From Candidatus Magasanikbacteria bacterium GW2011_GWA2_56_11 (GTDB lineage: Bacteria > Patescibacteriota > Patescibacteriia > Magasanikbacterales > UBA922): a DNA stretch of 64,000 nt. The stretch spans positions 1,459 to 65,458 of the forward strand of contig LCRX01000009.1 in the NCBI GenBank assembly GCA_001004885.1, given 5' to 3'. Position 1 is the first letter of the stretch. The number at the start of each line of letters is the position of its first letter. The notes below the pieces were generated by a model, which was given only the letters and a program-made list of their open reading frames with translations, did no database searches and was not told the origin of the DNA. The position numbers and the translations under genes were made by a program. This document shows, one piece after another, positions 1 through 64,000 of this stretch.

Positions 1-177
1 GCCACGCTCGCCAGCGACTTCAACACCCCGGCCCTCGACTGCGCCGCGGTCCAGTGGCAGGACCCCGAGGTCTCTCTGTGCTTCATCCCGGACGACTCGC
101 GGCTCTTCTTCGACGATAGGAGCCTCCGCGCGAGCGAGTGCTTCTCCGGCGGCGTCCTCGTCCTTCGTCAGCCCTAG
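1..177 (+). CDS. 3' end of a CDS running in from upstream (high-GC codon usage), stop TAG at 175-177
   Basis: Frame 1 is open from base 1 to the TAG; about 70% GC with G/C-rich third positions, unlike the host genes downstream. Confidence 0.25.
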   Translation, partial: ATLASDFNTPALDCAAVQWQDPEVSLCFIPDDSRLFFDDRSLRASECFSGGVLVLRQP

Positions 178-692
178 CCCTCGTTCTCTTCTCCACTTGT
201 CTCTTGGATCAAGGACCTTGGTCACTTGGTCCCTCGGGCACCCACCTTTATACAGGCGGCCTTGGCTCTCACGATTCCCATCGTGATCGAGCCAGGCCGC
301 CTTCGTGTTTTAATACAAATTTTGATATATTTCTCTACTGAAAGTAGGCTCATGTACCATAGTTCCCACAGGGATTACGGCCGCCGAAATTATATATCTT
401 TGGAAACGTATTGGAGTCTGGCGGTTAATACCTAACTTCTTCCAATCGTCGGAGTGTATACGAAAGATGTAGACACTGCGTGTTTTTTTGTAGGATCCAC
501 CGTGGGGCCGCATAAAATTTAAGAGGGGTAACAACCAATAACGCGGAAGTTATGTCGGGTATGTTTTTTTGTCGTAATATTGACTTTATTTACTCCAAGA
601 TCGGACTTAATTTCACGATTCTACGCTAGGCACAGCAGAGAAGACGAGTTGGCACCAGCCATGGGTTGGTACGGTGTCCAACGACGATCTAT

Positions 693-720
693 TGACTTTT
701 TTCATAATTACTTCTATACT
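693..720 (+). promoter_or_regulatory. sigma70-like promoter TTGACT-N16-TATACT upstream of ndk
   Basis: Hexamers read directly in the sequence; AT-rich upstream region. Confidence 0.4.
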
Positions 721-747
721 CCTCACAATCCAACTAACTAAAATTCT

Positions 748-1227
748 ATGAATTTCACAGGCATATACGAAAAGACTATCCTGATCGTCAAACCGGATGG
801 TGTCCAGCGCGGACTCGTCGGCGAGGTGGTGAAGCGGCTGGAGATGAAAGGCATGAAAGTCGTGGGCTTGAAAATGATGTATTTAAACGAAGAAAAGCTG
901 CGTGAGCACTATGCCCACCACGTGGAGAAACCGTTTTACCCGGGGCTCGAGAAGTTCATGAAATCGAGCCCGGTAGTCGTGATCTGCGCCGAGGGCAAGA
1001 ACGCTGTGTCCGCCGTCCGGCTCATCGCCGGGGTAACCGACGCGGGCAAGGCTGACGCCGGCACTATCCGCGGCGACCTGGCTATGGGGATGTGCAACGT
1101 GGTCCACTGCTCAGACTCGGTTGAAACCGCGGTGGCCGAAGTTAAACGGTTCTTTGACGAAGCAGAGATCTTCGATTACAGCAAGACCGAATATTTGCAT
1201 GTTTACATGGAGGACGAGCGGGCCTAA
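748..1227 (+). CDS. ndk: nucleoside diphosphate kinase
   Basis: 159 aa; IVKPDGVQRGL...NVVHCSD motifs typical of NDK. Confidence 0.95.
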   Translation: MNFTGIYEKTILIVKPDGVQRGLVGEVVKRLEMKGMKVVGLKMMYLNEEKLREHYAHHVEKPFYPGLEKFMKSSPVVVICAEGKNAVSAVRLIAGVTDAGKADAGTIRGDLAMGMCNVVHCSDSVETAVAEVKRFFDEAEIFDYSKTEYLHVYMEDERA

Positions 1228-1235
1228 GGCCGTCT

Positions 1236-1469
1236 GTGGATAAGCCGCTTGACCAGCCCAGCCGTTTCCTATACGATAAACTAAGTATGTTGACCAATTT
1301 GCGCCACAATATTCTCCTAGCCATTAAGAATTGCCTTAAGCCCGAGGTACGTATTTTCGCGTTCGATTACGCGTTCGTACCCCAAAGCGGGATGGTTTAC
1401 CAAGGCGGCGATGAGGAGAATTGCTGCGGTGGCGGTGGATGCGGTTGCGGAGGAAAAGGCAACTGCTAA
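1236..1469 (+). CDS. small hypothetical protein with a Cys/Gly-rich C-terminal tail (CCGGGGCGCGGKGNC)
   Basis: ORF starts 8 nt after the ndk stop and is followed by a rho-independent terminator at 1487-1517. Confidence 0.4.
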   Translation: MDKPLDQPSRFLYDKLSMLTNLRHNILLAIKNCLKPEVRIFAFDYAFVPQSGMVYQGGDEENCCGGGGCGCGGKGNC

Positions 1470-1486
1470 CAGCCAGAAAAGTGTAA

Positions 1487-1517
1487 ATCATCCCGAACTC
1501 AATCGGGATGATTTTAA
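1487..1517 (+). terminator. rho-independent terminator (atcatcccga / tcgggatgat stem plus T-run)
   Basis: Perfect 10-bp stem followed by TTTT. Confidence 0.5.
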
Positions 1518-1802
1518 TTTATGAGAGGGGGATCTGGGGCGAGGGGATAGTAGTCCGTTCGCCCTAGGAATGGCCTAGATAGCTCTTTAAACCGGTGATT
1601 GCGTTCGCGATAGTGTGCGCAGTCCCATCACTTAGAGGTAGTGCAAGGTCAGGTTGGGGTAAATACTGATGACACTCGTCCGTATTTATCCTAACCTGAC
1701 CGGAGTGGCCGGTCGGGCGAACGCCAGCGGTGGGGCTTTCCACCGCATCCCGACAGAAGTCGAGAAAAACACAGCATGTCCGACGTGAAGGAGAGTAGAC
1801 GA

Positions 1803-2012
1803 ATGAGAAGGACCACCGGCGTGTCAGGAGCCCCCTGGGACTCTCGGCTTCTCCGTGCGGAGCACGACATCGAGATGCGTCGGGCGGGACTTATCGACGC
1901 CCACTCGCCGGCGTTGAGCCTGCGCGGCCGTTCGATCGAGGAGGCACTTCACGGGCTCCCCCCCGAGCTCTGGGAGCTCGCTGCCCGCGCTGAGCTGCGC
2001 GAGGACTACTAA
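1803..2012 (+). CDS. hypothetical small protein (high-GC island)
   Basis: ATG preceded by AAGGAGAG Shine-Dalgarno; about 70% GC. Confidence 0.35.
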   Translation: MRRTTGVSGAPWDSRLLRAEHDIEMRRAGLIDAHSPALSLRGRSIEEALHGLPPELWELAARAELREDY

Positions 2013-2120
2013 GCCTCCCCGTTCTCCCACCAAGGCGGCCTCCACCCCCGCTACCTCCCCTTCCAATGTTTGTTTATGTATTAAGCCGATATTGGAGGAG
2101 TCTTTATCCACATTACCAAA

Positions 2121-2285
2121 TTTTGACGTTGAAATCACAGCGAGTTTCCCCCTTTTCGCCTCAGCATATACTTATTTTCTCGGCACCAAAACTCGCTCTT
2201 ATAGACTAGGACATTGGTGCCGAGAAAATAAGTCTATGTTTCGGCTCAACTTAGGATAGGATTGCTAATAACTTGCTATCAGTTC
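2121..2285 (+). repeat. family A structured repeat, copy A1 (most diverged)
   Basis: Shares the cacagcgagttt...aaaactcgctc and inner inverted repeats with the copies at 4899, 6805, 52712 and 56636. Confidence 0.6.
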
Positions 2286-2420
2286 GTTTTTAAACAATCT
2301 GCCATAGTACACCCACTATGTTGCGACATCTCAGCCAAGCCTTTTATTTCTTTTTTTTCTTCCGTCCCCTGGCCGCTGAGGTTGTTCGTGTGCGTATCTA
2401 ACAAACACACAAAACAAAGA

Positions 2421-2450
2421 AGAGCCTCAGCTATGGGGCTCTTTTATTTT
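2421..2450 (+). terminator. rho-independent terminator (agagcc / ggctct stem plus T-run)
   Basis: Stem-loop followed by ttttatttt. Confidence 0.4.
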
Positions 2451-2512
2451 CAGCGGGCAGCGAGAGGAAACAGGTGATTGTTTTTTCTCGGGGCTCGATG
2501 AAAGGAGAGAAC

Positions 2513-2695
2513 ATGAACACCACCGAGACCAGACTGGCCTTCAACATCTTCGACGACGCGTGGATGGAGCATATCACCCAGGAAAGGGTGGACGCCATGG
2601 TCCGGGCCTACGGCCGGGACGCCGCCAGGTACTACCTGGCGATCTACCGGAATTCGCCGGGTTGCATTGTTGACAAGAACACCGTTTGGCCATAA
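2513..2695 (+). CDS. hypothetical 60-aa protein (high-GC island)
   Basis: AAAGGAGAG Shine-Dalgarno 5 nt upstream of the ATG. Confidence 0.4.
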   Translation: MNTTETRLAFNIFDDAWMEHITQERVDAMVRAYGRDAARYYLAIYRNSPGCIVDKNTVWP

Positions 2696-2708
2696 ATGGA
2701 GGCCGGCA

Positions 2709-2840
2709 TGTGGGCGAACGCGACAGTCATCACGCAGCAGGATATTGATGAGCTTCTCCGGCGATACTCCAGGGAGGATGTTGTCAGGTGGCTCAAGGTC
2801 TGGGGCGACAGTGGCTGCATCATCGAGGGAGAGGCGTAAT
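2709..2840 (+). CDS. hypothetical 43-aa protein (not in the ORF track)
   Basis: GGAGG 5 nt upstream of the ATG; translates MWANATVITQQDIDELLRRYSREDVVRWLKVWGDSGCIIEGEA. Confidence 0.35.
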
Positions 2841-2856
2841 AGTATAGGAGGATAGC

Positions 2857-3144
2857 ATGGACTGGGCGACGAGGTGTGTCCAGGAAGGCCGCCTCCCGGC
2901 CGAACTCATCCGCGACGGACAGGAAGTCGAGTTCAAGCCTGGGTGGAGGATCAGGCCGACACCGGACCGGGACGGGCCATACCGACGGTACGTCATCGAG
3001 ACGGACGTGCTGGTGCCGGGAGTCGAGCCGGACTGGCCGTTCTCGCCCCGGCAGACTCCGGAGGTGCGCTGTACGGTCTACGTGCACTGCGCCCGCGCCG
3101 CTGCTTGGGCCGCTGCCGATGAGACGTCGGCTGCTCCGGCCTAG
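2857..3144 (+). CDS. hypothetical 95-aa protein (high-GC island)
   Basis: AGGAGG Shine-Dalgarno 6 nt upstream of the ATG; third of three tandem small genes. Confidence 0.45.
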   Translation: MDWATRCVQEGRLPAELIRDGQEVEFKPGWRIRPTPDRDGPYRRYVIETDVLVPGVEPDWPFSPRQTPEVRCTVYVHCARAAAWAAADETSAAPA

Positions 3145-3184
3145 ACTACGCGCTTCTACGGCACACTCCTCTCGATCGCCAACA

Positions 3185-3260
3185 ACCGCCCACGCCAACA
3201 CACTTGAGGTCGGAAACATTGTTTCCGGGCTGAAGGAGACAGGCGTGGGCGGTTTGTTTT
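3185..3260 (+). terminator. long-stem terminator (accgcccacgcc...ggcgtgggcggt plus ttgtttt)
   Basis: 12-bp perfect inverted repeat with a large loop followed by a T-rich tract. Confidence 0.4.
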
Positions 3261-3291
3261 GCGCCAGGTTAAGCTGATGCCGGTCAATTTG

Positions 3292-3321
3292 TTGACAGTG
3301 GATAACCAATTATTTTATACT
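3292..3321 (+). promoter_or_regulatory. sigma70-like promoter TTGACA-N18-TATACT
   Basis: Hexamers read directly; an AGTGGATAA (near DnaA-box) sits in the spacer. Confidence 0.4.
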
Positions 3322-3325
3322 TATG

Positions 3326-3494
3326 GCAGATCCGCTCGCGACAGCATATCTCATTCTACAACATCGTTATCATGGGAGGCCTACATTGCCTGCGGCCCGT
3401 GGGTCCAGGTTGCGGCCACCCACCTGGTACATACAGGGATGACGATAGTGCTGTCTTGGGCAGGATCCAAAAGGTCCCCGGCTGGGGATTTTTT
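3326..3494 (+). ncRNA. candidate small RNA or leader of about 170 nt between the promoter and an intrinsic terminator
   Basis: Promoter at 3292-3321; terminator ccccggctgggg plus attttttg at 3476-3494; no convincing ORF. Confidence 0.25.
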
Positions 3495-3542
3495 GTACCC
3501 GCCGTTGGGCGCGCCGGATAACCGGCATTGAAATTATTTGGT

Positions 3543-4718
3543 ATGCTCAAGTCATACATTGAAATACCGCCTTCGGCTACCCTGAGAATGAACACCCTGG
3601 CGCTCGCGAAAAAGCAGCGCGGAGAAAGAGTCTACAACTTGAGCGCGGGCGAACCGTTTTTGCCGACGGATTCGGGGGTAATTGAGGCGGCCTGTCGCGC
3701 TATGCGAGCCGGACAGACGCACTATCCGCCGGTTTTGGGCCTGCCGGAATTGCGCCGCGCGGCAGCCGAGTGGATGAACAGCACGTACGCGACCGCCTAT
3801 GCCCCGGACGAAGTAATAGCCACCTGCGGCGGCAAATTCGGTCTTTATGCTTTGTGCCGGGCATTGCTCGGGCCCGGAGACGAGGCGCTCATTATCGCGC
3901 CATACTGGGTGTCTTATCCCTCTCTGATTCAACTCGCGGGCGCGTCCGCGGTTACTGTGGCGACTGCTCCGGAGCGCGGTTGGAAGGCAAGCCGACAGGA
4001 TCTCGAACAGGCGATAACGCCGCGCACGCGGGTAATCATTTTCAATAATGCCGCCAATCCGACCGGCGTCGTGTACCATCGGGAGGAAATTGGCGCTTTG
4101 CTGGAGTGCGCGGCCGCGCACGATTTGGCCGTTGTTTCCGACGAAGTCTACAGCGGCCTGGTATACGACGGGCGCATTTTTGTCTCGGCCGGTTCTTTTC
4201 CTGAGCATCACGGCCGGGTATTCGTCGTGCAAAGCGTGTCCAAACATTTTGCCATGACAGGCTGGCGGGTGGGATTCGTGCTGGGCGATAAAGGAATTAT
4301 CGAATCCCTGGGAGTTTTGCAGAGCCAAAGCACCACCGGAACCGCCAGCATCAGCCAGTGGGCCGCCACCGCCGCCCTGGCCATGGCGCCGGCCATTATG
4401 TCCGAAGTTTCACAAAAAATGAGCGAGCGGCGGGATGCGCTGCACAGCGCGCTCCAAAGTACGTTCGGCGGCTTTGTGGCCAAACCGGCTTCAGGACTGT
4501 ACACATTGGCGGCGTTGGCCGATTTGGGGGTAAAAGATACCGCCTCGACAGCCTTTTGCGAACGCCTGCTTGAGCAGGCTAACATCGCTCTCGTACCCGG
4601 GGCGCCATTCGGCCAGGAAGGTTATGTGCGTTTTTCGTTTGGCGAAGACAGCGCGGAACTCTGCGCGGCCGTGCGGGCTTTGGGGGAGTACTTGAAAAAA
4701 ACGCGCCTTTTGGTATAA
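3543..4718 (+). CDS. class I/II pyridoxal-phosphate aminotransferase (aspartate aminotransferase-like)
   Basis: NLSAGEPFLPT, SVSKHFAMTGWRVGF (PLP-lysine region); start set at the first ATG, the ORF track begins at a TTG at 3528. Confidence 0.9.
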   Translation: MLKSYIEIPPSATLRMNTLALAKKQRGERVYNLSAGEPFLPTDSGVIEAACRAMRAGQTHYPPVLGLPELRRAAAEWMNSTYATAYAPDEVIATCGGKFGLYALCRALLGPGDEALIIAPYWVSYPSLIQLAGASAVTVATAPERGWKASRQDLEQAITPRTRVIIFNNAANPTGVVYHREEIGALLECAAAHDLAVVSDEVYSGLVYDGRIFVSAGSFPEHHGRVFVVQSVSKHFAMTGWRVGFVLGDKGIIESLGVLQSQSTTGTASISQWAATAALAMAPAIMSEVSQKMSERRDALHSALQSTFGGFVAKPASGLYTLAALADLGVKDTASTAFCERLLEQANIALVPGAPFGQEGYVRFSFGEDSAELCAAVRALGEYLKKTRLLV

Positions 4719-4744
4719 TACGGCGGCTGATACAATCAGCCGAT

Positions 4745-4818
4745 CGGGGTGTAGTTCAGTTGGCTAGAACGCATGCATGGGGTGCATGAGGTCGCACGTT
4801 CGAGTCGTGTCACCCCGA
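4745..4818 (+). tRNA. tRNA-Pro (anticodon GGG)
   Basis: Cloverleaf built by hand: acceptor CGGGGTG/CACCCCG, D stem GTTC/GAAC, anticodon loop ATGGGGT, T stem GCACG/CGTGT; CCA not encoded. Confidence 0.85.
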
Positions 4819-4898
4819 CAAAAGGAAACGCCAGTCTGCCAAGCGCAAAGACAAGGGGCCTAGCCCCTTTTTCTTTTTTTGTGTTAAAATAACTTTGG

Positions 4899-5041
4899 CT
4901 ATGAACTCACAGCGAGTTTCCCCCCTTTCGCCTCAAACAGAGACTGGTTTTCACGGCCCCAAAACTCGCTCTTACAGGCTCAAACATTGGTGCCGCGAAA
5001 ATCAGTCTCTGTTTCGGCTCGACTTAGAAAAGAGAATTGCC
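4899..5041 (+). repeat. family A repeat copy A2, 5' portion; its 3' tail resumes at 5206-5226 after the B1 insertion
   Basis: Aligns with the other A copies up to gaattgc; the tail taactcactgtcagttctatg follows B1. Confidence 0.65.
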
Positions 5042-5205
5042 AGAACCTACTCCCAAAAATAATTCCGAGGCAATTTTGTGCCTGTTTCGAGCGAAAATTG
5101 TCCGGGTTGAGCAGGCTAGTGGTACTATGGCGACGAAAGCCGGACAATTTGCAGCCGAAACAGGCCAAAATTGAGCCGGAAGTTATTTTTGGAAGTAGGT
5201 TCTAG
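5042..5205 (+). mobile_element. family B MITE-like element copy B1 (about 164 bp with terminal inverted repeats AGAACCTACTCCCAAAAATAA)
   Basis: Terminal inverted repeats and an internal long imperfect palindrome; inserted inside copy A2. Confidence 0.6.
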
Positions 5206-5223
5206 TAACTCACTGTCAGTTCT

Positions 5224-5802
5224 ATGGAAGCGCTCGATCCTTTGTATTGGCTTACGCTTTATCACGCCCCTGCCATTTTCGCGGGTGCTTTTCTTTTTGG
5301 CGAGACAATCATTTTGAGCGCGGCCTTTTTGTCGGCGCAGGGCTGGTGGCAACCGGGCACGGTTTTCTGGTTTTCTCTTCTCGGCACGGTAATCGCGGAT
5401 TGCGTCTGGTTTTTTTTCGGCCACCTGGCGACGCGTACCCGGCGCTGGGAAAAAAACCAGGAAAAATACGCGCGCGTCATCGAGTTTGTCGAGCGCAAAA
5501 CCGGGAATCGGCCATATCTGGCGCTGATACCGATTAAGTTCATGTACGGAACGCGGATACTCACCATTATTTATCTTTCGCTCCATCGCGTTAAGTTTTG
5601 GTCTTTTCTGGCGGCCGACCTGGCGGCCACCGCTCTTTTGCTGGCCGTTTTGATACCCCTGGGCTGGCTGGCCGGGCGGGGTTATACTAATTTGTTAACG
5701 ACCTACCACGGAGTAACCTACGCGTTAGGCGGCGTCCTGGTTTTGTTTGCGGCGTATAAAATAGTAACTGTATGGCTCAGCCGACGGATAATAAAAAAGT
5801 AA
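5224..5802 (+). CDS. DedA/VTT-domain family membrane protein
   Basis: 192 aa with multiple TM segments and DedA-like sequence; the ATG lies within the tail of the A2 repeat. Confidence 0.65.
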   Translation: MEALDPLYWLTLYHAPAIFAGAFLFGETIILSAAFLSAQGWWQPGTVFWFSLLGTVIADCVWFFFGHLATRTRRWEKNQEKYARVIEFVERKTGNRPYLALIPIKFMYGTRILTIIYLSLHRVKFWSFLAADLAATALLLAVLIPLGWLAGRGYTNLLTTYHGVTYALGGVLVLFAAYKIVTVWLSRRIIKK

Positions 5803-6770
5803 GCGCCATAGTTCCGGCCCACAACGAGGCCGAAAGGATCGGACGAGTGTTGGCGGTGCTGACCACTTCTCCCCACATCCGCGAAGTGGTGGTAGTGGAT
5901 GACGGCTCCACTGATGGCACGGCAGCGGCGGCCGCGCGTTATCCGGTGCGCGTGCTTAGGCTAGGCAAAAACCAGGGCAAGGGGAGAGCGCTCGATGCCG
6001 GCGTCGGCGCGGTCGAGAGTCCGGTCTTGCTGTTTTGCGATGCGGATATGCAGGGTATTACGCACCAGATGATAGCCGAAATTATCCAGCCGGTGGCCGA
6101 GGGAAAACTGGACATGTTTATCGCGATGATGAACCGCAGGAGCTACGCGTTGCGCTTTATGCTGTCGTTTGTGCCGCTGCTCGGCGGCCAGAGGGCTCTG
6201 GCCAGAGAACTCTGGCAGCGCCTGCCAGAGTTCTACAAAGACCGGTTCCGGGTTGAAACCGCCCTGAATTTTTACGCCAAATATTACGGTCTCGGCTTTG
6301 GGTTTAAGGTTTTTACCGGTCTGGGGCAGACCATAAAGGAGAAAAAATACGGCCTGTTGTCCGGTTTTTACCGCCGGGCACTCATGCTCTATGATGTGTT
6401 CGGCGCCCAGGCGCGCCTCCAGCTCGCCAGCGTACCCCATACCCTAAAGAGCAAGCGTTTGTCCGCGTTGGGCAGCTTGGTAAGTCTTGGGGGGCTCGGC
6501 ATCGGCGCGCTCGTATTGGCGGCCTCGTACACCGGTCCGCTGCAATTTTTGCAATCGCTCTTTGCCGAACGTTTGCGCGAGGATCCAAGTACGCCGGTAG
6601 TCGATTATCTGCTTTATCTGGCCGCGGCTGCCAGCCGCGATTTGCTGCTTTTTTTCGGAGCGCTTTTGATCCTGATAAATTTTTTTTTCTTGGCGCTGGA
6701 AACGCGCCACCTGGTGGGCTGGCGCGTGGCCGAGGCAGCCAACGGCCGGAAGAATTTTTCCGAGTCCTAA
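5772..6770 (+). CDS. family 2 glycosyltransferase with a C-terminal membrane region
   Basis: VSAIVPAHNE...VVVDDGSTDGT...LFCDADM motifs. Confidence 0.8.
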   Translation: MAQPTDNKKVSAIVPAHNEAERIGRVLAVLTTSPHIREVVVVDDGSTDGTAAAAARYPVRVLRLGKNQGKGRALDAGVGAVESPVLLFCDADMQGITHQMIAEIIQPVAEGKLDMFIAMMNRRSYALRFMLSFVPLLGGQRALARELWQRLPEFYKDRFRVETALNFYAKYYGLGFGFKVFTGLGQTIKEKKYGLLSGFYRRALMLYDVFGAQARLQLASVPHTLKSKRLSALGSLVSLGGLGIGALVLAASYTGPLQFLQSLFAERLREDPSTPVVDYLLYLAAAASRDLLLFFGALLILINFFFLALETRHLVGWRVAEAANGRKNFSES

Positions 6771-6804
6771 GCCAAAGAACCGCCGATATTTTTTTCTGTC
6801 CATT

Positions 6805-6966
6805 CTATGAACTCACAGCGAGTCTCCCCCCTTTCGCCTCAACATAGACTGATTTTCGCGGCCCCAAAACTCGCTCTTACAGGCTCAGACATTGGTGCCG
6901 TGAAAATCAGTCTATGTTTCGGCTCAACTTAGAAAATAGAATTGCTGATAACTCATTATCATTTCT
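6805..6966 (+). repeat. family A repeat copy A3
   Basis: Near-identical to A4 and A5; the tail ttctatg supplies the ATG of the downstream gene. Confidence 0.65.
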
Positions 6967-7410
6967 ATGTATATTCTGTCTTCAGCCTTTTCCAACGGCG
7001 GAGAAATCCCCGCCGAATATACTTGCGACGGCGCCGATACTCCGCCGCCGCTCTCTTGGGGCGGTATTCCGGAAACGGCCCAGAGCCTGGTCTTGATAGC
7101 CGACGACCCTGATGCCCCGTCCGGAACATGGGTACATTGGACAGTGTGGAATCTGGATCCCAAGGCTGCCGGTCTCGAAGGTAAAAAAATCCCCCCGGGG
7201 GCGGTAGAGGGAACAACAAGTTTTGGCCGTCCCGGTTACGGCGGTCCGTGTCCGCCCTCGGGAGTGCATCGTTACTTTTTCAAGTTACTGGCTCTCGATA
7301 CGCAGCTCGGCTTGCCGGCGGGAGCCGGTTATGCGGAATTGGATCGGGCCGTGCAGGGACATATCATAGCCAATGCCGCGCTTGTCGGCATCTATTCGAG
7401 GAAACAATGA
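6967..7410 (+). CDS. PEBP / YbhB-YbcL family protein
   Basis: ADDPDAPSG...HWTVWNL...GYGGPCPPSGVHRYFFKLLAL. Confidence 0.85.
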   Translation: MYILSSAFSNGGEIPAEYTCDGADTPPPLSWGGIPETAQSLVLIADDPDAPSGTWVHWTVWNLDPKAAGLEGKKIPPGAVEGTTSFGRPGYGGPCPPSGVHRYFFKLLALDTQLGLPAGAGYAELDRAVQGHIIANAALVGIYSRKQ

Positions 7411-7485
7411 AAAATTCAGGGCAGTATTAACCCTAAAAAAATTCTCCGGGCAGCTTGTCCCGGAGAATTTTTGTCCCTTGTTTGT

Positions 7486-7650
7486 TTACGCCGTTGGCTT
7501 TGCCAGCGTGCGGATGCAACGGGTGCAGAGCTTGTTGTCTCCCACCTTTTGCAGGTTTGGATACTGGCGGCGAATCGTTTTGATGTTCGAGTGGCTTCGG
7601 CTGGCGGATTTCTGTGAACCCTTGCCGCAGCGGTCGCAGGTGCGGGCCAT
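7486..7650 (-). CDS. rpmB: ribosomal protein bL28
   Basis: Hand translation of the minus strand gives MARTCDRCGKGSQKSASRSHSNIKTIRRQYPNLQKV...CTRCIRTLAKPTA (54 aa); absent from the ORF track because it is under 60 aa. Confidence 0.75.
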   Translation of the reverse strand: MARTCDRCGKGSQKSASRSHSNIKTIRRQYPNLQKVGDNKLCTRCIRTLAKPTA

Positions 7651-7870
7651 ACTAGTCTGAAATAAACAAGTCTAAATTTAAGGTGGAAACCGGGGCGGCC
7701 GGAGCGCGCGGGATTGTTTAAATTAACCGGTCGCGCTATACTGTCCAAAGTGAGCCTTATACTACACCCGGACAAAGAATTTGTCAATATTGTACCTGGC
7801 CGCCTGTCCGACGCGTGGCCGGCGGGGTAAAGTTGGCGGCCCATTATATCCAGATTTTTTGGTTTTCTCT

Positions 7871-8388
7871 ATGGAATTTACTTCTCTCCTTTTCTATTTT
7901 TTCATCATCATACCCTCGGCCATCTTTCATGAGTATGCCCACGGCTGGATGGCCGACCGGCTGGGTGATCCGACCGCGCGCTATGCCGGGCGCCTGACTC
8001 TTGACCCGCGGCCGCATATCGACAAAATCGGCACGCTGCTTTTGCCGCTGATGCTCTTCGTTTTTACCGGCGGGCGTTCTTTGTTTGCTTATTTACTTTT
8101 GGCGCCATTCTTCAGTTCGTGCCTTCCGGCAACCTGGCCGTATTTTTGTCCATTATTGTTTACGCCAATGTCCTTTTGGCGGTGTTCAATCTCGTACCGA
8201 TTCCACCCCTTGACGGATCAAAACTACTTTACGCGCTTTTGCCCGCGTCTTGGCACCAGTTGCGCGATGCGCTTGACCGGTTCGGTTTTGTATTTTTGCT
8301 CTTTTTTATTTTTTTCTTATCCCCGGTCATTATCCCCGTAATTCAGTTTGTATACCAGCTGTTCACCGCCGGAAAGGGGTTGTTCTAG
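7871..8388 (+). CDS. M50 (site-2 protease) family metalloprotease, apparently frameshifted near 8070-8090
   Basis: HEYAHG motif in frame 1 (7781 ORF); FGAILQFVP...NLVPIPPLDGSK in the next frame (8119 ORF, GTG-initiated in the track). Confidence 0.6.
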
Positions 8389-8427
8389 ATTTTAGGGCTC
8401 CCTCTCAAAGCTCTGCTGCCGACCGGC

Positions 8428-8456
8428 TTGACAAACTGCGGCGCCGGGTTTATACT
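8428..8456 (+). promoter_or_regulatory. consensus sigma70 promoter TTGACA-N17-TATACT
   Basis: Exact hexamers with a 17-nt spacer. Confidence 0.5.
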
Positions 8457-8461
8457 GAGCC

Positions 8462-8755
8462 CAGTTGCTCGTCTCTCGACGAGAGAGACCAAAGAACGGA
8501 GTAATCTCCGGTTAACCCGGAGGTGAAGCAAATCACGGCTGATTTGAACGTTCGGTACCCGCACGCTCTGGTGCGGGAAAGCCTTGGCGCGCCAAAGAAA
8601 AGCGCTGCCCTGGCTTGCCCGCTATCCCCAAAGGTAACGGGATCCGAACCTAGCCCCCTGGCTGGGATTTTTATTCCCCAACCGGATGGCCGGAGACGCG
8701 GCCGGGGAATAATAAAATTGCGATCAATATAATTTGTTAACAGTAAGCAACCGTT
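8462..8755 (+). other. roughly 300-nt structured noncoding leader or sRNA upstream of rpsL
   Basis: No ORF; several hairpins (ctccggttaacccggag, cccgcacgctctggtgcggg); lies between the consensus promoter and the rpsL start. Confidence 0.2.
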
Positions 8756-9175
8756 ATGCCGACCATGAATCAAATTTTGCGCCAAGGCCGGGAGAAAGCC
8801 CGCCGCAAGTCCAAGGCGCCGGCGCTTCAGAGTACTTACGACAGTCTCCACCGCAAGCGCACCGAGCTTACCAAGGGAAGTCCGTTCAAGCGGGGCGTGT
8901 GCACCAAGGTGTACACCACGACCCCTAAAAAACCGAACTCGGCGCTGCGCAAAGTGGCCAAGGTTCGCTTGTCGAACGGCATGGAAGTTATTGCCTACAT
9001 CCCGGGCGAGGGCCACAATTTGCAGGAGCACTCTATCGTGCTGATCCGCGGCGGACGCGTAAAAGACCTGCCGGGTGTCCGGTACCATATCGTGCGCGGC
9101 GTTTACGATACTCAGGGCGTGAGCAATCGCCGTCGCGGCCGTTCTCTGTACGGCGGCAAGCGGCCGAAGAAGTAA
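8756..9175 (+). CDS. rpsL: ribosomal protein uS12
   Basis: Unmistakable S12 sequence. Confidence 0.97.
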
Positions 9176-9255
9176 CCTCCGCTACCCCAGCGCTGTCTTT
9201 TTGAAGAGCGCCGGGCGAGGGCCACATCATTTACCAATAATTTAACTACGAGCGT

Positions 9256-9735
9256 ATGTCCCGTGGAAAGTCAGTCGTCAAGCGCGTCGTCGCACCGGAT
9301 CACAAATACAAGAGCGTCCTAGTGGCGAAGTTTGTCAATTTTATCATGAAAAGCGGCAAAAAAAGCACGGCCGAGCACATTGTGTACGAGGCGCTCGAGG
9401 CGCTGGCCAAAAAACGCAATGAACCGCCGTTGCCGATATTTGAGCGTGTTATCGACACTATCCGTCCGCAAGTGGAAGTTCGTTCCCGGCGGGTCGGCGG
9501 CGCCAACTACCAGGTGCCAATGCCGGTGTCGGGCGACCGCCAAAACGCTTTGGCTTTCCGCTGGCTGACCGCCGCGGCCAAGGCGCGCAAAGGCCATTCG
9601 ATGGCCGAGAAATTACTCGGGGAATTTGTCGATGTTCTCGACGGCACGGGTGGCGCCATGAAGAAAAAAGAAGACGTGCACCGCATGGCCGAAGCCAACA
9701 AGGCGTTTGCGCACTTTGCGCGCTTTAACCGGTAA
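9256..9735 (+). CDS. rpsG: ribosomal protein uS7
   Basis: S7 sequence. Confidence 0.97.
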
Positions 9736-9754
9736 TCAATGTCCTTTTACCCCT

Positions 9755-11830
9755 ATGCCTCGTGAATATTCACTGGAAAAAACCCGTAACATCGGCATCA
9801 TGGCCCATATTGACGCCGGCAAAACTACCACGACCGAGCGCGTTTTGTTTTACACCGGCCGCAAGCATAAAATCGGCGAGGTGCACGAGGGCGCGGCCGA
9901 GATGGACTGGATGGAGCAGGAGAAGGAACGCGGCATCACTATTACGAGCGCCGCGACTACTTGTTTTTGGAAAGACAACCGGATTAATATTATTGACACC
10001 CCGGGCCATGTAGATTTTACGGTCGAGGTGGAGCGGTCGCTGCGCGTCCTCGATGGCGCAGTGGCTTTGTTTGACGGTTCCCAGGGCGTGGAGCCGCAGT
10101 CCGAAACCGTCTGGCGCCAGGCCGACAAGTATCGGGTGCCGCGGCTGTGTTTTGTCAACAAGATGGACAAGATGGGCGCGGATTTTTACATGAGCCTGCA
10201 GTCCATCAAGGACCGGCTGTCGCGCAAAGCGGTGGCCATCCAGATTCCGATCGGCGCCGAGTCGTCTTTTTCGGCCATTATCGATCTCATTGAACAGAAG
10301 GCTTACCACTTCGAAGGCGACCACGGCATGAAAATTTCCGCTTTCGATATCCCCGAGGAGATGAAGGACGCGGTGAAGAAATACCGGGCGGAACTCATGG
10401 AAAAAGTCGCCGAGGCAAACGACGAACTGATGAACAAATATCTAAACGGCGGCGAATTTTCGGTAGAGGAGATCCGGGGCGCTATCCGCGCTCTGGTCTT
10501 GAGAGACGAGATCTACCCAGTAATGTGCGGTTCGGCGCTCGGCAACATGGGCGTGCAGCTCATGCTCGACGCGGTTACCTACTACCTGCCGGCGCCGACA
10601 GATTTGCCGGCCGTAATCGGCACCGACCCGGCCGACGAAGAAAAAAAGATTGAGGTGAACGCCAACGATGACGAGCCGTTTGTCGGGCTGGCTTTCAAAA
10701 TCGCCACCGACCCGTTTGTCGGCAAGCTGGCATTTTTCCGCGTTTATTCGGGCAAGCTGGTGGCCGGCTCTTACGTAATCAATGCCCGCACCGGGCAGAA
10801 GGAGCGCATCGGCCGCATTGTCCGCATGCACGCCAACCATCGCGAAGACGTGAGTGAAGTTTATTCCGGCGAGATAGCGGCCGCGATTGGCCTTAAAAAT
10901 ACCATCACCGGAGACACCATTAGCGATGAGAACCGGTCCGTTCTTTTGGAGAGCATTACTTTTCCCGAACCGGTTATCCATATCGCCATCGAACCCAAGA
11001 CCAAGGCCGACCAGGAGAAAATGGGCATTGCGCTGCAGAAACTGGCCGAAGAAGACCCGACATTCCGTATCCACACGGACGAGGAGACATTGCAAACCAT
11101 TATTTCCGGCATGGGCGAACTTCACCTGGAAATTATCGTGGACCGGATGAAGCGCGAGTTCGGAGTGCTCGCCAACGTGGGCGCGCCGCAGGTGGCCTTT
11201 AAAGAGACCATCCGCCAGAGCGCCGAGGCCGAAGGGAAATACATCAAGCAATCGGGCGGTCGAGGCCAGTACGGCCACTGCTGGCTCAGGCTCGAACCGA
11301 TGGAAGCCGGCCAGGGATTTGAGTTCGTGGATGAGATCAAGGGCGGGCTTATTCCGCGCGAATATATACCCGCCATTCAAAAGGGCGTCAAAGAGGCAAA
11401 AGACAAGGGTGTGGTGGCCGGCTATCCGCTGGTTGACATCAAGGCCACTGTCTTCGACGGCAGCTATCACGAGGTCGACTCTTCGGAAATCGCCTTTAAA
11501 ATGGCCGGGAGCCTGGCTTTTCAGGAAGCGGTAAAAAAGGCTTCGCCGGTAATTCTTGAGCCTATTATGGAGGTGGAGGTAACCACTCCGGAGGAATACA
11601 TGGGAGACATTATCGGAGACCTGAGCGCCAAACGCGGCCAAATCCAAGAGATGACCGAGCGCGGCCAGTCCAAGGTGGTGCGGGCCATGGTTCCCCTGGC
11701 CAGCATGTTCGGCTACGCCACTTCTTTGCGCTCCATGTCGCAGGGCCGGGCCAGTTACGCCATGGAGTTCCACCACTACGCGGAGTGCCCGAAAAACATT
11801 GAAGCTGAAATCGTGGCGGGGAGAAAGTAA
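9755..11830 (+). CDS. fusA: elongation factor G
   Basis: [20 protein letters not shown]; start set at the ATG just after the rpsG stop (the track ORF begins upstream at an alternative start). Confidence 0.97.
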
Positions 11831-11845
11831 CCGCCCGCGAATTAA

Positions 11846-12008
11846 CTAGAACCCATCTCAAAAATAATTCCGGCTCAATTTTGGCCTGTTTCGGCTGCAA
11901 ATTGTCCGGTTCTCGTCGCCATAGTACCACTATGCCTCCTCAACCCGGACAATTTTCGCTCGAAGCAGGCCAAAATTGTCTCGGAATTATTTTTGAGATG
12001 GGTTCTAA
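11846..12008 (-). mobile_element. family B MITE-like element copy B2 (inverted orientation)
   Basis: Terminal inverted repeats TAGAACCCATCTCAAAAATAA / TTATTTTTGAGATGGGTTCTAA; internal palindrome. Confidence 0.6.
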
Positions 12009-12010
12009 TA

Positions 12011-12040
12011 AACGACTCCTTGCCCGGGGTCGTTTATTTG
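12011..12040 (+). terminator. rho-independent terminator after fusA
   Basis: aacgac...gtcgtt stem plus tatttg. Confidence 0.45.
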
Positions 12041-12244
12041 TTAATCGCGCGTTTTTGTCCTGTTTACGCGAAAGCGGGTTATCCACATATCTCTTGGAAG
12101 TGCAGGTTTTTTAATGCCCAGCTTTATTGTATACTAAACAATATTTAATTAATGCCGTTTAGGCATAATTACTTATCCTACTGAACCCGCGGGAAGCAGT
12201 TAATTTTTCCTTGGGGGACGCTTTAGGGTAAGTGTATAGGACTT

Positions 12245-13930
12245 ATGCACGATTTCAAGAAAATCGGCAAAAAGTTCGCCACCCTTACCGTTGTCGGCGC
12301 GACAATGGCGTGGAGTGTCGGACTTTCCGCGCTCGTTCCGTCGGGCGTGTCGGCCGCCACTTGCCCCGAGCTCAAGGCCGGGGAGCGTTTTAAAGTGAAA
12401 GGAAACGCGGCTGTCTATCTCCTGAACGCGGAGATGCAGCGCATGTACTTCCCGAATTCGGAAGTTTACTTCACTTGGTACAACGATTTTTCGGGCGTTA
12501 CCGAAATTGACCCGTCGTGCACCGACGCGTATCCCAGCGGCGGCGGCGTTAACTACCGTCCCGGTTCCCGGCTGGTTAAAACCCCGATCTCCCCGAGCGT
12601 CTTCGTGATCGGCGTCAACAACACCAAGCACAAGCTGGAGAGCGAAGATGTGGCCAAGGCTCTGTTCGGCGCCAACTGGGCCAAGCTGGTGCGCGACCTG
12701 GCTGATGCTTTTGACGCCAACTACAAAGTCGGGCCGGCCATTACCCAGGTCAAACTCGTGGATGGCATGCTCGTTCGCAAGGCCGGCAGCTCCGAAGTGT
12801 ACTTTGTGGCGGGCGGTAAACTGAAGCTCGTCAAAGGCACCCTGCCGAAGTCTTCAAAGAATGACGTCCGCAACGTCTCGGACGAGGTGTTGGCGACGGC
12901 TGAACTCGCTTCCGACGAGGCGGCCCCGGTCGCTCTCACCAGCGATCCCACCCAGCGGGGAGGGATAGAGGTGGATACGACGGTGAGTGAAGAGCTCGAT
13001 CCGAAAGCCGGCGGTTCCGAGAATGACAGCCCGGCGGCTAACCCTGACGCGGTCGAAGCCGACCTGAAAGAGGAAGCCTCGAAGACCGACAGCTCCACGG
13101 ACACCAAGACTACCACTGACACCAAAACCACCGACACCACTACCGAGACCAAAACTACCGAGACCACACCGGCCGGCACTGGTGCCTACCGCTTTAAGGC
13201 CGGCACCGGGACCGATGCCGACGGCTGGGTCGACTGGACCAAGGTTAAAGCCTCGGACTTCTCCGGCGTCTCCGGCCTGACGGTCCAGTTGCTGCCGGAC
13301 AACGCGGTGGACTTCTCCAAAGGCCATAAGGAGAGCTTATTTGGGAGTGGCAGCTATTCATGGGAATTCCTGGAGCCCCGCACCGAGAGAAAGTACGATG
13401 TTTATAACGGCCATTACGTCATGGTCATTGACGGCAAGGCGGACACCGGCAGCTTTTACGACGACGTCGGCATCGCGGCCGAGGAGTTGGTCAGCAACCA
13501 GGGCCAGCCGACGCTCAACATCAAACGGGTAGATCTCGGGGTGGACGACGAGACCAAGTACACGGCGCGCCAGTACGCCGAAGAGTGGTACACATCCATC
13601 AAGAACGCGCTCTTGGACCTGGCCAAGAAACAGCCCCCGACAAATTGCGAGCTGACTGACGCGGCTTACGACACCAAGACTTACGGCGCGAACGAATTCG
13701 TGCTTGTAAGCTGGATTCAGGTGTGCAAGGTGAGCGGCTCGGACGGTTCGCCGTGGAAGGTGCCGGCCTACGCTTTTGCCAAAAGCAAGAGTACCGGTAA
13801 AATCCTCGCGGTCTATTTCCTCAACAGCAATCTAGACGCCCGCAAAGGCGGCACCAACGATCTTGATCCGGCCAAGGAAATCAGCAGCAAGTTTGTTGAA
13901 CAATTCCTAAGCAAGATTAAGTTCGAGTAA
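12245..13930 (+). CDS. secreted hypothetical protein with a signal peptide and a Thr-rich low-complexity linker
   Basis: 561 aa; N-terminal signal peptide; TDTKTTTDTKTTDTTTETKTTETT tract. Confidence 0.7.
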   Translation: MHDFKKIGKKFATLTVVGATMAWSVGLSALVPSGVSAATCPELKAGERFKVKGNAAVYLLNAEMQRMYFPNSEVYFTWYNDFSGVTEIDPSCTDAYPSGGGVNYRPGSRLVKTPISPSVFVIGVNNTKHKLESEDVAKALFGANWAKLVRDLADAFDANYKVGPAITQVKLVDGMLVRKAGSSEVYFVAGGKLKLVKGTLPKSSKNDVRNVSDEVLATAELASDEAAPVALTSDPTQRGGIEVDTTVSEELDPKAGGSENDSPAANPDAVEADLKEEASKTDSSTDTKTTTDTKTTDTTTETKTTETTPAGTGAYRFKAGTGTDADGWVDWTKVKASDFSGVSGLTVQLLPDNAVDFSKGHKESLFGSGSYSWEFLEPRTERKYDVYNGHYVMVIDGKADTGSFYDDVGIAAEELVSNQGQPTLNIKRVDLGVDDETKYTARQYAEEWYTSIKNALLDLAKKQPPTNCELTDAAYDTKTYGANEFVLVSWIQVCKVSGSDGSPWKVPAYAFAKSKSTGKILAVYFLNSNLDARKGGTNDLDPAKEISSKFVEQFLSKIKFE

Positions 13931-14081
13931 ACCGTTGAATCCAAAAAGAACCCCGGCCATACCGGGGTTCTTTGTTATTCAGGTGGAGTGCCGGCAAAGC
14001 AGAGGAGTTGGCTCCGGGGCGCGGCGCGTCATTGATTTTTCTTCTCTCGATTGGTATAGTCTAGGCAATCAAAAACAGCGT

Positions 14082-14810
14082 ATGAAATTCAACGTCATCA
14101 CTATTTTTCCCGGCATCATAACCGGCTATGCTTCAGAAAGTATTTTGGGCCGCGCCCAAAAGGCGGGGATTATGGCTGTCCGGGCCGTTAACCTGCGTGA
14201 TTTTACTACCGATCGCCACCAAACTGTCGACGACACCCCTTGCGGGGGCGGGGCGGGAATGGTAATGAAGCCTGAACCGATTTACGCGGCCTTGAAGAGC
14301 CTGGGCGCGATTCCGTTCCGGAAAGATGACGGACTGGCCAAGATCAAAAAGATCATGACCGGGGATATCGCCAAAAAGAAGCGCACGGTCCTTCTTTCGC
14401 CGCGAGGGCGGCAATTTGATCAGCGTACAGCCGAGCAGTGGAGCAAGCTTTCGGAATTGACCCTTATGTGCGGCCGTTACGAAGGTGTGGACGAACGGGT
14501 GGCCGAACGCATGGTGGACGAAGAGATTTCCATCGGCCCTTACGTGCTCGCCGGCGGCGAACTTGGAGCTTTGGTGATAATAGAAGCGGTGGCGCGGTTG
14601 TTGCCAGGGGTTTTGGGGAATCCAGAGTCGCTGATGGAAGAAACGCACGGCCGGACTCCGGAGGCGGGGGAGATGACCGGAGAAGAAGCGCGCGGCGAAT
14701 ACCCCCAGTACACCAAACCGGCGGAGTTTAAGGGTTGGAAAGTGCCAGACGTCCTGCTGTCGGGCGATCACAAGCGCATCGCCGAGTGGCGGCGTAAAAA
14801 TCGCCGGTAA
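14082..14810 (+). CDS. trmD: tRNA (guanine37-N1)-methyltransferase
   Basis: MKFNVITIFPG...LMCGRYEGVDERV...GGELGALVIIEA. Confidence 0.9.
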   Translation: MKFNVITIFPGIITGYASESILGRAQKAGIMAVRAVNLRDFTTDRHQTVDDTPCGGGAGMVMKPEPIYAALKSLGAIPFRKDDGLAKIKKIMTGDIAKKKRTVLLSPRGRQFDQRTAEQWSKLSELTLMCGRYEGVDERVAERMVDEEISIGPYVLAGGELGALVIIEAVARLLPGVLGNPESLMEETHGRTPEAGEMTGEEARGEYPQYTKPAEFKGWKVPDVLLSGDHKRIAEWRRKNRR

Positions 14811-14834
14811 CCAGCCTGCGCATAACAAATCCTT

Positions 14835-14860
14835 ACCCGGCCCCGGCCGGGTATTTTTTA
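14835..14860 (+). terminator. rho-independent terminator after trmD
   Basis: acccggcc / ggccgggt stem plus a T-run. Confidence 0.5.
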
Positions 14861-14962
14861 TTGGCAAAGGCTGTCAAAGGGTTTTGCCTGTGTCAGGTAT
14901 GGACTAAACGGATAAAATATAGTGGCTGAGCTTATCCACAGTTTTTGTGCCGGGAGCTGGGC

Positions 14963-14990
14963 TTGACAAGGTTTTTGGGTATGATACAAT
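14963..14990 (+). promoter_or_regulatory. sigma70-like promoter TTGACA-N16-TACAAT upstream of the 16S rRNA
   Basis: Hexamers read directly; a TTATCCACA box sits about 30 nt upstream. Confidence 0.5.
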
Positions 14991-15642
14991 GTCCAAGCCT
15001 AAAGAAATTCCCTACAACTGAAGATTTTCCCAAGTCTTAACCGACCGCTCCGGCTGGGCCGGGGCCGGGTAAAGAAACTAGGAAGAGAGAAGAGCAACCC
15101 GATTAGTAGGTTTCTCTTTTTTCTTTTGGGGGAGTGCGATCTTTACAATTTATAACAAGCAAACAACGGTAAAACCGGCACCAAATGGTGCTGGAGGTTC
15201 ACATTATAAACGTGACAAGAACCAATTCCAACGCAAGTTGGAGATCGTCTATTCTAGTATAGGAATCAACCTCCTCTGGAGCTAGTCTCCAGGGAGTTTC
15301 TCATTGTCCTTCGGGACTTTATTGAGAGTTTGATCCTGGCTCAGGACGAACGTTGGCGGCGTGTTTAAGGCATGCAAGTCGAGGGATCGGCCGTAGCAAT
15401 ACGGTACGGACCGGCAGACGGGAGAGGAACACATTGGCAACCTACCTTCGAGACGGGGATAGCCCCGGGAAACCGGGATTAATACCCGATGGTCATGGGG
15501 GGACATAAGTCATTCCCATGTAAATCATTTCTGGCTCGAAGAGGGGCCTATGCCCTATCAGCTAGTTGGTGAGGTAATAGCTCACCAAGGCTACGACGGG
15601 TAGGGGACGTGAGAGCGTGACCCCCCTCACTGGGACTGAGAA

Positions 15643-15673
<31 letters not shown>

Positions 15674-15807
15674 AAGAATCTTCCGCAATGGACGAAAGTC
15701 TGACGGAGCGACGCCGCGTGCAGGATGAAGCCCCTCGGGGTGTAAACTGCTTTTATAGGGGACGAATTTGTGACGGTACCCTATGAATAAGAGGTTGCTA
15801 ACTCTGT

Positions 15808-16673
15808 AAGCCCAAACCGGGCCTGGTGCAGAGTGATTGTGGTAACACAGTCAAAGAAAATCTCGCTATATGCTGGAAACTTCTGTTAATGGCACACTAC
15901 CTAAAAACGGTGACAATGTGTGTCAAACCCAAAAAAACGTACTACCGCACGTATAGGGGTTGCAGAACAATCAGCAGGAAACCGCAAACTACAACCGGTT
16001 TGCGGGCTCCTCAGAGACTACACGCGAGACTCCCGAGTTAGTCGGGATGATGATATAGTCCAACGAGCTCTTCATATGAAGGCAGAAGTGAAAGAAATAG
16101 TAACCGCCTCGCTTTTAGGTGATGGTTGGTTGACGGAATTGAAGCCGAGAACAGGAACCGCTATGTACTATGTGAAATATCATGGTCGTAGCCGGGATTA
16201 TCTGCAATGGCTTCACGGACAAGTTCGCGAACTTGGTCCTTCTGAACTGAAGGAAGTCGCGCGCTATGGTCAATATTATTTCTACACGAAAGCCCGAACA
16301 GACATCGGCGAACTAAGAAAACTTTTTTACCCAAACGAGGGAAGAAAAGTGATTCCGCGAAATATCCGCGAACTGCTATCTACGCCCAAAGCCTTGGCCA
16401 TTTGGTACCAAGACGATGGAACATTAGATAAACGGTCGCGTGATCATTGGAATGCAATGTTCGCTACGTATTGTTTTGGTTATGAAGAGTGCGAGCTGCT
16501 TGCGAAAACACTGAAAGATAACTTCGACCTGGCTGTATCGGTTTGCCGATGCCAGATGCGGGGTAAAATGTATTATCGGCTTTATGTGCGATCCCAAAGT
16601 ATGAATAACTTCATACGACTCGTACAGCCGCATATACACCCATCATTCAGTTACAAAATTTCGCTTAACAATG
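15808..16673 (+). mobile_element. group I intron in the 16S rRNA (866 nt) carrying a homing endonuclease ORF
   Basis: Exon 1 ends ...CTAACTCTGT (terminal U); the intron ends ...AATG (terminal G); exon 2 resumes GCCAGCAGCAGCGGTAATAC. Confidence 0.7.
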
Positions 16674-16690
16674 GCCAGCAGCAGCGGTAA
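16076..16690 (+). CDS. LAGLIDADG homing endonuclease (two-motif, intron-encoded)
   Basis: LLGDGWL and WYQDDGT LAGLIDADG motifs; the ORF reads through the 3' splice site into exon 2. Confidence 0.8.
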   Translation: MKAEVKEIVTASLLGDGWLTELKPRTGTAMYYVKYHGRSRDYLQWLHGQVRELGPSELKEVARYGQYYFYTKARTDIGELRKLFYPNEGRKVIPRNIRELLSTPKALAIWYQDDGTLDKRSRDHWNAMFATYCFGYEECELLAKTLKDNFDLAVSVCRCQMRGKMYYRLYVRSQSMNNFIRLVQPHIHPSFSYKISLNNGQQQR

Positions 16691-17636
16691 TACAGAGACC
16701 TCAAACGTTGTCCGGATTCATTGGGCGTAAAGCGTCCGCAGGTGGCATGGAAAGTCAGGGGTCAAAGCTTCCGACTTAATCGGAAATCTGCTTCTGATAC
16801 TTCCAAGCTAGAGGTTGTGAGAGGCACACGGAACTGCCGGTGTAGTAGTAAAATGCGTTGATATCGGCAGGAACACCAAAGGCGAAGGCAGTGTGCTGGA
16901 ACAATCCTGACACTCAGGGACGAAAGCGTGGGGAGCGAATGGGATTAGATACCCCAGTAGTCCACGCCCTAAACTATGTGTACTAGGTATATGGAGTATC
17001 GACCCTCCATGTGCCGTTTAAAAAAGCTAACGCGTTAAGTACACCGCCTGGGGAGTACGGCCGCAAGGTTAAAACTCAAAGGAATAGACGGGGACCCGCA
17101 CAAGCGGAGGATCATGCGGCCCTTAAGTGGGGTAACGAGCGCAACCCTCGTTGTGTGTTACATTGGACACACGAGACTGCTCGCGCAAGCGAGAGGAAGG
17201 TGGGGACGACGTCAAATCAGCATGGCTCTTACGTCCCGGGCGACACGCATGATACAATGGCCAGTACAAAGGGTTGCCAAGCCGCGAGGTGGAGCTAATC
17301 CCATAAAGCTGGTCTCAGTTCGGATTGCAGGCTGCAACTCGCCTGCATGAAGCTGGATTCGCTAGTAAACGCGCATCAGCCACGGCGCGTTGAATACGTT
17401 CTCGGGTCTTGTACTCACCGCCCGTCACACCACGAAAGTTGGCAATGCCCGAAGGCTCTCGTTCGAGGGACGAAGGCAGGGTCAATGATCAGGGTGAAGT
17501 CGTAACAAGGCATCCGTAGCGGAAGCTGTGGATGGATCACCTCCTTTCTGGAGTTACTCTCGGGAAACCGAGTGAAACTACTAACGAGTACAAAAAGAGT
17601 AGATGATCGGTTTCTTGTCACGTTTATCGTGTGAAT

Positions 17637-17667
17637 TAAAAACAGCCCTGTGGAGGGCTGTTTTTTG
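17637..17667 (+). terminator. rho-independent terminator just after the 16S (aacagccctg...cagggctgtt plus TTTTTT)
   Basis: Perfect stem plus T6. Confidence 0.6.
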
Positions 17668-17671
17668 CGCC

Positions 17672-17700
17672 TTGACGGCCCCGGTTTCTACCCCTATAAT
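17672..17700 (+). promoter_or_regulatory. sigma70-like promoter TTGACG-N17-TATAAT
   Basis: Hexamers read directly. Confidence 0.4.
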
Positions 17701-17728
17701 CCCCACGTAAAATTAACACCTTATACTT

Positions 17729-18247
17729 ATGACCAAGCGTTTCGACCGCCTGTTGTCCCTGGCCCAGAAAACCGGCAATCCGCTTATTGTCCACGATCGA
17801 TCCGAAAAGCGTGACATGGTGGTCTTGAGTGTCGACGAATACGAGATGATGCTCGACACGCAGGAGTTTGCCGGCGAGGAGCCGCTCCGGGATGTCCGGG
17901 AGTTGTCCGAGGGCGAGATGCTCGATAAGATAAACCGCGATATCGCTATCTGGCGTTCGGCGCAGGAACTAGACGGGGCAGAAGACAGGGGCGAGATGCT
18001 CGCGGAGGAATGGCGCCAGAGTGCGGTCGAAGCGACAGCCAATCGCGGCCGGCATCAGGCAGGCGAGGTGATCAGGAAAACTTATCCGGCAGAGAGTCCG
18101 GACGCCGCTATCCGCTATGAGCCTGCCGGCGAGGAATCGTTGACCGGCCCCCAGCCCATTCCCGAGGCGGCCGCCGAATCGGCGGCTATCGGAGGCGGGG
18201 AGCCGCTCGAAGGCGACCCGATATTCTTTGAGGAACCGGTGGAATAG
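17729..18247 (+). CDS. hypothetical acidic protein; the N-terminus weakly resembles Phd/YefM antitoxins
   Basis: 172 aa; LIVHDRSEKRDMVVLSVDEYEMM pattern; very acidic C-terminal half; no partner toxin nearby. Confidence 0.55.
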   Translation: MTKRFDRLLSLAQKTGNPLIVHDRSEKRDMVVLSVDEYEMMLDTQEFAGEEPLRDVRELSEGEMLDKINRDIAIWRSAQELDGAEDRGEMLAEEWRQSAVEATANRGRHQAGEVIRKTYPAESPDAAIRYEPAGEESLTGPQPIPEAAAESAAIGGGEPLEGDPIFFEEPVE

Positions 18248-18270
18248 CCCAACAATCCCCAGATTATCCC

Positions 18271-18299
18271 TTGACTTACCGGTGCGCTTTCGTTATAAT
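18271..18299 (+). promoter_or_regulatory. consensus sigma70 promoter TTGACT-N17-TATAAT upstream of tuf
   Basis: Hexamers read directly; TTATCCACA lies 14 nt downstream. Confidence 0.5.
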
Positions 18300-18440
18300 C
18301 CTAGACGCAATCGGTTATCCACATATTTTGGCTACATTAAGCGCTGCTTATTGTAACCAATTATTTTTTTACTAACTGTTATATCGCTGGTTCACAAATC
18401 TGCTTTAGCCACCTAAAGCAGTGCGATATACGCCAACCGT

Positions 18441-19631
18441 ATGGCAGATTTTCAGAGAACCAAGCCACACGTCAACGTCGGTACCATCGGTCACGTCGAC
18501 CACGGTAAAACGACGACCACCGCGGCCATCCTTAAGGTAGCCGCCGCGCACGGCCTCAACGCCGACCTTAAAGAGGTAAACGACCTCGACAAGGCGCCGG
18601 AATCCAAAGCGCGCGGCATCACCATCGCGACCGCGCACGTCGAGTATGAGACCGAGAACCGCCACTACGCGCACGTTGACTGTCCAGGCCATGCCGACTA
18701 CGTCAAGAACATGATCACGGGCGCTGCCCAGATGGACGGCGCTATCCTCGTGGTTTCGGCTGCCGACGGTCCCATGCCCCAGACTCGCGAGCACATCCTG
18801 CTCGCCCGCCAGGTCGGCGTACCGTATATCGTCGTGTTCCTCAACAAAGTTGACCAGGTTTCCGACCCGGAGCTCATCGACCTCGTGGAAGAGGAAGTGC
18901 GCGATCTTTTGAAGAAGTACGAATTCCCCGGCGATGTTACTCCGGTGATCCGCGGTTCGGCCCTGAAGGCCCTGGAGAATCCGAACGACGAGGCCGCGGC
19001 CAAGCCGATAATGGATCTTCTGAAAACCCTGGATGAGTACATCCCGGAGCCGCAGCGCGATCTCGACAAACCGCTCCTGATGCCGATCGAAGACGTTTTC
19101 TCTATCGAGGGACGCGGCACCGTGGTTACCGGACGTATCGAGCGCGGCAAAGTGAAGATCGGCGATGAAATCGAAATCGTCGGCATGAAGCCGGAGACGA
19201 TGAAGACCACCGTTACCGGTATTGAAATGTTCAACAAGAGCCTGCAGGAAGGCATGGCCGGCGACAACGCCGGGGTCCTTCTGCGCGGCACCAAGAAGGA
19301 CGAAGTGGAGCGCGGCATGGTGCTCGCCAAAACCGGCACTATCAAGCCGCACACCGAGTTCGAGGCCAAGGTGTACGCCTTGACCAAAGAAGAAGGCGGC
19401 CGCCACAAGCCCTTCTTCAACGGTTACAAACCGCAGTTTTACATCCGCACGACCGATGTAACCGGCGAGGTAACTCTCCCCGAGGGCACCGAGATGGTGA
19501 TGCCGGGGGACACGACCAATCTCAAGGTCAAACTCATCATGCCGGTGGCTATCGAAGAACAAATGCGCTTCGCTATCCGCGAAGGCGGCCGCACTGTCGG
19601 CGCCGGCGCGGTAACCAAGATTCTTGTCTAA
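18441..19631 (+). CDS. tuf: elongation factor Tu
   Basis: [21 protein letters not shown] motifs. Confidence 0.97.
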
Positions 19632-19641
19632 TTATCGACGA

Positions 19642-19677
19642 CCGCCCCCCGACTTGAGCCGGGGGGCGGGTTTGTTC
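19642..19677 (+). terminator. GC-rich hairpin terminator after tuf
   Basis: ccgcccccc...ggggggcgg plus gtttgtt. Confidence 0.45.
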
Positions 19678-19695
19678 CTTAACCGGATTTCTGGT

Positions 19696-20058
19696 ATGAC
19701 CCCGACTGATACGACAATCAAGAAGGCAGACAAAGACGACGCCGCGAACGCCGGCCCCAGGGTGCGCATCAAAATCAAGGCCTACGACCACAAAATCATT
19801 GATACGGCCACCAAGACTATTATTGACACGGCCGAGCGCAACAACGTCAAAGTTATCGGCCCGGTACCCCTGCCGACCCAGATCAGCAAATACAGCGTTA
19901 ACCGTTCGACTTTCGTGCACAAAACTGCCCAGGAGCAGTACGAAATGCGCACGCACAAGCGTTTGATTGATATTATCAGTCCGTCGCCCAAGGCGCTCGA
20001 CGCTCTTATGAACCTTAACTTGCCGAGCGGGGTGGACGTGGAAATCAAAATGATGTAG
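19696..20058 (+). CDS. rpsJ: ribosomal protein uS10 with a short N-terminal extension
   Basis: RIKIKAYDHKIIDTA...GPVPLPT...THKRLIDI; start moved downstream of the terminator hairpin. Confidence 0.9.
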   Translation: MTPTDTTIKKADKDDAANAGPRVRIKIKAYDHKIIDTATKTIIDTAERNNVKVIGPVPLPTQISKYSVNRSTFVHKTAQEQYEMRTHKRLIDIISPSPKALDALMNLNLPSGVDVEIKMM

Positions 20059-20400
20059 TCCGAGGTTTTTGGGATGTTCGGGTGTGGACAGAGCCCCTAT
20101 TTCTACTTGACAGAGGCGGCGGCATAGTATACACTATCGCTGCCATCAAAGCCCATTGGCAGCTGGCCAGATAAGATCCCCAAGCTTTAGGTTTGGGAGA
20201 AAACATCTGGGAAGAGTCCCATGGGTAGAGGAGTAATGTTGCCTTAAATTAAGAACAAAGCCGTTATTCTTGCGAATAAGAGGCTAGAAGGCAGATCGTG
20301 GAAGTTGGTTTGTGGCCAGAATCCGGCCCTCCGACGTCCTCCCCGGTTTACCTTCTAGTTTTTTATATCACGATCAGACTAGAGTTGAGATTTCTGGACT

Positions 20401-20955
20401 ATGAAGTTCATTGTCGGTAAAAAAATAGGCATGTCCCAGGTTTTTTTGAATAACGGCACGGTTGTGCCGGTAACGCGGATTCAAGCCGGGCCATGTGTCG
20501 TTACCCAGATCAAGTCTCAAGCCAAAGACGGCGTAGACGCGGTCCAGGTGGGTTTTGGAATTCAAAAAGCATTTCGTTTGAGCCGCCCTGAACAGGGCCA
20601 TCTCAAGGGCATTGACATGGGAACCGGGTTAACCGTGCGTTTTTTGCGGGAGCGACCAATGGCCGAGGCCGCCGATCTTAAGCGCGGTGATGTTTTTACA
20701 GTGAAGGTTTTTTCCCCGGGCGAGAAGGTCCAAGTGGTTGGCACCTCAAAAGGCAAGGGCTTCCAAGGCGTGGTCAAACGCCATGGCTTTGCCGGCGGTC
20801 CGGCCTCGCATGGACACAAGGACAACCTGCGCATGCCGGGAAGTATCGGTGCCGGCGGCGTCCAGCGCGTGTTCAAAAATATGCGTATGGCGTGGTTATC
20901 TCTACCCCCGAAGGCAAGATTGAAGTTGAAACACTTCCCGTGGAAGCGCCGATAG
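20401..20955 (+). CDS. rplC: ribosomal protein uL3 with an atypical C-terminus
   Basis: GKKIGMSQVF...GTSKGKGFQGVVKRHGF...PGSIGAGG; the conserved C-terminal VTVQNL...VKGAVPG segment is not found in any frame. Confidence 0.85.
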   Translation: MKFIVGKKIGMSQVFLNNGTVVPVTRIQAGPCVVTQIKSQAKDGVDAVQVGFGIQKAFRLSRPEQGHLKGIDMGTGLTVRFLRERPMAEAADLKRGDVFTVKVFSPGEKVQVVGTSKGKGFQGVVKRHGFAGGPASHGHKDNLRMPGSIGAGGVQRVFKNMRMAWLSLPPKARLKLKHFPWKRR

Positions 20956-21100
20956 CCGCCGAACCCGCCGCGTTGGCGCCAGCCGCCCCGGTCGAAGAGA
21001 TTTTGCCAGACGAAACGCCGGCCGAACCAGCTTCCGCGGCGGCCACAGAAACGGCAGAGCCAGATGAGAAATCCGCCTAAGGGCGCAACCAGGATAGAAT

Positions 21101-21730
21101 ATGACCAAAGTTAAAGTCTACAATCCAGCGGGCGAAGCTGTTCGGGAAATTGAACTGCCGGCGGTCGTGTTCGGTATCTCTCCCAAGTCCGAAGTAGTGC
21201 ACCAAGTCTATACCGCCCAGATAGCCAATGAACGCGAACCCTGGGCCGACACGAAAGACCGCGGCGAGGTTCGTGGCGGCGGCAAAAAGCCCTGGAAGCA
21301 AAAGGGTACCGGGCGGGCCCGCCACGGTTCGATCCGGTCGCCGATTTGGAAAGGCGGCGGCGTTACTTTCGGGCCGCTGTCATGGCGTAATTACGCTCAG
21401 AAAATCAACAGAAAGATGAAACAGCTGGCAGTTAAAATGTGCTTGGCCGACAAGGCGTCCAACGGCACTTTGGTCGTTTTGACCGAGTTGCCGTCAGACG
21501 GAAAAACGAAAAGTTTGGCCGAGTTACGCCGGCGCTTGCCGGGCGACAACCGTCGGGCAGTGGTCTTGACGGCCGAGTATGACGCCGCGGCCCTCCGGGC
21601 CGGACGCAACGTACCGCAGACCCAGGTTCGCGAAGCCCGTGAAGTCAGTGTGGTAGACCTTTTGCGCTTTCAATACGTAATCGCGACCGAAGCGGCGATT
21701 AAGGTGCTCGCCGAGCGTTTGACTCGTTAG
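21101..21730 (+). CDS. rplD: ribosomal protein uL4
   Basis: L4 sequence. Confidence 0.95.
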   Translation: MTKVKVYNPAGEAVREIELPAVVFGISPKSEVVHQVYTAQIANEREPWADTKDRGEVRGGGKKPWKQKGTGRARHGSIRSPIWKGGGVTFGPLSWRNYAQKINRKMKQLAVKMCLADKASNGTLVVLTELPSDGKTKSLAELRRRLPGDNRRAVVLTAEYDAAALRAGRNVPQTQVREAREVSVVDLLRFQYVIATEAAIKVLAERLTR

Positions 21731-21759
21731 TTTTTGCCCCCAAATTCCTGATCAGCTAT

Positions 21760-22185
21760 ATGGGAATACTTGAAAAAATCAAAAAAACCAAACCGGACTC
21801 CGAAGCTGGAGCCAGCGTTGACGCCGGGGAAAAAAAGCCGGCCGGGCGCAAAGGCAGCGTCGCGGCGCCAACAGCGGCCCCGGAGAAACACGCTGCCCGG
21901 GGTCTGGCATACCGCATTTTGCTTAAGCCTTTGCTGAGCGAAAAAGCGACTCACGGAGAGCGCCACGGGGCCTATATTTTTATGGTGGCTAAAACCGCCA
22001 CTAAGCCCGAAATTGCCGCGGCTGTCCAAGCGGTGTACGGAGTGAAACCGCAAAAAGTTAATACTGTCAGCCTGGAGGGCAAAGAAGTCCGTTTTGGCCG
22101 CCGCACCGGCCGCCGCAAGGGCTGGAAAAAGGCAGTGGTTTTTTTGCCCAAAGGCAAGTCAATCAGCATTCACGCCGGAGTTTAG
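21760..22185 (+). CDS. rplW: ribosomal protein uL23 with a Lys/Ala/Pro-rich N-terminal extension
   Basis: LLKPLLSEKAT...IFMVAKTATKPEI...GKEVRFG. Confidence 0.9.
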   Translation: MGILEKIKKTKPDSEAGASVDAGEKKPAGRKGSVAAPTAAPEKHAARGLAYRILLKPLLSEKATHGERHGAYIFMVAKTATKPEIAAAVQAVYGVKPQKVNTVSLEGKEVRFGRRTGRRKGWKKAVVFLPKGKSISIHAGV

Positions 22186-22200
22186 GGTTACGCTACCGCT

Positions 22201-23046
22201 ATGACCATAAAACACTACAAACCAACTACCCCAGGCCGCCGCAAAGCCAGCGTGCAGGATTTTTCTGATGTTACGAGCGGCAAACCCGTGCGGTCGCTGG
22301 TCAAAGTTTTGAAACAGCACGCCGGCCGCAACAATAGCGGCCAGATTACGGTGCGCCACCGCGGCGGCGGAGTTAAGCGTTTGTACCGTCTCATTGACTT
22401 CAAACTCACGAAGTACGACGTTTCGGGCACCATAAAGACTATTGAATACGATCCGAACCGCGGCGCCCGCATCGCTCTCGTAGAGTACGCCGACGCGGAG
22501 AAAGCGTACATCGTGCTTCCGCAGGGGCTAAATGTCGGGGATAAAATTATTTCTTCGAGCGGTCCGGTGGAAGCAGCTCCCGGGGTGCGGATGCCTCTTA
22601 AGTACATTCCGGTCGGTTTGTTTGTTTACAACATTGAATTGGAGCCTGGCCGGGGCGGCCAGCTGGTGCGCAGCGCCGGAGTCGGGGCGCAGATACAGAC
22701 GCTTGAGGGCGGTTATGCCCAGCTAAAGTTGCCTTCGGGCGAGATCAGAATCCTGCCGGAGGCCTGCCGGGCGACTATAGGGCAGGTAAGTAACCCCGAC
22801 TTTAAGCTGGTGCGTTTGGGCAAGGCCGGTCGCAAGCGCCACATGGGCTGGAGGCCGGTGGTGCGCGGCAAGGTAATGAACCCGATTGACCATCCGCACG
22901 GCGGCGGCGAGGGCCGCAATTCGATTGGTTTGAAAGACGGTCCGAAAACAGCCTGGGGGAAACCGGCGTTGGGCGTCAAGACTCGCCGCCACAAGAAGTC
23001 CAGCGATAAACTTATTATTCAGCGCCGGAAAGCACGGAAGAAGTAA
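22201..23046 (+). CDS. rplB: ribosomal protein uL2
   Basis: L2 sequence. Confidence 0.97.
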
Positions 23047-23058
23047 CCTGGAAACGTT

Positions 23059-23388
23059 ATGTCACGAAGTTTAAAAAAGGGACCGTTTGTAGATGGCAGA
23101 CTCTTGGAGAAAGTGCAGAAGGCCAGGGCCGGCGGCAACCGTACGCCGATAAAAACCTGGTCGCGCGCTTCAACAATCACGCCTGAGATGGTCGGAATGA
23201 CATTTTCGGTGCACAACGGCAAGACATTCATTAGCGTTTTCGCGGAAGAAAACATGGTCGGACACCGTTTGGGAGAGTTTTCCCCGACGCGCAAGTTTTT
23301 GGGACATGGCGGCAAGATGGCCAAGGAGCAGACTAAAACCGCCGGTGCCGCCGCTCCTGCGCCGCAAGCCAAAGCCACGAAACGATAA
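23059..23388 (+). CDS. rpsS: ribosomal protein uS19
   Basis: S19 sequence. Confidence 0.95.
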
Positions 23389-23448
23389 TCGGTTGGGAGC
23401 GGCAGAGCGGGGTTCACCCCAGCGTTGCCCGCCCAGAACTTTGTCAGT

Positions 23449-23865
23449 ATGAATTTTGAAGCTACAGCACAACTTAACAGCCTGCGCATCAGCCCGCGCA
23501 AGGTCCGGCTCGTAACGGACGTGATCAAAGGCCTGCCGGTGGAGCGGGCGCGGCAGGAATTGAAGTTTTCGGCCAAAGATGCCGCCCGCCCGGTGTTGAA
23601 GCTCCTGGAATCGGCGGTGGCGAATGCCGTGCATAACCACCACCTGAAACCGGAGACGCTGGTCGTAAAGCACACGGCCGTGAACGGCGGTTCGATTTTG
23701 TACCGCTGGATGCCGCGCGCTATGGGACGGGCGACGCCCCTGCGCAAGCGGACGGCGCATGTGTCGATGGTACTTTCCGGCGAGGTTGACGAGAAGGCCA
23801 AGGCAGTCGCGGCCGCCGGAGCGGATGCTCCGGCCGAAAAAACGCCGGCCGGGAAAGCCGAATAA
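23449..23865 (+). CDS. rplV: ribosomal protein uL22
   Basis: RISPRKVRLV...; start set at the internal ATG. Confidence 0.9.
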   Translation: MNFEATAQLNSLRISPRKVRLVTDVIKGLPVERARQELKFSAKDAARPVLKLLESAVANAVHNHHLKPETLVVKHTAVNGGSILYRWMPRAMGRATPLRKRTAHVSMVLSGEVDEKAKAVAAAGADAPAEKTPAGKAE

Positions 23866-23938
23866 TGTAATCTAAACTAGCCGCCAGAGTGGCCGCGCCA
23901 GGGGCAGGTCCCGGACGAAAACTCTGACTTTCTAAATT

Positions 23939-24622
23939 ATGGGTCATAAAGTCCATCCGAAAATTCACCGCATGCCGATTCTTTTTCCCTGGCCGTCGCG
24001 CTGGGTAGATACGGCACACTACGCCGACCGCGTGGCCGAAGATATCAAGATTCGCGAGTACCTCAAGGCGAAATTTAAAGATGCCCAAATTGACAGCATC
24101 TTTGTCGAACGCAGCGCCAAGAACATGACCTTGACGATATTCGCCGGCAAGCCGGGCATTGTTATCGGCCGGGGCGGGCAGGGGTTGGACCAGATCCGCA
24201 AAGAAATCGAACGCCAATTTTTGAAAATGGCGATGAAAGTGAAGTTGAATATCCAGGAAGTAAGCTCGCCGTCGTTATCGGCCGAGATTATTGCCCAGAG
24301 CGTCGTGCGCGACACCGAGGGGCGGCTGCCGTACCGCCGGGTGATAAAACAGCACTTGGAGCGGGTGATGAAATCCGGCGCCCTCGGGGTCAAGATAGGC
24401 ATGGCCGGCCGGTTGAACGGCGTGGAAATCGCTCGCGAGGAAATTCTGGCCAAGGGCAAAATTCCGCTCATTACCCTGCGCAGCAATGTGGACTATGCTT
24501 ACGCCATCGCCAAGACGATGTACGGCACTATCGGGGTAAAAGTATGGATTTACAAAGGCGAGTCGTTCGAGCGCGTTGATCGTTTAACCGAGGCGAAGGA
24601 AACCGCCAAGGAGCGCACCTAA
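23939..24622 (+). CDS. rpsC: ribosomal protein uS3
   Basis: MGHKVHPK...; KH domain present. Confidence 0.95.
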   Translation: MGHKVHPKIHRMPILFPWPSRWVDTAHYADRVAEDIKIREYLKAKFKDAQIDSIFVERSAKNMTLTIFAGKPGIVIGRGGQGLDQIRKEIERQFLKMAMKVKLNIQEVSSPSLSAEIIAQSVVRDTEGRLPYRRVIKQHLERVMKSGALGVKIGMAGRLNGVEIAREEILAKGKIPLITLRSNVDYAYAIAKTMYGTIGVKVWIYKGESFERVDRLTEAKETAKERT

Positions 24623-24631
24623 AATTAGTGT

Positions 24632-25045
24632 ATGTTGCTACCAAAGAAAGTTAAACACCGCAAATGGCACAAGCCCCGCCGCCGCAACCTGGGCGTGGCG
24701 ACCCGTCTCAGCACCGTGGCTTTCGGCAGTTTCGGGCTCAAGTCCATGGACCATGCCTGGATCAGCTCCCGCCAGATCGAGGCAGCGCGCCGGGTTTTGA
24801 CCCGCTATGTTAAGCGCGGCGGCAAGATTTGGATTCGAGTTTTTCCGGACCGTCCGGTAACCAAAAAGGGCAATGAAGTGCCGATGGGCGGCGGCAAAGG
24901 TTCGCCGGAATATTTTGTCTGCACCATTAAGCCGGGTACTGTCCTGTTTGAAATGGAAGGCATCCCCGAGGACAAAGCGCGCGAGGCGCTGTTGCTCTCG
25001 GCGCACAAGCTGCCGCTCAAGGCTAAGTTCGTGAGGCGCGGCTAA
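24632..25045 (+). CDS. rplP: ribosomal protein uL16
   Basis: L16 sequence. Confidence 0.95.
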
Positions 25046-25104
25046 CTAATTCGGAGTACCCAGACCGGCGATCAGATTTCCCCGGTCTGGGTACTCCGAA
25101 TTAG
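25046..25104. repeat. perfect 23-bp inverted repeat with a 13-nt loop between rplP and rpmC
   Basis: ctaattcggagtacccagaccgg / ccggtctgggtactccgaattag. Confidence 0.5.
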
Positions 25105-25131
25105 ACCAGTTAACCGGAGTAAGTATTCAGT

Positions 25132-25350
25132 ATGGAGATGAGCGAACTAAAAAATAAATCGTTATCAGAGCTTCATCGGTCTCTCGGCGAGATGCGCGAG
25201 GAACTGCGGGAGCTGCGTTTCAAAGTCAGCGAGCGCCAGCTGGCGCAGGTGCGCCGTGTCCGCGCGCTTAAGCGCCGCATTGCCCAGGTGCTGACCGCTA
25301 TCAATCATCGAGCCAAAGCCGCCACTAAGCCGGCCGGGCAAAAGTCCTAG
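25132..25350 (+). CDS. rpmC: ribosomal protein uL29
   Basis: L29 sequence. Confidence 0.9.
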   Translation: MEMSELKNKSLSELHRSLGEMREELRELRFKVSERQLAQVRRVRALKRRIAQVLTAINHRAKAATKPAGQKS

Positions 25351-25363
25351 CCCTTAAATTGTT

Positions 25364-25636
25364 ATGAAGCAAGTTACCCCCCAGACTCCTGCCGCCAAGC
25401 CGCCGCACCGCCGTTTTTCCGGCGAAGTGGTAAGCGTGAGCGGGCAAAAGACAGTGCGGGTCAAAGTGGAAACGATCAAGATGCATCCCAAGTACCGCAA
25501 GCAGTACACCACGCGCAAACACTTCGCGGTGCACGACGAAAAGAATGCGGCCCAGGTCGGTAACGTAATTTTGTTTGAAGAGTGCCGGCCATTGAGCAAG
25601 ACCAAGCGGTGGCGGCTGATCGCGGTCGTGAAGTAA
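25364..25636 (+). CDS. rpsQ: ribosomal protein uS17
   Basis: S17 sequence. Confidence 0.9.
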   Translation: MKQVTPQTPAAKPPHRRFSGEVVSVSGQKTVRVKVETIKMHPKYRKQYTTRKHFAVHDEKNAAQVGNVILFEECRPLSKTKRWRLIAVVK

Positions 25637-25657
25637 GTTAATCCCTGAGTAACGATT

Positions 25658-26029
25658 ATGATCCAGCATCGCAGTATTCTCAAAGTAGCGGATAACAGCG
25701 GAGCCAAAAAACTCATGTGTATTCGAGTTCGCGGCGGCTACAAAAAACGGTACGCGCGGCTGGGAGATATTATTACCTGCGCCGTGAAAGAAGCCGCGCC
25801 CCGCGGAACGGTGAAAAAAAGCGAAGTCGTGCATGCCGTTATTGTCCGCCAGAGAAAAGAGGCGCGCCGCGCTGACGGTACGTATATCCGTTTTGACGAG
25901 AATGCGGCCGTGGTCATAGACGAAAAGAACAAAGAACCTAAGGGGACGCGTATTTTCGGACCGGTGGCCAGGGAATTGCGCGCCAAGGGATTCCAGAAAA
26001 TAGTGTCTTTGGCCCCGGAAGTGTTGTAA
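25658..26029 (+). CDS. rplN: ribosomal protein uL14
   Basis: L14 sequence. Confidence 0.97.
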
Positions 26030-26053
26030 GAGGGTTAACTTAAACACGAGAGT

Positions 26054-26374
26054 ATGAAAATTAAAACCGGCGATAAAGTTAAACTCCTCTCGGGGAAAGA
26101 CCGCGGCAAGACCGGCAAGGTTATTCAGGTACTTTACAACCGCGACAAACAGGCGCACTATGTGGTTGTCGAGGGAGTGAACAAATTGAAAAAACATCTG
26201 CGCGCCGGCCGCCGTTCGGAAAAGGGACAGGTAATAGAACTGCCCGCGCCGGTCCAGATTAGCAAAGTAATGTTGGTTGATCCGAAGTCGGGGAAACCGA
26301 CCCGGGTCGCTTTCCGGGCCGAGGGCGCCACCAAGAAGCGCGTGGCCAAGGTAAGCGGCGAGGCAGTTGATTAA
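26054..26374 (+). CDS. rplX: ribosomal protein uL24
   Basis: L24 KOW sequence. Confidence 0.95.
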   Translation: MKIKTGDKVKLLSGKDRGKTGKVIQVLYNRDKQAHYVVVEGVNKLKKHLRAGRRSEKGQVIELPAPVQISKVMLVDPKSGKPTRVAFRAEGATKKRVAKVSGEAVD

Positions 26375-26429
26375 AAGAACGCCGTCTCCGGCCAGAGACT
26401 TTCTCGGCCGCGGATGGCGAATTATACCT

Positions 26430-26978
26430 ATGTCGTCACGTCTTTATACCCACTACAAACAGACAGTCGTACCGGCGCTCAAGTCAGAATTGGGCTATCG
26501 GAATATCATGCAGGTACCTCGTCTCACCAAAATCGTCCTCAATATCGGTTTTGGCCGGCATGCCAAAGAAGAGAAGTTCATCGAGAGCGCGCTTTCGTTG
26601 CTCTCGACCATTACCGGGCAGAAGCCGGTGCGCGCCAAAGCCAAAAAGTCGATTTCGAATTTTAAAATCCGCCAGGGCATGGACATCGGCGCGGCCGTAA
26701 CTCTTCGGGGAGAGCGGATGTATGATTTTTTTGACCGCCTGATAACATTGACCCTGCCGCGCGTGCGCGATTTTCGCGGACTCTCGCGCAAGAGTTTTGA
26801 CGGCCGAGGGAACTACACCTTCGGTTTCAAAGAACACCTGGCGTTTCCGGAAATTACCGGCGTGGAGGTGGGCGATATTATCCACGGGCTCGAGATTACG
26901 GTCGCCACCAATGCCAAGACGGATGAGGCCGGTTATGCTTTGCTAAGCAAACTGGGCCTGCCGCTGCGCCAGAAATAA
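26430..26978 (+). CDS. rplE: ribosomal protein uL5
   Basis: L5 sequence; start set at the internal [13 protein letters not shown]. Confidence 0.95.
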
Positions 26979-27004
26979 TATTTATTGTCTCACGAGCATA
27001 CGTT

Positions 27005-27190
27005 ATGGCTACCGAAGCCCAAAAAATTAAATCGAAACGCAAGCCCAAGTTTGTCACCCGGGTAGTCAACCGGTGCTGGAAGTGCGGCCGCAAGCGCAGC
27101 TACATGCGCAAATTCAAACTTTGCCGCATCTGTTTCCGGGAATTGGCCAATCAGGGATTCCTGCCCGGAGTGCGCAAATCAAGCTGGTAA
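27005..27190 (+). CDS. rpsN: ribosomal protein uS14, zinc-binding type Z
   Basis: 61 aa; CWKCGRK...CRICFRE. Confidence 0.9.
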
Positions 27191-27218
27191 ATCAGTTGCT
27201 TAAGCAGATTACACAAGT

Positions 27219-27608
27219 ATGATGACGGATACTATCGCAGACATGCTTACCCGGATAAGAAACGCCCAGATGGCCGGCAAACGCCAGGTGAGCGTGCCTT
27301 TGTCGCGGGGAAAGTACGCGATTGCCAACTTATTGAGCCGCGAAGGCTACGTGGGCAAGGTGGAGACAGTGGAAGGCACCCCGGCCCAGCTCATGATAGA
27401 GCTTAAATACCGCGGGGCCGAACCGGCTATCCAGTCTATAGACCGCGCGAGCAAGCCGGGGCACCGCGTATACCGCCAGGCTTCCGAGCTGCCGGTGGTT
27501 TTGAACGGCTATGGCATCTCCATAGTGTCTACCTCGCAAGGCATCATGACCGGCGCGGAGGCGAAAGAACGCGGTGTCGGCGGCGAGATTATTTGTTCAG
27601 TCTACTAA
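27219..27608 (+). CDS. rpsH: ribosomal protein uS8
   Basis: S8 sequence. Confidence 0.95.
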   Translation: MMTDTIADMLTRIRNAQMAGKRQVSVPLSRGKYAIANLLSREGYVGKVETVEGTPAQLMIELKYRGAEPAIQSIDRASKPGHRVYRQASELPVVLNGYGISIVSTSQGIMTGAEAKERGVGGEIICSVY

Positions 27609-27687
27609 GAGGATTTCGGATATCAGGGGTCGGATTTAAACCAGAACCGCGTGCCAGATCCGAAGTCCGATATCCGAAATTTGAAGT

Positions 27688-28242
27688 GTGAAACGTATGT
27701 CACGAATTGGCAAACAACTTATCGTATTGCCGGCAGGCGTTACCATGGCGGTTGACGGCCGTGAGGTAACCGTAAAAGGCCCGAAAGGGGAGCTTAAACG
27801 CACTTTGCCGCCGGGGATCACCGTGGCCGTATCCGGTTCAGAGGCGCAGGTGTCCGCGGCCAACCCGGACGAAAAAGCCGAGCGTTCTTTGTGGGGCACC
27901 CTGGGCGCCCATTTGAGGAATATGGTCAAGGGAGTTACCGCCGGGTTCAGCAAGCAGCTGGAAATTAACGGTGTCGGCTATCGCGTGGCCATGCAGGGCA
28001 AGGATCTCAAGCTGGAGGTGGGGTACTCCCACCCGGTGGTATTCGCGATTCCTGCCGGCGTGCAGGCGGCGGTGGAAAAGAACCTTATTACTCTTTCGAG
28101 CATAGATAAAGAACTTTTGGGCAACGTGGCCGCCGAGCTTCGCTCCGTGCGCCGCCCGGAGCCTTACAAAGGCAAGGGAATAAAATATGTTACGGAAGTT
28201 ATCCGCCGCAAGGCGGGCAAGGCAGCCTCTAAGGGCGCCTAG
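27688..28242 (+). CDS. rplF: ribosomal protein uL6
   Basis: L6 sequence. Confidence 0.95.
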   Translation: MKRMSRIGKQLIVLPAGVTMAVDGREVTVKGPKGELKRTLPPGITVAVSGSEAQVSAANPDEKAERSLWGTLGAHLRNMVKGVTAGFSKQLEINGVGYRVAMQGKDLKLEVGYSHPVVFAIPAGVQAAVEKNLITLSSIDKELLGNVAAELRSVRRPEPYKGKGIKYVTEVIRRKAGKAASKGA

Positions 28243-28257
28243 TGAGAGATTTTACTT

Positions 28258-28638
28258 TTGCGTATGAAACAGAAGGCCACTATCGAAGCCAAACGTCATA
28301 TCCGGCAAACGCGCGTTCGCATGCGGCTGTCCGGCACTGCCGCGCGTCCCCGGTTGAATGTTTTTCGCAGCCTGCGCGGAATTTACGTCCAGCTGATTGA
28401 CGACGCCAAGGGTAAAACCCTCTTGAGCTTGCACAGTAAAACAGCCGACTTGGCCGGCTTCGATACCGAAGGCCGCGCCGGCAAGCTGGCAGTAGCCTAC
28501 GCTTTGGGCCAGGCTATCGCCAAAAAAGCCAAAGATATGAATATAACAAGCGTGGTATTCGACCGCGCCGGCTACCGTTATCACGGTCGCGTGCAAGCGG
28601 TGGCAGAAGGCGCTCGCGCCGGCGGACTGGAATTCTAA
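28258..28638 (+). CDS. rplR: ribosomal protein uL18
   Basis: L18 sequence. Confidence 0.9.
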   Translation: MRMKQKATIEAKRHIRQTRVRMRLSGTAARPRLNVFRSLRGIYVQLIDDAKGKTLLSLHSKTADLAGFDTEGRAGKLAVAYALGQAIAKKAKDMNITSVVFDRAGYRYHGRVQAVAEGARAGGLEF

Positions 28639-28652
28639 CTTCATCTCTAAGT

Positions 28653-29315
28653 TTGTATATCTTGCGTATGGACAAGGGAAAACGCAACAAAAGAGGAGCC
28701 CGTCCGCCTAAGGAGAAACCGGAATTTGACCAGTACATTCTTGATTTGGCGCGCGTAACCCGAGTTACCAAAGGCGGCAAGCAGCTGTCTTTTCGCGCCT
28801 GCGTGATCATCGGCGACCGCCGCGGCCGCGTCGGCTATGGCGTGCAGAAGGGCAAAGACGTGCAGATGGCGGTGGAAAAAGCAGTCAACAACGCCAGAAA
28901 GAACATGATCCGCGTGCCGATTATCAAAGACACTATCCCGCATCGCGTAGAGGCCAAATTCAAGGCGGCCAAGCTCATGATTAAGCCGGCTCCGCGCGGT
29001 TCCGGTCTCATCGCCGGCAGTATGATCCGCAACGTTCTTGATCTCGCCGGCGTGCCGAACGCCTCGGCCAAGATGCTCGGTAAAAGCAACAATAAAATAG
29101 CCAACGTGAAGGCGGCATTTTCGGCCTTGCAATCTTTTAAGCCGTCCGCGCTCGCTCCGGCTCCTGCCCCGGTTAAAGCGTCCGTCGAGAATAGCGGCGG
29201 CGCGGCCGCTCCGGCGGCAGCGCCTGATTCGGCGAAGCCCAAAAAGACGCGCGCTCCGCGCGCCGTCAAAAAAGACGACGGCGTCACCCACGACAAAACT
29301 TCGGCCGCGGCCTAA
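28653..29315 (+). CDS. rpsE: ribosomal protein uS5 with an Ala/Pro-rich C-terminal extension; no L30 gene follows
   Basis: S5 sequence. Confidence 0.95.
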   Translation: MYILRMDKGKRNKRGARPPKEKPEFDQYILDLARVTRVTKGGKQLSFRACVIIGDRRGRVGYGVQKGKDVQMAVEKAVNNARKNMIRVPIIKDTIPHRVEAKFKAAKLMIKPAPRGSGLIAGSMIRNVLDLAGVPNASAKMLGKSNNKIANVKAAFSALQSFKPSALAPAPAPVKASVENSGGAAAPAAAPDSAKPKKTRAPRAVKKDDGVTHDKTSAAA

Positions 29316-29337
29316 AGTTTGACTTTCGTAAATATTT

Positions 29338-29781
29338 ATGACACTGCTTGCACACACACTACGTCCGGGACGCGGCTCTAAACGTAACGCCAAGCGCGTT
29401 GGCCGCGGCAATGCCTCGCAAAAGGGGACTACCGCGGGACGCGGCACCAAGGGGCAGAAGGCCCGAACCGGCGGCCGCGGCGGGCTTAAGCTCAAAGGCC
29501 TGAAGCAGAACTTGCTCAAAGTACCCAAGAGCCGCGGCTTTAAAAGCCACCGGCCGCAGCCGGCCACCGTAACCCTCGGCGCCCTTAACCGCCATTACGA
29601 AGCCGGAGCCAAGATTACTCCTGGCGGCCTCGCCAAGGACAAGGTGGTATCAACCGGCGCCGCCGGAGTCAAGATCGTCGCGACCGGAGAGATCGGCAAG
29701 GCGCTGACAGTGTCGGGCTGCCTGGTGTCCAAAACAGCGGCCGCCGCCATCGAAAAGGCCGGGGGGAAGATCGTCTACTAA
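29338..29781 (+). CDS. rplO: ribosomal protein uL15
   Basis: L15 sequence. Confidence 0.9.
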   Translation: MTLLAHTLRPGRGSKRNAKRVGRGNASQKGTTAGRGTKGQKARTGGRGGLKLKGLKQNLLKVPKSRGFKSHRPQPATVTLGALNRHYEAGAKITPGGLAKDKVVSTGAAGVKIVATGEIGKALTVSGCLVSKTAAAAIEKAGGKIVY

Positions 29782-29831
29782 CCGCGGAGTGAGTGGCGCG
29801 GCAGCCACTGTTTACCGTCTGAATTGCGCGT

Positions 29832-31103
29832 ATGTGGGAAAAACTGGTCCGCATCTCTAAAATTAAAGCGTTGCGAAACAACGTGCTGTTTGTGGTGGCA
29901 ATGCTCATTATTTTTCGCGTCGCGGCGCATATCCCGGTGCCGGGGGTGAATATCGAGAACCTGCGCCGTTTTTTGGAGGGCAACCAGGTGCTCGGACTTT
30001 TGAACTTGTTTTCGGGCGGAACCATGGAGAATTTCTCGATTGTGCTCATGGGTGTCGGTCCCTACATTACGGCGTCTATCATTCTGCAGCTTTTGACCAT
30101 GGTAGTGCCCAGTCTGGAGGAGCTGTCGAAAGAAGGGGAATCGGGGCAAAAGAAAATCAACCTGTACACGCGCCTGGCCACCGTGCCGCTGGCTTTTTTG
30201 CAGGCTTTTGGCATGATCAAGCTTTTGAGCCAGTCGCAGTACGCCATTATCGGCAGCCTGACGCCGTTTCGGTTTGTTTCCATCATACTTACCGTAACGG
30301 CCGGGACAGTATTCCTTATGTGGATAGGCGAACTCATTTCCGAACGCAAAATCGGCAACGGCATCTCGCTCCTCATCTTTGCCGGCATCATCTCGGCCCT
30401 GCCGACCGCGGTTCAGAACGCGATCGTGAACTATAACCCCTCTGACCTGACCACCTACCTGCTGTTTGTCGCGCTCGCGGTCATAACGATCGTCGGGGTA
30501 GTTATCATCAGCGAAGGCCAGCGGAATATTCCCATTAGCTACGCCAAACAAATTCGCGGCAGCCGGGCGTTCGGCGGCGCGAAAAGCTTTTTGCCCCTGC
30601 GCGTAAACATGGCCGGCGTGATACCGATAATTTTTGCCGTTTCCGTGGTGCTTTTTCCGCCCATGATCGCCCAGTTTTTTGTCCGCGGCGGCGGGGCCAT
30701 GGCCGGGGCGGCCCAGGGTGTCATCAACCTTTTCAATAATCAACTGTTCTACGGCCTTCTGTATTTCACTTTGGTTTTCGGTTTTACCTATTTCTACACG
30801 GCCGTTATTTTCCATCCGCAAAAAATGGCCGAGAATTTGCAGCGTCAGGGAGCGTTTATCCCGGGAATCCGGCCGGGCAAGCAAACCGAAGAGTATATCG
30901 GCAAAACCATGAACCGGTTGCTTTTTCCGGGCGCGCTGTTTTTGGGCGCTATCGCCATTTTGCCGATCGTGGTGCAGGCCTTTACCAAGTCGCAAACGCT
31001 CGTGATCGGCGGCACCAGCCTGCTGATTGTCGTCTCGGTGGCGATCGAAACGGCCAAGCAGATCGAGGCGCAGCTGACGATGTACGAGTACGACAAAATT
31101 TAG
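29832..31103 (+). CDS. secY: preprotein translocase subunit SecY
   Basis: 10 TM segments; SecY sequence. Confidence 0.97.
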   Translation: MWEKLVRISKIKALRNNVLFVVAMLIIFRVAAHIPVPGVNIENLRRFLEGNQVLGLLNLFSGGTMENFSIVLMGVGPYITASIILQLLTMVVPSLEELSKEGESGQKKINLYTRLATVPLAFLQAFGMIKLLSQSQYAIIGSLTPFRFVSIILTVTAGTVFLMWIGELISERKIGNGISLLIFAGIISALPTAVQNAIVNYNPSDLTTYLLFVALAVITIVGVVIISEGQRNIPISYAKQIRGSRAFGGAKSFLPLRVNMAGVIPIIFAVSVVLFPPMIAQFFVRGGGAMAGAAQGVINLFNNQLFYGLLYFTLVFGFTYFYTAVIFHPQKMAENLQRQGAFIPGIRPGKQTEEYIGKTMNRLLFPGALFLGAIAILPIVVQAFTKSQTLVIGGTSLLIVVSVAIETAKQIEAQLTMYEYDKI

Positions 31104-31112
31104 GTTTAGACC

Positions 31113-31277
31113 AGAACCTACTCCCAAAAATAACTTCCGGCTCAATTTTGGCCTGTTTCGGCTGCAAATTGTCCGTCTTTCGTCGTCATAATACCATTAT
31201 GCCTCCTCAACCCGGACAATTTTCGCTCGAAACAGGCACAAAATTGCCTCGGAATTATTTTTGGGAGTAGGTTCTAG
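31113..31277 (-). mobile_element. family B MITE-like element copy B3 (inner core in the B2 orientation)
   Basis: Terminal inverted repeats AGAACCTACTCCCAAAAATAA / TTATTTTTGGGAGTAGGTTCT; 165 bp. Confidence 0.6.
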
Positions 31278-31286
31278 AAAAAAATA

Positions 31287-31320
31287 AAAATACCCCGGTT
31301 TGAGCCGGGGTATTTTTATT
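31287..31320. terminator. bidirectional rho-independent terminator (A-run, taccccgg / ccggggta stem, T-run)
   Basis: Serves secY on the plus strand and the small gene on the minus strand. Confidence 0.55.
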
Positions 31321-31398
31321 GTCTCCCTCCTCGGCTTCCCGGAGCGGTCGAGCCAGGAACAATCCGGGAATTGGTGGAGCCGGGGAGGCAGGATTGGC

Positions 31399-31695
31399 CT
31401 ACTTGATGACACGCAGGCGTGGCGGCAGACGCGTAATACCTCTTAATGTCGGATCGGTATGGCCACCGGTCTGGGTTTTTCCTGGCGACATCGCTTTGAG
31501 CCTGGCGGCTTCGAATGATCGGTTCACGCTCAGGAGCGAGGTGAGGATGGTGGCGATCAAGAGCGAAAGACCGATCGCGAAGTTCACCTCCGCTTCGAAC
31601 TCCAACCGTCTGCCTACAGCCAGAAACGCCGCGAGCGTGGTAGACCATACTATGGGTAGGGACCAGCGTAACAAGATTTTTTTTCTTTCGGACAA
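31399..31695 (-). CDS. small hypothetical membrane protein (two predicted TM helices), TTG start
   Basis: AAAGGAG Shine-Dalgarno 8 nt before the TTG; hydrophobic helices; the plus-strand ORF opposite looks like junk. Confidence 0.35.
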   Translation of the reverse strand: MSERKKILLRWSLPIVWSTTLAAFLAVGRRLEFEAEVNFAIGLSLLIATILTSLLSVNRSFEAARLKAMSPGKTQTGGHTDPTLRGITRLPPRLRVIK

Positions 31696-31758
31696 GGCTT
31701 TACTCCTTTCGAGGGGTCGCCTCTACCCTAGGGGAATTTTAGGATTTTTCTTTTTTGG

Positions 31759-31788
31759 TTGTCAACGCTGTGGACTAGTGATATACTT
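31759..31788 (+). promoter_or_regulatory. sigma70-like promoter TTGTCA-N18-TATACT
   Basis: Hexamers read directly. Confidence 0.35.
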
Positions 31789-31811
31789 ACCCGGTAAGTT
31801 TAAGCTAACTT

Positions 31812-32105
31812 ATGGGCATTTTTAGCAATTTTTTTGGTTCGAGCTCGAGCCGTTATCCGACCCGCGAGTTCCCTTTGCCGGAGGTAAAGTTGCGCCAGCT
31901 GGTGTCCGGCACCCTGATAGGAACTCTGGAATCGTCCGAGGAAAAGGCGGTGGAAGAAGCTATTCTGGCCCGGCGTTTCGGCGACGGCAAAATTTCTTTG
32001 CGGCAAATTGATGAGGTACTCCGGAGATTGCAAGATCAAAACAGGATAAGCCCGAATGACCGGCGGTCGCTCATGCGCGTGTTTGAAAAGTATTGCCAGG
32101 CATAG
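31812..32105 (+). CDS. hypothetical 97-aa protein
   Basis: ORF downstream of the promoter-like element. Confidence 0.4.
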   Translation: MGIFSNFFGSSSSRYPTREFPLPEVKLRQLVSGTLIGTLESSEEKAVEEAILARRFGDGKISLRQIDEVLRRLQDQNRISPNDRRSLMRVFEKYCQA

Positions 32106-32162
32106 CCGCTGGGACGACTCTTGGTAGCCCCCTTGGTTTTTGAATCATCAGATTGTGGGTTT

Positions 32163-32825
32163 ATGAAAAAGATTATCATGCTCATGGGCGTCCCCGGCAG
32201 CGGCAAGGGAACACAGGCGAAGCGGCTCGCGGCGCGCTACGGGTACGCGCATATCTCGACCGGCGATTTGCTGCGCGCGCTTGACCTCGACCCGAAGGCC
32301 GATCCGGAGGATAAGCGCCAGCTCGCCGAGATGAAAGCCGGCCGGCTGGTGCCGGCGGGCCTTATTTACAAGCTGGCCTTTCGTGAGATCGAAAAGAATC
32401 TCGCGACCGGGCAGGGCGTGGTGCTCGACGGCGCTGTGCGCACCGTGGAGCAGGCCAGGGAATACCAGAATTTTTTCCGGGAAAAGCGAGTCGAGTCCGA
32501 GCTCGTAGTCATAGAAATCGCGCTTGACGATGAAACGACGTTCCAGCGGCTCACCAAGCGCAAAGTATGCGCCGAGTGCGGCAATATCATCCCGTATTCT
32601 GCGGATAACGAACGGAAAACTGTCTGCGACCGGTGCGGCGGCGCCCTCATGGTGCGCGCCGACGACAATCCGGAGGCGATCCGGCGCCGGATCGCGGAGC
32701 AGGGCAATGCGGCCTTGCAACCGATCTTGGACTACTATCGCGAGCTCGGTGTGAGTCGGCGGGTGGCGGGAGAGAAGGAGATAGACGAGGTGGCGCTGGA
32801 GATTGAAGAAAAACTGGCGGAATAA
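32163..32825 (+). CDS. adk: adenylate kinase with a zinc-finger lid
   Basis: GVPGSGKGTQA P-loop; CAECG...CDRCGG lid. Confidence 0.95.
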   Translation: MKKIIMLMGVPGSGKGTQAKRLAARYGYAHISTGDLLRALDLDPKADPEDKRQLAEMKAGRLVPAGLIYKLAFREIEKNLATGQGVVLDGAVRTVEQAREYQNFFREKRVESELVVIEIALDDETTFQRLTKRKVCAECGNIIPYSADNERKTVCDRCGGALMVRADDNPEAIRRRIAEQGNAALQPILDYYRELGVSRRVAGEKEIDEVALEIEEKLAE

Positions 32826-32840
32826 ACAGTATTGTTTCAG

Positions 32841-32870
32841 AAAAAGAGGCCGTTACCGGGTCTCTTTTTT
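32841..32870. terminator. bidirectional terminator between adk and the convergent regulator gene
   Basis: aaaaagaggccgttaccgggtctctttttt. Confidence 0.45.
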
Positions 32871-33656
32871 CATTTCCGGATGTTTCCGTACGAATACATC
32901 TAGCGGCTCGGCGCTTTGCCAGGCGAGGGAGAAAAGGGTCCGCAACGTATCGGCCAAAACTTGGCTTTGGATGAGGGTGGTGAAGAGCTTGCCCGCGAAT
33001 GATACCATCATGATTTTATCTTCGAAGATGGCGTTATCGGTGCCAACGAACTGCTGCGAGAATTCCGGCGGCACGACGCGAACCTCGTGACGCGGATTGA
33101 CGGCGAGTATTTTTTGGCCGTAGGCGATATCCACCGGATCGGGATTTACAAATTCTTTGGCCTGGCGCTGATAGTTGGTCTCTCCGGTGGCATCGGCAAT
33201 CCACAGGTCGAGCAGGTCCGGGAGCGCCTCATAGATTTTTCGTATAGAGGAGAAAAACAGAATTTCGGTTTTGCTCTTCCAGACGGTTTCGAGGTACACC
33301 TGCTTCATTCCCTCTATCCCCTCGTACACCCGCACTTGCGGCTTGCCCTTTTCGACATTGTACATAGCCCTAAGAAAGGGGAGCGCCTGTTTTACCGAAT
33401 GCTGCCGCTCCTGCACGACGCGGGCGAGCTTGTCCGGATCTTCGGCTATGTAAGTGGAGCCGCGCTCGGTCGGCTTTTCCGACAGCAACCCGCGGCGGAT
33501 TAGGTCTTCGATAATGACGTAAGCGGTCGGGCGTTTGATTCCGGCTTTTTGGGCGATATTTTGCACTGAGTCGGTTCCGAGCTCGAGCGCGGCCAGGTAG
33601 ATTTTCGCTTCTTTTTCGGAGAGGCCGAAATCGAGCAGGCTTTTTTCGAGAAACAT
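32853..33656 (-). CDS. TrmB-family helix-turn-helix transcriptional regulator
   Basis: N-terminal wHTH LSEKEAKIYLAALELGTDSVQNIAQKAGIKRPTAYVIIEDLIRRGLL. Confidence 0.65.
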   Translation of the reverse strand: MFLEKSLLDFGLSEKEAKIYLAALELGTDSVQNIAQKAGIKRPTAYVIIEDLIRRGLLSEKPTERGSTYIAEDPDKLARVVQERQHSVKQALPFLRAMYNVEKGKPQVRVYEGIEGMKQVYLETVWKSKTEILFFSSIRKIYEALPDLLDLWIADATGETNYQRQAKEFVNPDPVDIAYGQKILAVNPRHEVRVVPPEFSQQFVGTDNAIFEDKIMMVSFAGKLFTTLIQSQVLADTLRTLFSLAWQSAEPLDVFVRKHPEMKKETR

Positions 33657-33667
33657 AAGAGAATTTT

Positions 33668-33718
33668 AGAACCTACTCCCAAAATTGAGCCGGAAGTTAT
33701 TTTGGGAGTAGGTTCTAG
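33668..33718. mobile_element. family B element B4: 51-bp internally deleted derivative with TIRs only
   Basis: AGAACCTACTCCCAAAA...TTTTGGGAGTAGGTTCT with the centre missing. Confidence 0.55.
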
Positions 33719-33742
33719 CTAGAGCTAGTATACCTCTTTTTT

Positions 33743-33800
33743 ATTATGTTGTCAATAGTTTTGACAACATAATACTAATTTAGCTATATATAGCTAAATT
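33743..33800. promoter_or_regulatory. two adjacent perfect palindromes (13-bp arms ATTATGTTGTCAA/TTGACAACATAAT, and a 24-bp AATTTAGCTATATATAGCTAAATT); candidate operator site
   Basis: Perfect dyad symmetry in an AT-rich stretch 90-145 bp from the TrmB-like gene start; a TTGACA hexamer is embedded. Confidence 0.3.
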
Positions 33801-34012
33801 AGTTAGCTTTTTTTACATAAAATCATTGACAAAATGTGTTAAATCAAGTATAATCCGGCGTTAAACTTGATAATAAGTTCTTTCCAATTACCCCCCCGTA
33901 AGGAAAGACTCGTGCCAGAGCGCTCCACAGTTGCCTTGACACGAGTCTTTCCTATCTGGTCCGGGGACTCGGCGAGCAGGCGCTCGCAGTAGACGGACCG
34001 AGGCGACGGGGG

Positions 34013-34774
34013 TTGAGAATGAAGAGCGTGAACGACGTCCTCGGCAGCGTGCAGGAGTGTGGCGGTTCGGCGGTGCTCGTGCAGCGGCACGGGAGCTACA
34101 TGACCGGCCACGTCCGGGCCCGGTGCCCGGACGGGCACGTGCTCGCCGCGCGCAACTACGCGCGGCTCGAGCCCGACTGCATGTGGCCCCTGGCCTTCGA
34201 GGCGATCCAGGAGTGCCACGCGCAGGCGGCGATGCTGGCCGCGGCCGGCATGAAGGTCGAGGAGGTCATCGGTTCTCACCAGGGGCGGGGCCCGCACACC
34301 GGGCAGTGCCTCTCCGAGGGTTACGCCCGCGCGACCGGCGGCACCTGGCTCCCGTTCCGCTGCGACGCGGCTTTCGACTACCCGGTCTACGACTACGACC
34401 AGGCGCTCGCGGCGCTCCGCACGGTCGGCGACCCGATGGTCGCCGAGTGGCTGAACGGCAAGCGGCCGGGGCTCATCGTGGGCGAGACGCCGGCGAGCTT
34501 CGAGCGCCGGATCATGTCGGCCCTCGAGGGTCTCATGGCCGAGTCGGGCAGCCGGATCGTCACCTCTCACTTCGAGATCGTGACGCTCGTCCGGGCGCTC
34601 ACGGTCGCGGGCGAGCGGCTCGGCTCCGTGGACGAGGGCTGGTTCCCGGTGAAAAACGGCGGCGTCATCCTCTGGCGCGAGTCGGCCACCAGCCAGAGCT
34701 GGCACGCGGCCGAGTACGGGCCGGACTACACCCTCCGGGGCGTGGCGGTCTTCACGCTGCCGCCCGCTGTCTAG
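34013..34774 (+). CDS. hypothetical protein on the high-GC (about 70%) island
   Basis: 253 aa with balanced composition; the alternative Arg-rich frame at 34057 looks spurious. Confidence 0.5.
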   Translation: MRMKSVNDVLGSVQECGGSAVLVQRHGSYMTGHVRARCPDGHVLAARNYARLEPDCMWPLAFEAIQECHAQAAMLAAAGMKVEEVIGSHQGRGPHTGQCLSEGYARATGGTWLPFRCDAAFDYPVYDYDQALAALRTVGDPMVAEWLNGKRPGLIVGETPASFERRIMSALEGLMAESGSRIVTSHFEIVTLVRALTVAGERLGSVDEGWFPVKNGGVILWRESATSQSWHAAEYGPDYTLRGVAVFTLPPAV

Positions 34775-34787
34775 TTGTTCTTTTCTT

Positions 34788-34822
34788 GGCGCGCGCGTCT
34801 TGCACTCGAAGACGCGCGCGCC
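34788..34822 (+). terminator. perfect 14-bp GC hairpin (ggcgcgcgcgtctt / aagacgcgcgcgcc) without a T-run
   Basis: Read directly; resembles a high-GC-organism terminator. Confidence 0.35.
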
Positions 34823-34892
34823 ACCCACCACTCTAGAACTTAGTGATGGAAGGCGGTTGTACCGCAGTCGATTTCTAAATTTTAGACTGGTC

Positions 34893-35067
34893 ATTCTCAT
34901 TAGAACCCACCCGCCAAATAATGCCCAGGCAATTCCGCGCCTGTTTTCTCTCCTAAATTTTCCGCATTGAGGAAGATTGGCTGTTCTATAGCGACAAAAG
35001 CCGGACAATGTTAGGAACCGCAAGAGGCCAAAGTTGAGCCGGAAGTTATTTGGTGAACAGAGGTTGC
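34893..35067. mobile_element. family B element copy B5 (degenerate)
   Basis: AGAACCCACCCGCCAAATAA...ccggaagttatttggtgaacagaggttgc; recognisable core ccggacaat/gcctgttt. Confidence 0.4.
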
Positions 35068-35340
35068 ACACTGCCGCGCTAGGGCCGGCTCGCCCTGGCT
35101 TCGGGACCAGGAATATTCTTCGGGGACATCAGCTCGCTAACGGCTCGAAAATGTCCCCGGAGAATATTCCTGGTCCGGAAGCTGGATAGGATTAGGACGG
35201 GTATATGACCAGGACGGAGCGGAGACGCGTCAACCCGCCGGGAAACCGGACAGTTTAGGAGCCGGGAGAGGGTGAGGTTTAGTCGGGATTTTTCTCGCGC
35301 TCGTTCGGATGGTTTGTCTGCTATTGATACAAATACTGCT

Positions 35341-36768
35341 ATGTCCTTAATTATCAAAGGCACCGGCGCCAGCCGCGGGCGGGCGCGCGGGCCGGTGAAA
35401 ATCATTACCGGAATCGCTGACGCCGGCAAATTTCAGGACGGCGATATTCTGGTAACCCGGATTACCAGTCCGGCCATGGTGGCGATGATGGCCCGGGCGG
35501 CGGCGATTGTCTGCGATGTCGGGAGCGTCACCTCGCACCCGTCTGTCGTCAGCCGCGAACTGGGCATTCCCTGCGTGGTTAACACGCGGGAGGCGACGGC
35601 CCGGCTACAGGATGGTTTAGTGGTTGAAGTGGACGGGAGCGAGGGGGAAGTCAGAGTGATTTCCAGGGAACCGGAGGGCGCAAAAAATCCGGCGGTATCT
35701 GCCTTAAATCTCGACAGCGAAATTGATACCTGGCTCGACATCGCGGTCGAGGCCGTGTCGGCTATGGATTTTTCCACCTTCGAGGACGTCGTCGCCTGGT
35801 ATCGCTACGATCCGCTCGCGGCTCGGCCGTGGCTCGAACACGTGCGCCGGATTGTCCGGCAATGCCGGGTGGAGAGGCTGACGGCCATGGAAGCGGCGCG
35901 TTTGTTGCCCAATCCGAGCGAGATCCGCGGCACCATGATCTTTGATTTGTACGCGACCAAGTATGCCGGCCTGTCCAAGGCGGAACGCCTGGAAATTTTT
36001 GACTTTTACCGTCGGATGCTGAGAGCGCTGTGCCTTGATGACCCCTACGCCCGGGAAAAAAATGTCATCCACTCGAAAGAAAAAATCCGGGAACTCGCCG
36101 CCGCGGCCGATCCGGCCACGCCGCCCATCGCCCGCGCGCTCGGCCGACTGGTGAGCGCCGGCTATCACGTGGGACACGCGCTTTACAGCGACATGCACCC
36201 GAGCATCGTCTACGATAACTACGCTCCGTATGATGTCTCCGACCTCTACGGGCCAAGGTCTGTGGCCGTGATCAAGGAATTTAACAACCTGAACTGTCCC
36301 GAAATTTGGCCGGAGTTGAAGCCGGTACCGGCCGACAGCGTGCGCATAGTATGCGTTTACGAAAACGTCTTGGCCCGCGTGGACACGGTTTCGCATATCG
36401 TCTACGACGGCGACACGGTGAACGGCCTTAAATACGCCGCGGTCTATGTGGACGGGCAAAAGCGCGATCCGCTCTCCCTTTCCGGACTTTCCGCCGGGCT
36501 GGAACAGGCGGCCATTGACGCCTTTACCCGCTGGCAAGGATTTGATCTCGAAGAACGCAAGCGCCGGTATTATCTGGCCAAGGCCTATGATTTCAAAAAT
36601 CTGGCCGGGAAACTGGGACTCGACTGGAAGCCGGGAGAAGAACTCTCTGCGGCCGTTCGCGGGAAACCTTTGTGTCGGGTGGAGTGGCCGGTCGAGAAAG
36701 CGGCCGTTAAATATCGGCTGCGGTCCATTCTTGACCCCCGCATCGAGCCGGCGGCCGGACTCCTTTAG
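35341..36768 (+). CDS. protein with an N-terminal PEP-utilising-enzyme mobile (phosphohistidine swivel) domain fused to an unrecognised domain of about 370 aa
   Basis: GASRGRARGPV...GDILVTRITSPAMVA...GSVTSHPSVVSRELGIPCVVN matches the PEP-utiliser signature around the catalytic His. Confidence 0.7.
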   Translation: MSLIIKGTGASRGRARGPVKIITGIADAGKFQDGDILVTRITSPAMVAMMARAAAIVCDVGSVTSHPSVVSRELGIPCVVNTREATARLQDGLVVEVDGSEGEVRVISREPEGAKNPAVSALNLDSEIDTWLDIAVEAVSAMDFSTFEDVVAWYRYDPLAARPWLEHVRRIVRQCRVERLTAMEAARLLPNPSEIRGTMIFDLYATKYAGLSKAERLEIFDFYRRMLRALCLDDPYAREKNVIHSKEKIRELAAAADPATPPIARALGRLVSAGYHVGHALYSDMHPSIVYDNYAPYDVSDLYGPRSVAVIKEFNNLNCPEIWPELKPVPADSVRIVCVYENVLARVDTVSHIVYDGDTVNGLKYAAVYVDGQKRDPLSLSGLSAGLEQAAIDAFTRWQGFDLEERKRRYYLAKAYDFKNLAGKLGLDWKPGEELSAAVRGKPLCRVEWPVEKAAVKYRLRSILDPRIEPAAGLL

Positions 36769-36851
36769 CGTGCCGGTTTTGCCGTCTGTTGGCTTGTTTT
36801 TTCGCGGCCGTGTGCTAGACTACCCTCTAGTTTCGAATCGGCGCGCGGGCT

Positions 36852-37679
36852 ATGTACGTCAAAAAACCCCATGAAATCGAACTTATCATCGAGGGCGGGC
36901 GCCTGATGGGCGATGTTCTCGATCGACTTTCCGGGATGATCAAACCCGGCGTGTCGGCGTGGGAAATTGATCAAGCGGCCGAGGCCATGATCCGGGCGGC
37001 GGGCGGCGCGCCGGCGTTCAAAGGCTACCGCGGTCGGAAGAGCGACCCGCCGTTCCCTTCCACATTGTGTTTTTCTGTCAACGAAGAACTGGTGCATGGG
37101 ATAGCGACGAAAGAAAAAATAGTCAAAGACGGGGACCTAGTGAGCCTGGATATCGGCATGGAATATCCGGCGGGCCAAAACTCCAAGGCAAAAAATCAAA
37201 AATCCGGACGCGGGTATTTTACTGATACGGCGCTGACTGTGGCGGTGGGCAAAGTCCCGGAAAAGATCCAAAAACTGTTGCGGGTTACCGAGCAGGCGCT
37301 CGAGGCGGGAATAGAGGCGTCCCGGCCGGGCCGGACAGTGGCCGATATCGGCCGGGCGATTGAACAGTATGTCTACCAGCAGGGACGCTACGGCATCGTG
37401 CGCGATCTGGTCGGACACGGCGTCGGGCACGCGGTCCACGAAGAGCCCAGGGTACCCAATTACTACGACGAAGATCTGGAAACCTGGATTTTGCGACCGG
37501 GTGTCGTGATCGCCATCGAACCCATGATTAGCCTGGGCTCTTACCAGGTAAAGGTGGCGCGCGACGGCTGGACAATTTCGACCGCGGATCAGAGTCTCAA
37601 CGCGCATTTTGAACATACCATTGTCATTACCGAAGACGGTCCGCTGGTCGCGACGCGGCGGCCGTCCGAACGGCCGTAA
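36852..37679 (+). CDS. map: methionine aminopeptidase type I with an internal insertion
   Basis: FSVNEELVHGI...DIGMEY...LVGHGVGHAVHEEP...IAIEPM...HFEHTIVIT. Confidence 0.9.
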   Translation: MYVKKPHEIELIIEGGRLMGDVLDRLSGMIKPGVSAWEIDQAAEAMIRAAGGAPAFKGYRGRKSDPPFPSTLCFSVNEELVHGIATKEKIVKDGDLVSLDIGMEYPAGQNSKAKNQKSGRGYFTDTALTVAVGKVPEKIQKLLRVTEQALEAGIEASRPGRTVADIGRAIEQYVYQQGRYGIVRDLVGHGVGHAVHEEPRVPNYYDEDLETWILRPGVVIAIEPMISLGSYQVKVARDGWTISTADQSLNAHFEHTIVITEDGPLVATRRPSERP

Positions 37680-37746
37680 ACATTTTTAGCGGACGGTTTT
37701 TCCGCGTCGGACTGCCGGCGCGGAAGTTCATTATTACTTTTTCCAT

Positions 37747-39354
37747 ATGCCGACTCGTGTATTTTTTTTAGCGGTTTTTTTGGCCGCGTCCGCGGCGTTT
37801 TTTCCGCTAAGCGTCCGGGGCGAGGATACGGCCGGCGGCCAATCCGGCGCGGCGAGCTGCTTGTCCGAGGCGCAGTATTGGTACAATGCCGCCGTCGGCG
37901 GCTGCTTGACGAAAGTCGCCGCTGATATTGGCAACGCCTACGCGAGCACGTCGATCGGCGAATACACCACCCCAGAACAGGCGGCCCTGGTGGCCGAAGA
38001 ACTGCAACAGCAGCACAGGCAGCTGTTTGCCGACATTCAAGAACGCCAGGCAGCTTGCTATTCCGGAGATATTGCCGAGACTTACCAAAAGAAAACTGCC
38101 GAATGCTACGCCAAAAATACCTTTGGGCCGGTATGGGACCGGATACCAGTTCTAAAAGGCGCGCTCGTGAACACTTTTCAGGATTACGATAAGTTGTCCC
38201 CGGCCCAAGCCCAGGAGCTGGGGATTTGCATCGAGCAGTGGTCGCAAATTTATGATGTTAAGCTGGTTTCCGGCGAGTCGGAGCGCGCTTTGAGCCGGTG
38301 TTTTACGGCTGCCGGCCTATCCGGCCTGGCCGGGGTTTATGAAAAGGCAGCCATTGTTATCGACTGCGCCCAGGAACAGTCGCCGTTCAAAAGCCCGGAC
38401 GACGTCGCCCGGCTGTTTCAGGCGCAAACACCGGCGGAGGCCGCGTATATTGAACAGTGTGTTATCAAGCGCACCGCACCGGTCGTGGCCGGTATCGCTG
38501 TTTTGAATCTGCCTTGGGCCGCCGGCTGGCATAATGTATTTCTACTCGGCCAGCTGATAGTTACCCAGCCGTTCTTTCTTATCCGGCGGCGCAAGTACAA
38601 GACCTGGGGCAAGGTATTCGACGCGGTTACTACCAGTCCGGTGGACCTGGGCAGCGTCAGGCTGGTCAACGACGAAACCAAGAAAGTCGTCTCGACCCTG
38701 GTTACCGGGCGGGACGGCGCTTACTTCTTTTTGCCTCCGCCCGGCACTTACCGGGTGGAGGTGGACAAGCCCGGCTACCGGTTTCCGTCGGCGCTGCTTT
38801 CCCGGCAGGCCAAGGAGGCTGGCCAGTATTTTGGCGAGCCGATCCCGATTGCGCGCCGGGAGGACGTGATTGACCGGCATATTCCGGTGGATCCGCACGT
38901 GGCGCGCGTATCGGCGGCGCATTTTATCTGGCGCAAGTGGAAGTACCGGGCGGCGCTCGCTGTCGGGCTCGCGGCGCCTTTGCTGTCGCTCTTTGCCCTG
39001 GCGTTTTCGCGGGCCTGGTGGGTGGTGACGCTTTTCTTTGTCCACCTGGTGTTGTTGGTTTTCTTTCTGCGCCTGTCCCGGCGGGACAGGGCGCGCAAGT
39101 TTGGCGTGGTTACCGGGCCGGGCCAGGGTCCTTTGGGGGGAGTAGTGGTCTCTCTGTTCCGGAAAGAGGACAATAAACTTTTGCACTATTGCGTTACGGA
39201 TATGTTTGGACGGTATTATTTTCCGCGCGTAGAGGGTAACTTTGCCCTCACCTTTAAGAAATCGGGGTACGCGGAAAAACAGATACCGCTGTCGGTAAAA
39301 GACAGCGACAGCCGGACGTCGCTCAAAGCGGACGTGAGTCTGGAGAAGGGATAG
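37747..39354 (+). CDS. secreted/membrane hypothetical protein with two carboxypeptidase-regulatory-like (prealbumin-fold) segments
   Basis: Signal peptide; VTGRDGAYFFLPPPGTYRVEVDKPGY and VTDMFGRYYFPRVEGNFALTFKKSGY. Confidence 0.65.
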   Translation: MPTRVFFLAVFLAASAAFFPLSVRGEDTAGGQSGAASCLSEAQYWYNAAVGGCLTKVAADIGNAYASTSIGEYTTPEQAALVAEELQQQHRQLFADIQERQAACYSGDIAETYQKKTAECYAKNTFGPVWDRIPVLKGALVNTFQDYDKLSPAQAQELGICIEQWSQIYDVKLVSGESERALSRCFTAAGLSGLAGVYEKAAIVIDCAQEQSPFKSPDDVARLFQAQTPAEAAYIEQCVIKRTAPVVAGIAVLNLPWAAGWHNVFLLGQLIVTQPFFLIRRRKYKTWGKVFDAVTTSPVDLGSVRLVNDETKKVVSTLVTGRDGAYFFLPPPGTYRVEVDKPGYRFPSALLSRQAKEAGQYFGEPIPIARREDVIDRHIPVDPHVARVSAAHFIWRKWKYRAALAVGLAAPLLSLFALAFSRAWWVVTLFFVHLVLLVFFLRLSRRDRARKFGVVTGPGQGPLGGVVVSLFRKEDNKLLHYCVTDMFGRYYFPRVEGNFALTFKKSGYAEKQIPLSVKDSDSRTSLKADVSLEKG

Positions 39355-39480
39355 ATAATCGGGAGCGTCCGCTGATCGGCACGCCGCTGGCGCGGACGAT
39401 CGCGCTACGCAAACCGGCCGAATTGGTTTGGTATCGCGCGGTATGATTATGCCGGCGCGGTTAGGTGATGACCACATTAT

Positions 39481-39906
39481 ATGAACATATTGGCTATAGA
39501 TTACGGCAGTAAAAATATTGGCTTGGCCTGGGTGCAGGCAGGGCTAGACGTGGTGCTGCCGTTCGGGCGAATTTCGGCCCTGTCCGGAACCGGGAAGGGC
39601 AGAGGGGGGGTGGAAGATGTCGCCCGGGTGATAAAAGAAGAGGGCGTCGGCCTCGCGGTCGTCGGCTTGCCTTTGGGCCTGGATGGGAAAGAAAACGAAA
39701 ACACCAGGCGGGTGCGGTCGTTCGCGCGGGAGCTGCGGCAGGCGGCAGGCATCCCGGTAAAACTATTTGACGAGCGTTTTACTTCCCAAGCTGCTGACCG
39801 GCTCGGCCAGGGCGGCGCGAGCCGGGACGAGAAAGCGGCCATGGCCATACTGGAGACATATTTGGGGCAGGAGAAGCGATCCGGTTCTGGTCCGGACAGG
39901 CTTTAA
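39481..39906 (+). CDS. ruvX: YqgF/RuvX Holliday-junction-resolvase-like pre-16S nuclease
   Basis: ILAIDYGSKNIGLA...VVGLPLGLDGKE. Confidence 0.85.
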   Translation: MNILAIDYGSKNIGLAWVQAGLDVVLPFGRISALSGTGKGRGGVEDVARVIKEEGVGLAVVGLPLGLDGKENENTRRVRSFARELRQAAGIPVKLFDERFTSQAADRLGQGGASRDEKAAMAILETYLGQEKRSGSGPDRL

Positions 39907-39916
39907 TGTTTTTTTT

Positions 39917-40699
39917 ATGCTCGCCATAGTTCTTTCCCGCCGAGACTTTCGCGAGTTCGACCAAATAGTGTCTGTGTACACGTATGAGGCCGGCAAGAGG
40001 GAACTGCTCGCGCGCGGGATTAAAAAAATTACCAGCAAGCACGCGGCCCACTTGGAGCCGTTTTCTGTGGTTGATGTTTCCGTGGTGCCGGGCAAAGAAA
40101 TTGACCACCTGACCACGGTGCAGCCGGTGGAATATTTTCCGGCCATCCGCGGCGATTTTAAAAAAAGTTTTCTGGCTATGGCTATGGTCATGATCACTGA
40201 CCGGCTGGTCGGGACGCACGTGCCTGATAAAGGACTTTTTCGAGCGCTCAAAACCTGGCTCGAGGCTGTGTCCCAGGCGCCGGCGGCAGCGGGGGCGCTC
40301 GCGGACGCTTATGTCATGGTTATTCTGGAGCGCCTGGGTTTGGCTCCGGTTTTGGAGGGCTGCGTTTGCTGCGGCAAAACTTTTTCTGGTATTGGCCGCG
40401 AGGCCCTTAAGCCGGGCGAAGATACTGCCCCGGGAATATATTTCGGGGGCGGCGGACTGGCCTGCCCCGATTGCCGCCGTCTCAAGCTGGCGGCGGGCGA
40501 ACAAGTGATGGCGGCCGGCCTTAAGGAGATTAGCCTTTTGGGCCTTCTTCTTAAGGGTGACTGGCGGCTGATAAACAATTATGAGTTTGGCTCTGGGGAG
40601 GCCGAACGCCTGCACGATTTGGTTTATGCCTTTGCGCTCTACCATAGCGAGCGGAAGCTGGGGGACTGGGGGAATTTACCCCTGGAGCCAAAGTTTTAG
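39917..40699 (+). CDS. recO: DNA repair protein RecO
   Basis: N-terminal OB region (AIVLSRRDFREFDQIVSVYT) plus the C4 zinc finger CVCCG...CPDC. Confidence 0.8.
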   Translation: MLAIVLSRRDFREFDQIVSVYTYEAGKRELLARGIKKITSKHAAHLEPFSVVDVSVVPGKEIDHLTTVQPVEYFPAIRGDFKKSFLAMAMVMITDRLVGTHVPDKGLFRALKTWLEAVSQAPAAAGALADAYVMVILERLGLAPVLEGCVCCGKTFSGIGREALKPGEDTAPGIYFGGGGLACPDCRRLKLAAGEQVMAAGLKEISLLGLLLKGDWRLINNYEFGSGEAERLHDLVYAFALYHSERKLGDWGNLPLEPKF

Positions 40700-40860
40700 A
40701 GCCTGCTGCCAAAAATAATTCGGAGTCAGTTTCGGGCCGATTTTGAGCGAAAGATGTCTGGGTTGAGGAGGTATAATGGCGTTATGACGACTAAACCACG
40801 AACTTTTTGCAGCTAAAATCGGTCGAAAATGAGCCAGAATTATTTTGGGATTAGGCTCTA
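40698..40860. mobile_element. family B element copy B6 (diverged)
   Basis: TAGAGCCTGCTGCCAAAAATAATT...AATTATTTTGGGATTAGGCTCTAA. Confidence 0.45.
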
Positions 40861-41033
40861 ACAATTCAGGCGGAGATTCGTATCCGAGTCTTGTCAGTCG
40901 GGTTTTTACGTGATAGAGTGTGGGTGGTTTGTCTGCTTCGGCCGACGAATCCGGTCTTGCGCTTCGCCGCTTGTTTTAGCCCGGCGTGGTTATGCCGGGG
41001 CCGGCTGGAATTAATTTGTTTTTCTCTTTGTGT

Positions 41034-42329
41034 ATGCATATTTTTATCCGGGATGTCGCCGGCCATGTCGGCGGCAGCGTAACAGTCAAAGGCTGGCTCT
41101 ACAACAGCCGTTCTTCCGGCTCGCTTGCTTTTTTGGAGTTGCGCGACGGCACGGGATTTATTCAGGCGGTCGTGGCCAAAGACAGCGTTAGCCCCGAAAC
41201 TTGGCAGGCTGCCGGTAGCCTGACCCAGGAGTCTTCTCTCGCCGTTACCGGCATTGTCAGCGCCCATCCGAAGAAGATTAATGTTTTTGAACTCCAGGCA
41301 ACCGAGATTGCTATTATCGGGCTGGCCCAGGAATATCCGATCGCGCACAAGGAGCACGGTCCGGAATTTCTCATGGACAACCGGCATCTCTGGCTTCGAA
41401 GCAAACGCCAGTGGGCGATTTTACGGATTCGCGACGCGGTAGAGACGGCGATTCATGATTTTTTGCACGAGGAGAATTTCGTCCGGACAGATTCTCCCAT
41501 TTTTACCCCCAATGCCTGCGAAGGGACCACGACTCTTTTCTCGGTGCCCTATTTCGATCTGGGCGAGGCCTATCTGTCGCAGTCGGGACAGCTCTACATT
41601 GAAGCCGCGATTGCTTCGGTGGGCCGGTGTTATGATTTTGGCCCTGTGTTTCGCGCCGAAAAAAGCAAAACCAAGCGCCATTTGACTGAATTCTGGATGA
41701 TGGACGCGGAGGCGGCGTTTGTCGGACATGAGGAAAACCTGAAAATCCAGGAAGGACTGGTTAAGGCGATTGTCCGGCGCGTGCTCGAGAAATGCTCGCC
41801 GGAGCTGGCTGTTTTGGAGCGGGACGCGGCGCCGCTCCAGGCGGTGCTGGAGCAGGCGTTTACGCGCTTCACTTACGATGAGGCGGTCGCCAAACTGCAG
41901 CAAATGGGTTCTGACATCAAATACGGCGAAGACTTGGGCAATGACGATGAAAGTCTCTTGACAGAGGACAGCCCGGTGCCGGTTTTTATCGAGAAGTGGC
42001 CGCGGACGATCAAGCCGTTTTACATGAGAATCGATCCGGAGAACGGCGCCCGCGTGTTAAACGACGACCTTATCGGCATCGAGGGATCGGGAGAGATCAT
42101 CGGCGGATCGGAGCGCGAGAATGACTTCGATCTTCTCTTGTCCCGCATTCGGGCGGAGGGGTTGCCGGAAAGTGAGTACGCCTGGTATCTGGATTTGCGC
42201 CGGTACGGCAGCGTGCCGCACGCCGGCTTTGGCATCGGGCTCGAGCGCATGGTCCGCTGGATGGCCGGTGTCGAGCATATCCGCGAGTGCATTCCCTTCC
42301 CCCGCACCATAAACCGGCTGCGCCCCTAA
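41034..42329 (+). CDS. asnS: asparaginyl-tRNA synthetase
   Basis: Class II motifs; [25 protein letters not shown]. Confidence 0.9.
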
Positions 42330-42341
42330 GGTTATTGAGGC

Positions 42342-43337
42342 ATGGCAAAAAAGTCTTTAGCCAACAAATCCGCCGGGCTGCCGGAGCAGTTTCTGCGCCG
42401 GCTTACCGGCATAGCGGGCCAGTCTGCGTACCAGGCGGTGGGCCGGACTTTTGTCGAACGTCCGACCACTTTTCGCGTTAACACGCTCCGGTCTGCCCGC
42501 CAGGAGGCGGCGCAGGCTTTGGGCGACGCTGGTTTTAGGATTAGAGAGATCCCCTGGTACCAGGGTGCCTTTGTGTTGCTCAACAAAACCAAGCGCGAAC
42601 TGACAGAGACGCCGCTTTACGGCCAGGGTAAAATATACATCCAGAGTCTGGCGAGCATGGCGCCGCCCCTGGTTTTGGGGCCGAGGGCAGGGGAAAAGGT
42701 TCTCGATCTGACGGCCGCGCCCGGGAGCAAGACCTCGCAAATTGCCGCGCTCATGGATCGCCAGGGTGAACTGGTGGCCAACGACAACAACAAAGTCCGT
42801 TTTTTTAAGCTCAAACATAATATGGAGCTTTTGGGCGTGGCAGAGAACGCCGCCGGGTGGCGGTTCACTCTGCGGATGGAGCCTGGCGCCGGATTATGCC
42901 GGGAGTACCCGGAGTATTTTGACCGGATTCTTTTGGATGCGCCGTGCAGCGCCGAGGCGCGTTTTATAGAGGGCGACGCCAGAACTTATGGATATTGGAG
43001 CGAGCGCAAAATAAAAGAGATGGCCTACAAGCAACGCCAGCTATTATTTTCTGCCTGGGGGGCGCTCAAACCGGGCGGCACCTTGGTGTACTCAACCTGC
43101 ACTTTCGCCCCCGAAGAGAACGAACTGCAAATTGCCCGCCTGGCAGAGCGTTTTCCGGCCGGCTCTCCCGCCGGCGGGGCGCGGCTCTCGCCGGTTGACT
43201 TGCCCGGCCTAAAGCGTCTGCCGCCGGTGGCGGCCTGGAAGGGTAGGGAAATGCTTCCAGAGATTAAAAAAACTTTCCGGATTATGCCGACGAACGAAAT
43301 CGAAGGTTTTTTCGTGGCTTGTCTCAAAAAGATTTAG
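42342..43337 (+). CDS. NOL1/NOP2/Sun-family rRNA cytosine-C5 methyltransferase (RsmB/RsmF-like)
   Basis: LDLTAAPGSKT...LLDAPCSAE...LVYSTCT. Confidence 0.8.
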   Translation: MAKKSLANKSAGLPEQFLRRLTGIAGQSAYQAVGRTFVERPTTFRVNTLRSARQEAAQALGDAGFRIREIPWYQGAFVLLNKTKRELTETPLYGQGKIYIQSLASMAPPLVLGPRAGEKVLDLTAAPGSKTSQIAALMDRQGELVANDNNKVRFFKLKHNMELLGVAENAAGWRFTLRMEPGAGLCREYPEYFDRILLDAPCSAEARFIEGDARTYGYWSERKIKEMAYKQRQLLFSAWGALKPGGTLVYSTCTFAPEENELQIARLAERFPAGSPAGGARLSPVDLPGLKRLPPVAAWKGREMLPEIKKTFRIMPTNEIEGFFVACLKKI

Positions 43338-43429
43338 ACGGCGTGCTGTGTATAACCCGGTCCCTTCGTGGCCGGGAAGGGGAGAATGTGCTATACTCAA
43401 GAAAAGTTTAGCGTGTTTAACTAACATTC

Positions 43430-46400
43430 ATGGCGCCATTCCTTTTGCCGTATTTGCGACGCATAAAGGAAATCCTGCCGGGTAGGCTCCGCCAGTACCG
43501 CTGGTTGGCGTTTTTTGTTGCTGCCGTCGGCATTGGCATGCTGGTTTGGGCGGGGCCGGCGGCGGCTCTCGACGGAACCGATGTTTTGAACGCCTTTATC
43601 AAGGCTATCGCCTGGCTCATGCTGGTTATCGCCCAGATTTGCATCGGGCTTACCATTTTTTTCCTGCGGTTTTTCATTTCCATCGCGAGCTACAACAACT
43701 ATATAGACGTGGACGTGGTCCAGCTGGGTTGGATAATGGTACGCGACGTGGCCAACATGTTTTTTGTCGTGGCGCTCTTGGTAATTGCCTTTGGCACCAT
43801 CTTGGGCCTCGAGGAATACGAGTGGAAAAAGAATCTGGTGAAACTGGTTTTGGCCGCCATTTTCATCAACTTCAGCAATCTTATCGCCCAGCTTATCATA
43901 GACGTGGCGCACGTTTTTACGATTACGTTCCTGAACGCGGTTTCGGCCACGGCCGGCGGCAATTTGATCAACATGTTCAAGCTGCAAAATATCCTGTCCA
44001 TCACCGGTACCGCAAACTCAGCCGACGACGATATTTTGCTCGCCACGCTGACCGGCGCCATTACGGCCGTGATTTTTTCCGTCATGGCCGCCATTGCCAT
44101 GGGTTCGTATGTTTTTGTCATGGCGTCCCGCGTCGTGGTCCTTTGGGCGCTTATCATCCTCTCGCCCCTGGCTTATCTTTTGGGCGTTTTGCCCAAAACC
44201 AAATCATACGCCGATCGCTGGTGGAGCGAGTTCGGCAAGCACGTGATCGTCGCGCCGGTGATGGTGTTCTTTCTTTGGCTGTCCTTCGCCACCCTGGGGA
44301 CCGGAGATATTATCACCGATATTGAAGCAAACGTCCCCAAATCGCAGCAGCTCGAGCAGATGGAGAATAGCGGCAAAGCTACCCAGATTTCGCTTTCCGA
44401 CGTTACTACCTGGGAAAACATGGCCAACTTCATCCTGGCTTTGGCCTTTATGATCGTCGGCCTCAAGGTTACCCAGGAAACCGGGGCCTACGGCAGCGGC
44501 GCGGTGAGCAAGGCCGTGGATTTCGGCAGAAAAGTGGCTACTATCGCGACCGGCTACGCGGCCGGCCGGTGGCTCGTGGGCAAGGGCCAGGATGTGGCGG
44601 CTTTTGCCGGCAAGGGTATTGCCAAGGGCGCCTATATCGCCACTCTCGAAAATCCGGTGGAGCGCTTCAAGATGGGTTTCATGCGCAACGTGGTCGAAGG
44701 TTATCGCGAGTGGCGCGCGCGCGGTCCGCTGATCGCCAAACGGGAACGCGAGGCCGAGTTGGCAGAGGGCCAAGACCTGACGGTGGCCGAGAAAGCCGCC
44801 GGCATGAAAGTGGTTGAGAACCGGGCCGACGCCACGGGCAAAATTTTCAAGTCCGAGCTGGCCGAGGGCGAGCAGTTGACCGACGCCGAGAAGGCGGCCG
44901 GCATGCGGGTGGCGGAAAGAGCCAAACGTTTCAAGGGTAACAGCCGGGGTGAGATCCTCAAAGAAAACTACTTCGAGTTCGAAAAGAACGATCCGCGCAA
45001 CGCCTTGGTCCGTTTCGTTCACGGACGATTGCACAGCCGCCACGAGAAGCTGATCAAGTCGAAAAAACTTTTGGAAAAAGTTACGAAAGAGAAGGGTTAT
45101 AATGAAGAACTCATGGATAAGCGGGTAACCGCCAGCCCCAAGCACCTTTTTCAGAGTTTTGAAGGCATAGAAGGCGTGCACCGCTTCGACGCCCTTGACC
45201 GTATCGAACAGGGTATGGTCGAGGCCGAGAAAATGCGGTCGGCCGCCAAAACAGAGGAGTTCTCGGCTTACGGCAAGGCTTTGATTTTGGAAAACCCGCG
45301 TTTTAAAGACGGCGAGTGGAAGGTACCGGGTACGAGGGGCGCCAAAGGCAGCATGATCGAGCAAATCGTCGAGCACAAGGAAAAGGCGGCCCTCGCGGAG
45401 CAGCGCATCCAGCAGCTGACAAGTGGCACCAAGGAAAAGTACCTGAAAGGCTCCAAGGGCCAGATGACGCTCCAGGGCCGGATAAAGGCCGAACTCGAGA
45501 CCAAGGCGCACGACGCCGAAGCGCAAAATCTGCAGGCCGCGGCCCAATTCCAGGTGGCCAACACCGATGTGCGCGAAATGGAGCGCCGCCGGAAAGAGCT
45601 GGACGACAAGGTGGCGCGCGGCGAGATGTCGCCAGAGCAGGCGGAAAAGGAAAGAAAAAAGCTGCGCGACGTTATCGCCCGGACCGTGGCCTCCGAAAAG
45701 CAGGCGCACACCTCGGAGATGGAGACCGAGGAATTGACCAAGGGGAAAGAGCGGGAGTATTACGGGACCAGGCATGGCGAAGAAGAACTGGCCAAGGAAG
45801 CCGAACTCAAGCGCAAGATCGCCTTGTCCGAGGCAGCGGTTAAATCGAAAGAAACCAAGGCGGAGGAAGAGTTCGCCGAAGATAAGGGCAGAAAAATAAT
45901 CCAGGAAACGAAGGCTCTGGAGGCCGAGACCACCGGCCAGGAGGCGGCCGCCAAGCGGGTCGAAGCCGAGGAACGGCGGAAGTTTTTGGCCACTGAACCG
46001 GGCCGCGATGTAGCCAGGAAAATCCAGGCCGAAGAGCTCAAAACCGGGGCCGAAGAAGAGGTCGTCAAACAGATTGAGGCCGAAGAAAAGAAGAAATTTG
46101 CCGATAGCATGCCCGGGCAGCAGGTCATCGAACAGACCAAGGCGGCTGAACTGGCCCGCGAGGTGGTTGAGGCGGAAATCAAAAAGATTGAAGCGCAGAA
46201 GCGCCGCGAGGTGCGCGAGCCGAGCCGCCAGAAACTAGATGATTTGTACCGCGAATTGGAAGAGATTGACGGGCGGACTGGTTTGACCGGCATCGACAGG
46301 GAGCTAGAGGCCAAAAACAGAGATATCGCGGCCAAAGAAGAGGAAAAGCAAAGAAGATTGGAAGAAATCAACGAGTACGTTTTGGGGTCCAAGAACAAGA

Positions 46401-49216
46401 CAGAGAAAAAACAGCGGACCCAAGAAGCCAAGGCGCAAAAAGCTGCCCTTGACAAGGAAATGTCCGATCTGTACGACAGCCGGGATGAAATTGTCGGCCG
46501 CCGCCAGGCCGTCAAGAGAAGCGCCGAGGCGCAGAAGGACGAGGCCTGGAAAAGTTTCCAGGACCGTTTGGAGCCGGGAGACCTTTTGGCCCGCAAGGTG
46601 GCCGCGGAAAAACAGGCCCATACCGAAGAGCTCAAGGTGGAGCAGATCGAAAAGGCTATGGAGCGCTCTTATTTTAGCGGCACCCATGGGCAGCACGAAC
46701 TCGAAGAAGAAGTGGCGCTCAAGGCCAGGGTAGAGGCCGATTCGGCCGAGGTCGAAGAAAAGGAAGCCAAGGCCAAACGGGATTACTTTTATGCCGGTCG
46801 CCATCCGGAGGCCAAGGTGCTTTTGTTCCGCAAAGAGCAGGCTACTCTGGGTAAACAGGCGGAAGAAGGGGAAACTGAACTGATGGAGCTGGAGCAGCGC
46901 CGCTTGGCCATGACCGCCGGCGCCGGCGCCGGCGGGCGGTTTACCCGTATCCAGGACGCGGCGGTGCGCAAAGAAGCCGAACAGGCGGAGATAACCAGGA
47001 CGGAAAAAGAGGGATTGCGCCAGGCGTACGACAGGGGCGCGGAGCAGGTTACCCGCGCCAACCTGGCCGAGCAGGCGGCCAAAGCGGCGGAGGAATTTAT
47101 CAAGCAAATAAAGAGCGCCGACCTGGAGAAGCAGTTTGTCGAGGCGGGCAAAAAACTGAACGAACTGTTGAAAAAAAGCAAAAATGACCTGAAGACACTG
47201 ATAGACGAGGTGAAAAAAGGCCGCCACGACGGCATCGTATCCGCGCTCGGCGCCGCCCAGGTTATCGGGGTGCAGGAGAAGAATACAGAACTGGCGCGCA
47301 AGCGCGCGGACGACGCGGCGCATGACGCTTTTGTATACAAGCCTAATTACGGCACTACTTCTCCCTCTTCCGCTTTTGCCGACTATGCCAAAAAGCAGCT
47401 CGAATCCTTCCGCAGCATGGAGCGCGCCAAGGCTATGAAGCAGGCGACGGACATTATGGCCCATTTAACGGAGATCAAGCGTAGCAAAAAGCCGCTGACA
47501 GTTGACCAGGAGGCCGAGCTGGCGGCCTCGACCACGTTCCTGACCGAAGAGGCCTGGGTAGACGATCAGGGAGAATACATATTTAAGATGCTGGGCAAGC
47601 TGCAAAAAGGCGAGATTGACGACGAAGACGAACGGCGGAGCTGGCAACATATGGCCGAAATGTTTGCTGAAATGGGCTGGATAAAGGGGGCGGACGGGAA
47701 AAGCGACCAAGTTTTTGAAGCTGACGGTTCGCTTAAGCGGGATGCCGTGTTGCTTAATAAGTACGACCGTAAGATGGCCGGCGATTTGCAGAATCTGGCC
47801 CTGACCGGGCTGGACACCGAGTTGTCACAAGCGCACAATGCGATTGCCGCAGAGTACGATAAAAATAACGGCAAGGTACAACAAGCGGCCAGCGCAGCGC
47901 AAGATGCGGAAATCACCAAGCTTAAAACGGATGGCAAATATAGGCCTCTTTTGGATGAGGCCGAAACAAATGCGAGAGCGTCAGTGCGGCAGTATTATGA
48001 CGCCAGACTTGTCGCCGTTAAAGAGCAAGCCAGGCAGCAGGAAGAAAAAAAACTTAAAGGCGGGCCCAAGCTAGACGATGCCGCTAAACAGCAACGACTA
48101 GAAGCGGCCGTTGCCGCCGCCGAGACGCAGTTTAGAGTAGAACATGCGGGAGAAATGGAAGAGCAGATTGAATTTCAGATTAAAGTTGAACAAGATAAAG
48201 CGCTGGGGGAAAATAGCGAAGCGAAAGCGGCAATCAAAAAGGCTGTGGAGGATGCCGTTACGCCGCTTAAAAAATCATACTGGGAGGTGGCGGCAGATGT
48301 ATTGTCCACAGGGAAAGGCGGTTCCATTAGTACTGTCGAGCAGCTCAAGGACAGATTTGACCGGCACGGCGATATGCTGCAGTTCGCCACCCGGACCTTC
48401 AAAAAGAACGCTTTGGACACCGGCCACGAAGAGCTGGGTATGAACCAGGATTTTGATGAGGATGAGGACGTTTACCGTTTTCGTACGGCTGGCGAAGGCA
48501 GGGCATTGTTGAGGGCTGACCGTGTTAAGATTGATCGGAGCAAGCTTATAGCCTCTGACCAATTTCACACCAACGGCGTTTTGAACTTTCGCCATGGCAT
48601 AATTGACGATTTCGCAGAGAGCGCTCTATCCCTTACCTTTGGCAAGATAACCAAGGCCATGGAATTCACCAGAATGCCGGAAAGATCTCTTAAAGGCGGC
48701 TATTATATTCATAAAAATGAGGATGCTGCCGTGGAACGCACGCTTGATAAAACTACAGGTAAAATGGTTTCTTATGCTATTTTGGGCAGCGAATCGGCCC
48801 GGGCGAAGTTTGCAGACGATGGCGACGTTACCGCGGAGCAGCAGCGCAACCATATGATGGCGCGCGGCGTGCTTACTCATTTGATGGCTGCGGGTAGCGG
48901 CAGGGGTTTTGCTTTGGGCGCCCACAGACTGTTCCAGCACATCAGCGAGCAGCAAGCGCAGCAGGGGATTGTCAATACAAAAATAGGCGATATGCCGTTT
49001 AGAACGGCCAAGGAGGTGGCTAGGTACATTCGGACGGCTCTGGAGGGTAAGAATGCCGGTTTTATGCATGCCTTCACCCAATCAACGTATGCTGACCAGG
49101 AAGATCGCGTTTTAGCCATGATGAGACAGATCGAGAACGAAAGGCCAAAAGCAGATTTCGGAAATCAGTCGGAGGCCGAAGAGTACGATCAAATGCAGCA
49201 AACTCTGGCAGCCTAA
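43430..49216 (+). CDS. giant 1928-aa protein with a polytopic membrane N-terminus (VirB6/TrbL-like, about 8 TM) and a coiled-coil extension of about 1500 aa containing internal repeats
   Basis: Single uninterrupted ORF; hydrophobic helices in the first ~350 aa; the remainder is E/K/A/R-rich with repeated modules (for example VASEKQAHT...YYGTRHG and VAAEKQAHT...YFSGTHG). Confidence 0.75.
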   Translation: MAPFLLPYLRRIKEILPGRLRQYRWLAFFVAAVGIGMLVWAGPAAALDGTDVLNAFIKAIAWLMLVIAQICIGLTIFFLRFFISIASYNNYIDVDVVQLGWIMVRDVANMFFVVALLVIAFGTILGLEEYEWKKNLVKLVLAAIFINFSNLIAQLIIDVAHVFTITFLNAVSATAGGNLINMFKLQNILSITGTANSADDDILLATLTGAITAVIFSVMAAIAMGSYVFVMASRVVVLWALIILSPLAYLLGVLPKTKSYADRWWSEFGKHVIVAPVMVFFLWLSFATLGTGDIITDIEANVPKSQQLEQMENSGKATQISLSDVTTWENMANFILALAFMIVGLKVTQETGAYGSGAVSKAVDFGRKVATIATGYAAGRWLVGKGQDVAAFAGKGIAKGAYIATLENPVERFKMGFMRNVVEGYREWRARGPLIAKREREAELAEGQDLTVAEKAAGMKVVENRADATGKIFKSELAEGEQLTDAEKAAGMRVAERAKRFKGNSRGEILKENYFEFEKNDPRNALVRFVHGRLHSRHEKLIKSKKLLEKVTKEKGYNEELMDKRVTASPKHLFQSFEGIEGVHRFDALDRIEQGMVEAEKMRSAAKTEEFSAYGKALILENPRFKDGEWKVPGTRGAKGSMIEQIVEHKEKAALAEQRIQQLTSGTKEKYLKGSKGQMTLQGRIKAELETKAHDAEAQNLQAAAQFQVANTDVREMERRRKELDDKVARGEMSPEQAEKERKKLRDVIARTVASEKQAHTSEMETEELTKGKEREYYGTRHGEEELAKEAELKRKIALSEAAVKSKETKAEEEFAEDKGRKIIQETKALEAETTGQEAAAKRVEAEERRKFLATEPGRDVARKIQAEELKTGAEEEVVKQIEAEEKKKFADSMPGQQVIEQTKAAELAREVVEAEIKKIEAQKRREVREPSRQKLDDLYRELEEIDGRTGLTGIDRELEAKNRDIAAKEEEKQRRLEEINEYVLGSKNKTEKKQRTQEAKAQKAALDKEMSDLYDSRDEIVGRRQAVKRSAEAQKDEAWKSFQDRLEPGDLLARKVAAEKQAHTEELKVEQIEKAMERSYFSGTHGQHELEEEVALKARVEADSAEVEEKEAKAKRDYFYAGRHPEAKVLLFRKEQATLGKQAEEGETELMELEQRRLAMTAGAGAGGRFTRIQDAAVRKEAEQAEITRTEKEGLRQAYDRGAEQVTRANLAEQAAKAAEEFIKQIKSADLEKQFVEAGKKLNELLKKSKNDLKTLIDEVKKGRHDGIVSALGAAQVIGVQEKNTELARKRADDAAHDAFVYKPNYGTTSPSSAFADYAKKQLESFRSMERAKAMKQATDIMAHLTEIKRSKKPLTVDQEAELAASTTFLTEEAWVDDQGEYIFKMLGKLQKGEIDDEDERRSWQHMAEMFAEMGWIKGADGKSDQVFEADGSLKRDAVLLNKYDRKMAGDLQNLALTGLDTELSQAHNAIAAEYDKNNGKVQQAASAAQDAEITKLKTDGKYRPLLDEAETNARASVRQYYDARLVAVKEQARQQEEKKLKGGPKLDDAAKQQRLEAAVAAAETQFRVEHAGEMEEQIEFQIKVEQDKALGENSEAKAAIKKAVEDAVTPLKKSYWEVAADVLSTGKGGSISTVEQLKDRFDRHGDMLQFATRTFKKNALDTGHEELGMNQDFDEDEDVYRFRTAGEGRALLRADRVKIDRSKLIASDQFHTNGVLNFRHGIIDDFAESALSLTFGKITKAMEFTRMPERSLKGGYYIHKNEDAAVERTLDKTTGKMVSYAILGSESARAKFADDGDVTAEQQRNHMMARGVLTHLMAAGSGRGFALGAHRLFQHISEQQAQQGIVNTKIGDMPFRTAKEVARYIRTALEGKNAGFMHAFTQSTYADQEDRVLAMMRQIENERPKADFGNQSEAEEYDQMQQTLAA

Positions 49217-49228
49217 ACATATGACCGT

Positions 49229-50605
49229 ATGCACCACCTAGAAACCAAGCAATTTCTTCCGCGCTATTTCGTCGCCGACTGGCCGGTTACAGCTTCTTCT
49301 GTCCGGAAGCTGGCCGAGGCCGGCCGCCGGATAAGCGTGGACAATCCGAAGCTGGATACCGTCTGGCAGTATGCCCGGCAAATTACCGATTTTCTGGCGA
49401 CCGCGGCCGACGATCCGGAGAATTTTGTGTTGGAGCCGTGGGAGCGGCAGGTTATTTCCCTGGTGGAGACTCAGCCCTTGGAAGAGGCTGTGAGCGAGTT
49501 GGCGATGTTGGAGCAGTCAATAGCGAAAGCGAATAGACGAGGCGGGGCAGAGTTGTCGTCGGGCGGCCTGGCAGAAGCGGTTACTTTGAGTGCCGAGAAT
49601 CTGGATTTTCTTAAGCTGGGCGACGATGTGCGCGCCGAGTGGCAACCCTTTGTCCAGCATATCTATTCCCTGGAAGAGTTCCAGGCCAAGACTGCCGCCT
49701 GGGAAGACCTAAATGTCGCCCGGCTGGCGCGCAGCGCGGTAGAGCTGTCGGCAGCCGAGCACAAAAAAGACGCGGCTCAGGCCATTTTATCTTTGTGCCT
49801 CTCCTTGCCGGTCAACGACGCCACGCAGTATACCTGGGAGGAGGCGTTTCTTTTAACTGTCTTCATTCAGGTTGTTTACAGGGCTCTGCCCCAGCTGTCC
49901 GAAGACGACAGGATAAGCGCGGTTAAAAATTTTTTTTACCGCGCCATTATGCTGGGAGTGCCGGTGCGGCAAATTTGCGCGGAATTGGTTTATGATACCG
50001 ACACGCCGATAAGCTACGCGCTCGAACATCGCTCTCTCAGCCAGGCGCTCGCGGACAACGTGGAAAAAGTCGTCCTGTCTTTGGACGGGCCGGTGAGCCG
50101 GCCCTGGAGCGATACGCTGAGTGAATACCGGTCCCGCGCGCGCGGCGGGCAGGACGAGACAAATTCCGCGCGGGAGTACGCGCTTGACCTGTATCCGGAA
50201 GGTGCGGCCGAGCCTAGGCTAAGAGAATGGTACGCCGAAATGCTCGATATTTTTGTCCACCTGGAAAAAGCCGACCTGGTGCCGCATAACCGCGGCGGCG
50301 AACTCGCCCCGGATGAAGCGTATCACAACGACCTGGTCCAGCTTATCGCCTGGTTCGGCGTCGGCGAGGCCGCCCGGAAAGATCTGGTCGGGTATTTTCA
50401 GACCGCCGGCGCGCGCGTGCCGCTCGCGGCTTTCCACAAAAGTCTGGAGGCGGCGGCCGATCTAAGCCAGGATACTACCGTGGAAAACGCGCTGGCTTGG
50501 GCCGATGCCCTGCGGTCGGCCGGGCTGTTGGGTCCGGACGAGGAAATTTTGGAGTTTCACGAGAATGACGGCCGGTTCCATTGGCGCCGGCAGCTGACAG
50601 CCTAA
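49229..50605 (+). CDS. hypothetical acidic protein, paralogue of the next gene
   Basis: Shared segments with the 50610 protein (FFYRAIMLGVPVRQ versus YFYQALASGVPVRYW). Confidence 0.6.
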   Translation: MHHLETKQFLPRYFVADWPVTASSVRKLAEAGRRISVDNPKLDTVWQYARQITDFLATAADDPENFVLEPWERQVISLVETQPLEEAVSELAMLEQSIAKANRRGGAELSSGGLAEAVTLSAENLDFLKLGDDVRAEWQPFVQHIYSLEEFQAKTAAWEDLNVARLARSAVELSAAEHKKDAAQAILSLCLSLPVNDATQYTWEEAFLLTVFIQVVYRALPQLSEDDRISAVKNFFYRAIMLGVPVRQICAELVYDTDTPISYALEHRSLSQALADNVEKVVLSLDGPVSRPWSDTLSEYRSRARGGQDETNSAREYALDLYPEGAAEPRLREWYAEMLDIFVHLEKADLVPHNRGGELAPDEAYHNDLVQLIAWFGVGEAARKDLVGYFQTAGARVPLAAFHKSLEAAADLSQDTTVENALAWADALRSAGLLGPDEEILEFHENDGRFHWRRQLTA

Positions 50606-50609
50606 ATAT

Positions 50610-51590
50610 ATGCCCGCACTCGGTACCCGTACTTTTTATGAATTTCGTCTGCAGATCCCGGCCGACCTTTCCGGCGTGCTTGAGGTAGTAACGCGCGAAT
50701 TGGCGGCCAGCGCACCGGGGAACGGCGCGCCAGAGCTCGCCAAACTGTACCAGTATTTGGAGCCTCTGTACCGGTTGGCAAGCAATCCCTCGCCCCGTCT
50801 GCCGGAAGGGGTCATTGACCAGGCGACAGTCTCCCTGCTCGATGCGGATCTGGCCGACATGGCCTTGGATCCCGATCTTGATCCGGAGCTGGTCATCGCT
50901 CTGTCGGTGGAGATATCATTGGTGGCGGCCGCTACCGGCAATATGAAAGGTATCACGCCGTACACGTTCGAAGAATTTAAGGCCGTGCTTGCCGGCACCG
51001 ACGCAATTTACCACGATATTATTTTTGTCCACACGCTGCGGAGTCTTATCGGCGGACCGGGCAATCAGGAATACGCCGCGCATATTCTCAAAGCCCTGCC
51101 CGGCAAAACCAGCCGGGAGGATAACTATGCCGGCTATTTCTGGGATTCGGCTTTGGTATTCTCCCTGCTGCTCCAGGCCGCCTGGAGGTTTTTTCCGAGC
51201 CTGCCTTCGGTATCCCAGCAATACTTGCTGCAAAATTATTTTTATCAGGCGCTCGCGTCCGGCGTGCCGGTTCGGTACTGGCTTGGGGCCGCTCTCGACC
51301 GCGGGCCGGTGGGTGGCAGCCGCACGCTCAGCAATTTTTTCGTGCAGGCCGTAACCGGCAGCCGCGAAGAAGTGGTGCTCAACCCCATAGCCGGCGAAGG
51401 ACGTAATTTGACCGAGTTTGTCCGGGGGTATTTTCGCGGGCTAACCGCCAATGAACTGCCGGCCATAGCCCAGGAAAAATACCTCAACTCTTTTTATGCC
51501 GATCCAGAGCTTAGAGAAGCGTTCGGACCGTGGGCCAGAGAACTCTTGACCATAATGGTGCTCCTGAAGGATGGCGCGATAAAGATTTAG
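50610..51590 (+). CDS. hypothetical protein, paralogue of the 49229 gene
   Basis: See above; starts 5 nt after the previous stop. Confidence 0.6.
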   Translation: MPALGTRTFYEFRLQIPADLSGVLEVVTRELAASAPGNGAPELAKLYQYLEPLYRLASNPSPRLPEGVIDQATVSLLDADLADMALDPDLDPELVIALSVEISLVAAATGNMKGITPYTFEEFKAVLAGTDAIYHDIIFVHTLRSLIGGPGNQEYAAHILKALPGKTSREDNYAGYFWDSALVFSLLLQAAWRFFPSLPSVSQQYLLQNYFYQALASGVPVRYWLGAALDRGPVGGSRTLSNFFVQAVTGSREEVVLNPIAGEGRNLTEFVRGYFRGLTANELPAIAQEKYLNSFYADPELREAFGPWARELLTIMVLLKDGAIKI

Positions 51591-51604
51591 CGCTTTTTTA
51601 GCTT

Positions 51605-52699
51605 ATGTCTGCCACCCCTACTATACTGGTAAAAAAAGCCGATGGCAGCACCGTCCGGATGACGCTCGCTGAGGCCAAAAAGCTCAGCCAGCCAAAAAAT
51701 CCACCCTCGTCTCTGCCGGCGGCTGCAGCGCCCTCCGCGTCGGAGGACGCCGGACCGGACCGGCTTTTGCCTTTGGCCACACCGGCAGCGGCCAGCCAGC
51801 CGGCGCCTAGCCGGGATAAGCCTCTTTTGGAGCACGAGATCCAAGATCACGAGGTGCCCCATCGGGATATTACCGGCGCGCCCGACTACGAGGCCGCGGT
51901 CGCGCGAATTGTGGCTGTGTCCGGAGCGGTCGTGCCTGCCGAGTTGCGGACCAGAGCGCGGTCGCTTATCGTGTCGGCCCTCAAGGGTATTCGCGATCAG
52001 GAACAATTCCAGGCGTACGCGCGGCAGGCGCCAAATGACGGCGGTTTGGGCTGGACCCCGGAGACTATCCGGGCTGTCTGGTCGCGTATCGAAGGCGAGC
52101 GGGCCAACGCGTCCCGGCTTCCGCTGCCGGCCGTAACCCAGAGTCTCTCTACCACTACCCCGGTGAAAGCTATTTTTCTTGACGAAGCGCGGGCCCAGGC
52201 CTCGGCAGCGTCTTTTTCCCGGCCGCCGCAGCCGGCGGGAGAGAATCCTCGGCCGGAGTTTGTCCGGCCGGCGCCGGCAGGTGGCCTGCCCATTCCGCCC
52301 CCGGCGGCCAGGCCGGGCATGGCCCTGTCCCGTCCGGTACTCCATGACGTGGCGCCGGCCAGAGAAGCCAGGAATTCTCCGGTGACCGGGCCGATAGAGG
52401 AGATACAGACTTTCTCGCTCAAGGACTGGCGCCGTTTGGGAGCCACGCCACGCGCGGCGCGCGAGGCTCTTTTTGCCAAATTTAGCGGCTGGAAAGAAGA
52501 ATCATTGCTCCTGTTTTTGGACATACGCTCGGCCTGGCGCGAGAGTCCGCTGGTGCGCGAGTACCGGTCTCTCGCGGCCGAGGCGGTGAACTCCGGCCGG
52601 ACGATGCGGGAGGCGGCCGGCTCTCAGCCGGCCAAAGACAGGCTGACTGACGCGGATATTATGGAGATCGTTGAACTCAATAGCAGTTTAAGGGTATAA
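51605..52699 (+). CDS. hypothetical Pro/Ala-rich protein
   Basis: 364 aa ORF in the same operon-like array. Confidence 0.55.
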   Translation: MSATPTILVKKADGSTVRMTLAEAKKLSQPKNPPSSLPAAAAPSASEDAGPDRLLPLATPAAASQPAPSRDKPLLEHEIQDHEVPHRDITGAPDYEAAVARIVAVSGAVVPAELRTRARSLIVSALKGIRDQEQFQAYARQAPNDGGLGWTPETIRAVWSRIEGERANASRLPLPAVTQSLSTTTPVKAIFLDEARAQASAASFSRPPQPAGENPRPEFVRPAPAGGLPIPPPAARPGMALSRPVLHDVAPAREARNSPVTGPIEEIQTFSLKDWRRLGATPRAAREALFAKFSGWKEESLLLFLDIRSAWRESPLVREYRSLAAEAVNSGRTMREAAGSQPAKDRLTDADIMEIVELNSSLRV

Positions 52700-52711
52700 T
52701 ACCGGAGGCGG

Positions 52712-52868
52712 AGAACTCACAGCGAGTCCCCATTTTCGCCTCAAACATAGACTGATTTTCGCGGCCCCAAAACTCGCTCTTACAGGCTCAGACATTGGTG
52801 CCGCGAAAATCAGTCTATGTTTCGGCTCGACTTAGAAAATAGAATTGCTGATAACTCACTGTCAGTTC
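52712..52868 (+). repeat. family A repeat copy A4
   Basis: Near-identical to A3 and A5. Confidence 0.65.
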
Positions 52869-52901
52869 ACTATTTAAAGATTTTATTTCCCAAAAAGTTT
52901 A

Positions 52902-53336
52902 ATGCAGCAGTTCGTAGTGCCGCAATTTATCGAAGTGGAGGACAAAATTTTCGGGCCGATCACGACCCGGCAATTTTTAATATTACTCGTGGGCGGGATA
53001 CTGGTTTTTTTGGCCTACCGGTACGCCGATCTGGCGCTGTTTATTTTTACCTTGGCTTTCATCGGCGGGGCCTCGCTGGTTCTGGCGTTCGTGAAGGTGA
53101 ACGGCCAGACATTCCATTACTTTATGCTCAATATCGCGCAGACTTTGCGCAAGCCGTCCCTGCGCGTGTGGCATAAAAGCTTTACCAAGGAGCAGCTCCA
53201 ACACTGGCGCCAAAGCGATCTGGCGCCGGAATCCGCGTCCGCGGCCGCCGCTGTGCCGGTCCGGCGGGAGAGAATCCGCGATCTGGCGCTCCTCGTGAAC
53301 ACCGGGGGATTTTACCGTCCCGACGACAGCGTTTAA
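52902..53336 (+). CDS. PrgI-like (VirB3-analogue) small membrane protein
   Basis: FIEVEDKIFGPITTRQFLILLVGGILVFLAY resembles the PrgI-family signature; two TM segments. Confidence 0.6.
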   Translation: MQQFVVPQFIEVEDKIFGPITTRQFLILLVGGILVFLAYRYADLALFIFTLAFIGGASLVLAFVKVNGQTFHYFMLNIAQTLRKPSLRVWHKSFTKEQLQHWRQSDLAPESASAAAAVPVRRERIRDLALLVNTGGFYRPDDSV

Positions 53337-53355
53337 CGGGACACGAATAAACCTT

Positions 53356-54048
53356 ATGCCGGACGACAAACTCAAAAAAAAGCCAAAACCCAAGCACCCC
53401 GCTACTCAGGCGCACCTGCCGGTGGCCGAAATCAAGGACGGCGTGGTGGTGCTCCGGGACGGCACCATGCGCGCGGTGCTGTTGGTGTCGAGCATCAATT
53501 TTTCTCTCAAGTCCGAAGACGAACAAAACGCGATCATTTCCTCTTATGTCGGCTTTCTGAATTCTCTCGATTTTCCGATTCAAATCGTCGTGCAGTCCCG
53601 CCGCTTGCAGATACGCCCCTACCTGGACCGGCTGATAAAAATGGAAAGGGAACAGGTGAACGAGCTTTTGCGGATCCAGACCGCGGATTATCGTTCGTTT
53701 GTCGAAGAGCTGGTGCAGATCGGGCAGATAATGACCAAGCGGTATTACGTTATCGTGCCTTATGATCCCCTGAGCAACAAGCGCAAAAGTTTTTGGTCCC
53801 GGTTCAAGGAAGTGGTCAAACCGGCGCTTAGCGTGCGGCTGAAAGAAGAAAGGTTCAAACAGCGCCAAGAAGATATCGCCTTGCGCGTGCGCCATATCGT
53901 GAGCGGTCTGTCGAGCATCGGGCTTTCGGCGGTTGAGCTCGACACGCAGGCATTGATAGAATTGTTTTATTCCACCTATAATCCGGATACCGCGTTCGCG
54001 GAGACGCTCAGCAACGTGGAAGATATCCGCCTGGAACAGGCCGCCTAA
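53356..54048 (+). CDS. VirB4-family conjugative ATPase, N-terminal segment, separated from the rest by a stop plus a frame change
   Basis: DGVVVLRDGTMRAVLLVSSINFSLKSEDEQNAIISSYVGFLNSL typical of Gram-positive-type VirB4 N-termini. Confidence 0.6.
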   Translation: MPDDKLKKKPKPKHPATQAHLPVAEIKDGVVVLRDGTMRAVLLVSSINFSLKSEDEQNAIISSYVGFLNSLDFPIQIVVQSRRLQIRPYLDRLIKMEREQVNELLRIQTADYRSFVEELVQIGQIMTKRYYVIVPYDPLSNKRKSFWSRFKEVVKPALSVRLKEERFKQRQEDIALRVRHIVSGLSSIGLSAVELDTQALIELFYSTYNPDTAFAETLSNVEDIRLEQAA

Positions 54049-54052
54049 TTTT

Positions 54053-55918
54053 ATGCCCTTCAAGCCCATAGCTACCAAATCCGGCTCCGGCCTGTCTCCG
54101 GGCAAAAACGCCGACGAGAAAATAAAACTCCAGGAGGAACTTATCACCCTGGAGGAGGAGAGGCTGTACCGCGAAGGCACGGTCGCCATCCGCGATTTGA
54201 TCGCTCCCGCCGCGTTCCGCGTCGAGTCAAGTTTCATCCAGCTCGGGACCACTTATCTCCGGACGCTGTTTGTGGTTACTTATCCGCGTTACATTTCGGT
54301 GGGGTGGAGCGCGCCGATTCTAAACCTCAACTTGACGATGGATATCAGCATGTTTTTTTACCCGGTGAATTCGGCTATTATCCTAAAACAGCTCAAGAAA
54401 AAAGTCGGCGCCCTGGAGGCCCAGCTGTCGGCCGACGCGGAAAAGGGCGCGGCCCGCGATCCGTTGCGGGAGACGGCGTTGCGCGACATCGAGCAGCTGC
54501 GCGACGACCTGACCCAGGGAGTGGAACATTTTTTTCAGTTCGCGTTTTACGTTACCATCTACAGCCAGGATCAAAAAGACCTGGACAAGCTGACCGAAGA
54601 TATTGAGAATATTTTTGGCTCCCGGCTTATTTACAGCAAGAACGTCTTGTACCAGGCGGAGCAAGGTTTCACTTCCACCCTGCCTCTTTGCGTGGACGAG
54701 CTGGCGATTTGTTTCAACATGAACTCATCGCCCATCGCCGCCTCGTTCCCCTTCATCTCTTCCGAGCTGACGAGCGACGACGGGATACTGTACGGCATTA
54801 ATCGGCACAACAATAGCCTGGTTCTGTTTGACCGGTTTTCCCTGCAGAACGCCAATATGGTCGTTTTCGCCACCTCCGGCGCCGGCAAGTCTTACGCGGT
54901 CAAGCTGGAAGTGCTGCGCAGCCTGATGATGGGCACAGAGGTAATCATCATTGACCCCGAGATGGAGTACCTGCATCTTACCGAGGCCGTCGGGGGTACT
55001 TACATAAATATTTCTCTCTCTTCGGACAGCAAGGTAAACCCCTTCGATTTGCCCCGCCCGGTCGGCCAGCAGATCTCCACCGAGGACATCATCCGCAGCG
55101 CGGTGATTACGGCCAAAGGACTGCTGCGGATAATGTTCGGGACGATAACCGCGCAGGAGGACTCTATCTTGGATCGGGCGCTCCTCGAAACCTACGCCAA
55201 AAAGGACATTACGCCGGCGGCGGACTTGACCGCGGTCGAGCCGCCCATAATGCAGGATCTTTTGGATATCCTCGAAGGCATGCAAGGGGCGGAGCAGCTG
55301 GTTTTGAAACTGCGCAAATATACCGAAGGGACGTTCTCCGGCCTGTTCAATTCCCCGACCAATGTTAACGTGGTCAACCAGCTGGTGGTATTCAGCGTGC
55401 GCGACCTCGAGGACGAGCTCCGGCCGATGGCTATCTATTCCCTGGTTAACTATATCTGGAACATCGTCCGGTCCGAGCAGAAGAAGCGGATACTTATCAT
55501 TGACGAAGCCTGGTGGCTCATGGCGCACGAGGACAGCGCCAAATTCATTTACGCGCTGGTCAAACGCTGCCGCAAGTATTATCTCGGCGTGTCGACGATT
55601 ACCCAGGACGTAAACGACTTTTTGCGCTCGCCCTACGGGCAGGCGATCGTAACGAACTCCGCGCTCCAGCTCCTTTTGCGCCAGTCGCCGGCGGCGGTCG
55701 ACACGGTGCAGCGCGTTTTTATGCTGACCGAAGGAGAAAAGTATCTGCTTTTGGAAAGCGGCGTGGGCGAGGGCATATTTTTTGCCGGCAACAAACACGC
55801 GGCCATAAAGGTAGTCGCCTCCTACACCGAGGACCAGCTTATAACCTCCGACCCCAAGCAGCTTTTGGAAATTGAAAAGGCCAAACGGGAATTCGGGGGA
55901 CAGGCCGACCGATCCTGA
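54053..55918 (+). CDS. VirB4/TrbE/CagE-family T4SS ATPase, core and C-terminal part
   Basis: Walker A ATSGAGKSY, Walker B ILIIDEAWWL, and the YLRTLFVVTYPRY segment. Confidence 0.85.
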   Translation: MPFKPIATKSGSGLSPGKNADEKIKLQEELITLEEERLYREGTVAIRDLIAPAAFRVESSFIQLGTTYLRTLFVVTYPRYISVGWSAPILNLNLTMDISMFFYPVNSAIILKQLKKKVGALEAQLSADAEKGAARDPLRETALRDIEQLRDDLTQGVEHFFQFAFYVTIYSQDQKDLDKLTEDIENIFGSRLIYSKNVLYQAEQGFTSTLPLCVDELAICFNMNSSPIAASFPFISSELTSDDGILYGINRHNNSLVLFDRFSLQNANMVVFATSGAGKSYAVKLEVLRSLMMGTEVIIIDPEMEYLHLTEAVGGTYINISLSSDSKVNPFDLPRPVGQQISTEDIIRSAVITAKGLLRIMFGTITAQEDSILDRALLETYAKKDITPAADLTAVEPPIMQDLLDILEGMQGAEQLVLKLRKYTEGTFSGLFNSPTNVNVVNQLVVFSVRDLEDELRPMAIYSLVNYIWNIVRSEQKKRILIIDEAWWLMAHEDSAKFIYALVKRCRKYYLGVSTITQDVNDFLRSPYGQAIVTNSALQLLLRQSPAAVDTVQRVFMLTEGEKYLLLESGVGEGIFFAGNKHAAIKVVASYTEDQLITSDPKQLLEIEKAKREFGGQADRS

Positions 55919-55978
55919 GGGCAGCGGCGCCGGCTAAACCGGCGGCTTGAATCAGTTATCACCTAAATCTTTCTTGCT

Positions 55979-56581
55979 ATGCTGACTTTGCGCCAAAGAA
56001 TTTTTGCCGCCGCCAGTATCGTGGTGGCCTTGTTACTGGCGGTTATCTTGTATATGATTTATTTCCGGCGTCCGTCGGCGCCCGCTAATGACCGGAGGCC
56101 ATCGGGTTCTCCGTCGGCCGCGCTGCCCCAGCCGTCGGCCGCTGCCACGCAGAGGTACAGTGGGACGCAGCCTTTGCCTTCCGGCGGGTCCCGATCCGGG
56201 GTAATTTCCGAAGACGTTTATTTGCGCCAGTTGGCGAAAATTTTTGTGGAGCGCTTCTGGAGTTTTTCCAACCAAAACGGCAATCGGCACATTGCCGATA
56301 GCTTGGAGCTGGCCACGCCGAGCATGCAGGCTTGGATGAAAAGCCGCGCGGACGACGGCGCCGGCCTGTACGAGGGGGTAACGACAGAAATTCTGCGGGC
56401 TGAGGTCGTTTCCAAAGAAGGGGACAAAGCGGTCGTCGAGATCGGCGCCCAGCAAGAAATCAGTCAAAGAACTTCTACCACGACACCGACCGAAACCACT
56501 GTCGAAACCCGAACCGGACGGGTGGAATTGGAGCGGGTGGACGGCGAGTGGAAAGTAGATGCCTTGTACTGGGATAAATAA
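55979..56581 (+). CDS. N-terminally membrane-anchored protein, possibly a VirB8-like T4SS component
   Basis: A single N-terminal TM helix followed by a soluble domain of about 130 aa; the assignment is based on position and topology only. Confidence 0.45.
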   Translation: MLTLRQRIFAAASIVVALLLAVILYMIYFRRPSAPANDRRPSGSPSAALPQPSAAATQRYSGTQPLPSGGSRSGVISEDVYLRQLAKIFVERFWSFSNQNGNRHIADSLELATPSMQAWMKSRADDGAGLYEGVTTEILRAEVVSKEGDKAVVEIGAQQEISQRTSTTTPTETTVETRTGRVELERVDGEWKVDALYWDK

Positions 56582-56635
56582 CGGCCCCGGTCCGGTTTTC
56601 GCCGCCTAGTACCGCCGACTCTTGGCCGCGTAGTT

Positions 56636-56793
56636 GAGCTCACAGCGAGTTTCCCCCTTTTCGCCTCAAACATAGACTGGTTTTCGCGGCCCCAAAACTC
56701 GCTCTTACAGGCTCAGACATTGGTGCCGCGAAAATCAGTCTATGTTGCGGCTCGACTTAGAAAATAGAATCGCTAATAACTCACTATCAGTTC
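56636..56793 (+). repeat. family A repeat copy A5
   Basis: Near-identical to A3 and A4. Confidence 0.65.
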
Positions 56794-56845
56794 GTTGTAA
56801 TTGTACACAAAATTGGCGGCGGATTTTTTCAAATATTGGTCTGGT

Positions 56846-57562
56846 ATGACGATAAGGAGGGGGATCAGTCAGGCAGGCGTCTGGCTGGCCGAAGTTTTAT
56901 TTCCGCTCTTCTGCCTCAAGTGCGGGGCAGAAGGATCGATCCTGTGTTCCGTTTGCCGGGCGGCGCTCTCTCCCCCCGGCTTTTTTGCCTGCCCGCTCTG
57001 CCACCGGCCGCGGGCAGGGGGCAGAGCCTGCCGGCGCTGCCGGTCCGATTCGGCGCTTGACAGCCACTCGGCCCTGGCCGCGTACCGCGAGGACGATATC
57101 TGGGGACGGCTGATCCGGACCTGCAAGTATCAGTACGTGTCCCAGGCGGTTTTGGCTCTGGATCCGGCTATCGCCGCCTTTTGTCGGGCCAATCCATTTT
57201 TTTTCGGTTTCGGCCAGCCAGTCGTTATTCCGGTGCCATTACACCCCTGCCGGGAGGCCGAACGCGGTTTTAACCAGGCGAGCCTGGTAGCGCTGTCTCT
57301 GGCGGCGGCGCTCGGACTGCGCGTGGCGCCGCTTTTGGCCCGCCCAGCCTGGACGCGCCAACAAGCAAAACTCGGCCGCGGGGAGCGCGAACGCAATGTG
57401 CGGGGAGCTTTTTCGCTTGCCCGCGGCGTCTCGGAGGCGCCGCGGGCGGTTATTTTGGCCGATGATGTGTACACTACCGGCAGCACGATGCAGGAATGCG
57501 CCCGGGTCTTGAAAGCGGCCGGGGCCGGATGGGTAACCGGGTTTACCCTGGCCAGGGGATAG
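56846..57562 (+). CDS. comF: ComF-family phosphoribosyltransferase-domain competence protein
   Basis: N-terminal CxxC zinc finger; C-terminal PRTase motif VILADDVYTTGST. Confidence 0.75.
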   Translation: MTIRRGISQAGVWLAEVLFPLFCLKCGAEGSILCSVCRAALSPPGFFACPLCHRPRAGGRACRRCRSDSALDSHSALAAYREDDIWGRLIRTCKYQYVSQAVLALDPAIAAFCRANPFFFGFGQPVVIPVPLHPCREAERGFNQASLVALSLAAALGLRVAPLLARPAWTRQQAKLGRGERERNVRGAFSLARGVSEAPRAVILADDVYTTGSTMQECARVLKAAGAGWVTGFTLARG

Positions 57563-57607
57563 CCGGGCCGGCCAGAGCCGGCACTGACGGCGCTGTAGGA
57601 GCCGCGG

Positions 57608-57883
57608 TTAGCCGAACAAGTGTTTTATTTTTACGAGCTCATCGAGCAGCGAGCGGAGTTTCTCTTCCGCCTCTTTGTCGGCCGAAGGCATGGCATGGAA
57701 TTCCACCAGTTTGTTCAGGAACAGGTGGTAGATGTCGTTATAGTAATTGGCGAGGACGACGTCTTTTTCTTGGGCCGTTAGCTCGCGGTCGCGGATGAGG
57801 CGCGCGGCCGATGCGAGGGGGCCGTCGCCTACGACAAACTGGACCGTTTTTTCCCTCACGGTAGACGTGTAAGAAGAATACAT
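57608..57883 (-). CDS. hypothetical small protein downstream of radC
   Basis: ORF starting 11 nt after the radC stop; the start is uncertain. Confidence 0.35.
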   Translation of the reverse strand: MYSSYTSTVREKTVQFVVGDGPLASAARLIRDRELTAQEKDVVLANYYNDIYHLFLNKLVEFHAMPSADKEAEEKLRSLLDELVKIKHLFG

Positions 57884-57893
57884 ACGATACGGT

Positions 57894-58640
57894 CTAACCG
57901 TAATCCACTTCGATGCTGGAAAATTTGCCCGCGCCGACGATGATGTGGTCAACGAGATGGATACCCACCATATTGCCCACGGCTACGAGCTGCCTGGTAA
58001 CGTCAATATCGGCCTGGCTGGGTTTGACGACGCCCGAAGGATGATTGTGGACCAGAATAACGGCCGCGGCGCCGTATTCAATCGCCGGTTTAAAGACTTC
58101 GCGCGGGTGGATGAGGTTGGCGTTGATGGTGCCGATAGAAATCACCTCGTCGTGAATCACGCGGTGGTGGGAGTTGAGGTAAATGCCGCGCAAATGCTCT
58201 TTGGGCAGGCGCGCCATCTCGGCCGCGTAGCGATAGACGTCTTTGGCCGTGCGCAACAGGGCCGGTCCGGTCGCTTTGCGCTCGTAAAAACGCCGGCCAA
58301 GTTCGCCCACGGCGACAATCTGGGCCGCTTTGACGAGCGGGATATCCAGGTCGCGGGCCAGGCTGGCGGCGTTTTTCTGGACCGACAGCGCCCGTTCGCC
58401 GTATTCTTTCACGACGCGAGAAGCCATGTTGAGGACGTCCTCTTTGACAGTGCCGGTGTTGATGATTACCGCCAGGAGCTCGTGCACCGAAAGATTTTCC
58501 GGGCCGTATTTGATAAGTTTCTCCCGGGGTTTGTCGTCGCCGGGCAGGTCCCTGATCTTAAGGACGTATGTTCGGCCCGGCTGGGGCCGCTCCTGCTCCA
58601 GCACAACCACGGCGGAGTCCCGCAGGGCGTAGGCTTGCAT
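57894..58640 (-). CDS. radC: RadC-family JAMM/MPN protein
   Basis: HhH N-terminus; HNHPSG...PSQADI JAMM motif. Confidence 0.85.
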   Translation of the reverse strand: MQAYALRDSAVVVLEQERPQPGRTYVLKIRDLPGDDKPREKLIKYGPENLSVHELLAVIINTGTVKEDVLNMASRVVKEYGERALSVQKNAASLARDLDIPLVKAAQIVAVGELGRRFYERKATGPALLRTAKDVYRYAAEMARLPKEHLRGIYLNSHHRVIHDEVISIGTINANLIHPREVFKPAIEYGAAAVILVHNHPSGVVKPSQADIDVTRQLVAVGNMVGIHLVDHIIVGAGKFSSIEVDYG

Positions 58641-58809
58641 AGAAGACGATTACGGGTGAATAAGAAGTGCGCTCTCTGAATACAATAGTATCCCAATTAG
58701 CCGGGTTATGCAATACAAAGAAGGCGGGACAGGCCTTGGCAAGGCCGGCGATTTTTGGACCTTAATAGCGATACTTTTATAGCGTATCCTCCACTTATTG
58801 CTTTTTGTC

Positions 58810-59385
58810 TTAACTAAAAACCCTGACAAGTTCTTCGTACAACCCTCTAAGCTGGTCTTCAGTTATATGCTCTCTCATTGGCAATAGACCTTCATTGCCA
58901 TTCAAAAATCTGGGCGTACCATCGGTTGGCAAAATTGCTTCGTCATCTTCGTGATGTTCTCGCAGATTATAGCTTGATAAATTTTCAACAGGATAGACCA
59001 AAATTTTACCTTGCGCCTCAGGATTAAATTGTCCATAAGTGCCATCGATTTCCCAGGGCTTTTCATCCAGCCTTGCTTCTGTCCAATAATGATACACCGT
59101 TTTATCTCCCCTTTGGGCGTGTCCGTAAACCACCCTGGCGTCAATGCCCCTGCGTCTTAAACCTTCAGCAACGGCAGTAGCCGCATAACCGCAGAGGTTA
59201 GGTTTTGACGGCGGAGCGTAAGGTCTTCTAGCTAACTGTTGGTCAATGATGTTGTCTGACATTGTTTCCAATATTTGAAAAAATAGCGATTTTCTTTCAC
59301 TTTCGCCCATAAATTTTAGCTGTTCTGGCCAGGCCATTTTTTCGCTTTCCACAAAATTTATTCCGGTATCGAATAATCTTCGCAT
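58810..59385 (-). CDS. hypothetical protein on the AT-rich islet; possibly a transglutaminase-like cysteine peptidase fold
   Basis: 191 aa at about 42% GC; CGYAATAVAEGLRRRGIDARVVYGH spacing is suggestive only. Confidence 0.45.
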   Translation of the reverse strand: MRRLFDTGINFVESEKMAWPEQLKFMGESERKSLFFQILETMSDNIIDQQLARRPYAPPSKPNLCGYAATAVAEGLRRRGIDARVVYGHAQRGDKTVYHYWTEARLDEKPWEIDGTYGQFNPEAQGKILVYPVENLSSYNLREHHEDDEAILPTDGTPRFLNGNEGLLPMREHITEDQLRGLYEELVRVFS

Positions 59386-59400
59386 ATTGAGTTTAAAAAT

Positions 59401-59470
59401 GGTAATTAGTGGGATTCGTAACCAAGCGGTATTGTACCATGTGCTTGGTTACGAATCCCACTAATTACCA
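59401..59470. repeat. perfect 27-bp inverted repeat with a 16-nt loop
   Basis: ggtaattagtgggattcgtaaccaagc / gcttggttacgaatcccactaattacc. Confidence 0.5.
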
Positions 59471-59516
59471 TTTTTCTTCTTTCCAGTTTCCGAAATCTAA
59501 ACCAACACTATTCCAA

Positions 59517-59773
59517 TCAAAATTTTTGTACTTTTGCATACTCTAAGTGTTTTTTGATAAACGATCTTCCTGAACCAGACTTTAAATATTTTTCGAAATT
59601 AAAGGCTGTATACTTATTTTTAAAAGCAAAATAGGCAATAAGTTCTACTGGCAATCTTTTTACTGTGGCAGGCACTTGGCCTTTTTGATGACGATCAATT
59701 CTTTCTTTCAAATTTGAGGTGCAGCCAGTATATGGCTTTTATCATCACATTCTAAGATATATACATAATACAT
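59517..59773 (-). pseudogene. small GIY-YIG (UPF0213-type) nuclease gene with an apparent 1-nt frame disruption
   Basis: MYYVYILECDDKSH in one frame continues as YTGCTSNLKERIDRHQKG...LPVELIAYFAF in the -1 frame. Confidence 0.55.
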
Positions 59774-59929
59774 AAGCAACCCCTCCTTAATTTGTTTATT
59801 ATAGATATTACTATATCACAACGGCGGACTTTGTCCGCCGAAGCCTGCCCATTGATTTGTCGCGTATACAATGCTGTGAGCTAAAACATTGTACCCGCCT
59901 TCGCTCCTTTCGGAGCTACGGCGGGCGAA

Positions 59930-60018
59930 GGCGGAGAGAGTGGGATTCGAACCCACGAGGGACTTTCATCCCTACCTCGTTAGCAGTGAGGCGCTTTCGG
60001 CCACTCAGCCATCTCTCC
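59930..60018 (-). tRNA. tRNA-Ser (anticodon GCU) with a long variable arm
   Basis: Reverse complement GGAGAGATGGCTGAGTGG...CTGCTAA loop...GTGGGTTCGAATCCCACTCTCTCCG; class II variable arm. Confidence 0.85.
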
Positions 60019-60153
60019 TCAACCGGTTATTAGGGCAGGCTGCCCCGGATACCAGAGATTTCCTTTCCGGTATTCGTTGCCCCGGCCGTTCACCTGATTT
60101 TTCGTCCCCTAATATACTCCAAACGGCGGCCAGCGTCAATAATCAGTCGCGGC

Positions 60154-60183
60154 TTGTGAGGCCGGGCCTTGGTCTGCTATACT
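60154..60183 (+). promoter_or_regulatory. sigma70-like promoter TTGTGA-N18-TATACT upstream of hsp20
   Basis: Hexamers read directly. Confidence 0.35.
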
Positions 60184-60193
60184 ACCCGGTATT

Positions 60194-60667
60194 ATGGCCC
60201 AATCGTCGAAAAAAAAAGAGCGCGGCCCGATTTTCGCCATGGTGCTCGATGACCGGGAATCGGGCCAGGGTATTTATCCGGCCCGGGCAGTAGCAGCCGC
60301 CCCCGATCCGGCCGGTTGGCAGCTCGAATCCGCCGAGGGAAAGCTGGCAGTGGACATAGCCGAGACGCCGACCCATGTGCTGGTGGTGTCTACGATAGCG
60401 GGCGCTTCCCTGCGCGATATTGAAGTCTATTTGCACAATGATTTGTTGACTATCCGGGGCGAAAGACGCTGCCCGATCGGGAGCTTGCCCGGGGCGACCT
60501 ACATATATCAGGAATGTTTTTGGGGTAAATTTTCCCGCACCGTGGTTTTGCCCACCCATGTCAAGGCAGAACTGGCTAGCGCCGAGTATAAATACGGAGT
60601 TTTGACGATCAGTGTCCCCAAACGCACGACCGACACGCGCATCGCGGTCCGGATCGTTGAAGAGTAA
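60194..60667 (+). CDS. Hsp20/alpha-crystallin small heat-shock protein
   Basis: Alpha-crystallin domain with the GVLTISVPK motif. Confidence 0.85.
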   Translation: MAQSSKKKERGPIFAMVLDDRESGQGIYPARAVAAAPDPAGWQLESAEGKLAVDIAETPTHVLVVSTIAGASLRDIEVYLHNDLLTIRGERRCPIGSLPGATYIYQECFWGKFSRTVVLPTHVKAELASAEYKYGVLTISVPKRTTDTRIAVRIVEE

Positions 60668-60681
60668 CTACGACCGCAGTT

Positions 60682-62700
60682 ATGGGAGAAGCCAATCAGC
60701 CAGTCAGTCCTGGGACGGTTTTCACCAGACGGACTTTAGTCATCGTCGCCGGCGTTGTTATCGCCGCCGGCTTAATTTTCATTGCCGTTTTGGCTTACCT
60801 GGCGACGCAGGCCAAGGGCTTGGCACTGCCTTCGGCGCGCGTCGGCAGCCTGCCGATCGGAGGGTTGAGTCGGGAAGAAGTCCGCATGGTCGTCGCGGAC
60901 ATGCAGGCCAAACTCGCCAAAGAAGGGGTAGAGGTAATGGCCTATCTGCCGGCAGGCAGTATTGAATTCAGGGTTTACCCGGAAGTAACAATCGATGCTG
61001 CCGCCGAAGCCGAGCGCCTGGTAGCGCACGGCAACCAGGGCGCTCTGATCGGGCGCGGCTGGCAGGTACTTGCCAGCCGTTGGCAGGAGCTCGATTTGAC
61101 GCTCAAGACTGTGGCCGTGGATTCCGAAGGTCTTTTGGCCGCGGTGAGCCAGCATTTAGCGCCCTACCAGTCGCCTCCGGTCAATGCCGCGGTGCGTTTT
61201 AAGTCTGTCGAGCCGCTGGTCTACGAGATTACCACCTCCTCTGCCGGTACTGTCTTCAAACTTGAAGACCTGCCCGGTACGGTCGTCCGGAGTTGGTCGG
61301 TCCTGGCCGCGCCGTCTGTTACCCTAGAAGGAGAGAGGCGGGAGCCGGAGATAACCGAGGCCGACATCGAGGCCGGCAGCGGGCGGCTGCCGGCGTTGTT
61401 CGCCGGCGGGGCCGTTACCCTGACCTACCATGACGAGACTTTAAAAAAAAATTATTCGTGGAAAATCACTCCCCGGATGATGGCCGATTGGCTGGAACCT
61501 TACCTGGTCATGGACGGGGGGGTGGATTTTCGTCTCAACCGGCAATCGCTCCAGGATTTTTTTGACAATTCGGTAACGCCGAAAATCAATGCGGCGCCGG
61601 AAAACGCCCGTTTTTCAGCCAACGAAAGCCTGACGAAAGTCATCGAATTTACGCCGTCGCGCCCCGGGATCACTTTGGACGCCGAGACGACCGCCGGCGC
61701 GTTGTCCGCCGTCCTGTCGCAGCGCGCCGCCCAAGAGAACGCTTCGAGCACGTTTGCGGTTGCCGTTACCCAGGTGAAGCCGGAGATCGCTACCGCCCAA
61801 ACCAATAATTTGGGCATCGCCGAAGTGCTGGGAGTCGGATATTCCAACTTTTCCGGCAGCCCGCGCAACCGCATTTTGAATATAAAAAACGCTGTTAAAA
61901 ACAAACTTCACGGCACGCTCGTCAAGCCGGGAGAAGAATTTTCACTGGTCGGCACGCTCAAGCCGTTTACTCTCGATGCCGGGTACCTGCCGGAGCTGGT
62001 GATCTTGGGCAATCGCATTACGCCGGAGATAGCCGGCGGGCTGTGCCAGGTAGGCACTACCATGTTCCGCGCGGCCATGAATTCGGCTTTGCCGATTACC
62101 GCCCGCACCAATCACGGTTTGGTGGTGTCTTATTACAATGATCCGGCGAACGGCAACCCAGGAACTGACGCCACCATTTACGAACCGTGGCCGGATTTCC
62201 GGTTTAAAAATGACACCGACAAATATCTGCTTATCACTACCGAGATGAACACTGCCACCGGTGATCTGGTCTTTACCGTTTGGGGCACAAACGACGGCCG
62301 CAAGGGCTATTATACGGCGCCCAAAGTTTTGCAATGGTTTCCGGCCGGGCCGGCGCAGACTATAGAGACGACGGATTTGCCGCCGGGCAAAAAAGAGTGC
62401 CAGGGGGTGCACAACGGCGCTACGGCTGCCTTCAATTATATCCGCGAACTGGCCACCGGAGAAAAAATAACCCGCGAGTTTAAGAGCACGTACCGGGCTG
62501 TTCCATCGACGTGCTACGTGGGCGCGGCCAAGAAACCGGACTGCGCTCCGGACGACGCCGGCTGCGTGCCGGAGCAGCCGGCTGAGAGCGATACTCCGGC
62601 TGAGTCGGCAGAGACGCAAACGCCCCCGGCAGAGCCAGACTCCGCGCCTCCGGCAGAAACACCGGAGCCAGCCTCAGAAGTACCATCAGCCGCTGAATAG
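60682..62700 (+). CDS. VanW-family protein with an N-terminal TM anchor and a Pro/Glu-rich C-terminal tail
   Basis: VanW-domain-like core (ILNIKNAVKNKLHGTLVKPGEEFSLVG...YLPELVILGNRITPEIAGGLCQVGTTMFRAA). Confidence 0.8.
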   Translation: MGEANQPVSPGTVFTRRTLVIVAGVVIAAGLIFIAVLAYLATQAKGLALPSARVGSLPIGGLSREEVRMVVADMQAKLAKEGVEVMAYLPAGSIEFRVYPEVTIDAAAEAERLVAHGNQGALIGRGWQVLASRWQELDLTLKTVAVDSEGLLAAVSQHLAPYQSPPVNAAVRFKSVEPLVYEITTSSAGTVFKLEDLPGTVVRSWSVLAAPSVTLEGERREPEITEADIEAGSGRLPALFAGGAVTLTYHDETLKKNYSWKITPRMMADWLEPYLVMDGGVDFRLNRQSLQDFFDNSVTPKINAAPENARFSANESLTKVIEFTPSRPGITLDAETTAGALSAVLSQRAAQENASSTFAVAVTQVKPEIATAQTNNLGIAEVLGVGYSNFSGSPRNRILNIKNAVKNKLHGTLVKPGEEFSLVGTLKPFTLDAGYLPELVILGNRITPEIAGGLCQVGTTMFRAAMNSALPITARTNHGLVVSYYNDPANGNPGTDATIYEPWPDFRFKNDTDKYLLITTEMNTATGDLVFTVWGTNDGRKGYYTAPKVLQWFPAGPAQTIETTDLPPGKKECQGVHNGATAAFNYIRELATGEKITREFKSTYRAVPSTCYVGAAKKPDCAPDDAGCVPEQPAESDTPAESAETQTPPAEPDSAPPAETPEPASEVPSAAE

Positions 62701-62784
62701 CGCTTCGAGTCTATTTTGGAGTGGCGGCTACGAGATAAATTTGCCTTAAATAAGGCAAATTTTGTTCATCCACAAGCACTGTCT

Positions 62785-62813
62785 TGACAAAAAGGGATTT
62801 TTTTGGTAATATT
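62785..62813 (+). promoter_or_regulatory. consensus-like sigma70 promoter TTGACA-N17-TAATAT
   Basis: Hexamers read directly. Confidence 0.45.
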
Positions 62814-62819
62814 TGCTGT

Positions 62820-63048
62820 TGCCCTGAATTCGGGCGCAACGCGCAAAACTTTGTTATCCGGACCCCTAGATAATCATCGGTTCGAGGATCCAGAGTAAGT
62901 ATGTAGTTAGTGAGCTTGTAAGGCTAAATACATACCACCCTGTATCCACGACAAGCATGGGGGTGTGTGGTAGGGGAGTACAGGCTGCGGCTCGTCTTTT
63001 CCTATGACACACCTTCTTGGATACGGGTAGGATCCATCCTAACCATAA
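62820..63048 (+). ncRNA. candidate small RNA of about 230-260 nt, bounded by a promoter and an intrinsic terminator
   Basis: No ORF; GC-rich structured region; not recognisable as tmRNA, SRP RNA or RNase P by their hallmark motifs. Confidence 0.25.
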
Positions 63049-63085
63049 TAAAACCCCCCGTTACCGGGGGTTTTTGTTTTTTTAA
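63049..63085. terminator. bidirectional rho-independent terminator (aacccccg / cgggggtt plus T-run)
   Basis: Lies between the candidate sRNA on the plus strand and the clpP 3' end on the minus strand. Confidence 0.6.
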
Positions 63086-63094
63086 ATTTTATGT

Positions 63095-63724
63095 TCAGGC
63101 GATCACTTTGTCGGCCAGCCCGTAAGCCACGGATTCTTCGGCGCTCATAAAGTAATCGCGGTCTGTGTCGCGTTCTATTTTGGCGAGATCCTGGCCGGTG
63201 TGCTCGACCAGAATTTGGTTCAGCCGATCTTTAATCTTGAGTATGCGTTCGGCGTGGATTTTGATGTCGCTCGCCTGGCCCTGGACTCCGCCCAAAACCT
63301 GGTGGATCATCACTTCGCTGTTGGGGAGGCAAAAACGTTTGCCTTTTTCTCCCGCGGCCAGAAGCACCGAGGCCATGCTGGCCGCCAGTCCGATGCAGAT
63401 GGTCGAGACGTTCGGCTTGATGTATTGCATGGTGTCGTATATGGCCATGCCGGCAGTAACCGACCCGCCCGGCGAATTGATGTAGAGCTTGATGTCTTTG
63501 TCCGGATCCTGGTTTTCGAGGAAGAGCATCTGGGCGATAACTATGTTGGCCACGTGGTCGTCAACCGGCGTACCCAGGAAAATGATCCGATCCTTGAGGA
63601 GGCGCGAGTAAATGTCGTAGGCGCGTTCGCCGTAGGCGGTTTTTTCAATAACGGTCGGGATGAGTATTTGCGCGGTTATTTCGGCCGCGGCCGGAGTCTT
63701 TTCAGCCGTAACTAGGGAAGTCAT
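63095..63724 (-). CDS. clpP: ATP-dependent Clp protease proteolytic subunit
   Basis: Ser-His-Asp triad context [16 protein letters not shown]...MIHQ. Confidence 0.95.
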
Positions 63725-63840
63725 AATATGGGGTGGGATTAAGTACCGGAAAATCTTACGTTAAGTATAACACTTTCTCTCTTTTTTTCAATTATTTCTG
63801 GCGATTGTCGAGCGGCATCCGGCCGCCCGCAAACGGGGCT

Positions 63841-64000
63841 TAATCCCGGACAGCGGCCAGCACCTTTTCGAGCACCTCCTCGACAGTGCCCGCGACCGTA
63901 AATCCGGCCGCTTTTTTGTGTCCGCCCCCGCCGAGTTTTTTGGCCCAGGCCGAGACGTCCAGGTCATCGCGCGTGGTGCGAAAGCTGCCCTTTACAGTGC
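63841..64000 (-). CDS. 3' end of a DHH/DHHA1-family phosphoesterase gene (NrnA-like), partial
   Basis: C-terminal LGGGGHKKAAGF is the DHHA1 GGGH motif; the ORF continues beyond the window edge. Confidence 0.45.

Follow-up and report, generated by a model that had tools for sequence, protein, structure and literature searches.

Five copies of a ~157-bp element, termed Family A, lie on the plus strand of a 64,000-nt stretch of a groundwater genome from Candidatus Magasanikbacteria (hereafter the window, meaning the whole stretch of DNA that was analysed). The element is a small non-coding transposon (a MITE) and not a dedicated RNA gene. The explanation that we favour, with a probability of about 80%, is that Family A is a MITE of DDE-type origin that inserts downstream of promoters in a single orientation and becomes the 5' leader of the gene in front of which it lands.

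Termini, target-site duplications and a nested second element

The invariant core of the element, CCAAAACTCGCTCTTACAGGCTC, matches the window five times (0.00 matches expected), and an nhmmer profile run over the same DNA recovered these five copies and no others, in agreement with an earlier, sequence-only reading that had described five copies in the same orientation. Exact boundaries were set by the termini of the element and the duplications that flank them (Table 1), and element lengths range from 154 to 162 bp. Metagenome contigs from the same population of Candidatus Magasanikbacteria yielded a further 10 distinct insertion sites, giving 15 in all; every copy comes from that one population, so that the sample is small and phylogenetically narrow. 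Two contigs that might have been taken for rearrangements (L025 and L030) are instead junctions through the Family A repeat, either recombinants or assembly chimeras, and L030 contributed one new 5' junction.

Table 1. Elements and host promoter sequences located in the window
Feature	Coordinates	Strand	Remarks
Family A MITE, copy 1	2131..2285	+	flanks GTT 2128-2130 / GTT 2286-2288
Extended -10 box TGTTAAAAT	4882..4890	+	host promoter, upstream of copy 2 (hexamer end 12 nt away)
Family A MITE, copy 2	4903..5222	+	complete, interrupted by Family B element; flanks TAT 4900-4902 / TAT 5223-5225
Family B MITE (GAACC...GGTTC)	5043..5202	+	~21-bp terminal inverted repeats; CTAG site inside copy 2
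Family A MITE, copy 3	6809..6965	+	flanks TAT 6806-6808 / TAT 6966-6968
Host promoter TTGAAC-18-TATAAT, sigma-70-type	52671..52700	+	10/12 matches; upstream of copy 4 (-10 end 12 nt away)
Family A MITE, copy 4	52713..52868	+	upstream of PrgI-family gene (52902)
Family A MITE, copy 5	56636..56793	+	flanks GTT 56633-56635 / GTT 56794-56796; upstream of ComF-like gene (56801)

The assignment of Family A as a transposon-derived MITE follows from its terminal inverted repeats and its target-site duplications. The former are imperfect and 14 bp long, with GAACTSAYAGYGAG at both ends (5' GAACTCACAGCGAG ... CTCACTATCAGTTC 3'), and the 3' ends of the copies agree with the 5' terminus in 11-12 of the 14 positions. 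Their length is at the low end of the usual MITE range. A perfect 3-bp duplication lies exactly at the boundaries of 10 of the 13 complete copies (P = 2.4e-16), the remaining three having no matching duplication, while direct repeats of 2, 4 and 5 bp were found at zero, one and zero copies, respectively. The flanking triplets differ from copy to copy (TAT, GTT, CAC, ATT, ATG, AAT and ACT). The element also falls within the size of a MITE (about 50-800 bp), is dispersed, and has no conserved coding capacity: an open reading frame starting from the recreated ATG was considered, and its frames are broken by indels and stops and are not conserved between copies.

Between the termini, Family A consists of a central hairpin of ~27 bp with a loop of 24-32 nt, followed by a 3' tail that contains a -10-like TAGAAT near its end. 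The two inverted repeats that had been described as nested are in fact interleaved (in the order A..B..A'..B'), with A' situated in the loop of the long B hairpin. In two independent copies this loop is inverted relative to its flanks. Copy 1 is the most divergent, at ~85% identity to the others. Copy 4 is bounded by mismatched triplets (GGA and ACT), which probably reflect recombination between copies.

Copy 2 had been taken to end at 5041, plus a tail; it is not truncated there but complete, and is split by a 160-bp insertion of a second MITE, Family B, beyond which its own tail resumes at 5203-5222. On either side of Family B lies its TA duplication, which appears as CA at 5041-5042 and as TA at 5203-5204. 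Removal of Family B restores the Family A consensus, which represents the empty site for the insertion, and the nested element counts as evidence of MITE mobility in this same genome. Insertion of bacterial MITEs into one another is described in one account of such elements (PMC3049150), and corresponds to the arrangement of Family B within copy 2.

A search of the window and of ~170 kb of related loci recovered no autonomous element or transposase with matching termini, and a transposase domain was likewise not found among the annotated genes of either. A search for a longer element bounded by Family A termini returned only MITE ends and a few chance matches.

Orientation and spacing relative to promoters and genes

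At all sites with readable neighbours (15 distinct sites), the 3' end of Family A points toward a co-oriented gene start and the element lies just upstream of it, including three copies located in divergent intergenic regions. The sequence-only reading had proposed that Family A behaves as a portable 5' leader and that copies in random orientation and position relative to genes would speak against this; no copy is reversed or placed between convergent genes, and the proposal holds at 15 of 15 sites. The presence of all window copies on the plus strand is weak evidence by itself, since ~80% of the window's genes are on that strand. The informative comparison is with the direction of the downstream gene, and here the co-orientation is maintained. 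The genes that follow are functionally unrelated (encoding DedA, PEBP, PrgI and ComF proteins, an S-layer protein and an epimerase). While the previously noted adjacency to gene starts was correct, the DedA/VTT gene (5224-5802) follows copy 2 and not copy 1, 3' of which only small unannotated ORFs are found.

Upstream of the element, 11 of the 15 sites have a -10 hexamer (TAnnnT, 5 or more of 6 positions matching) whose end is 10-13 nt away, the distance being exactly 12 nt at eight of them. These hexamers often read TGnTATAAT, with the TGn extension present in six of the first 10, and the sequence around them is non-homologous between sites. Such hexamers occur at 0.7% of all positions, and at 2.7% of positions 0-45 nt upstream of gene starts; against these two backgrounds the spacing has P = 4e-19 and P = 8e-15, respectively. 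On the mirror side a -10-like hexamer occurs in only one of 14 copies, which eliminates a symmetric (palindromic) target motif. The -10 box of copy 2 is found downstream of a tRNA-Pro gene (4745-4819) and its terminator, and that of copy 4 overlaps the stop codon of the gene upstream. Four of the 15 sites, including three of the five in the window (copies 1 and 5 among them), have no recognisable -10 box at the usual distance. The -10 box lies outside Family A, in the non-homologous flanking DNA, and the suggestion that the repeat is itself a promoter cassette is therefore abandoned.

Four insertions fall on the start codon of leaderless-type genes, where the TAT duplication overlaps the host ATG; these include copy 2, whose 3' TAT overlaps the ATG at 5224, and copy 3, whose 3' TAT overlaps the ATG of the PEBP gene at 6967. 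The start codon that the repeat's own tail (ttctATG) had been thought to supply is accordingly that of the host gene.

These observations are consistent with a mechanism in which Family A, as a non-coding derivative of a cut-and-paste (DDE-type) insertion sequence, would be moved by a transposase supplied in trans, and would generate a 3-bp target-site duplication upon insertion at a point that is separated from a promoter -10 upstream by 9 bp and the duplication. The duplicated triplet would thereby occupy positions 10-12 nt after a sigma-70-type -10 hexamer, or about +4 to +6 from the expected transcription start, and the 5' end of the element would face the promoter; in leaderless-type genes the insertion would fall exactly on the start codon. 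From this placement and orientation, the whole element is predicted to be transcribed as the 5' leader of the downstream gene, which may remain expressed by read-through, from the internal TAGAAT, or by re-initiation.

The same spacing might have arisen in another way, namely if a MITE inserted more or less at random and selection kept those sense copies that lie between promoter and gene, for example if the element depends on host transcription or makes a leader that is of use. This we consider unlikely, at somewhat less than one chance in three. In a compact genome with short intergenic regions few sites would be tolerated, the -10 box is missing from four of the 15 sites, downstream expression could be rescued by the TAGAAT near the 3' end, and Correia elements similarly accumulate upstream of genes (PMC10969869). 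Selection should, however, allow a range of positions between the -10 element and the start codon, yet more than half of the sites share the single 12-nt spacing and none of the first 14 copies has its hexamer 14-44 nt upstream. Furthermore, copies are missing from the locations where most neutrality would be expected (such as between convergent genes, and past terminators away from promoters), and the flanks of Family B, a MITE of this very genome, have no -10 box at such a spacing. On the favoured reading, the pattern would reflect a choice of target, made by recognising the -10 element or a protein bound at the promoter, and not only selection.

A specific form of target choice, put forward tentatively and at odds somewhat below even, is that Family A and its mobilising insertion sequence read promoters directly: a transposase domain, or a promoter-bound host protein such as a sigma factor or RNA polymerase, would recognise the -10 element (TGn)TAnnnT and direct a cut with a 3-bp stagger to a point 9 bp further downstream, always in one orientation.

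Folding of the element and its bearing on RNA function

The fold of Family A is very stable (z = -5 to -8), and its terminal inverted repeats form the outer helix of the consensus structure. Together with the sense position immediately 5' of genes and a promoter directly upstream, this stability would suit a structured cis-regulatory RNA, a portable 5' UTR or a family of small RNA genes whose fold acts on the downstream gene and which spread by duplication. Pairing in the central hairpin is maintained through four compensatory double substitutions, which could reflect function at the RNA level. Both strands nevertheless fold equally well, G.U and A.C mismatches occur in balanced numbers (about 18 and 14), and the covariation term in the consensus fold is negligible (-0.39 kcal/mol). 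Rfam 15 yielded no match at gathering thresholds, and a permissive scan gave only hairpin look-alikes of at most 25 bits, relative to cut-offs of 60-102. Rfam and covariation give Family A no support as an RNA family, and it is not demonstrably the cis-regulatory RNA that had been suggested. The pairing of A with A', considered as a conserved 'pseudoknot', is not conserved, since the A' loop is inverted in two copies; the consensus fold pairs A instead with the 3' terminus. When the unrelated functions of the downstream genes, the absence of the element from species-representative genomes (described below), and the terminal repeats and 3-bp duplications at its boundaries are added, an RNA of this kind becomes improbable, at perhaps one chance in ten.

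Least probable, and very unlikely, is a hairpin element moved by an HUH transposase (REP/BIME via RAYT, or derived from IS200/IS605) or an RNA-guided, non-autonomous element of the IS110/IS1111 type, in which the RNA loop pairs with the element's own end: the long internal hairpin, and a loop (AAACTCGCT) that is complementary to positions 9-17 of the 5' terminus and recalls the donor-binding loops of bridge/seek RNAs, are set against flanking triplets that vary, a loop that is inverted in two copies, and a unit of 157 bp where REPs measure 20-40 bp. We know of no HUH or IS110-type system that produces variable 3-bp target-site duplications; IS110-type cores are constant for each element, and IS200/IS605 elements insert beside a fixed tetranucleotide with no duplication. 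Family A accordingly is neither a REP/BIME (an imperfect palindrome of 20-40 bp that carries a conserved 5' tetranucleotide and makes no target duplication), given its 157-bp unit with terminal repeats and duplications, nor an IS110/IS1111 element (with a constant core dinucleotide and a shared target), given that its triplets differ and its targets share only the -10 hexamer 9 nt away. The earlier reading set the element apart from a random REP, and missed the terminal inverted repeats and target-site duplications that make it a MITE.

Distribution, relationship to other elements and significance

Two scans of 185,579 species-representative genomes, using two different invariant segments, returned zero matches to Family A, as did one scan of viral contigs; as judged from these scans, the element is confined to one lineage. 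The same insertions are present in all assemblies of the population, in none of which was an empty site revealed by exact-protein look-ups of PEBP, DedA, PrgI, a 200-aa protein and NDK. The nearest relative among PEBP homologues is at most 63% identical, which leaves no close relative for comparison of the locus. An apparent 100-bp polymorphism at 8091/8092 proved to be an assembly gap inside an M50 peptidase gene and not an element.

Location upstream of genes, promoters, RNase III cleavage, nesting and inversion are all described for known MITEs (PMC10969869). The Correia elements of Neisseria (CREE/NEMIS) resemble Family A as non-coding MITEs of ~100-160 bp with terminal inverted repeats that mostly lie just upstream of genes, and they share with it co-transcription with those genes (predicted for Family A), long hairpins in mRNA, possible promoter-like hexamers and possible inversion (PMC10969869). 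By analogy, the long hairpin of Family A may also be a substrate for RNase III. Family A does not belong to the Correia elements, however, which display a TA duplication, conserved terminal repeats of ~26 bp, an IHF site and insertion in either orientation, whereas Family A has a variable 3-bp duplication, unrelated and imperfect 14-bp termini, a large internal hairpin, one orientation, a fixed distance to the host -10 box, and a host from the Candidate Phyla Radiation (CPR). The pneumococcal BOX, RUP and SPRITE elements, ERIC, MITEAba12 and BrickBuilt are similarly small, dispersed, intergenic and non-autonomous, but they have no sequence similarity to Family A, and fixed spacing to promoter -10 elements has not been reported for any of them.

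Within the IS5 family, the ISL2, IS1031 and IS427 groups have termini that start with GA or GG and short duplications of 2-4 bp. A TA duplication inside a YTAR site, such as that of Family B, is typical of the family and serves as a lead only; the duplications of Family A differ in not being TNA.

Insertion at a fixed distance from a landmark that a protein recognises, and in a single orientation, is known from Tn7 (through TnsD and attTn7) and from yeast Ty3, whose landmarks are the end of glmS and the Pol III transcription start, respectively. Those systems work like Family A without being related to it, as their enzymes and element types are entirely different, and the landmark for Family A would be a sigma-70-type -10 element, with hundreds of sites per genome. 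The insertion preference of Family A is an unusual one that has apparently not been described.

To our knowledge, MITEs are almost undescribed in CPR bacteria, the ~1-Mb genomes of which are usually regarded as containing little mobile DNA, and here a single genome region contains two MITE families, one nested within the other. What is unusual is the geometry: a single orientation, a 12-nt spacing from -10 boxes, and insertions on the start codons of leaderless-type genes. If selection accounts for this geometry, Family A would be a clean example of MITEs retained as 5' leaders. If target choice does, this way of selecting target sites would be new among bacterial transposons, and Family A would amount to a natural system by which 5' leaders are rewired throughout a genome, and possibly to a tool for promoter-proximal insertion. 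In either case, the insertion sites offer a ready map of likely promoters in an uncultivated organism. Were promoters read directly, every insertion of Family A would fall within the earliest transcribed bases of a gene. Such a 'promoter-hunting' transposon of bacteria would parallel Ty3 at Pol III starts or Tn7 in its fixed-distance insertion, and would account for the way in which an element that lacks a promoter ensures that it is transcribed in a minimal CPR genome.

Structure and distribution of Family A

The five same-orientation copies of Family A, a repeat of about 157 bp read as a MITE, were confirmed as real when the invariant core of the family (CCAAAACTCGCTCTTACAGGCTC) was found to match the plus strand of the window five times, against 0.00 matches expected by chance, and when a profile search of the window recovered those five copies and nothing further. 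The host is a Candidate Phyla Radiation bacterium whose PEBP protein matches that of Candidatus Magasanikbacteria bacterium GW2011_GWA2_56_11 at 100% identity, and the PEBP comparison found no close relative in databases. Two different patterns for the core gave no match in 185,579 species-representative genomes, nor was the core present in the viral contigs searched. It was found in 12 metagenome loci that have the repeats alone in common with the window; the proteins that flank them carry Candidatus Magasanikbacteria annotations (NCBI accessions KKW41598-KKW42554), which places these loci (named here with an L prefix) elsewhere in the same genome bin or population. With duplicates removed and one junction from L030 added, the tally came to 15 distinct 5' junctions and 13 complete copies.

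Alignment of all copies placed the boundaries at G(AACTCAC)...(CAGTT)C, with lengths of 154-162 bp. The ends are imperfect inverted repeats (GAACTSAYAGYGAG) that match at 11-12 of 14 positions and pair with each other as the outer helix in the consensus fold; the inverted repeats initially described as nested proved to be interleaved, in the order A, B, A', B'. A perfect 3-bp direct repeat lies directly outside the boundaries in 10 of the 13 complete copies (P=2.4e-16), and direct repeats of length 2, 4 and 5 occur in 0, 1 and 0 copies, respectively. The flanking triplets are TAT (four times), GTT (twice) and CAC, ATT, ATG, AAT and ACT (once each); the flanks of three complete copies, including window copy 4 (GGA/ACT), do not match. 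A -10-like TAGAAT is found inside the element, 23 nt from its 3' end. Neither a transposase gene nor a longer element with the same termini was present in the window and about 170 kb of loci, and the compared assemblies of the same population contained no empty site.

Nesting, inversion and possible exchange

Copy 2 is complete rather than truncated: its tail, detected by a weak profile match (5196-5222) and a gapped alignment, resumes past a 160-bp insertion from another family of repeats, here Family B. Members of the latter have the termini GAACC...GGTTC, inverted repeats of about 21 bp and a TA duplication within a YTAR target; a GAAC start and a GTTC end are common to both families. At the point of insertion the Family A consensus reads GAATTGC-TA-GTAAC, a CTAG site, and thereby provides the empty site for the Family B insertion. 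That one putative MITE lies within another demonstrates past movement of such elements in this genome. Next to the short Family B derivative, an intergenic and perfect 14-bp inverted repeat (TATTATGTTGTCAA-N5-TTGACAACATAATA) adjoins the gene of a TrmB-family regulator, and may be an operator.

In two independent Family A copies (L006 and L008, with duplicates in L009 and L010), the hairpin loop is reverse-complemented and the flanks are unchanged; as judged from the alignment, a short DNA segment between the arms of the hairpin has been inverted. Window copy 1 carries the loop variant nearest to the inverted loops. At two further loci the 5' flank of one copy is joined to the 3' flank of a different one, which would represent either recombination between copies or assembly chimeras formed through the repeat, and the mismatched flanks of the three complete copies would follow from such an exchange. 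One insertion was seen in two samples, intact to the contig end in L007 and different in L011, where replacement of the 3' third by unrelated sequence points to a deletion, a rearrangement or a further insertion.

Elsewhere in the window, about 100 bp of M50 peptidase coding sequence are missing that several further assemblies of this strain contain; the position is a run of N in one assembly, so that a scaffold gap was probably closed wrongly here. A group I intron splits the 16S rRNA gene, for which Rfam gives two separate matches, and the intron carries an open reading frame for a LAGLIDADG_2 homing endonuclease (E=1.4e-32).

Coordinates of repeats and other features in the window and in metagenome loci
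Feature	Position	Details
Family A copy 1	2131-2285	
Family A copy 2	4903-5222	DedA/VTT gene 3'
Family A copy 3	6809-6965	PEBP gene 3'
Family A copy 4	52713-52868	PrgI-family gene 3'
Family A copy 5	56636-56793	ComF-like gene 3'
Family B, MITE-like, ~160 bp	5043-5202	nested in Family A copy 2
Family B copy	about 11845-12006	
Family B copy	31110-31275	
Family B copy	40698-40868	
Family B copy	34902-35051	divergent
Family B derivative	about 33680-33718	short, deletion
Family B copies outside window	L010 6635-6805; L012 1745-1908	
Family A, loop inverted	L006 8982-9137; L008 2632-2788	
Family A, joined flanks	L025 2439-2700	copy 3 flank, L002 flank
Family A, joined flanks	L030 1385-1700	enolase 5' flank, copy 4 3' flank
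Family A insertion in two samples	L007 1816-1939; L011 2943-3044	
16S rRNA gene	15318-17547	
Group I intron	15798-16084	
Homing endonuclease ORF	15920-16690	
TrmB-family regulator gene	32853-33656	minus strand
14-bp inverted repeat	33742-33774	
Missing M50 peptidase bases	8091/8092	
Type IV secretion/competence-like cluster	52902-57562	
RadC gene	57894-58640	strand opposite to cluster
Hexamer near start codon, examples	60178-60200; 17722-17732; 4885-4902	

Placement relative to genes and promoters

In every copy with readable neighbours, both within the window and beyond it, the 3' end of Family A faces a co-oriented gene start; this is likewise the case where the intergenic region is divergent (three copies), and none of the readable copies lies between convergent genes. 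The position 5' of genes that a sequence-only reading had proposed was upheld and made more precise, with DedA adjoining copy 2 and not copy 1, and its observation that all window copies are on the plus strand was correct but is weak alone, since about 80% of window genes lie on that strand. Copy 4 precedes the first gene of a type IV secretion/competence-like cluster (PrgI-family, TraC-like, P-loop TraG/VirB4-like ATPase and ComF-like), and copy 5 its ComF-like gene.

At 11 of 15 sites a -10 hexamer, defined as TAnnnT sharing at least 5/6 bases with TATAAT, has its end 10-13 nt upstream of Family A; at 8 of 15 the distance is exactly 12 nt. Spacings of 14-44 nt yielded none among the first 14 copies, and the mirror side a single one in 14. 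The background frequency is 0.7% over all positions (P=4e-19 for the enrichment) and 2.7% when only the sense strand at 0-45 nt upstream of gene starts is counted (P=8e-15), the latter background giving P=3e-14 for the exact 12-nt spacing. A TGn extension accompanies the hexamer in six of the first 10, and a full TTGAAC-18-TATAAT promoter stands in front of copy 4. Neither the sequence surrounding the hexamers nor the 9-nt spacer within it displays homology between sites, indicating that the promoters belong to the host sites and that the repeat is not the promoter cassette once suggested. Family B flanks have no comparable regularity.

For copies 2 and 3, as well as those of L004 and L008, the duplicated triplet (TAT then G, or ATG itself) overlaps the downstream start codon; the ATG is thus a host codon onto which the element inserted, rather than one supplied by the repeat tail. 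Since G is the first base of the element, its 5' edge carries a second, recreated ATG, which opens short reading frames of 15-53 codons that are not conserved between copies. Without Family A, the -10 box falls 9-10 nt from the ATG, which on its spacing is a leaderless or nearly leaderless layout. For many genes of the window, a -10-like hexamer stands no more than about 10 nt from the start codon and a Shine-Dalgarno sequence is not obvious, a pattern suggestive of frequent leaderless or near-leaderless mRNAs in this host.

Interpretation of the insertion pattern

The features that define the class place Family A among the MITEs. It is not a REP/BIME; its variable 3-bp duplications set it apart from IS110-type and IS200/IS605-type elements, and its duplication and termini from Correia elements, which have a TA duplication and 26-bp termini. 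A cis-regulatory RNA, as formerly proposed, was not demonstrated: both strands fold with about equal stability, the consensus structure has a covariation term of -0.39 kcal/mol with double changes at four pairs, and the balance of G.U-type and A.C-type mismatches (about 18 versus 14) leaves no strand-specific signature. The A-A' pairing is absent from the consensus fold and is destroyed by the loop inversions, an Rfam scan returned nothing relevant, and the downstream genes have unrelated functions. The palindrome is maintained, but no feature singles it out as a dedicated regulatory RNA.

The analysis establishes the family itself, with its termini, duplications, nesting, loop inversion, orientation and spacing; the best-supported reading is that Family A is a MITE inserted 9 bp plus the 3-bp duplication downstream of -10 elements, in one orientation. 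The pattern may reflect targeted insertion, or selection may have retained only copies so placed. Targeting is favoured by how narrowly the spacings are distributed, by the contrast with Family B flanks and by the fact that no copies occupy neutral-looking sites; it is opposed by the four sites without a -10 box and by a small sample from a single lineage. Tn7 and Ty3 insert at a fixed distance, and in a fixed orientation, from a recognised landmark, and the pattern of Family A would resemble theirs in logic, with no membership claimed.

Movement would rely on a DDE-type transposase supplied in trans. An element so placed would become the 5' leader of the downstream gene, and to that extent, by position, the earlier notion of a portable leader stands, without its promoter or regulatory RNA. 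The element would be co-transcribed from the host promoter, and the downstream gene might still be expressed via read-through, the internal TAGAAT or re-initiation. Cleavage of the 27-bp hairpin by RNase III is possible, as has been described for Correia elements (PMC10969869).

In the literature searched, MITEs had not been described in CPR bacteria, and a fixed spacing to -10 boxes had been reported for no bacterial transposon. Family A is best read as a new MITE family, with a promoter-proximal insertion geometry that is unusual and apparently undescribed.

Follow-up and report, generated by a model that had tools for sequence, protein, structure and literature searches.

A family of MITE-like hairpin elements with TA-containing flanks in the genome of a groundwater Magasanikbacteria bacterium

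The genome of Candidatus Magasanikbacteria GW2011_GWA2_56_11, a CPR/Patescibacteria MAG recovered from Rifle groundwater, harbors a family of short, hairpin-forming repeats (Family B) that is very probably a MITE, a small noncoding mobile element spread through the small genome of this uncultured bacterium. We analyzed a 64-kb stretch of this genome (the window) together with element-bearing contigs from outside it. The repeats had been taken as MITE-like in a sequence-only reading, and this was upheld by their size, terminal inverted repeats (TIRs), lack of coding capacity, dispersed copies of graded divergence, a deletion derivative, flanking sequence, and a nested insertion. The best overall explanation, which we consider likely, is a MITE moved in trans by a DDE transposase, most likely IS630-like, with insertion at TA and duplication of that dinucleotide.

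Anatomy and distribution of the copies

With copy boundaries set as TA + GAACC...GGTTC + TA, the window contains exactly six Family B copies (c1 to c6), comprising three young full-length copies (~160 bp), two diverged copies, and one internal-deletion core. An nhmmer profile search (--max) recovered these six and no others in the 64 kb, all at the places given in the sequence-only reading. The 21-nt TIR AGAACCTACTCCCAAAAATAA gave seven matches in the window at ≤3 mismatches against 0.01 expected, and a subterminal 20-base pattern likewise gave seven against 0.00 expected. Full copies measure 159 to 165 bp and the derivative 47 bp, within the size range of MITEs (under ~300 bp), and independent annotations place no gene calls inside any of them. 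Perfect 21-bp TIRs were present in c3 and in three copies outside the window (contigs L018, L022, and L023). The two halves of the element differ, with an A side reading ...TTCCGAGGCAATTTTGTG... and a B side reading ...CTTCCGGCTCAATTTTGG..., and judged by these sides, not only c2, as called earlier, but also c3 runs opposite to c1, c5, and c6.

Copy c1 (5041..5204, + strand, A-to-B; nhmmer E = 5e-61) has its core at 5043-5202 between CA (5041-5042, TA with one transition) and TA (5203-5204), and a terminator-like hairpin lies upstream of it. Copy c2 (11847..12007, - strand, thus B-to-A on the + strand; core 11849-12005, TA on both sides) starts 16 bp past the fusA stop codon, ahead of a terminator-like hairpin and T-run at ~12008-12042 that was read by eye from the sequence and was not flagged by the terminator scan. 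Copy c3 (31112..31276, - strand, B-to-A on the + strand; core 31114-31274) lies between CA (31112-31113) and TA (31275-31276) and starts 10 bp past the secY stop codon. Directly downstream is a terminator-like G+C hairpin with T-runs (31283..31320; 16-pair stem, six G-C pairs), and because c3 sits between the stop codon and this hairpin, it would be transcribed within the 3' UTR. Copy c4 (33667..33717, + strand), recognized from the outset as a 51-bp internal-deletion derivative, proved to be a 47-bp core (33669-33715; 51 bp with flanks, TA on both sides) in which the left TIR meets the final 37 nt of the B side, the junction falling in a CCAAAA microhomology common to both. The copy is upstream of a TrmB-like regulator gene on the minus strand, 12 bp from its start. 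The remaining two copies are diverged, as had been noted. Copy c5 (34901..35067, + strand) is old and decayed, shares 54 to 70% identity with the others, retains an intact left end (TA-GAACCCACCCGCC) beside a degraded right TIR, has lost its hairpin (z = -1.3), and is intergenic, with a 251-aa ORF on one side and a gene with a PEP-utilizers domain on the other. Copy c6 (40697..40860, + strand) shares 54 to 77% identity with the others and keeps the full hairpin via compensatory changes.

Two generalizations made from the letters alone held in part. The TIR taken as common to all copies is replaced in c2 by the variant AGAACCCATCTCAAAAATAA on both arms and is degraded at the right end of c5. 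A location that is intergenic and mostly at operon 3' ends describes the copies after fusA, secY, and recO, but not c1, which lies inside another repeat, or c4, which precedes the divergent TrmB-like gene.

Copies found nowhere else in the genome would have counted against the sequence-only reading, but Family B is not confined to the window. At least 10 further insertion sites were found on other contigs (L016-L025) from the same metagenomes, whose G+C content (0.54 to 0.58) and tetranucleotide composition (r = 0.84 to 0.97) are as in the window; the copies on L016 and L021 are truncated. The family as a whole thus comprises six copies in the window and about 10 at other sites, dispersed and with high mutual identity: Ten young copies are 89 to 98% identical in pairwise comparison, while three old copies share 54 to 77% identity with the rest. 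Among the sequences covered, the family is restricted to this lineage, as no Family B copy was found in three close relatives (SecY 77 to 81% identical) or in the GTDB species representatives, phage, plasmid, and E. coli collections. In one relative (L042), 114 bp separate secY from the gene that follows, compared with 709 bp in the window.

That the repeat was made or multiplied by the assembler has a practically negligible probability. The window does lack three stretches of 100 to 132 bp that are present in other assemblies, so its assembly is imperfect. But assemblies made independently, covering no fewer than five samples or pipelines (ENA, JGI, Logan), contain all of c1 to c6 with their unique flanks at ~100% identity, and the copies differ from one another by 2 to 46%, which refutes an assembly or chimerism artifact. 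Several contigs (L035, L036, L039, and L055) end inside or beside a repeat copy, as a multi-copy repeat would be expected to cause.

Target site and nested insertion

All 12 copies with readable ends have flanks of the form Y-TA|GAACC...GGTTC|TA-R. The TA is intact at both ends in eight of them, one transition away in three, and mutated at the left end in one. Flanks without a consistent target-site duplication had been named as grounds for rejecting the mobile-element reading; Y-TA...TA-R was instead found throughout. The inferred target is YTAR in 12 of 12 cases and CTAG in 5 of 12, against a window background in which 62 of 2484 TA dinucleotides (2.5%) lie in CTAG and 421 (17%) in YTAR. This excess of CTAG matches the preference of IS630 for TA within that tetranucleotide, which is given in PMC2170065 by way of Tenzen & Ohtsubo 1991. 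Members of the IS630 family insert at TA with a 2-bp duplication, their ~24-bp inverted repeats are probably the minimal cis requirement, and mini-transposons that kept 30 bp of either end performed no worse than the full-length element (PMC2170065). Since the target behavior of Family B is that of the IS630/Tc1-mariner superfamily, an IS630-like enzyme is its most likely mobilizer, and the TA/CTAG sequence pattern tilts the balance modestly toward this class.

The insertion of c1 into a copy of a second MITE family, Family A, permits a comparison of filled and empty sites. This Family A copy (4903..5222, + strand), itself flanked by a TAT/TAT 3-bp direct repeat, is split by c1 into a left part (4903-5040) and a right part (5205-5222), with the interruption in its right TIR. 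At the corresponding empty site, the sequence of four intact Family A copies from the window is GAATTGCT[G/A]ATAACTC, and the filled site reads GAATTGC-CA-[GAACC...GGTTC]-TA-GTAACTC, that is, the element plus 2 bp at a site one substitution from CTAG. The comparison is a single one (n = 1) between paralogous Family A copies, and for it to hold, the left TA and the target must each have undergone one substitution; the orthologous contigs compared all belong to the same population, with no orthologous empty site among them. From the nested site and the flank statistics together we infer a 2-bp duplication, in line with the initial suggestion that the ends are compatible with TA duplication of the IS630/Tc1 type, a class assignment that is itself inferential. 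The invariant terminal TA could in principle be part of the element instead of a duplication.

The flanks also bear on an IS5-type origin (IS5/IS427-like or PIF/Harbinger-like), in which an element AACC...GGTT would sit in a 3- to 4-bp duplication of a YTAR target, here of the 4-bp CTAG type. IS5 targets YTAR, the flanks can be written YTAG...CTAR, two copies (L017 and L018) have perfect CTAG/CTAG, and 4-bp bookkeeping fits the nested insertion in Family A equally well. But just 2 of 11 copies have identical flanking 4-mers; in three copies these differ at two positions (TTAG vs. CTAA in c6 and L024), and an additional change is required for CCAG vs. CTAG. Left G and right C, the inner bases, are constant, and the outer bases change independently of each other (left C/T, right G/A). 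An invariant G...C beside variable outer bases fits G...C tips with a TA duplication and disfavors the 4-bp alternative, which we regard as improbable.

On the favored reading, a TA-duplicating MITE, a DDE transposase supplied in trans would bind the 21- to 24-bp TIRs (GAACCTACTCCCAAAAATAA...), cut the element out, and insert it at TA, preferring Y-TA-R and especially CTAG, and insertion would duplicate the TA. In a 56% G+C genome, YTAR/CTAG sites are predicted to be scarce within genes and frequent at stop codons and in intergenic spacers, and on landing in a stop codon, the first base of the element, G, would regenerate a TAG stop; with targets so placed and stops so restored, copies would accumulate harmlessly just after or before genes. 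A TAG stop composed of TA plus the terminal G of the element occurs in recO, where the left end of c6 supplies it (40697-40699), and in two genes on L021. Orientation relative to transcription shows no bias, with five copies in the same direction, five opposite, and four in divergent spacers.

Hairpin folding and the search for a mobilizing enzyme

The long internal palindrome described in the sequence-only reading is real, and the whole element forms one end-to-end hairpin. A full copy folds at -87.5 and -87.7 kcal/mol on the two strands with z about -12 (c1, -87.5 kcal/mol, z = -12.1), and diverged copies retain the hairpin over its full length. Double changes affect 12 of 64 pairs compared with 4.8 under shuffling (none of 500 shuffles attained 12), and 93.5% of cells are paired, although this shuffle control cannot separate effects of relatedness, and the arms of palindromic DNA can coevolve without an RNA function. 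The fold was lost in two old copies (z = -1.3 and -0.9). Conservation of the hairpin exceeds what transposase binding at the tips alone would need, which hints at an additional constraint.

These observations raise the alternative of a structured RNA or regulatory hairpin selected by the host, such as an RNase III/RNase E site, an mRNA stabilizer, or a small RNA gene, with the transposon-like features secondary. Compensatory changes above shuffle level in diverged copies agree with such a role, as do the positions of c2 and c3 between a stop codon and a terminator-like hairpin, where both are probably cotranscribed, and the effects of Correia and ERIC elements on transcript processing (PMC10969869). 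Yet both orientations are equally frequent and both strands fold equally well; two old copies are unfolded, and c4 consists of termini only; c1 is embedded in another repeat and follows a terminator-like hairpin; and the element is missing from relatives with the same operons. The limits of the covariation control apply here as well. No Rfam covariance model matched any Family B copy at the gathering threshold, and over 4800-5300 at E up to 1 only chance-level matches appeared, in the neighboring Family A repeat. We give this alternative little credence as the origin of the family. Under the MITE reading, c2 and c3, being upstream of an operon terminator, would give the transcript a long double-stranded structure in its 3' UTR that could, by analogy with Correia and ERIC, affect mRNA processing or stability.

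Consistent with the original statement that the window holds no transposase, Pfam scans of the main gene calls and tblastn with the ISY100 transposase (best E-value 0.22) detected none. The window, ~90 kb of other element-bearing contigs, and the 9 kb upstream of the window yielded neither a transposase nor a full-length IS ending in these TIRs. Across the window and 27 loci (331 kb including redundancy), there was no TIR pair spaced >200 bp and no IS630-like ORF that would indicate an autonomous partner, and a pattern scan of metagenomes returned MITE-sized copies only. The Family B TIR showed no significant similarity to the ends of ISY100, the sole IS630-family member compared (p = 0.29 to 0.80 against shuffles). 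It is conceivable, if unlikely, that no cognate transposase exists anywhere in this ~1-Mb symbiont-type genome and that the hairpin is kept by selection, to which the compensatory changes in diverged subfamilies would then point; in that case, Family B might be a domesticated double-stranded RNA module of operon 3' UTRs and promoters or depend on an enzyme supplied from outside by a host bacterium, a phage, or a community member.

Strong single-stranded hairpin potential, intergenic location, and the lack of a nearby DDE transposase would also suit a REP/BIME-like or IS200/IS605-derived palindrome (PATE), which a Y1 (HUH) transposase or RAYT would mobilize in single-stranded form. REPs are units of 20 to 40 nt, and IS200/IS605-type elements have subterminal hairpins but no TIRs, leave the target unduplicated, and insert in a single orientation beside a specific tetra- or pentanucleotide. 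Family B has true TIRs between symmetric TA flanks, occurs in both orientations, and shows a gain of 2 bp, and the Pfam listings for the window contain neither a Y1_Tnp nor a RAYT domain, making this origin very improbable.

Significance and comparison with known systems

The genomes of CPR/Patescibacteria are very small, and mobile DNA is usually described as scarce in them. The literature covered by our search contained no paper describing MITEs in this group, which also goes unmentioned in a 2024 review of prokaryotic MITEs. Families A and B together number 11 copies in 64 kb and occupy ~2.6% of the window, a repeat load unexpectedly high for a streamlined genome. In this CPR bacterium, recent transposition appears to have remodeled intergenic stretches of core operons (str, spc/secY, and recO). 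The repeats explain why assemblies of this population break at these places, and the copies offer natural markers by which strains could be followed through the Rifle time series.

Bacterial MITEs are typically <200 bp, with TIRs, a terminal TA, and folding into a long stem-loop (PMC2229807). Like Family B, the pneumococcal RUP, thought to be mobilized by IS630-Spn1, is small and noncoding, has TIRs, inserts at TA with duplication (probable in Family B), occurs in many intergenic copies, inserts into other repeats or IS, and has had its mobilization in trans inferred from target and ends (PMC2229807, PMC10969869). As compared by description, RUP differs in its length of 107 bp and in TIRs that match a resident IS630-family IS, whereas Family B is ~160 bp, forms a hairpin over its whole length, and has no matching IS that we know of. 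Correia elements (CREE/NEMIS) of Neisseria share with Family B a size of ~100 to 155 bp, ~24-bp TIRs, a terminal TA with duplication (probable in Family B), the lack of an identified transposase, and, as predicted for Family B, frequent cotranscription with neighbors and a long stem-loop RNA (PMC2229807, PMC10969869). They differ in having an IHF site, promoter elements, and demonstrated RNase III processing, where Family B has no detected sigma-70-like promoter, and the hosts belong to different phyla. The enterobacterial ERIC/IRU (ERIC, 127 bp) is likewise an imperfect palindrome folding end to end, with TA termini and duplication (the latter probable in Family B), inserted close to the 3' ends of genes in intergenic DNA that is transcribed (PMC2229807, PMC10969869), but its TIRs are short (7 contiguous bp) compared with 21 bp in Family B. 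Homology to ERIC was rejected at the sensitivity used, with no blastn match ('distant' mode) in 5,426 complete E. coli genomes. IS630/ISY100 resemble Family B in a TA duplication that is probable for the latter, the CTAG preference of IS630, and ~24-bp inverted repeats (PMC2170065), but are autonomous elements of ~0.95 to 1.2 kb with a DDE transposase, whereas Family B is noncoding and has a TIR without significant similarity to ISY100 IRL/IRR. Family B opens no new mechanism; it behaves like RUP, Correia, and ERIC, with which it is comparable, and is an ordinary kind of element in an unusual host.

Copies of Family B and their target site

All six copies of Family B, a MITE-like element of ~160 bp with 21-bp TIRs, that the sequence-only reading had placed in the window were present, at 5041-5204 (c1), 11847-12007 (c2), 31112-31276 (c3), 33667-33717 (c4), 34901-35067 (c5) and 40697-40860 (c6), and an unfiltered profile search of the 64 kb returned exactly these and nothing further. 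Within the window, the 21-nt terminus had seven matches at ≤3 mismatches against 0.01 expected, and the subterminal pattern seven against 0.00 expected. The element end reads TA-GAACCYAYYYCCAAAAATAA, as an inverted repeat, and its halves can be told apart, which gives the copies an orientation. c2 is inverted, as previously read, but not as the sole copy, c3 likewise lying opposite to c1, c5 and c6. c4 is a microhomology deletion, its left terminus being joined through a common CCAAAA to the final 37 nt of the right side, and c5 and c6, with 54-77% identity to the remaining copies, are old. In the orientation that runs from the A side to the B side, the stretch of c1 from apex to right end (5107-5205), like that of the other young copies, has at the apex GGAGG and, after it, GTG and ATG codons; reading from GTG stays open up to the terminal TAG (~29 codons) and reading from ATG gives a 15-codon ORF, which could be chance or a remnant of the gene start of a parent element.

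Flanks were compared with copies oriented alike and the element defined as GAACC...GGTTC, including copies on contigs outside the window (L016-L025). They read C-CA / TA-G at c1 and L023, T-TA / TA-G at c2 and c4, C-TA / TG-G at c3, T-TA / TA-A at c6 and L024, C-TA / TA-G at L017 and L018, and C-TA / TA-A at L022 and L025; at L021:6213 the left end is mutated and the right reads TA-A. TA was intact at both ends in 8 of 12 copies and one transition away in three further, a consistent Y-TA...TA-R pattern compatible with the TA duplication proposed earlier. Wherever ends were readable, the outer flank base was a pyrimidine at every left end and a purine at every right end. These outer bases vary and are complementary only at times; the inner G and C are invariant. 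Duplications of 3 bp (TAG) or 4 bp (YTAR) are unlikely, as the inner G/C is invariant and the outer bases differ between sides; an IS5-like 4-bp YTAR duplication needs the same 4-mer at both ends, which holds in only 2 of 11 copies. On the simplest reading of these flanks, G...C would be the transposon tips, TA the duplication and Y-TA-R, often CTAG, the preferred target. Among the 2484 TA dinucleotides of the window, 62 lie in CTAG and 421 in YTAR, some of them made by the elements themselves, and given this scarcity the target preference is strong.

That Family B is inserted DNA is supported by c1, which interrupts a copy of Family A, the second repeat family of the window. Family A is MITE-like (~155 bp; TIRs GAACTCACAGCGAG.../...CTGTCAGTTC; internal palindrome), with window copies at 2131-2285, 4903-5222 (split by c1), 6809-6965, 52713-52868 and 56636-56793 and copies outside it at L023:2811-2980 and L024:4814-4984. 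Intact copies read GAATTGCT[G/A]ATAACTCAC and the split copy reads GAATTGC-CA-[GAACC...GGTTC]-TA-GTAACTCAC, such that, from split versus intact copies, the filled site exceeds the empty one by the element and 2 bp. The c1 target, which we infer to have been GC-TA-G, would be one substitution off the Family A consensus GCTAA, the change creating CTAG. Family A itself shows 3-bp direct repeats in six of seven copies (TAT, GTT, ACT), which points to a mobiliser other than that of Family B. The two families make up ~2.6% of the window (Family B ~0.86 kb, Family A ~0.78 kb).

Two Family A copies bracket the region of a TraG/VirB4-type P-loop ATPase gene (54053-55918). This gene adjoins a cluster of large genes without Pfam match (43430-56581; a 1928-aa ORF at 43430-49216, then ORFs of 458, 326 and 364 aa) that may encode a type IV secretion or pilus-like surface apparatus, a kind often seen in CPR genomes.

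Hairpin and position relative to genes

The internal long palindrome described from sequence proved to extend from end to end, every full copy forming a near-perfect hairpin. The folding energy of c1 is -87.5 kcal/mol for one strand and -87.7 for its complement (z ~ -12). The consensus hairpin from 12 aligned copies comprises 64 pairs with 93.5% of cells paired, compared with 34-51% pairing in slid controls. Twelve pairs were changed on both sides against 4.8 in shuffles, with none of 500 shuffles reaching the observed value, a control that related sequences are known to beat even without structure. The fold is kept in c6 (z = -6.5) and in L021:6213-6381 (z = -10.7), where the stem sequence is largely different, and lost in c5 and L021:4570-4757. 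Together, the paired changes and the fold kept in diverged copies indicate that the arms co-evolve, likely through either a need for symmetric ends plus homogenisation between the palindrome arms or a real constraint on ssDNA or RNA structure. A sigma-70 scan of the conserved apex (TGGTACTAT...) found no outward promoter, and by eye the hexamer spacing is wrong. No Rfam family matched Family B.

Every copy is intergenic, with a gene end or start 3-20 bp away. c2 sits 16 bp past fusA, ahead of a terminator-like hairpin read by eye (the terminator scan raised no flag), and c3 10 bp past secY, ahead of a strong terminator-like hairpin at 31283-31320; placed between gene end and hairpin, both should form part of a transcribed 3' UTR. 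c1 comes after a terminator-like hairpin (4853-4870) and is within Family A, and c4 is in a divergent promoter region. The TAG stop of recO, next to c6, and those of two genes on contig L021 consist of the putatively duplicated TA and the first G of the element. Insertion at the TA of a stop codon thus restores a stop, which helps explain the tolerance of copies flush with genes. Relative to transcription, five copies run in the same direction, five in the opposite direction and four lie in divergent spacers, a balance that counts against a strand-specific RNA role.

Two other inverted repeats were recorded in the window. One, at 35098-35182 (32 bp, 94% complementary, 21-nt spacer), lies directly downstream of the decayed c5 and upstream of a PEP-utilizers-domain gene, and may be a hairpin with a regulatory role or what is left of another element. 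The other, at 59395-59475, is perfect (33 bp, 15-nt spacer; AAAAATGGTAATTAGTGGGATTCGTAACCAAGC...) and sits between a transglutaminase-like gene and a tRNA gene (59932-60018), both on the minus strand.

Family B beyond the window and the source population

The sequence-only reading had named confinement to the window as a result that would count against it, and Family B does extend further. A single search of JGI metagenome contigs for a 26-base pattern gave ten Family B loci on other contigs, their unique sequence having no overlap with the window, and profile searches of these loci gave ~10 further insertion sites, among them two additional diverged copies in L021 as well as truncated ones in both L016 and L021. 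In G+C (0.54-0.58) and tetranucleotide profile (r = 0.84-0.97) the ten loci agree with the window, so that they belong to its genome or to that of a sister. Pairwise identity among the ten 'young' copies was 89-98%. L021 (contig Ga0076004_105) holds copies of very different ages at 4570-4757, 6213-6381 and 10064-10227, within 6 kb, one being a separate subfamily whose stem sequence is largely replaced with pairing still perfect. At L016:7009-7170 and L017:3658-3823, assemblies 100% identical over 3.8 kb part ways halfway through a Family B copy; this break, which is uninformative, stems either from a genuine rearrangement or deletion there or from the assembler having switched between repeat copies.

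No Family B copy was found in 46 kb from the three nearest available relatives (SecY 77-81% identical), nor with a 20-base subterminal pattern in GTDB species representatives, where the source genome is absent or masked and the 15 matches, each a single one in an unrelated taxon, were due to chance and lacked a surrounding element. The TIR pattern found none in IMG/VR viral contigs (eight matches, all chance), and blastn in 'distant' mode found no match in plasmids, E. coli genomes or phages. This absence, together with a family of copies on contigs of the same or a sister genome, indicates that Family B is lineage-restricted and recently active. In a search for orthologous empty sites, contigs with identical S12, SecY, NDK or VanW represented the same population with the same insertions throughout; in the nearest other relatives (SecY 77-81% identical), the element is absent and the spacers are too diverged to define an empty site.

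Window-encoded proteins have identical entries under Candidatus Magasanikbacteria bacterium GW2011_GWA2_56_11, from a 91.6-kb contig, and several assemblies of Rifle groundwater (PRJNA268031, ANAN16 scaffolds, JGI 3300025088 and 3300025308) contain the window DNA at ~100% identity. The host is therefore a CPR/Patescibacteria bacterium, of 56% G+C, and among the genes of the window are the str and S10/spc ribosomal operons, a 16S gene and recO. Relative to other, independent assemblies of this population, 100 bp are missing from the window in an M50 peptidase gene (junction 8091/8092), 132 bp in the 16S rRNA gene (17119/17120) and 110-114 bp in rplC (20891/20892); the window contains no N, and the three missing stretches look like collapsed scaffold gaps or MAG assembly errors, not biology. 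The exact RecO ORF had no database record of that sequence, owing to its TTG-extended start. The 16S rRNA gene (15318-17547) is split by a ~600 bp insertion with a group I intron match (RF00028, 50.7 bits, 15798-16084) and a LAGLIDADG homing endonuclease ORF (15920-16690; PF03161, E = 1e-32); insertions of this type in 16S genes are a described feature of CPR.

Mobilising enzyme and known element types

In agreement with the sequence-only reading, Pfam scans found no transposase domain among the window genes and ORFs. A TIR search at ≤4 errors gave no pairs at full-IS spacing, and tblastn with both halves of the transposase of ISY100, an IS630-family insertion sequence (Synechocystis pSYSA), had no match in 331 kb. 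Likeness of the Family B sequence CAAAAATAATTCCGAGAC to the ISY100 IRR CAAATAAAGCTGAGAC was at chance level (p = 0.29). As neither a transposase, an IS-sized pair nor ISY100 TIR likeness was found, the proposed class of mobiliser is read from target-site behaviour. Members of the IS630 family target TA and duplicate these 2 bp, with IS630 itself favouring CTAG, and their minimal cis requirement is probably IRs of ~24 bp (PMC2170065 and references therein). By this comparison, the target behaviour of Family B appears to be that published for the IS630 family. Of the IS630/Tc1 link proposed earlier, the TA/CTAG target pattern fits, but the matching transposase was not found in the 331 kb searched, the window included.

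By structure, Family B is a MITE, its size, TIRs, dispersed copies and hairpin upholding the earlier description; target-site duplication is supported but not proven, and no cognate autonomous element was found in the sequence searched (the window and other loci, 331 kb). A search of the available literature found no description of MITEs in CPR, and Family B is notable mainly for its CPR host genome. We rate it as a fresh case of an already known element type. RUP, Correia/NEMIS and ERIC resemble it in function and anatomy, being small, intergenic hairpin elements with TIRs and TA flanks, and like Family B often have their home in transcribed DNA (PMC2229807, PMC10969869), although ERIC has no homology to Family B at blastn sensitivity in E. 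coli genomes.

Follow-up and report, generated by a model that had tools for sequence, protein, structure and literature searches.

The 16S rRNA gene and its insert

The window, that is the whole stretch of 64,000 nucleotides that was analysed, carries a 16S rRNA gene in two pieces. The analysis indicates that the insert between them is very probably an 866-nt mobile group I intron, lying after U516 of the single 16S gene of an ultra-small CPR bacterium, Candidatus Magasanikbacteria bacterium GW2011_GWA2_56_11. Entries of this genome match the window's EF-Tu and TrmD exactly (host proteins KKW42215.1 and KKW42218.1), and the open reading frame (ORF) within the insert is KKW42216.1, which already bears the GenBank name "LAGLIDADG homing endonuclease". 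The genome belongs to the GW2011 set and comes from the study that first reported rRNA insertions in the CPR. The features of the locus are as follows.

15198..15221, + strand: candidate 16S processing stem, 5' arm, pairs with 17612-17635
15318-17547, + strand: 16S rRNA gene, two Rfam SSU pieces separated by the insert
15318..15807, + strand: 16S exon 1, ends with U516 (T15807); RF00177, 409.8 bits
15808..16673, + strand: insert of 866 nt, read as a group I intron, from A15808 to terminal G16673; RF00028, boundaries from intron-less alleles
16076..16690, + strand: putative homing endonuclease ORF, 204 aa, LAGLIDADG_2/I-SceI type; PF03161, stop TAA 16688-16690 in exon 2
16674..17547, + strand: 16S exon 2, starts with G517; RF00177, 708.7 bits, lacks about 131 nt between 17119 and 17120
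17612..17635, + strand: candidate 16S processing stem, 3' arm, pairs with 15198-15221

The universal 515-533 stretch GTGCCAGCMGCCGCGGTAA is interrupted after GT, that is between U516 and G517 (E. coli numbering, which we take from the standard 515F primer site). Exon 1 ends at T15807 with ...GCTAACTCTGT, also given as ...GGTTGCTAACTCTGT, and exon 2 starts at G16674 with GCCAGCAGCAGCGGTAATAC. A first, sequence-only reading of this DNA had proposed just such an arrangement, with the 16S gene split after GT at about E. coli position 516 by 866 nt, a U at the end of the upstream exon and a G at the end of the intron. T15807 and G16673 stand at these places in the sequence, and the comparison of the exons with 16S that it had suggested as a check yields SSU_rRNA_bacteria matches in Rfam on both sides of the insert, while intron-less relatives have the two sides joined.

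A 34-mer from the 3' half of the window 16S recovers eight related loci in a metagenome scan. Three intron-less loci (L091, L096 and L097), 84-89% identical to the window over exon segments of 400-490 nt, read CTAACTCTGT followed directly by GCCAGCAGCAGCGGTAATACAGAGACCTCA. The intron-less site has the sequence CTAACTCTGTGCCAGCAGCAGCGGTAA and the L091 allele reads CTAACTCTGTGCCAGCAGCAGCGGTAATAC. Because BLAST of the window 16S against these relatives breaks precisely between 15807 and 16674, the boundaries of the intron are exact and not estimated. The site is thus polymorphic for presence and absence of the insert, and the three uninterrupted genes are intron-less alleles that represent the presumed homing site. 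The insert is also foreign in base composition, with a GC content of 0.456 versus 0.542 in the exons and a GC3 of the endonuclease ORF of 0.45 versus 0.63-0.77 in neighbouring host genes.

An inverted repeat of 24 nt with 92% complementarity flanks the entire 16S gene on both sides. Stems that flank rRNA genes and are processed by RNase III are a general feature of rRNA operons, and by analogy the repeat may form an RNase III-type processing stem. An Rfam scan finds no 23S or 5S gene downstream of the 16S gene in the window.

The ribozyme fold

The Rfam group I model RF00028 (Intron_gpI) matches 15798-16084 over its full length (1-253) with 50.7 bits versus a gathering score of 50, at an E-value of 6.4e-10 when the whole 64-kb window is searched against all 4227 families and 9e-12 locally. 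A score that is barely at the threshold counts against the interpretation; relatives at the same site score 56-78 bits, and the 75-nt P5 extension of the window intron, which is aligned as an insert in the Rfam match, probably lowers its score. The assignment to group I made in the earlier reading is nonetheless borne out: the P1-P9 structure it had expected within 15808-16673 is detected by the Rfam model, and 58 of 58 modelled core pairs form. A bulge-helix-bulge (archaeal) intron, a group II intron and an RNase III IVS were also considered as families for the insert and discarded: at Rfam E-values up to 1, only group I matches occur in 15780-16700. The elements of the fold are listed below.

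15802..15833, + strand: P1, exon CUCUGU (15802-15807) and A15808 with the internal guide sequence U15827-G15833
15811-15813/15819-15821, + strand: small P1 extension hairpin, from the pair list
15835..15852, + strand: P2 hairpin with GNRA loop GUAA (15842-15845), 7 pairs, 6 of them with both-side changes
15861-15866/16024-16029, + strand: P3, compensatory changes in 5 of 6 pairs
15872-15876/15971-15975, + strand: P4, invariant
15881-15886/15962-15967, + strand: P5, compensatory changes in 6 of 6 pairs
15887-15961, + strand: P5 extension, 75 nt, insert in the Rfam alignment
15976-16011, + strand: P6/P6a, within the P3-enclosed region 15861..16029
16014..16061, + strand: P7, G16014 and G16016-A16020 with U16056-C16061, A16015 bulged, invariant in 9 of 9
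16031-16036/16042-16047, + strand: P8, double changes in 4 pairs; P8 and the 3' strand of P3 are enclosed by P7
16048-16055, + strand: J8/7, between P8 and the 3' strand of P7
16069..16082, + strand: local P9 hairpin, CUCUUC AUAU GAAGG, from the Rfam alignment; its loop and 3' strand contain the start codon of the ORF

Pairs were counted in the ribozyme part of nine related introns, covering P1, the P1 extension, P2-P5, P6/P6a, P7 (pseudoknot) and P8. In this set 92.9% of cells are paired, versus 38-46% when the partners are slid by 1-3 columns, and 35 of the 58 pairs show changes on both sides; none of 500 shuffles reaches the observed values. All 58 modelled pairs, including those of P7, are standard in the window. 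Covariation is present in P1, P2, P3, P5, P6 and P8, with compensatory changes mostly in P3, P5, P2 and P8, while P4 and P7 are invariant among the nine aligned introns and therefore give no covariation signal either way. The ribozyme fold is under selection.

At the 5' splice site, U15807 stands opposite G15828 in P1 and forms a U-G wobble. P1, furthermore, covaries with the exon: L014, L016 and L018, in which the exon reads CUACGU and not CUCUGU, have the guide GCGUAG or ACGUAG and not GCAGAG. The L2 loop is of GNRA type in 13 of 14 aligned relatives, and L016 has no alignable P2. The pair G16016-C16060 is presumably the guanosine-binding site, by correspondence with the Tetrahymena G264-C311 pair. 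Some features recall the Tetrahymena IC1 intron: the A-rich P5 extension, the bulged A of P7 and the sequence GAUAUAGUCC of J8/7-P7. Of the peripheral elements typical of IC1 introns (P2.1, P5abc and P9.1/9.2), P2.1 is absent from the window, where the ORF takes the place of the P9 domain. The region 3' of P7 is wholly occupied by this 204-aa frame, whose start codon lies within the small P9 hairpin.

The encoded protein

The product of the ORF belongs to the LAGLIDADG_2 family (PF03161; 114.2 bits versus a cut-off of 25, E 8e-33, profile positions 2-168 of 168), and its best sequence match among solved structures is I-SceI (E 1e-11). Both LAGLIDADG motifs that the earlier reading had recognized lie in one chain: LLGDGWL at residues 13-19 (nt 16112-16132, with D16) and WYQDDGT at residues 110-116 (nt 16403-16423, with D113/D114), the latter aligned to the MDDGG motif of I-SceI. 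G15, D16, D113, D114 and G115 are invariant in an alignment of 19 sequences (A1). An AlphaFold (AF2) model built from 19 homologues reaches a pLDDT of 92.3 and a pTM of 0.88, and Foldseek returns I-SceI (1r7m, TM 0.76) and I-WcaI (6x1j) as its best PDB matches (TM 0.76-0.78 over about 205 columns). As modelled, the protein is predicted to be a monomer with two LAGLIDADG motifs and a pseudo-dimeric alpha/beta fold of the I-SceI type; its two motifs agree with the earlier description. A role as a maturase is possible for this putative endonuclease.

The ORF runs from ATG 16076 to TAA 16688-16690 and overruns the 3' splice site after 16673 by 17 nt, as had also been noticed before, so that it ends with the TAA of the universal GCGGTAA motif of exon 2. 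The last six residues (NGQQQR) have a pLDDT below 50, and the coding sequence of the final five (GQQQR) lies across and beyond the splice site; this C-terminal tail is absent from most homologues, which end at or just before the splice site. Read-through to the exon TAA nevertheless recurs in P0010, P0017, P0034 and L013-L016 as well as in the decayed copies L010 and L039. The GenBank annotation places the start at GTG 15920 (256 aa). This start was rejected, since the 52 additional residues run across the ribozyme core without being conserved, and the conserved start, at which homologues begin, is that of ATG 16076.

This arrangement has consequences for expression. The excised linear intron contains no in-frame stop, and a full-length circle would offer one after 11 more codons. 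As read from the sequence, the excised linear intron would thus be a non-stop mRNA, which counts against the preferred interpretation, as does the lack of a Shine-Dalgarno sequence before ATG 16076. Because the stop codon lies in exon 2, normal termination of the endonuclease would be possible only on unspliced pre-rRNA, in which case synthesis of the enzyme would be tied to the unspliced state.

Distribution among relatives

The protein has 80 database relatives at E-values up to 1e-39. At least 576 related loci exist in GTDB species representatives, and most of the 80 listed are titled Patescibacteria/CPR. About 30 among the GTDB loci listed adjoin GCCAGCAG..GCGGTAA, which is the same 16S site. 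In six of six loci, found from three close relatives, a group I core lies directly upstream of the ORF inside a 16S gene. Two architectures occur at this site: in type A, represented by the window, the ORF starts 8-27 nt after P7 and extends to the 3' splice site, whereas in type B the ORF is internal and is followed by about 115-150 nt of core. Decayed ORFs of 49-152 aa stand at the same site in L009, L010, L018 and L039.

Together, the decayed ORFs, the intron-less alleles and the low GC3 of the endonuclease gene are what is classically seen with a homing element that undergoes gain, decay and loss. Intact, decayed and intron-less alleles at one site illustrate the homing cycle in bacteria with single-copy rRNA genes.

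The 3' splice site

The last base of the intron is G16673, the terminal guanosine (omega G), which lies 590 nt downstream of P7. Exon 2 can be aligned by P10, whose guide half is the following.

15823..15827, + strand: guide-sequence half of P10, CUGGU; its partner is GCCAG of exon 2 (G16674-G16678), read from sequence

P10 of the window is an unbroken run of 5 pairs directly upstream of the guide's P1 part; it has 5 pairs in L017 and L018 too. Pairings that would bring G16673 to the core as a P9.0 or long-range P9 were sought with RNAduplex, by matching the sequence downstream of P7 against the 3' end of the intron, with nothing convincing in the window, L001 or L007. In L003, L005 and L012, in contrast, the same program finds a clear long-range helix of 7 bp (AGUUAAA/UUUAACU), which encloses the ORF in one giant P9 loop. 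The window has no pairing of G16673 to the core of the kind seen in these three relatives, and this counts against the preferred interpretation. Given this lack, the choice of the 3' splice site in the window appears, from the sequence, to be defined by P10 and the terminal G with no further element. Unconstrained minimum-free-energy folding of the whole intron with its flanks yields alternative pairings, for instance between exon 2 and the P4 strand, and is uninformative on the 3' end.

The junctions of related introns vary. The window, L009, L010, L017 and L018 start with A and end with G before GCCAGC, the canonical S516 arrangement. The base before GCCAGC is not G in at least 10 relatives (L003, L005, L011-L015, L019, L020 and L031); nine of these demonstrably begin the intron with G, and for L031 no 5' end could be assigned. 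P7, the guanosine-binding helix, is unchanged in the four aligned members of this group (L003, L005, L012 and L013). L024 is exceptional in having A both at the intron start and before GCCAGC, and the junction of L016 obeys neither splice-site rule. In some relatives, then, the junction cannot satisfy the rules of U at -1 and terminal G together.

This pattern of junctions is consistent with a need for G517 in mature rRNA and suggests that some relatives splice one nucleotide downstream (S517), with G-C in place of U-G at the 5' site, or else break the canonical rule; the alternatives for the relatives without G are a terminal nucleotide other than G, or a 16S rRNA lacking G517. Should such irregularities hold at the RNA level, they would bear on how strict group I splice sites are in nature. 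Two readings, that the splice site has slid within the family and that endonuclease synthesis is coupled to unspliced RNA, are tentative and rather unlikely.

A proposed mechanism

The available data are compatible with a model that takes its splicing steps from the canonical group I mechanism. The pre-rRNA would fold into the group I core P1-P9, whereupon an external guanosine would attack after U15807, held in its U-G wobble with G15828 in P1. Subsequently, the terminal G16673 would occupy the guanosine site in P7, and P10, formed by exon 2 GCCAG with the guide CUGGU, would align exon 2, so that ligation could restore GUGCCAGCAGC of the 530 loop. In turn, the putative endonuclease would cut intron-less 16S alleles at ...CTAACTCTGT followed by GCCAGCAGC..., and recombinational repair could then copy the intron into the cut allele, completing its putative homing.

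Alternative explanations

The window 16S lacks about 131 nt between 17119 and 17120 (E. coli about 947-1083, including the universal GCATGGYTGTCGTCAGCTCGTG). The absent segment is present in all eight of the eight relatives that share the flanking sequence. Independent contigs that approach the gap from the left break off at 17096 and 17116, those from the right start at about 17276 and 17405, and none of them spans it. The gap is probably an assembly join or error, as judged from these contig ends and relatives, in which case TTTAATTCG...GTGAGGTGT would stand between ATGCGG and CCCTTAAGT. With up to 3 mismatches allowed, GCATGGYTGTCGTCAGCTCGTG has no match in the window; the gene is thus not a split 16S with the missing piece nearby.

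If the loss of this essential sequence were real, the 16S would be a pseudogene, which would count against the preferred interpretation. The insert could then be a dead, non-splicing relic, with a functional 16S elsewhere in the genome, and both the assembled gap and the Rfam score at threshold would accord with this. The element itself speaks against decay, however: its core keeps all 58 pairs, neither the U-G wobble nor the terminal G nor P10 is damaged, and the endonuclease ORF is complete with its catalytic residues kept. The gene around it has the 24-nt stem on its flanks and a 505-507/524-526 pseudoknot carrying a compensated change (UGC/GCA) typical of functional rRNA, and the contig breaks at 17096 and 17116, just 5' of the gap, suggest an assembly join. 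One rRNA copy is, moreover, usual in CPR genomes (PMC11270868). A relic is therefore very unlikely.

Still less probable is an IVS that is excised by host RNases of the RNase III type without ligation, leaving the 16S rRNA in two pieces and the likeness to group I as a vestige. Fragmenting IVSs are known in bacterial 23S genes, and the junction in some relatives fails the canonical splice-site rules taken together. Yet the window satisfies both splice-site rules and has P10, the extensive compensatory change reflects selection on the ribozyme fold, and the insert is not closed by a long stem. As the 530 loop is part of the decoding centre, a break within it would hardly be tolerated. In favour of an IVS, many CPR insertions fit neither intron model (PMC11270868).

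A foreign intron sequence mis-joined into the gene by the assembler has next to no probability: although 16S regions are assembly-prone and this gene has one probable defect, two contigs, each assembled independently from another sample (L087, 100%; L088, 99.9%), carry the identical intron and junctions in continuity with trmD upstream, so the intron is no assembly chimera, and its internal guide sequence is complementary to the host's own exon sequence on both sides.

Relation to known introns

A mobile group I intron thus stands as by far the best explanation of the insert. It falls within the class of CPR rRNA insertions (Brown 2015; Tsurumaki 2024), whose members are at least 100 bp long, interrupt a CPR rRNA gene and encode a homing endonuclease. 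As CPR rRNA introns with such enzymes have been published in these two studies, novelty is low: this is a known kind of selfish element, correctly identified in a published genome, and a clean, well-supported textbook case rather than a discovery. Since the intron splits the 515F primer site itself, it shows how PCR surveys based on that primer miss many CPR 16S genes.

According to PMC11270868, Brown et al. 2015 described CPR rRNA insertions as group I-like, encoding LAGLIDADG homing endonucleases and absent from transcripts, and Tsurumaki et al. 2024 found insertions in 48% of 380 CPR 16S genes; group I introns occurred at several hot spots, and the LAGLIDADG_2 ORFs were about 210 aa long. 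The window intron shares with them the clade, a highly conserved 16S region, a group I-like RNA and a LAGLIDADG_2 ORF of about that length. Distant hosts likewise have related enzymes at one and the same site, and some copies have a decayed ORF or none; there is no difference in kind. The available text of PMC11270868 gives no numeric positions for 16IS4-7 and 16IS10 and contains no description of P1/P10 detail, of an ORF 3' of P7 or of a stop codon in exon 2. PMC11270868 also shows that the LAGLIDADG enzyme I-ShaI of Ca. Shapirobacteria cleaves the site of its own insertion. Its intron is likewise a group I-like insertion with a LAGLIDADG enzyme in a CPR rRNA gene, but I-ShaI differs from the window enzyme in being a LAGLIDADG_1 single-motif homodimer, and its ORF lies mid-insertion in a 23S gene (PMC11270868).

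The window enzyme resembles I-SceI, from the omega intron of yeast mitochondrial 21S, and I-WcaI: all three belong to PF03161, combine two LAGLIDADG motifs in a monomer of about 200-235 aa and have their gene inside an rRNA group I intron. It differs from both in sequence (identity of about 20-23%), in its bacterial host and in its presumed target, which would be 16S position 516 and not LSU. Self-splicing group I introns in bacterial 16S genes, some with LAGLIDADG ORFs, were reportedly described by Salman in PNAS in 2012 (cited in PMC3984707 and PMC11270868); these are said to differ from the window intron in their insertion sites (other than 516) and in host phylum.

Eukaryotic nuclear S516 group I introns are found in myxomycetes and in Naegleria (Nae.S516), where they go through cycles of gain, decay and loss of the homing endonuclease gene (PMC9223047, PMC1464144). 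They share with the window intron the identical insertion point after U516 and are self-splicing and often mobile; they belong, however, to group IC1, encode His-Cys box endonucleases and in some cases are twin-ribozyme introns (PMC9223047, PMC1464144), whereas the window intron is bacterial and has a LAGLIDADG_2 enzyme after P7. Position 516 has apparently been used independently by these introns with their different endonuclease family, which underlines how conserved rRNA sites attract mobile introns.

Splice junctions in related introns

Comparison with related database loci (L001-L039, mostly CPR) indicates that the 3' junction of introns at this 16S site is not always preceded by a G. Specifically, A or C, and never G, precedes the GCCAGC of exon 2 in L003, L005, L011, L012, L013, L014, L015, L019, L020 and L031. 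In nine of these ten, the intron demonstrably starts with a G that pairs with a guide-sequence C; for the tenth, L031, no 5' end could be located. The four that were aligned show an unaltered P7. The U-1/G wobble at the 5' splice site, a terminal intron G and a retained G517 cannot all hold in such relatives. This incompatibility suggests either non-canonical splicing or a splice site that has slid by one nucleotide, from insertion after 16S position 516 to insertion after 517 (S516 to S517). In P1 of L016, U516 pairs with A, and its 3' junction has ...CTC before and ACCAGC after the cut; L024 carries A at both junction positions.

Placement and decay of the endonuclease ORF

Two ORF placements are found at this one 16S site, both with related LAGLIDADG_2 enzymes. 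The ORF either follows P7 and reaches the 3' splice site (the window, L001, L003, L005, L007 and L012-L017) or lies internally, with about 115-150 nt of ribozyme downstream (L020, L024, L029 and L030), a distribution which suggests that the ORF or the RNA was reshuffled. In L003, L005 and L012, the sequence immediately 3' of P7 pairs over 7 bp with that immediately 5' of the 3' splice site (AGUUAAA with UUUAACU), and this long-range helix turns the entire ORF into a giant P9 loop. In the window and L001 a small local hairpin takes its place, and the AUG lies in the hairpin loop. The truncated ORFs at the same intron site in L009 (152 aa), L010 (49 aa), L018 (133 aa) and L039 (78 aa) are stages of homing-endonuclease decay.

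Other group I introns, encoding LAGLIDADG_2 or LAGLIDADG_3 proteins, occur at different positions farther downstream in the 16S genes of relatives; the 16S gene of the window holds only the one intron. The additional 16S group I introns are:

L001, 4106-4876
L005, 3012-3234
L005, 3704-4333

Because the stop codon of the window ORF (16076-16690) falls in exon 2, the linear intron would become a non-stop message once excised. Normal termination would thus be expected only on the unspliced pre-rRNA or on a full-length circle, where a stop would be reached after 11 extra codons. In the predicted model the tail encoded by the exon, GQQQR, is disordered, and most homologues lack it. At the other end, the GenBank protein KKW42216.1 (256 aa) starts at GTG 15920; its N-terminal extension (15920-16075) crosses the ribozyme core from the P5 extension to P9 and is unconserved, and the position of ATG 16076 is the start in homologues.

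The interrupted 16S gene

The unusual GCAGCAGCGG of exon 2 arises because the pairs of the 530-loop pseudoknot (15796-15798 with 16681-16683; E. coli 505-507/524-526) have changed in a compensated way: where E. coli has GGC/GCC, the window has UGC/GCA and L003 has UAC/GUA. This compensation argues for a functional rRNA. About 131 nt are absent from exon 2 between 17119 and 17120, corresponding approximately to E. coli 947-1083 (roughly helices 31-36) and including the universal GCATGGYTGTCGTCAGCTCGTG; were this gap real, the 16S gene would be defective. The segment is present in all eight related loci that have the flanking 34-mer, and independent contigs stop at 17096 and 17116 and resume at about 17276 and 17405. 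The gap probably reflects a join made during assembly or scaffolding.

The gene is bracketed by an inverted repeat of the kind that an rRNA processing stem would be expected to have, with a hairpin beyond its 3' arm:

15198-15221 and 17612-17635, inverted repeat of 24 nt, 92% complementary
about 17640-17668, hairpin followed by a T run

The rRNA genes are unlinked, since neither a 23S nor a 5S gene was found in the remaining 46 kb of the window. At 59932-60018 on the minus strand lies an ordinary tRNA of 87 nt, which has a long variable arm and an Rfam score of 56.7 bits.

Follow-up and report, generated by a model that had tools for sequence, protein, structure and literature searches.

The 132-nt gap in the 16S rRNA gene of Candidatus Magasanikbacteria bacterium GW2011_GWA2_56_11 is almost certainly an assembly error

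Does this CPR bacterium build its small ribosomal subunit without the core of the head, or is the public sequence of its 16S rRNA gene defective? The question is raised by a locus in the window (i.e. the whole 64-kb stretch of DNA that was analyzed), which derives from a CPR bacterium of a groundwater metagenome. An earlier note, made from the sequence alone, had reported that the gene jumps from about E. coli position 950 to about 1090. A genuine reduction (if real, a striking ribosome modification), a mis-removed second intron and an assembly collapse had been offered there as explanations. The comparisons described below indicate that the gap is almost certainly an assembly error in contig UY92_C0009 of GW2011_GWA2_56_11 and not a biological feature.

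The 16S rRNA gene lies on the forward strand at 15324-17549 and holds one group I intron at 15808-16673. A scan with the Rfam models split the bacterial SSU into two matches (15318-15868 and 16479-17547), separated by a match to the group I intron model. Exon 1 (15324-15807, 484 nt; 409.8 bits with RF00177) ends in ...CTCTGT at ca. E. coli position 516. Exon 2 is divided by the junction under study into a left part (16674-17119), which ends in ...GGATCATGCGG at ca. position 954, and a right part (17120-17549), which carries the 3′ end, ...GGATCACCTCCTTTCT. The exon lengths of 484 and 876 nt sum to 1360 nt, in agreement with the earlier estimate. All E. coli numbers used in this study are our own, with the 968F and 1100R primer sites as anchors.

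The borders of the 866-nt intron, which is also on the forward strand, were taken from intron-less relatives, in which the equivalent of 15318-15807 aligns immediately beside that of 16674 onward. The insertion site is after ...CTCTGT (ca. E. coli 516) and directly before GCCAGCAGC. The Rfam Intron_gpI match (15798-16084) scored 50.7 bits, barely above the gathering score of 50. A U precedes the first base of the intron, and its last base is G. Within it, on the same strand, is an open reading frame for a single-domain LAGLIDADG_2 homing endonuclease of ca. 204 aa (16076-16690; Pfam PF03161 on record), whose stop codon is located 17 nt inside exon 2 (GGTAA of GCAGCGGTAATAC). Group I introns that carry LAGLIDADG genes are well documented in the 16S genes of CPR bacteria (PMC11270868).

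The surroundings of the gene were inspected over window positions 8000-23000. On one side are the str operon (S12, S7, EF-G), a 561-aa protein that has no Pfam match on record, and a TrmD-like gene; on the other are a 172-aa protein (exact match to KKW42217; “antitoxin” according to UniRef), tuf (18441-19631; the EF-Tu is an exact match to KKW42218) and the S10 operon. KKW42217 and KKW42218 are both proteins of GW2011_GWA2_56_11, encoded on contig UY92_C0009 (91,613 nt). The 16S gene stands alone; no 23S or 5S gene follows it in this region. Two stretches of ca. 165 nt (5042-5206 and 31106-31276), one of them on the opposite strand, are 89-91% similar to a part of the EF-G region (window ca. 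11842-12007; positions 3908-4073 of the contig L004). They form a short dispersed repeat.

At the junction between 17119 and 17120, the window reads ...CACAAGCGGAGGATCATGCGG followed directly by CCCTTAAGTGGGGTAACGAGCGCAACCC, and the 16S sequence passes from ca. E. coli position 954 to 1087. The missing stretch is therefore E. coli 955-1086. The gap that had been noticed is indeed in the window sequence, although its size is 132 nt and not ca. 150 nt. The structure-based alignment proposed in the earlier note was carried out with the Rfam model and bears out the gap. The SSU model aligned cleanly to its position 944 (...GGAUCAUGCGG at 17119) and then skipped to ca. 1077; model positions ca. 945-1076 received only scattered letters of low confidence, and high confidence returned at ...CGAGCGCAACCC. 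The gene in the window accordingly fails to give the continuous match to RF00177, including the 3′ major domain, that marks a complete gene. Lost from it are h31, the 5′ strand of h32, h33/33a, the 5′ strands of h34 and h35, and h36. Two conserved blocks that had been named as absent are indeed so: neither had a match with three or fewer mismatches anywhere in the 64-kb window. A permissive Rfam scan of the same 64 kb found no further SSU fragment and no second copy of the 16S gene. The spurious 95-aa open reading frame that spans 17119/17120 was looked up and is not on record.

The TTAAGT remarked upon at the junction is present, and it is not filler. The Rfam alignment of L009 (described below) identifies it as part of the helix 37 hairpin, CCC-UUAAGU-GGG (CCCTTAAGTGGG; 17120-17131, forward strand), the stem of which is flipped relative to the GGG-UUAAGU-CCC of E. 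coli and of the Rfam consensus. The flipped stem was also seen in 32 metagenome contigs, but the search pattern used to find them demanded it. One related contig, L011, has CAG...CUG in place of the flipped stem.

Contigs of other assemblies were recovered by exact-protein look-ups. Two of them, L009 (ENA ERZ27254745, k141_2030847) and L050 (JGI 3300025088, Ga0208246_1001095), are, to judge by their sequences, two independent assemblies of the population from which the window came. L009 matches all 7,200 nt of window positions 9920-17119 at 100.000% identity; 132 extra nt follow, after which it is 99.92% identical to 17120-20891. The corresponding figures for L050 are 100% (15073-17119) and 99.97% (17120-20891). 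The 132-nt block is identical in the two contigs (L009, 7201-7332; L050, 2048-2179), with the ends TTTAATTCG...GAGGTGTA (TTTAATTCGATGGTACGCGACGAACCTTACCGGGGCTC...GTGCCGTGAGGTGTA), and in the window's population it is flanked by GGAGGATCATGCGG and CCCTTAAGTGGGG. A third contig, L015 (SRR1658466, PRJNA268031), extends 16 nt beyond the junction, into TTTAATTCGATGGTAC. L010 and L011, two related contigs, have the block as well.

With the block in place, the gene including its intron measures 2358 nt, compared to 2226 nt in the window, and the mature 16S would have a canonical length of ca. 1492 nt. In the stretch of L009 that was searched, SSU model positions 834-1533 were matched continuously (621.6 bits), and the model runs without a break and with high posterior probability across 917-1240. 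As shown here, then, the same strain has the missing block in cis. The organism's true 16S is an ordinary SSU of the CPR type, ca. 1492 nt long, with h31-h36 of the head intact; its only interruption is the group I intron after position 516, which carries the LAGLIDADG gene.

The base pairing between the block and the nucleotides that the window retains was also examined, with the pairs of the Rfam consensus placed on the L009 sequence by alignment. The model ties the block to retained nucleotides through 30 base pairs (one at the end of h30, seven in h32, 15 in h34, six in h35 and one at the base of h37), and 28 of the 30 are standard. The strands left partnerless in the window are all 3′ strands on the forward strand of the DNA. 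That of h35 (ACGAGC, 17135-17140) makes six of six standard pairs with the block of L009, and these pairs are invariant in 20 relatives. That of h34 (17210-17228) has 15 model pairs into the missing block, 14 of them standard, and three h34 pairs show changes on both sides among the relatives. That of h32 (GUCCCGG, 17233-17239) has seven of seven pairs standard. Columns 62/311 of the alignment, in h32, contain UA, AU, CG and GC among the relatives; the window keeps a lineage-specific C in h32 whose G partner occurs in the missing block of L009 and L037 and nowhere else.

In the alignment of 20 distinct relatives, pairs between block and window form in 93.2% of the cells, whereas in a control in which the partners were slid by 1-3 columns only 27-47% of the cells pair; six of the block-window pairs change on both sides. 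Genuine loss of a helix would take away both of its strands. Here, instead of a whole stem-loop or a helix tip with both strands gone, 30 partner nucleotides remain. The loss of one strand only, with the partners intact, conserved and co-varying, argues that this is not genuine helix loss.

Relatives were surveyed with two patterns. The wide pattern (both clade-specific flanks, 100-130 nt apart) was run on the JGI metagenomes and returned 32 contigs, all with a block of 130-132 nt, from a collection that is not exhaustive, as Ga0208246_1001095 has the pattern yet was absent from the matches. There were 17 distinct block sequences when those of L009 and L010 were included in the count. The absence is thus shared neither by the same strain elsewhere nor by its relatives: L009, L050, L015 and the 32 contigs all have the block. 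The comparison with CPR relatives that the earlier note had recommended does not bear out a reduction.

The narrow pattern (0-30 nt between the 945 and 1100 anchors) was run on GTDB species genomes and on the JGI metagenomes. No metagenome contig matched, and none of the public contigs scanned had the window's junction. A single match came from the GTDB species genomes, among which the window's own genome is not included; it is an unrelated Nitrospirae MAG (L001, CAMYMF010000053.1). The 16S of L001 contains a tandem 36-nt duplication (3000-3070 / 3640-3660 region) along with a collapse from ca. 970 to ca. 1095 that spans the 8-nt repeat ACGCAACG. The collapse and the duplication together imply that the 16S of L001 is itself an artefact.

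A second deletion was found on the same contig, 3.8 kb from the 16S junction. The open reading frame of rplC (uL3; 20401-20955, forward strand) is frameshifted by a clean 115-nt deletion at 20891/20892. L050 has the 115 extra nt and encodes a full uL3 of 264 aa (...MRMAGHMGSEQVTVKNLEVVEV...KGAVPGARNGVVVISTPEGKIEVE...), whereas the uL3 of the window shifts frame to ...MRMAWLSLPPKARLKLKHFPWKRR and a stop. Position 20891 is the exact end of the contigs L009 and L003; L050 reads through it. In another contig, L002, there is a small error of its own at the same spot. With two such junctions, the segment 17120-20891 behaves like a single contig set directly against its neighbors on both sides, with the sequence of the gaps lost.

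L003 (JGI Ga0209211_10055074) is 100% identical to the window except that it is without 62 nt inside tuf. The gap falls at its positions 2137-2138 (window 19414-19475), and the EF-Tu call is split into 331 + 43 aa. L003 would therefore be another assembly of the population with an internal deletion of the same kind.

The 16S junction is located where other assemblies also falter. L004, which matches the window at 100% identity along 9 kb, ends at 17096, and L006, L012 and L014 end or switch to the conserved sequence of another organism at ca. 17116; contigs from several assemblers break or switch organism at ca. E. coli 930-970. The site is thus an assembly break point. A comparison with window positions 13424-17559 gave L010 and L011 an identity of 98.9-99.9% before the junction and only 88-89% after it, and their downstream genes differ from those of the window. 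This behavior suggests that assemblers may switch between co-occurring Magasanikbacteria inside the conserved 16S stretch. L010 and L011 themselves could be either chimeras joined in conserved 16S or the outcome of rRNA recombination between co-occurring Magasanikbacteria.

An assembly artefact should be missing from independent assemblies with otherwise identical flanks, should sit where contigs end elsewhere, and may be accompanied by further joins that damage essential genes of the same contig. The 16S deletion is missing from L009 and L050, contigs of four other assemblies end at 17096-17116, and the uL3 gene is broken by its own deletion. That other assemblies of the same bacterium hold the 132 nt at the exact spot is the ground for calling the gap an assembly error and not a reduced ribosome.

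As to how the error might have arisen, microhomology was sought at both 17119/17120 and 20891/20892 and amounted to no more than 1 nt, with none at the 16S junction, which makes repeat collapse, or a simple collapse of the de Bruijn graph, unlikely. The suggestion of an assembly collapse was thus right as to an artefact and probably wrong as to its mechanism: there is no shared repeat, and an end-to-end join fits better. The best inference is that scaffolded contigs were joined end to end or that a gap was wrongly closed. A first contig would have ended in the universally conserved 16S stretch at ca. E. coli 950, and the next would have begun at ca. 1087; the two would then have been placed end to end, with neither the sequence between them nor any N characters. 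Which program or curation step made the join can only be surmised. For a sister genome of this data set, automated error fixing with ra2.py and the manual filling of gaps and joining of scaffolds were described in a later paper of the same group (PMC5220378), which bears on the window only indirectly.

Could the deletion nevertheless be real, and very recent, in a sub-population of the Magasanikbacterium, leaving an rRNA gene that is dead or a head that is radically reduced? It is what the window sequence itself shows, and the deletion is clean, spanning exactly E. coli 955-1086. If it were true, the only 16S of the GWA2 sub-population would be without that region, and the ribosome would be without the core of the small-subunit head; alternatively, a cell line would have been caught just after a lethal deletion. 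Against this, the flanks show no decay, as they match intact copies of the locus at 100% and 99.9% identity, and the 3′ strands of h32, h34 and h35 were kept and are still complementary to the missing block. In the ribosome, h31 and h34 contact the P-site and A-site ligands, and both are in the missing part. The window offers no second 16S copy, the junction appears in no other assembly, and uL3 is broken by the other deletion, at a distance of 3.8 kb. Moreover, where reductions of the 16S have been reported in CPR bacteria, they concern surface stem-loops (PMC9297842). A recent deletion is accordingly very unlikely, and the claim of a striking ribosome modification is refuted by the same-strain assemblies, which carry the 132 nt, and by the retention of the paired 3′ strands.

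The retained 3′ strands would need a partner, and this would also be so if the rRNA gene were fragmented, with the 955-1086 piece encoded elsewhere and joined in trans as in some organelles. A search of the 64-kb window found no such separate piece, while the block lies in cis at the exact position in L009, in L050 and in all 32 related metagenome contigs; the probability of a fragmented gene is negligible. Removal of a second intron or intervening sequence together with exon sequence would be in keeping with CPR 16S genes in so far as they often hold several insertions (PMC11270868). However, none of the 36 related 16S copies examined had an insertion at 954/955 or 1086/1087, and the window is raw contig sequence with its one intron still in place. 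The mis-removed intron, of which no relative shows a sign at the site, is therefore extremely improbable. An assembly error remains by far the preferred reading.

The organism has a 16S of the kind usual in CPR bacteria, and the gap is therefore of no biological interest. The practical value of the result is modest: a public Ca. Magasanikbacteria reference genome has a defective 16S and a frameshifted uL3 because of silent contig joins, and searches of such genomes for reduced ribosomes, or for ribosomal proteins that lack domains, could be led astray. As a rule, where only one strand is said to be lost from each of several long-range helices and the partners are conserved, an assembly error should be assumed unless reads contradict it.

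Among known systems are assembly mis-joins in conserved rRNA, of which L001, the only other genome found with a jump from 945 to 1100, is an example; that of L001 runs over a repeat and that of the window does not. The insertion in the window resembles the CPR group I introns with LAGLIDADG genes in that it occupies a highly conserved site (PMC11270868); this intron is a real feature, 450 nt upstream of the gap at 17119/17120 and unrelated to it. The 16S reductions of CPR bacteria (16Gap1-5; Tsurumaki et al. 2022) affect whole stem-loops or tips, all of them surface-exposed; those named are h6, h10, h17 and the tip of h44, and nothing like the loss of h31-h36 is reported there (PMC9297842). 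The likeness of the window to these systems is confined to its CPR host and to a restored 16S of ca. 1492 nt, which falls below the 1542 nt of the E. coli molecule. In contrast to the CPR reductions, the gap in the window lies in the functional core of the head, where h32, h34 and h35 each lose a single strand, and other assemblies of the strain do not show it.
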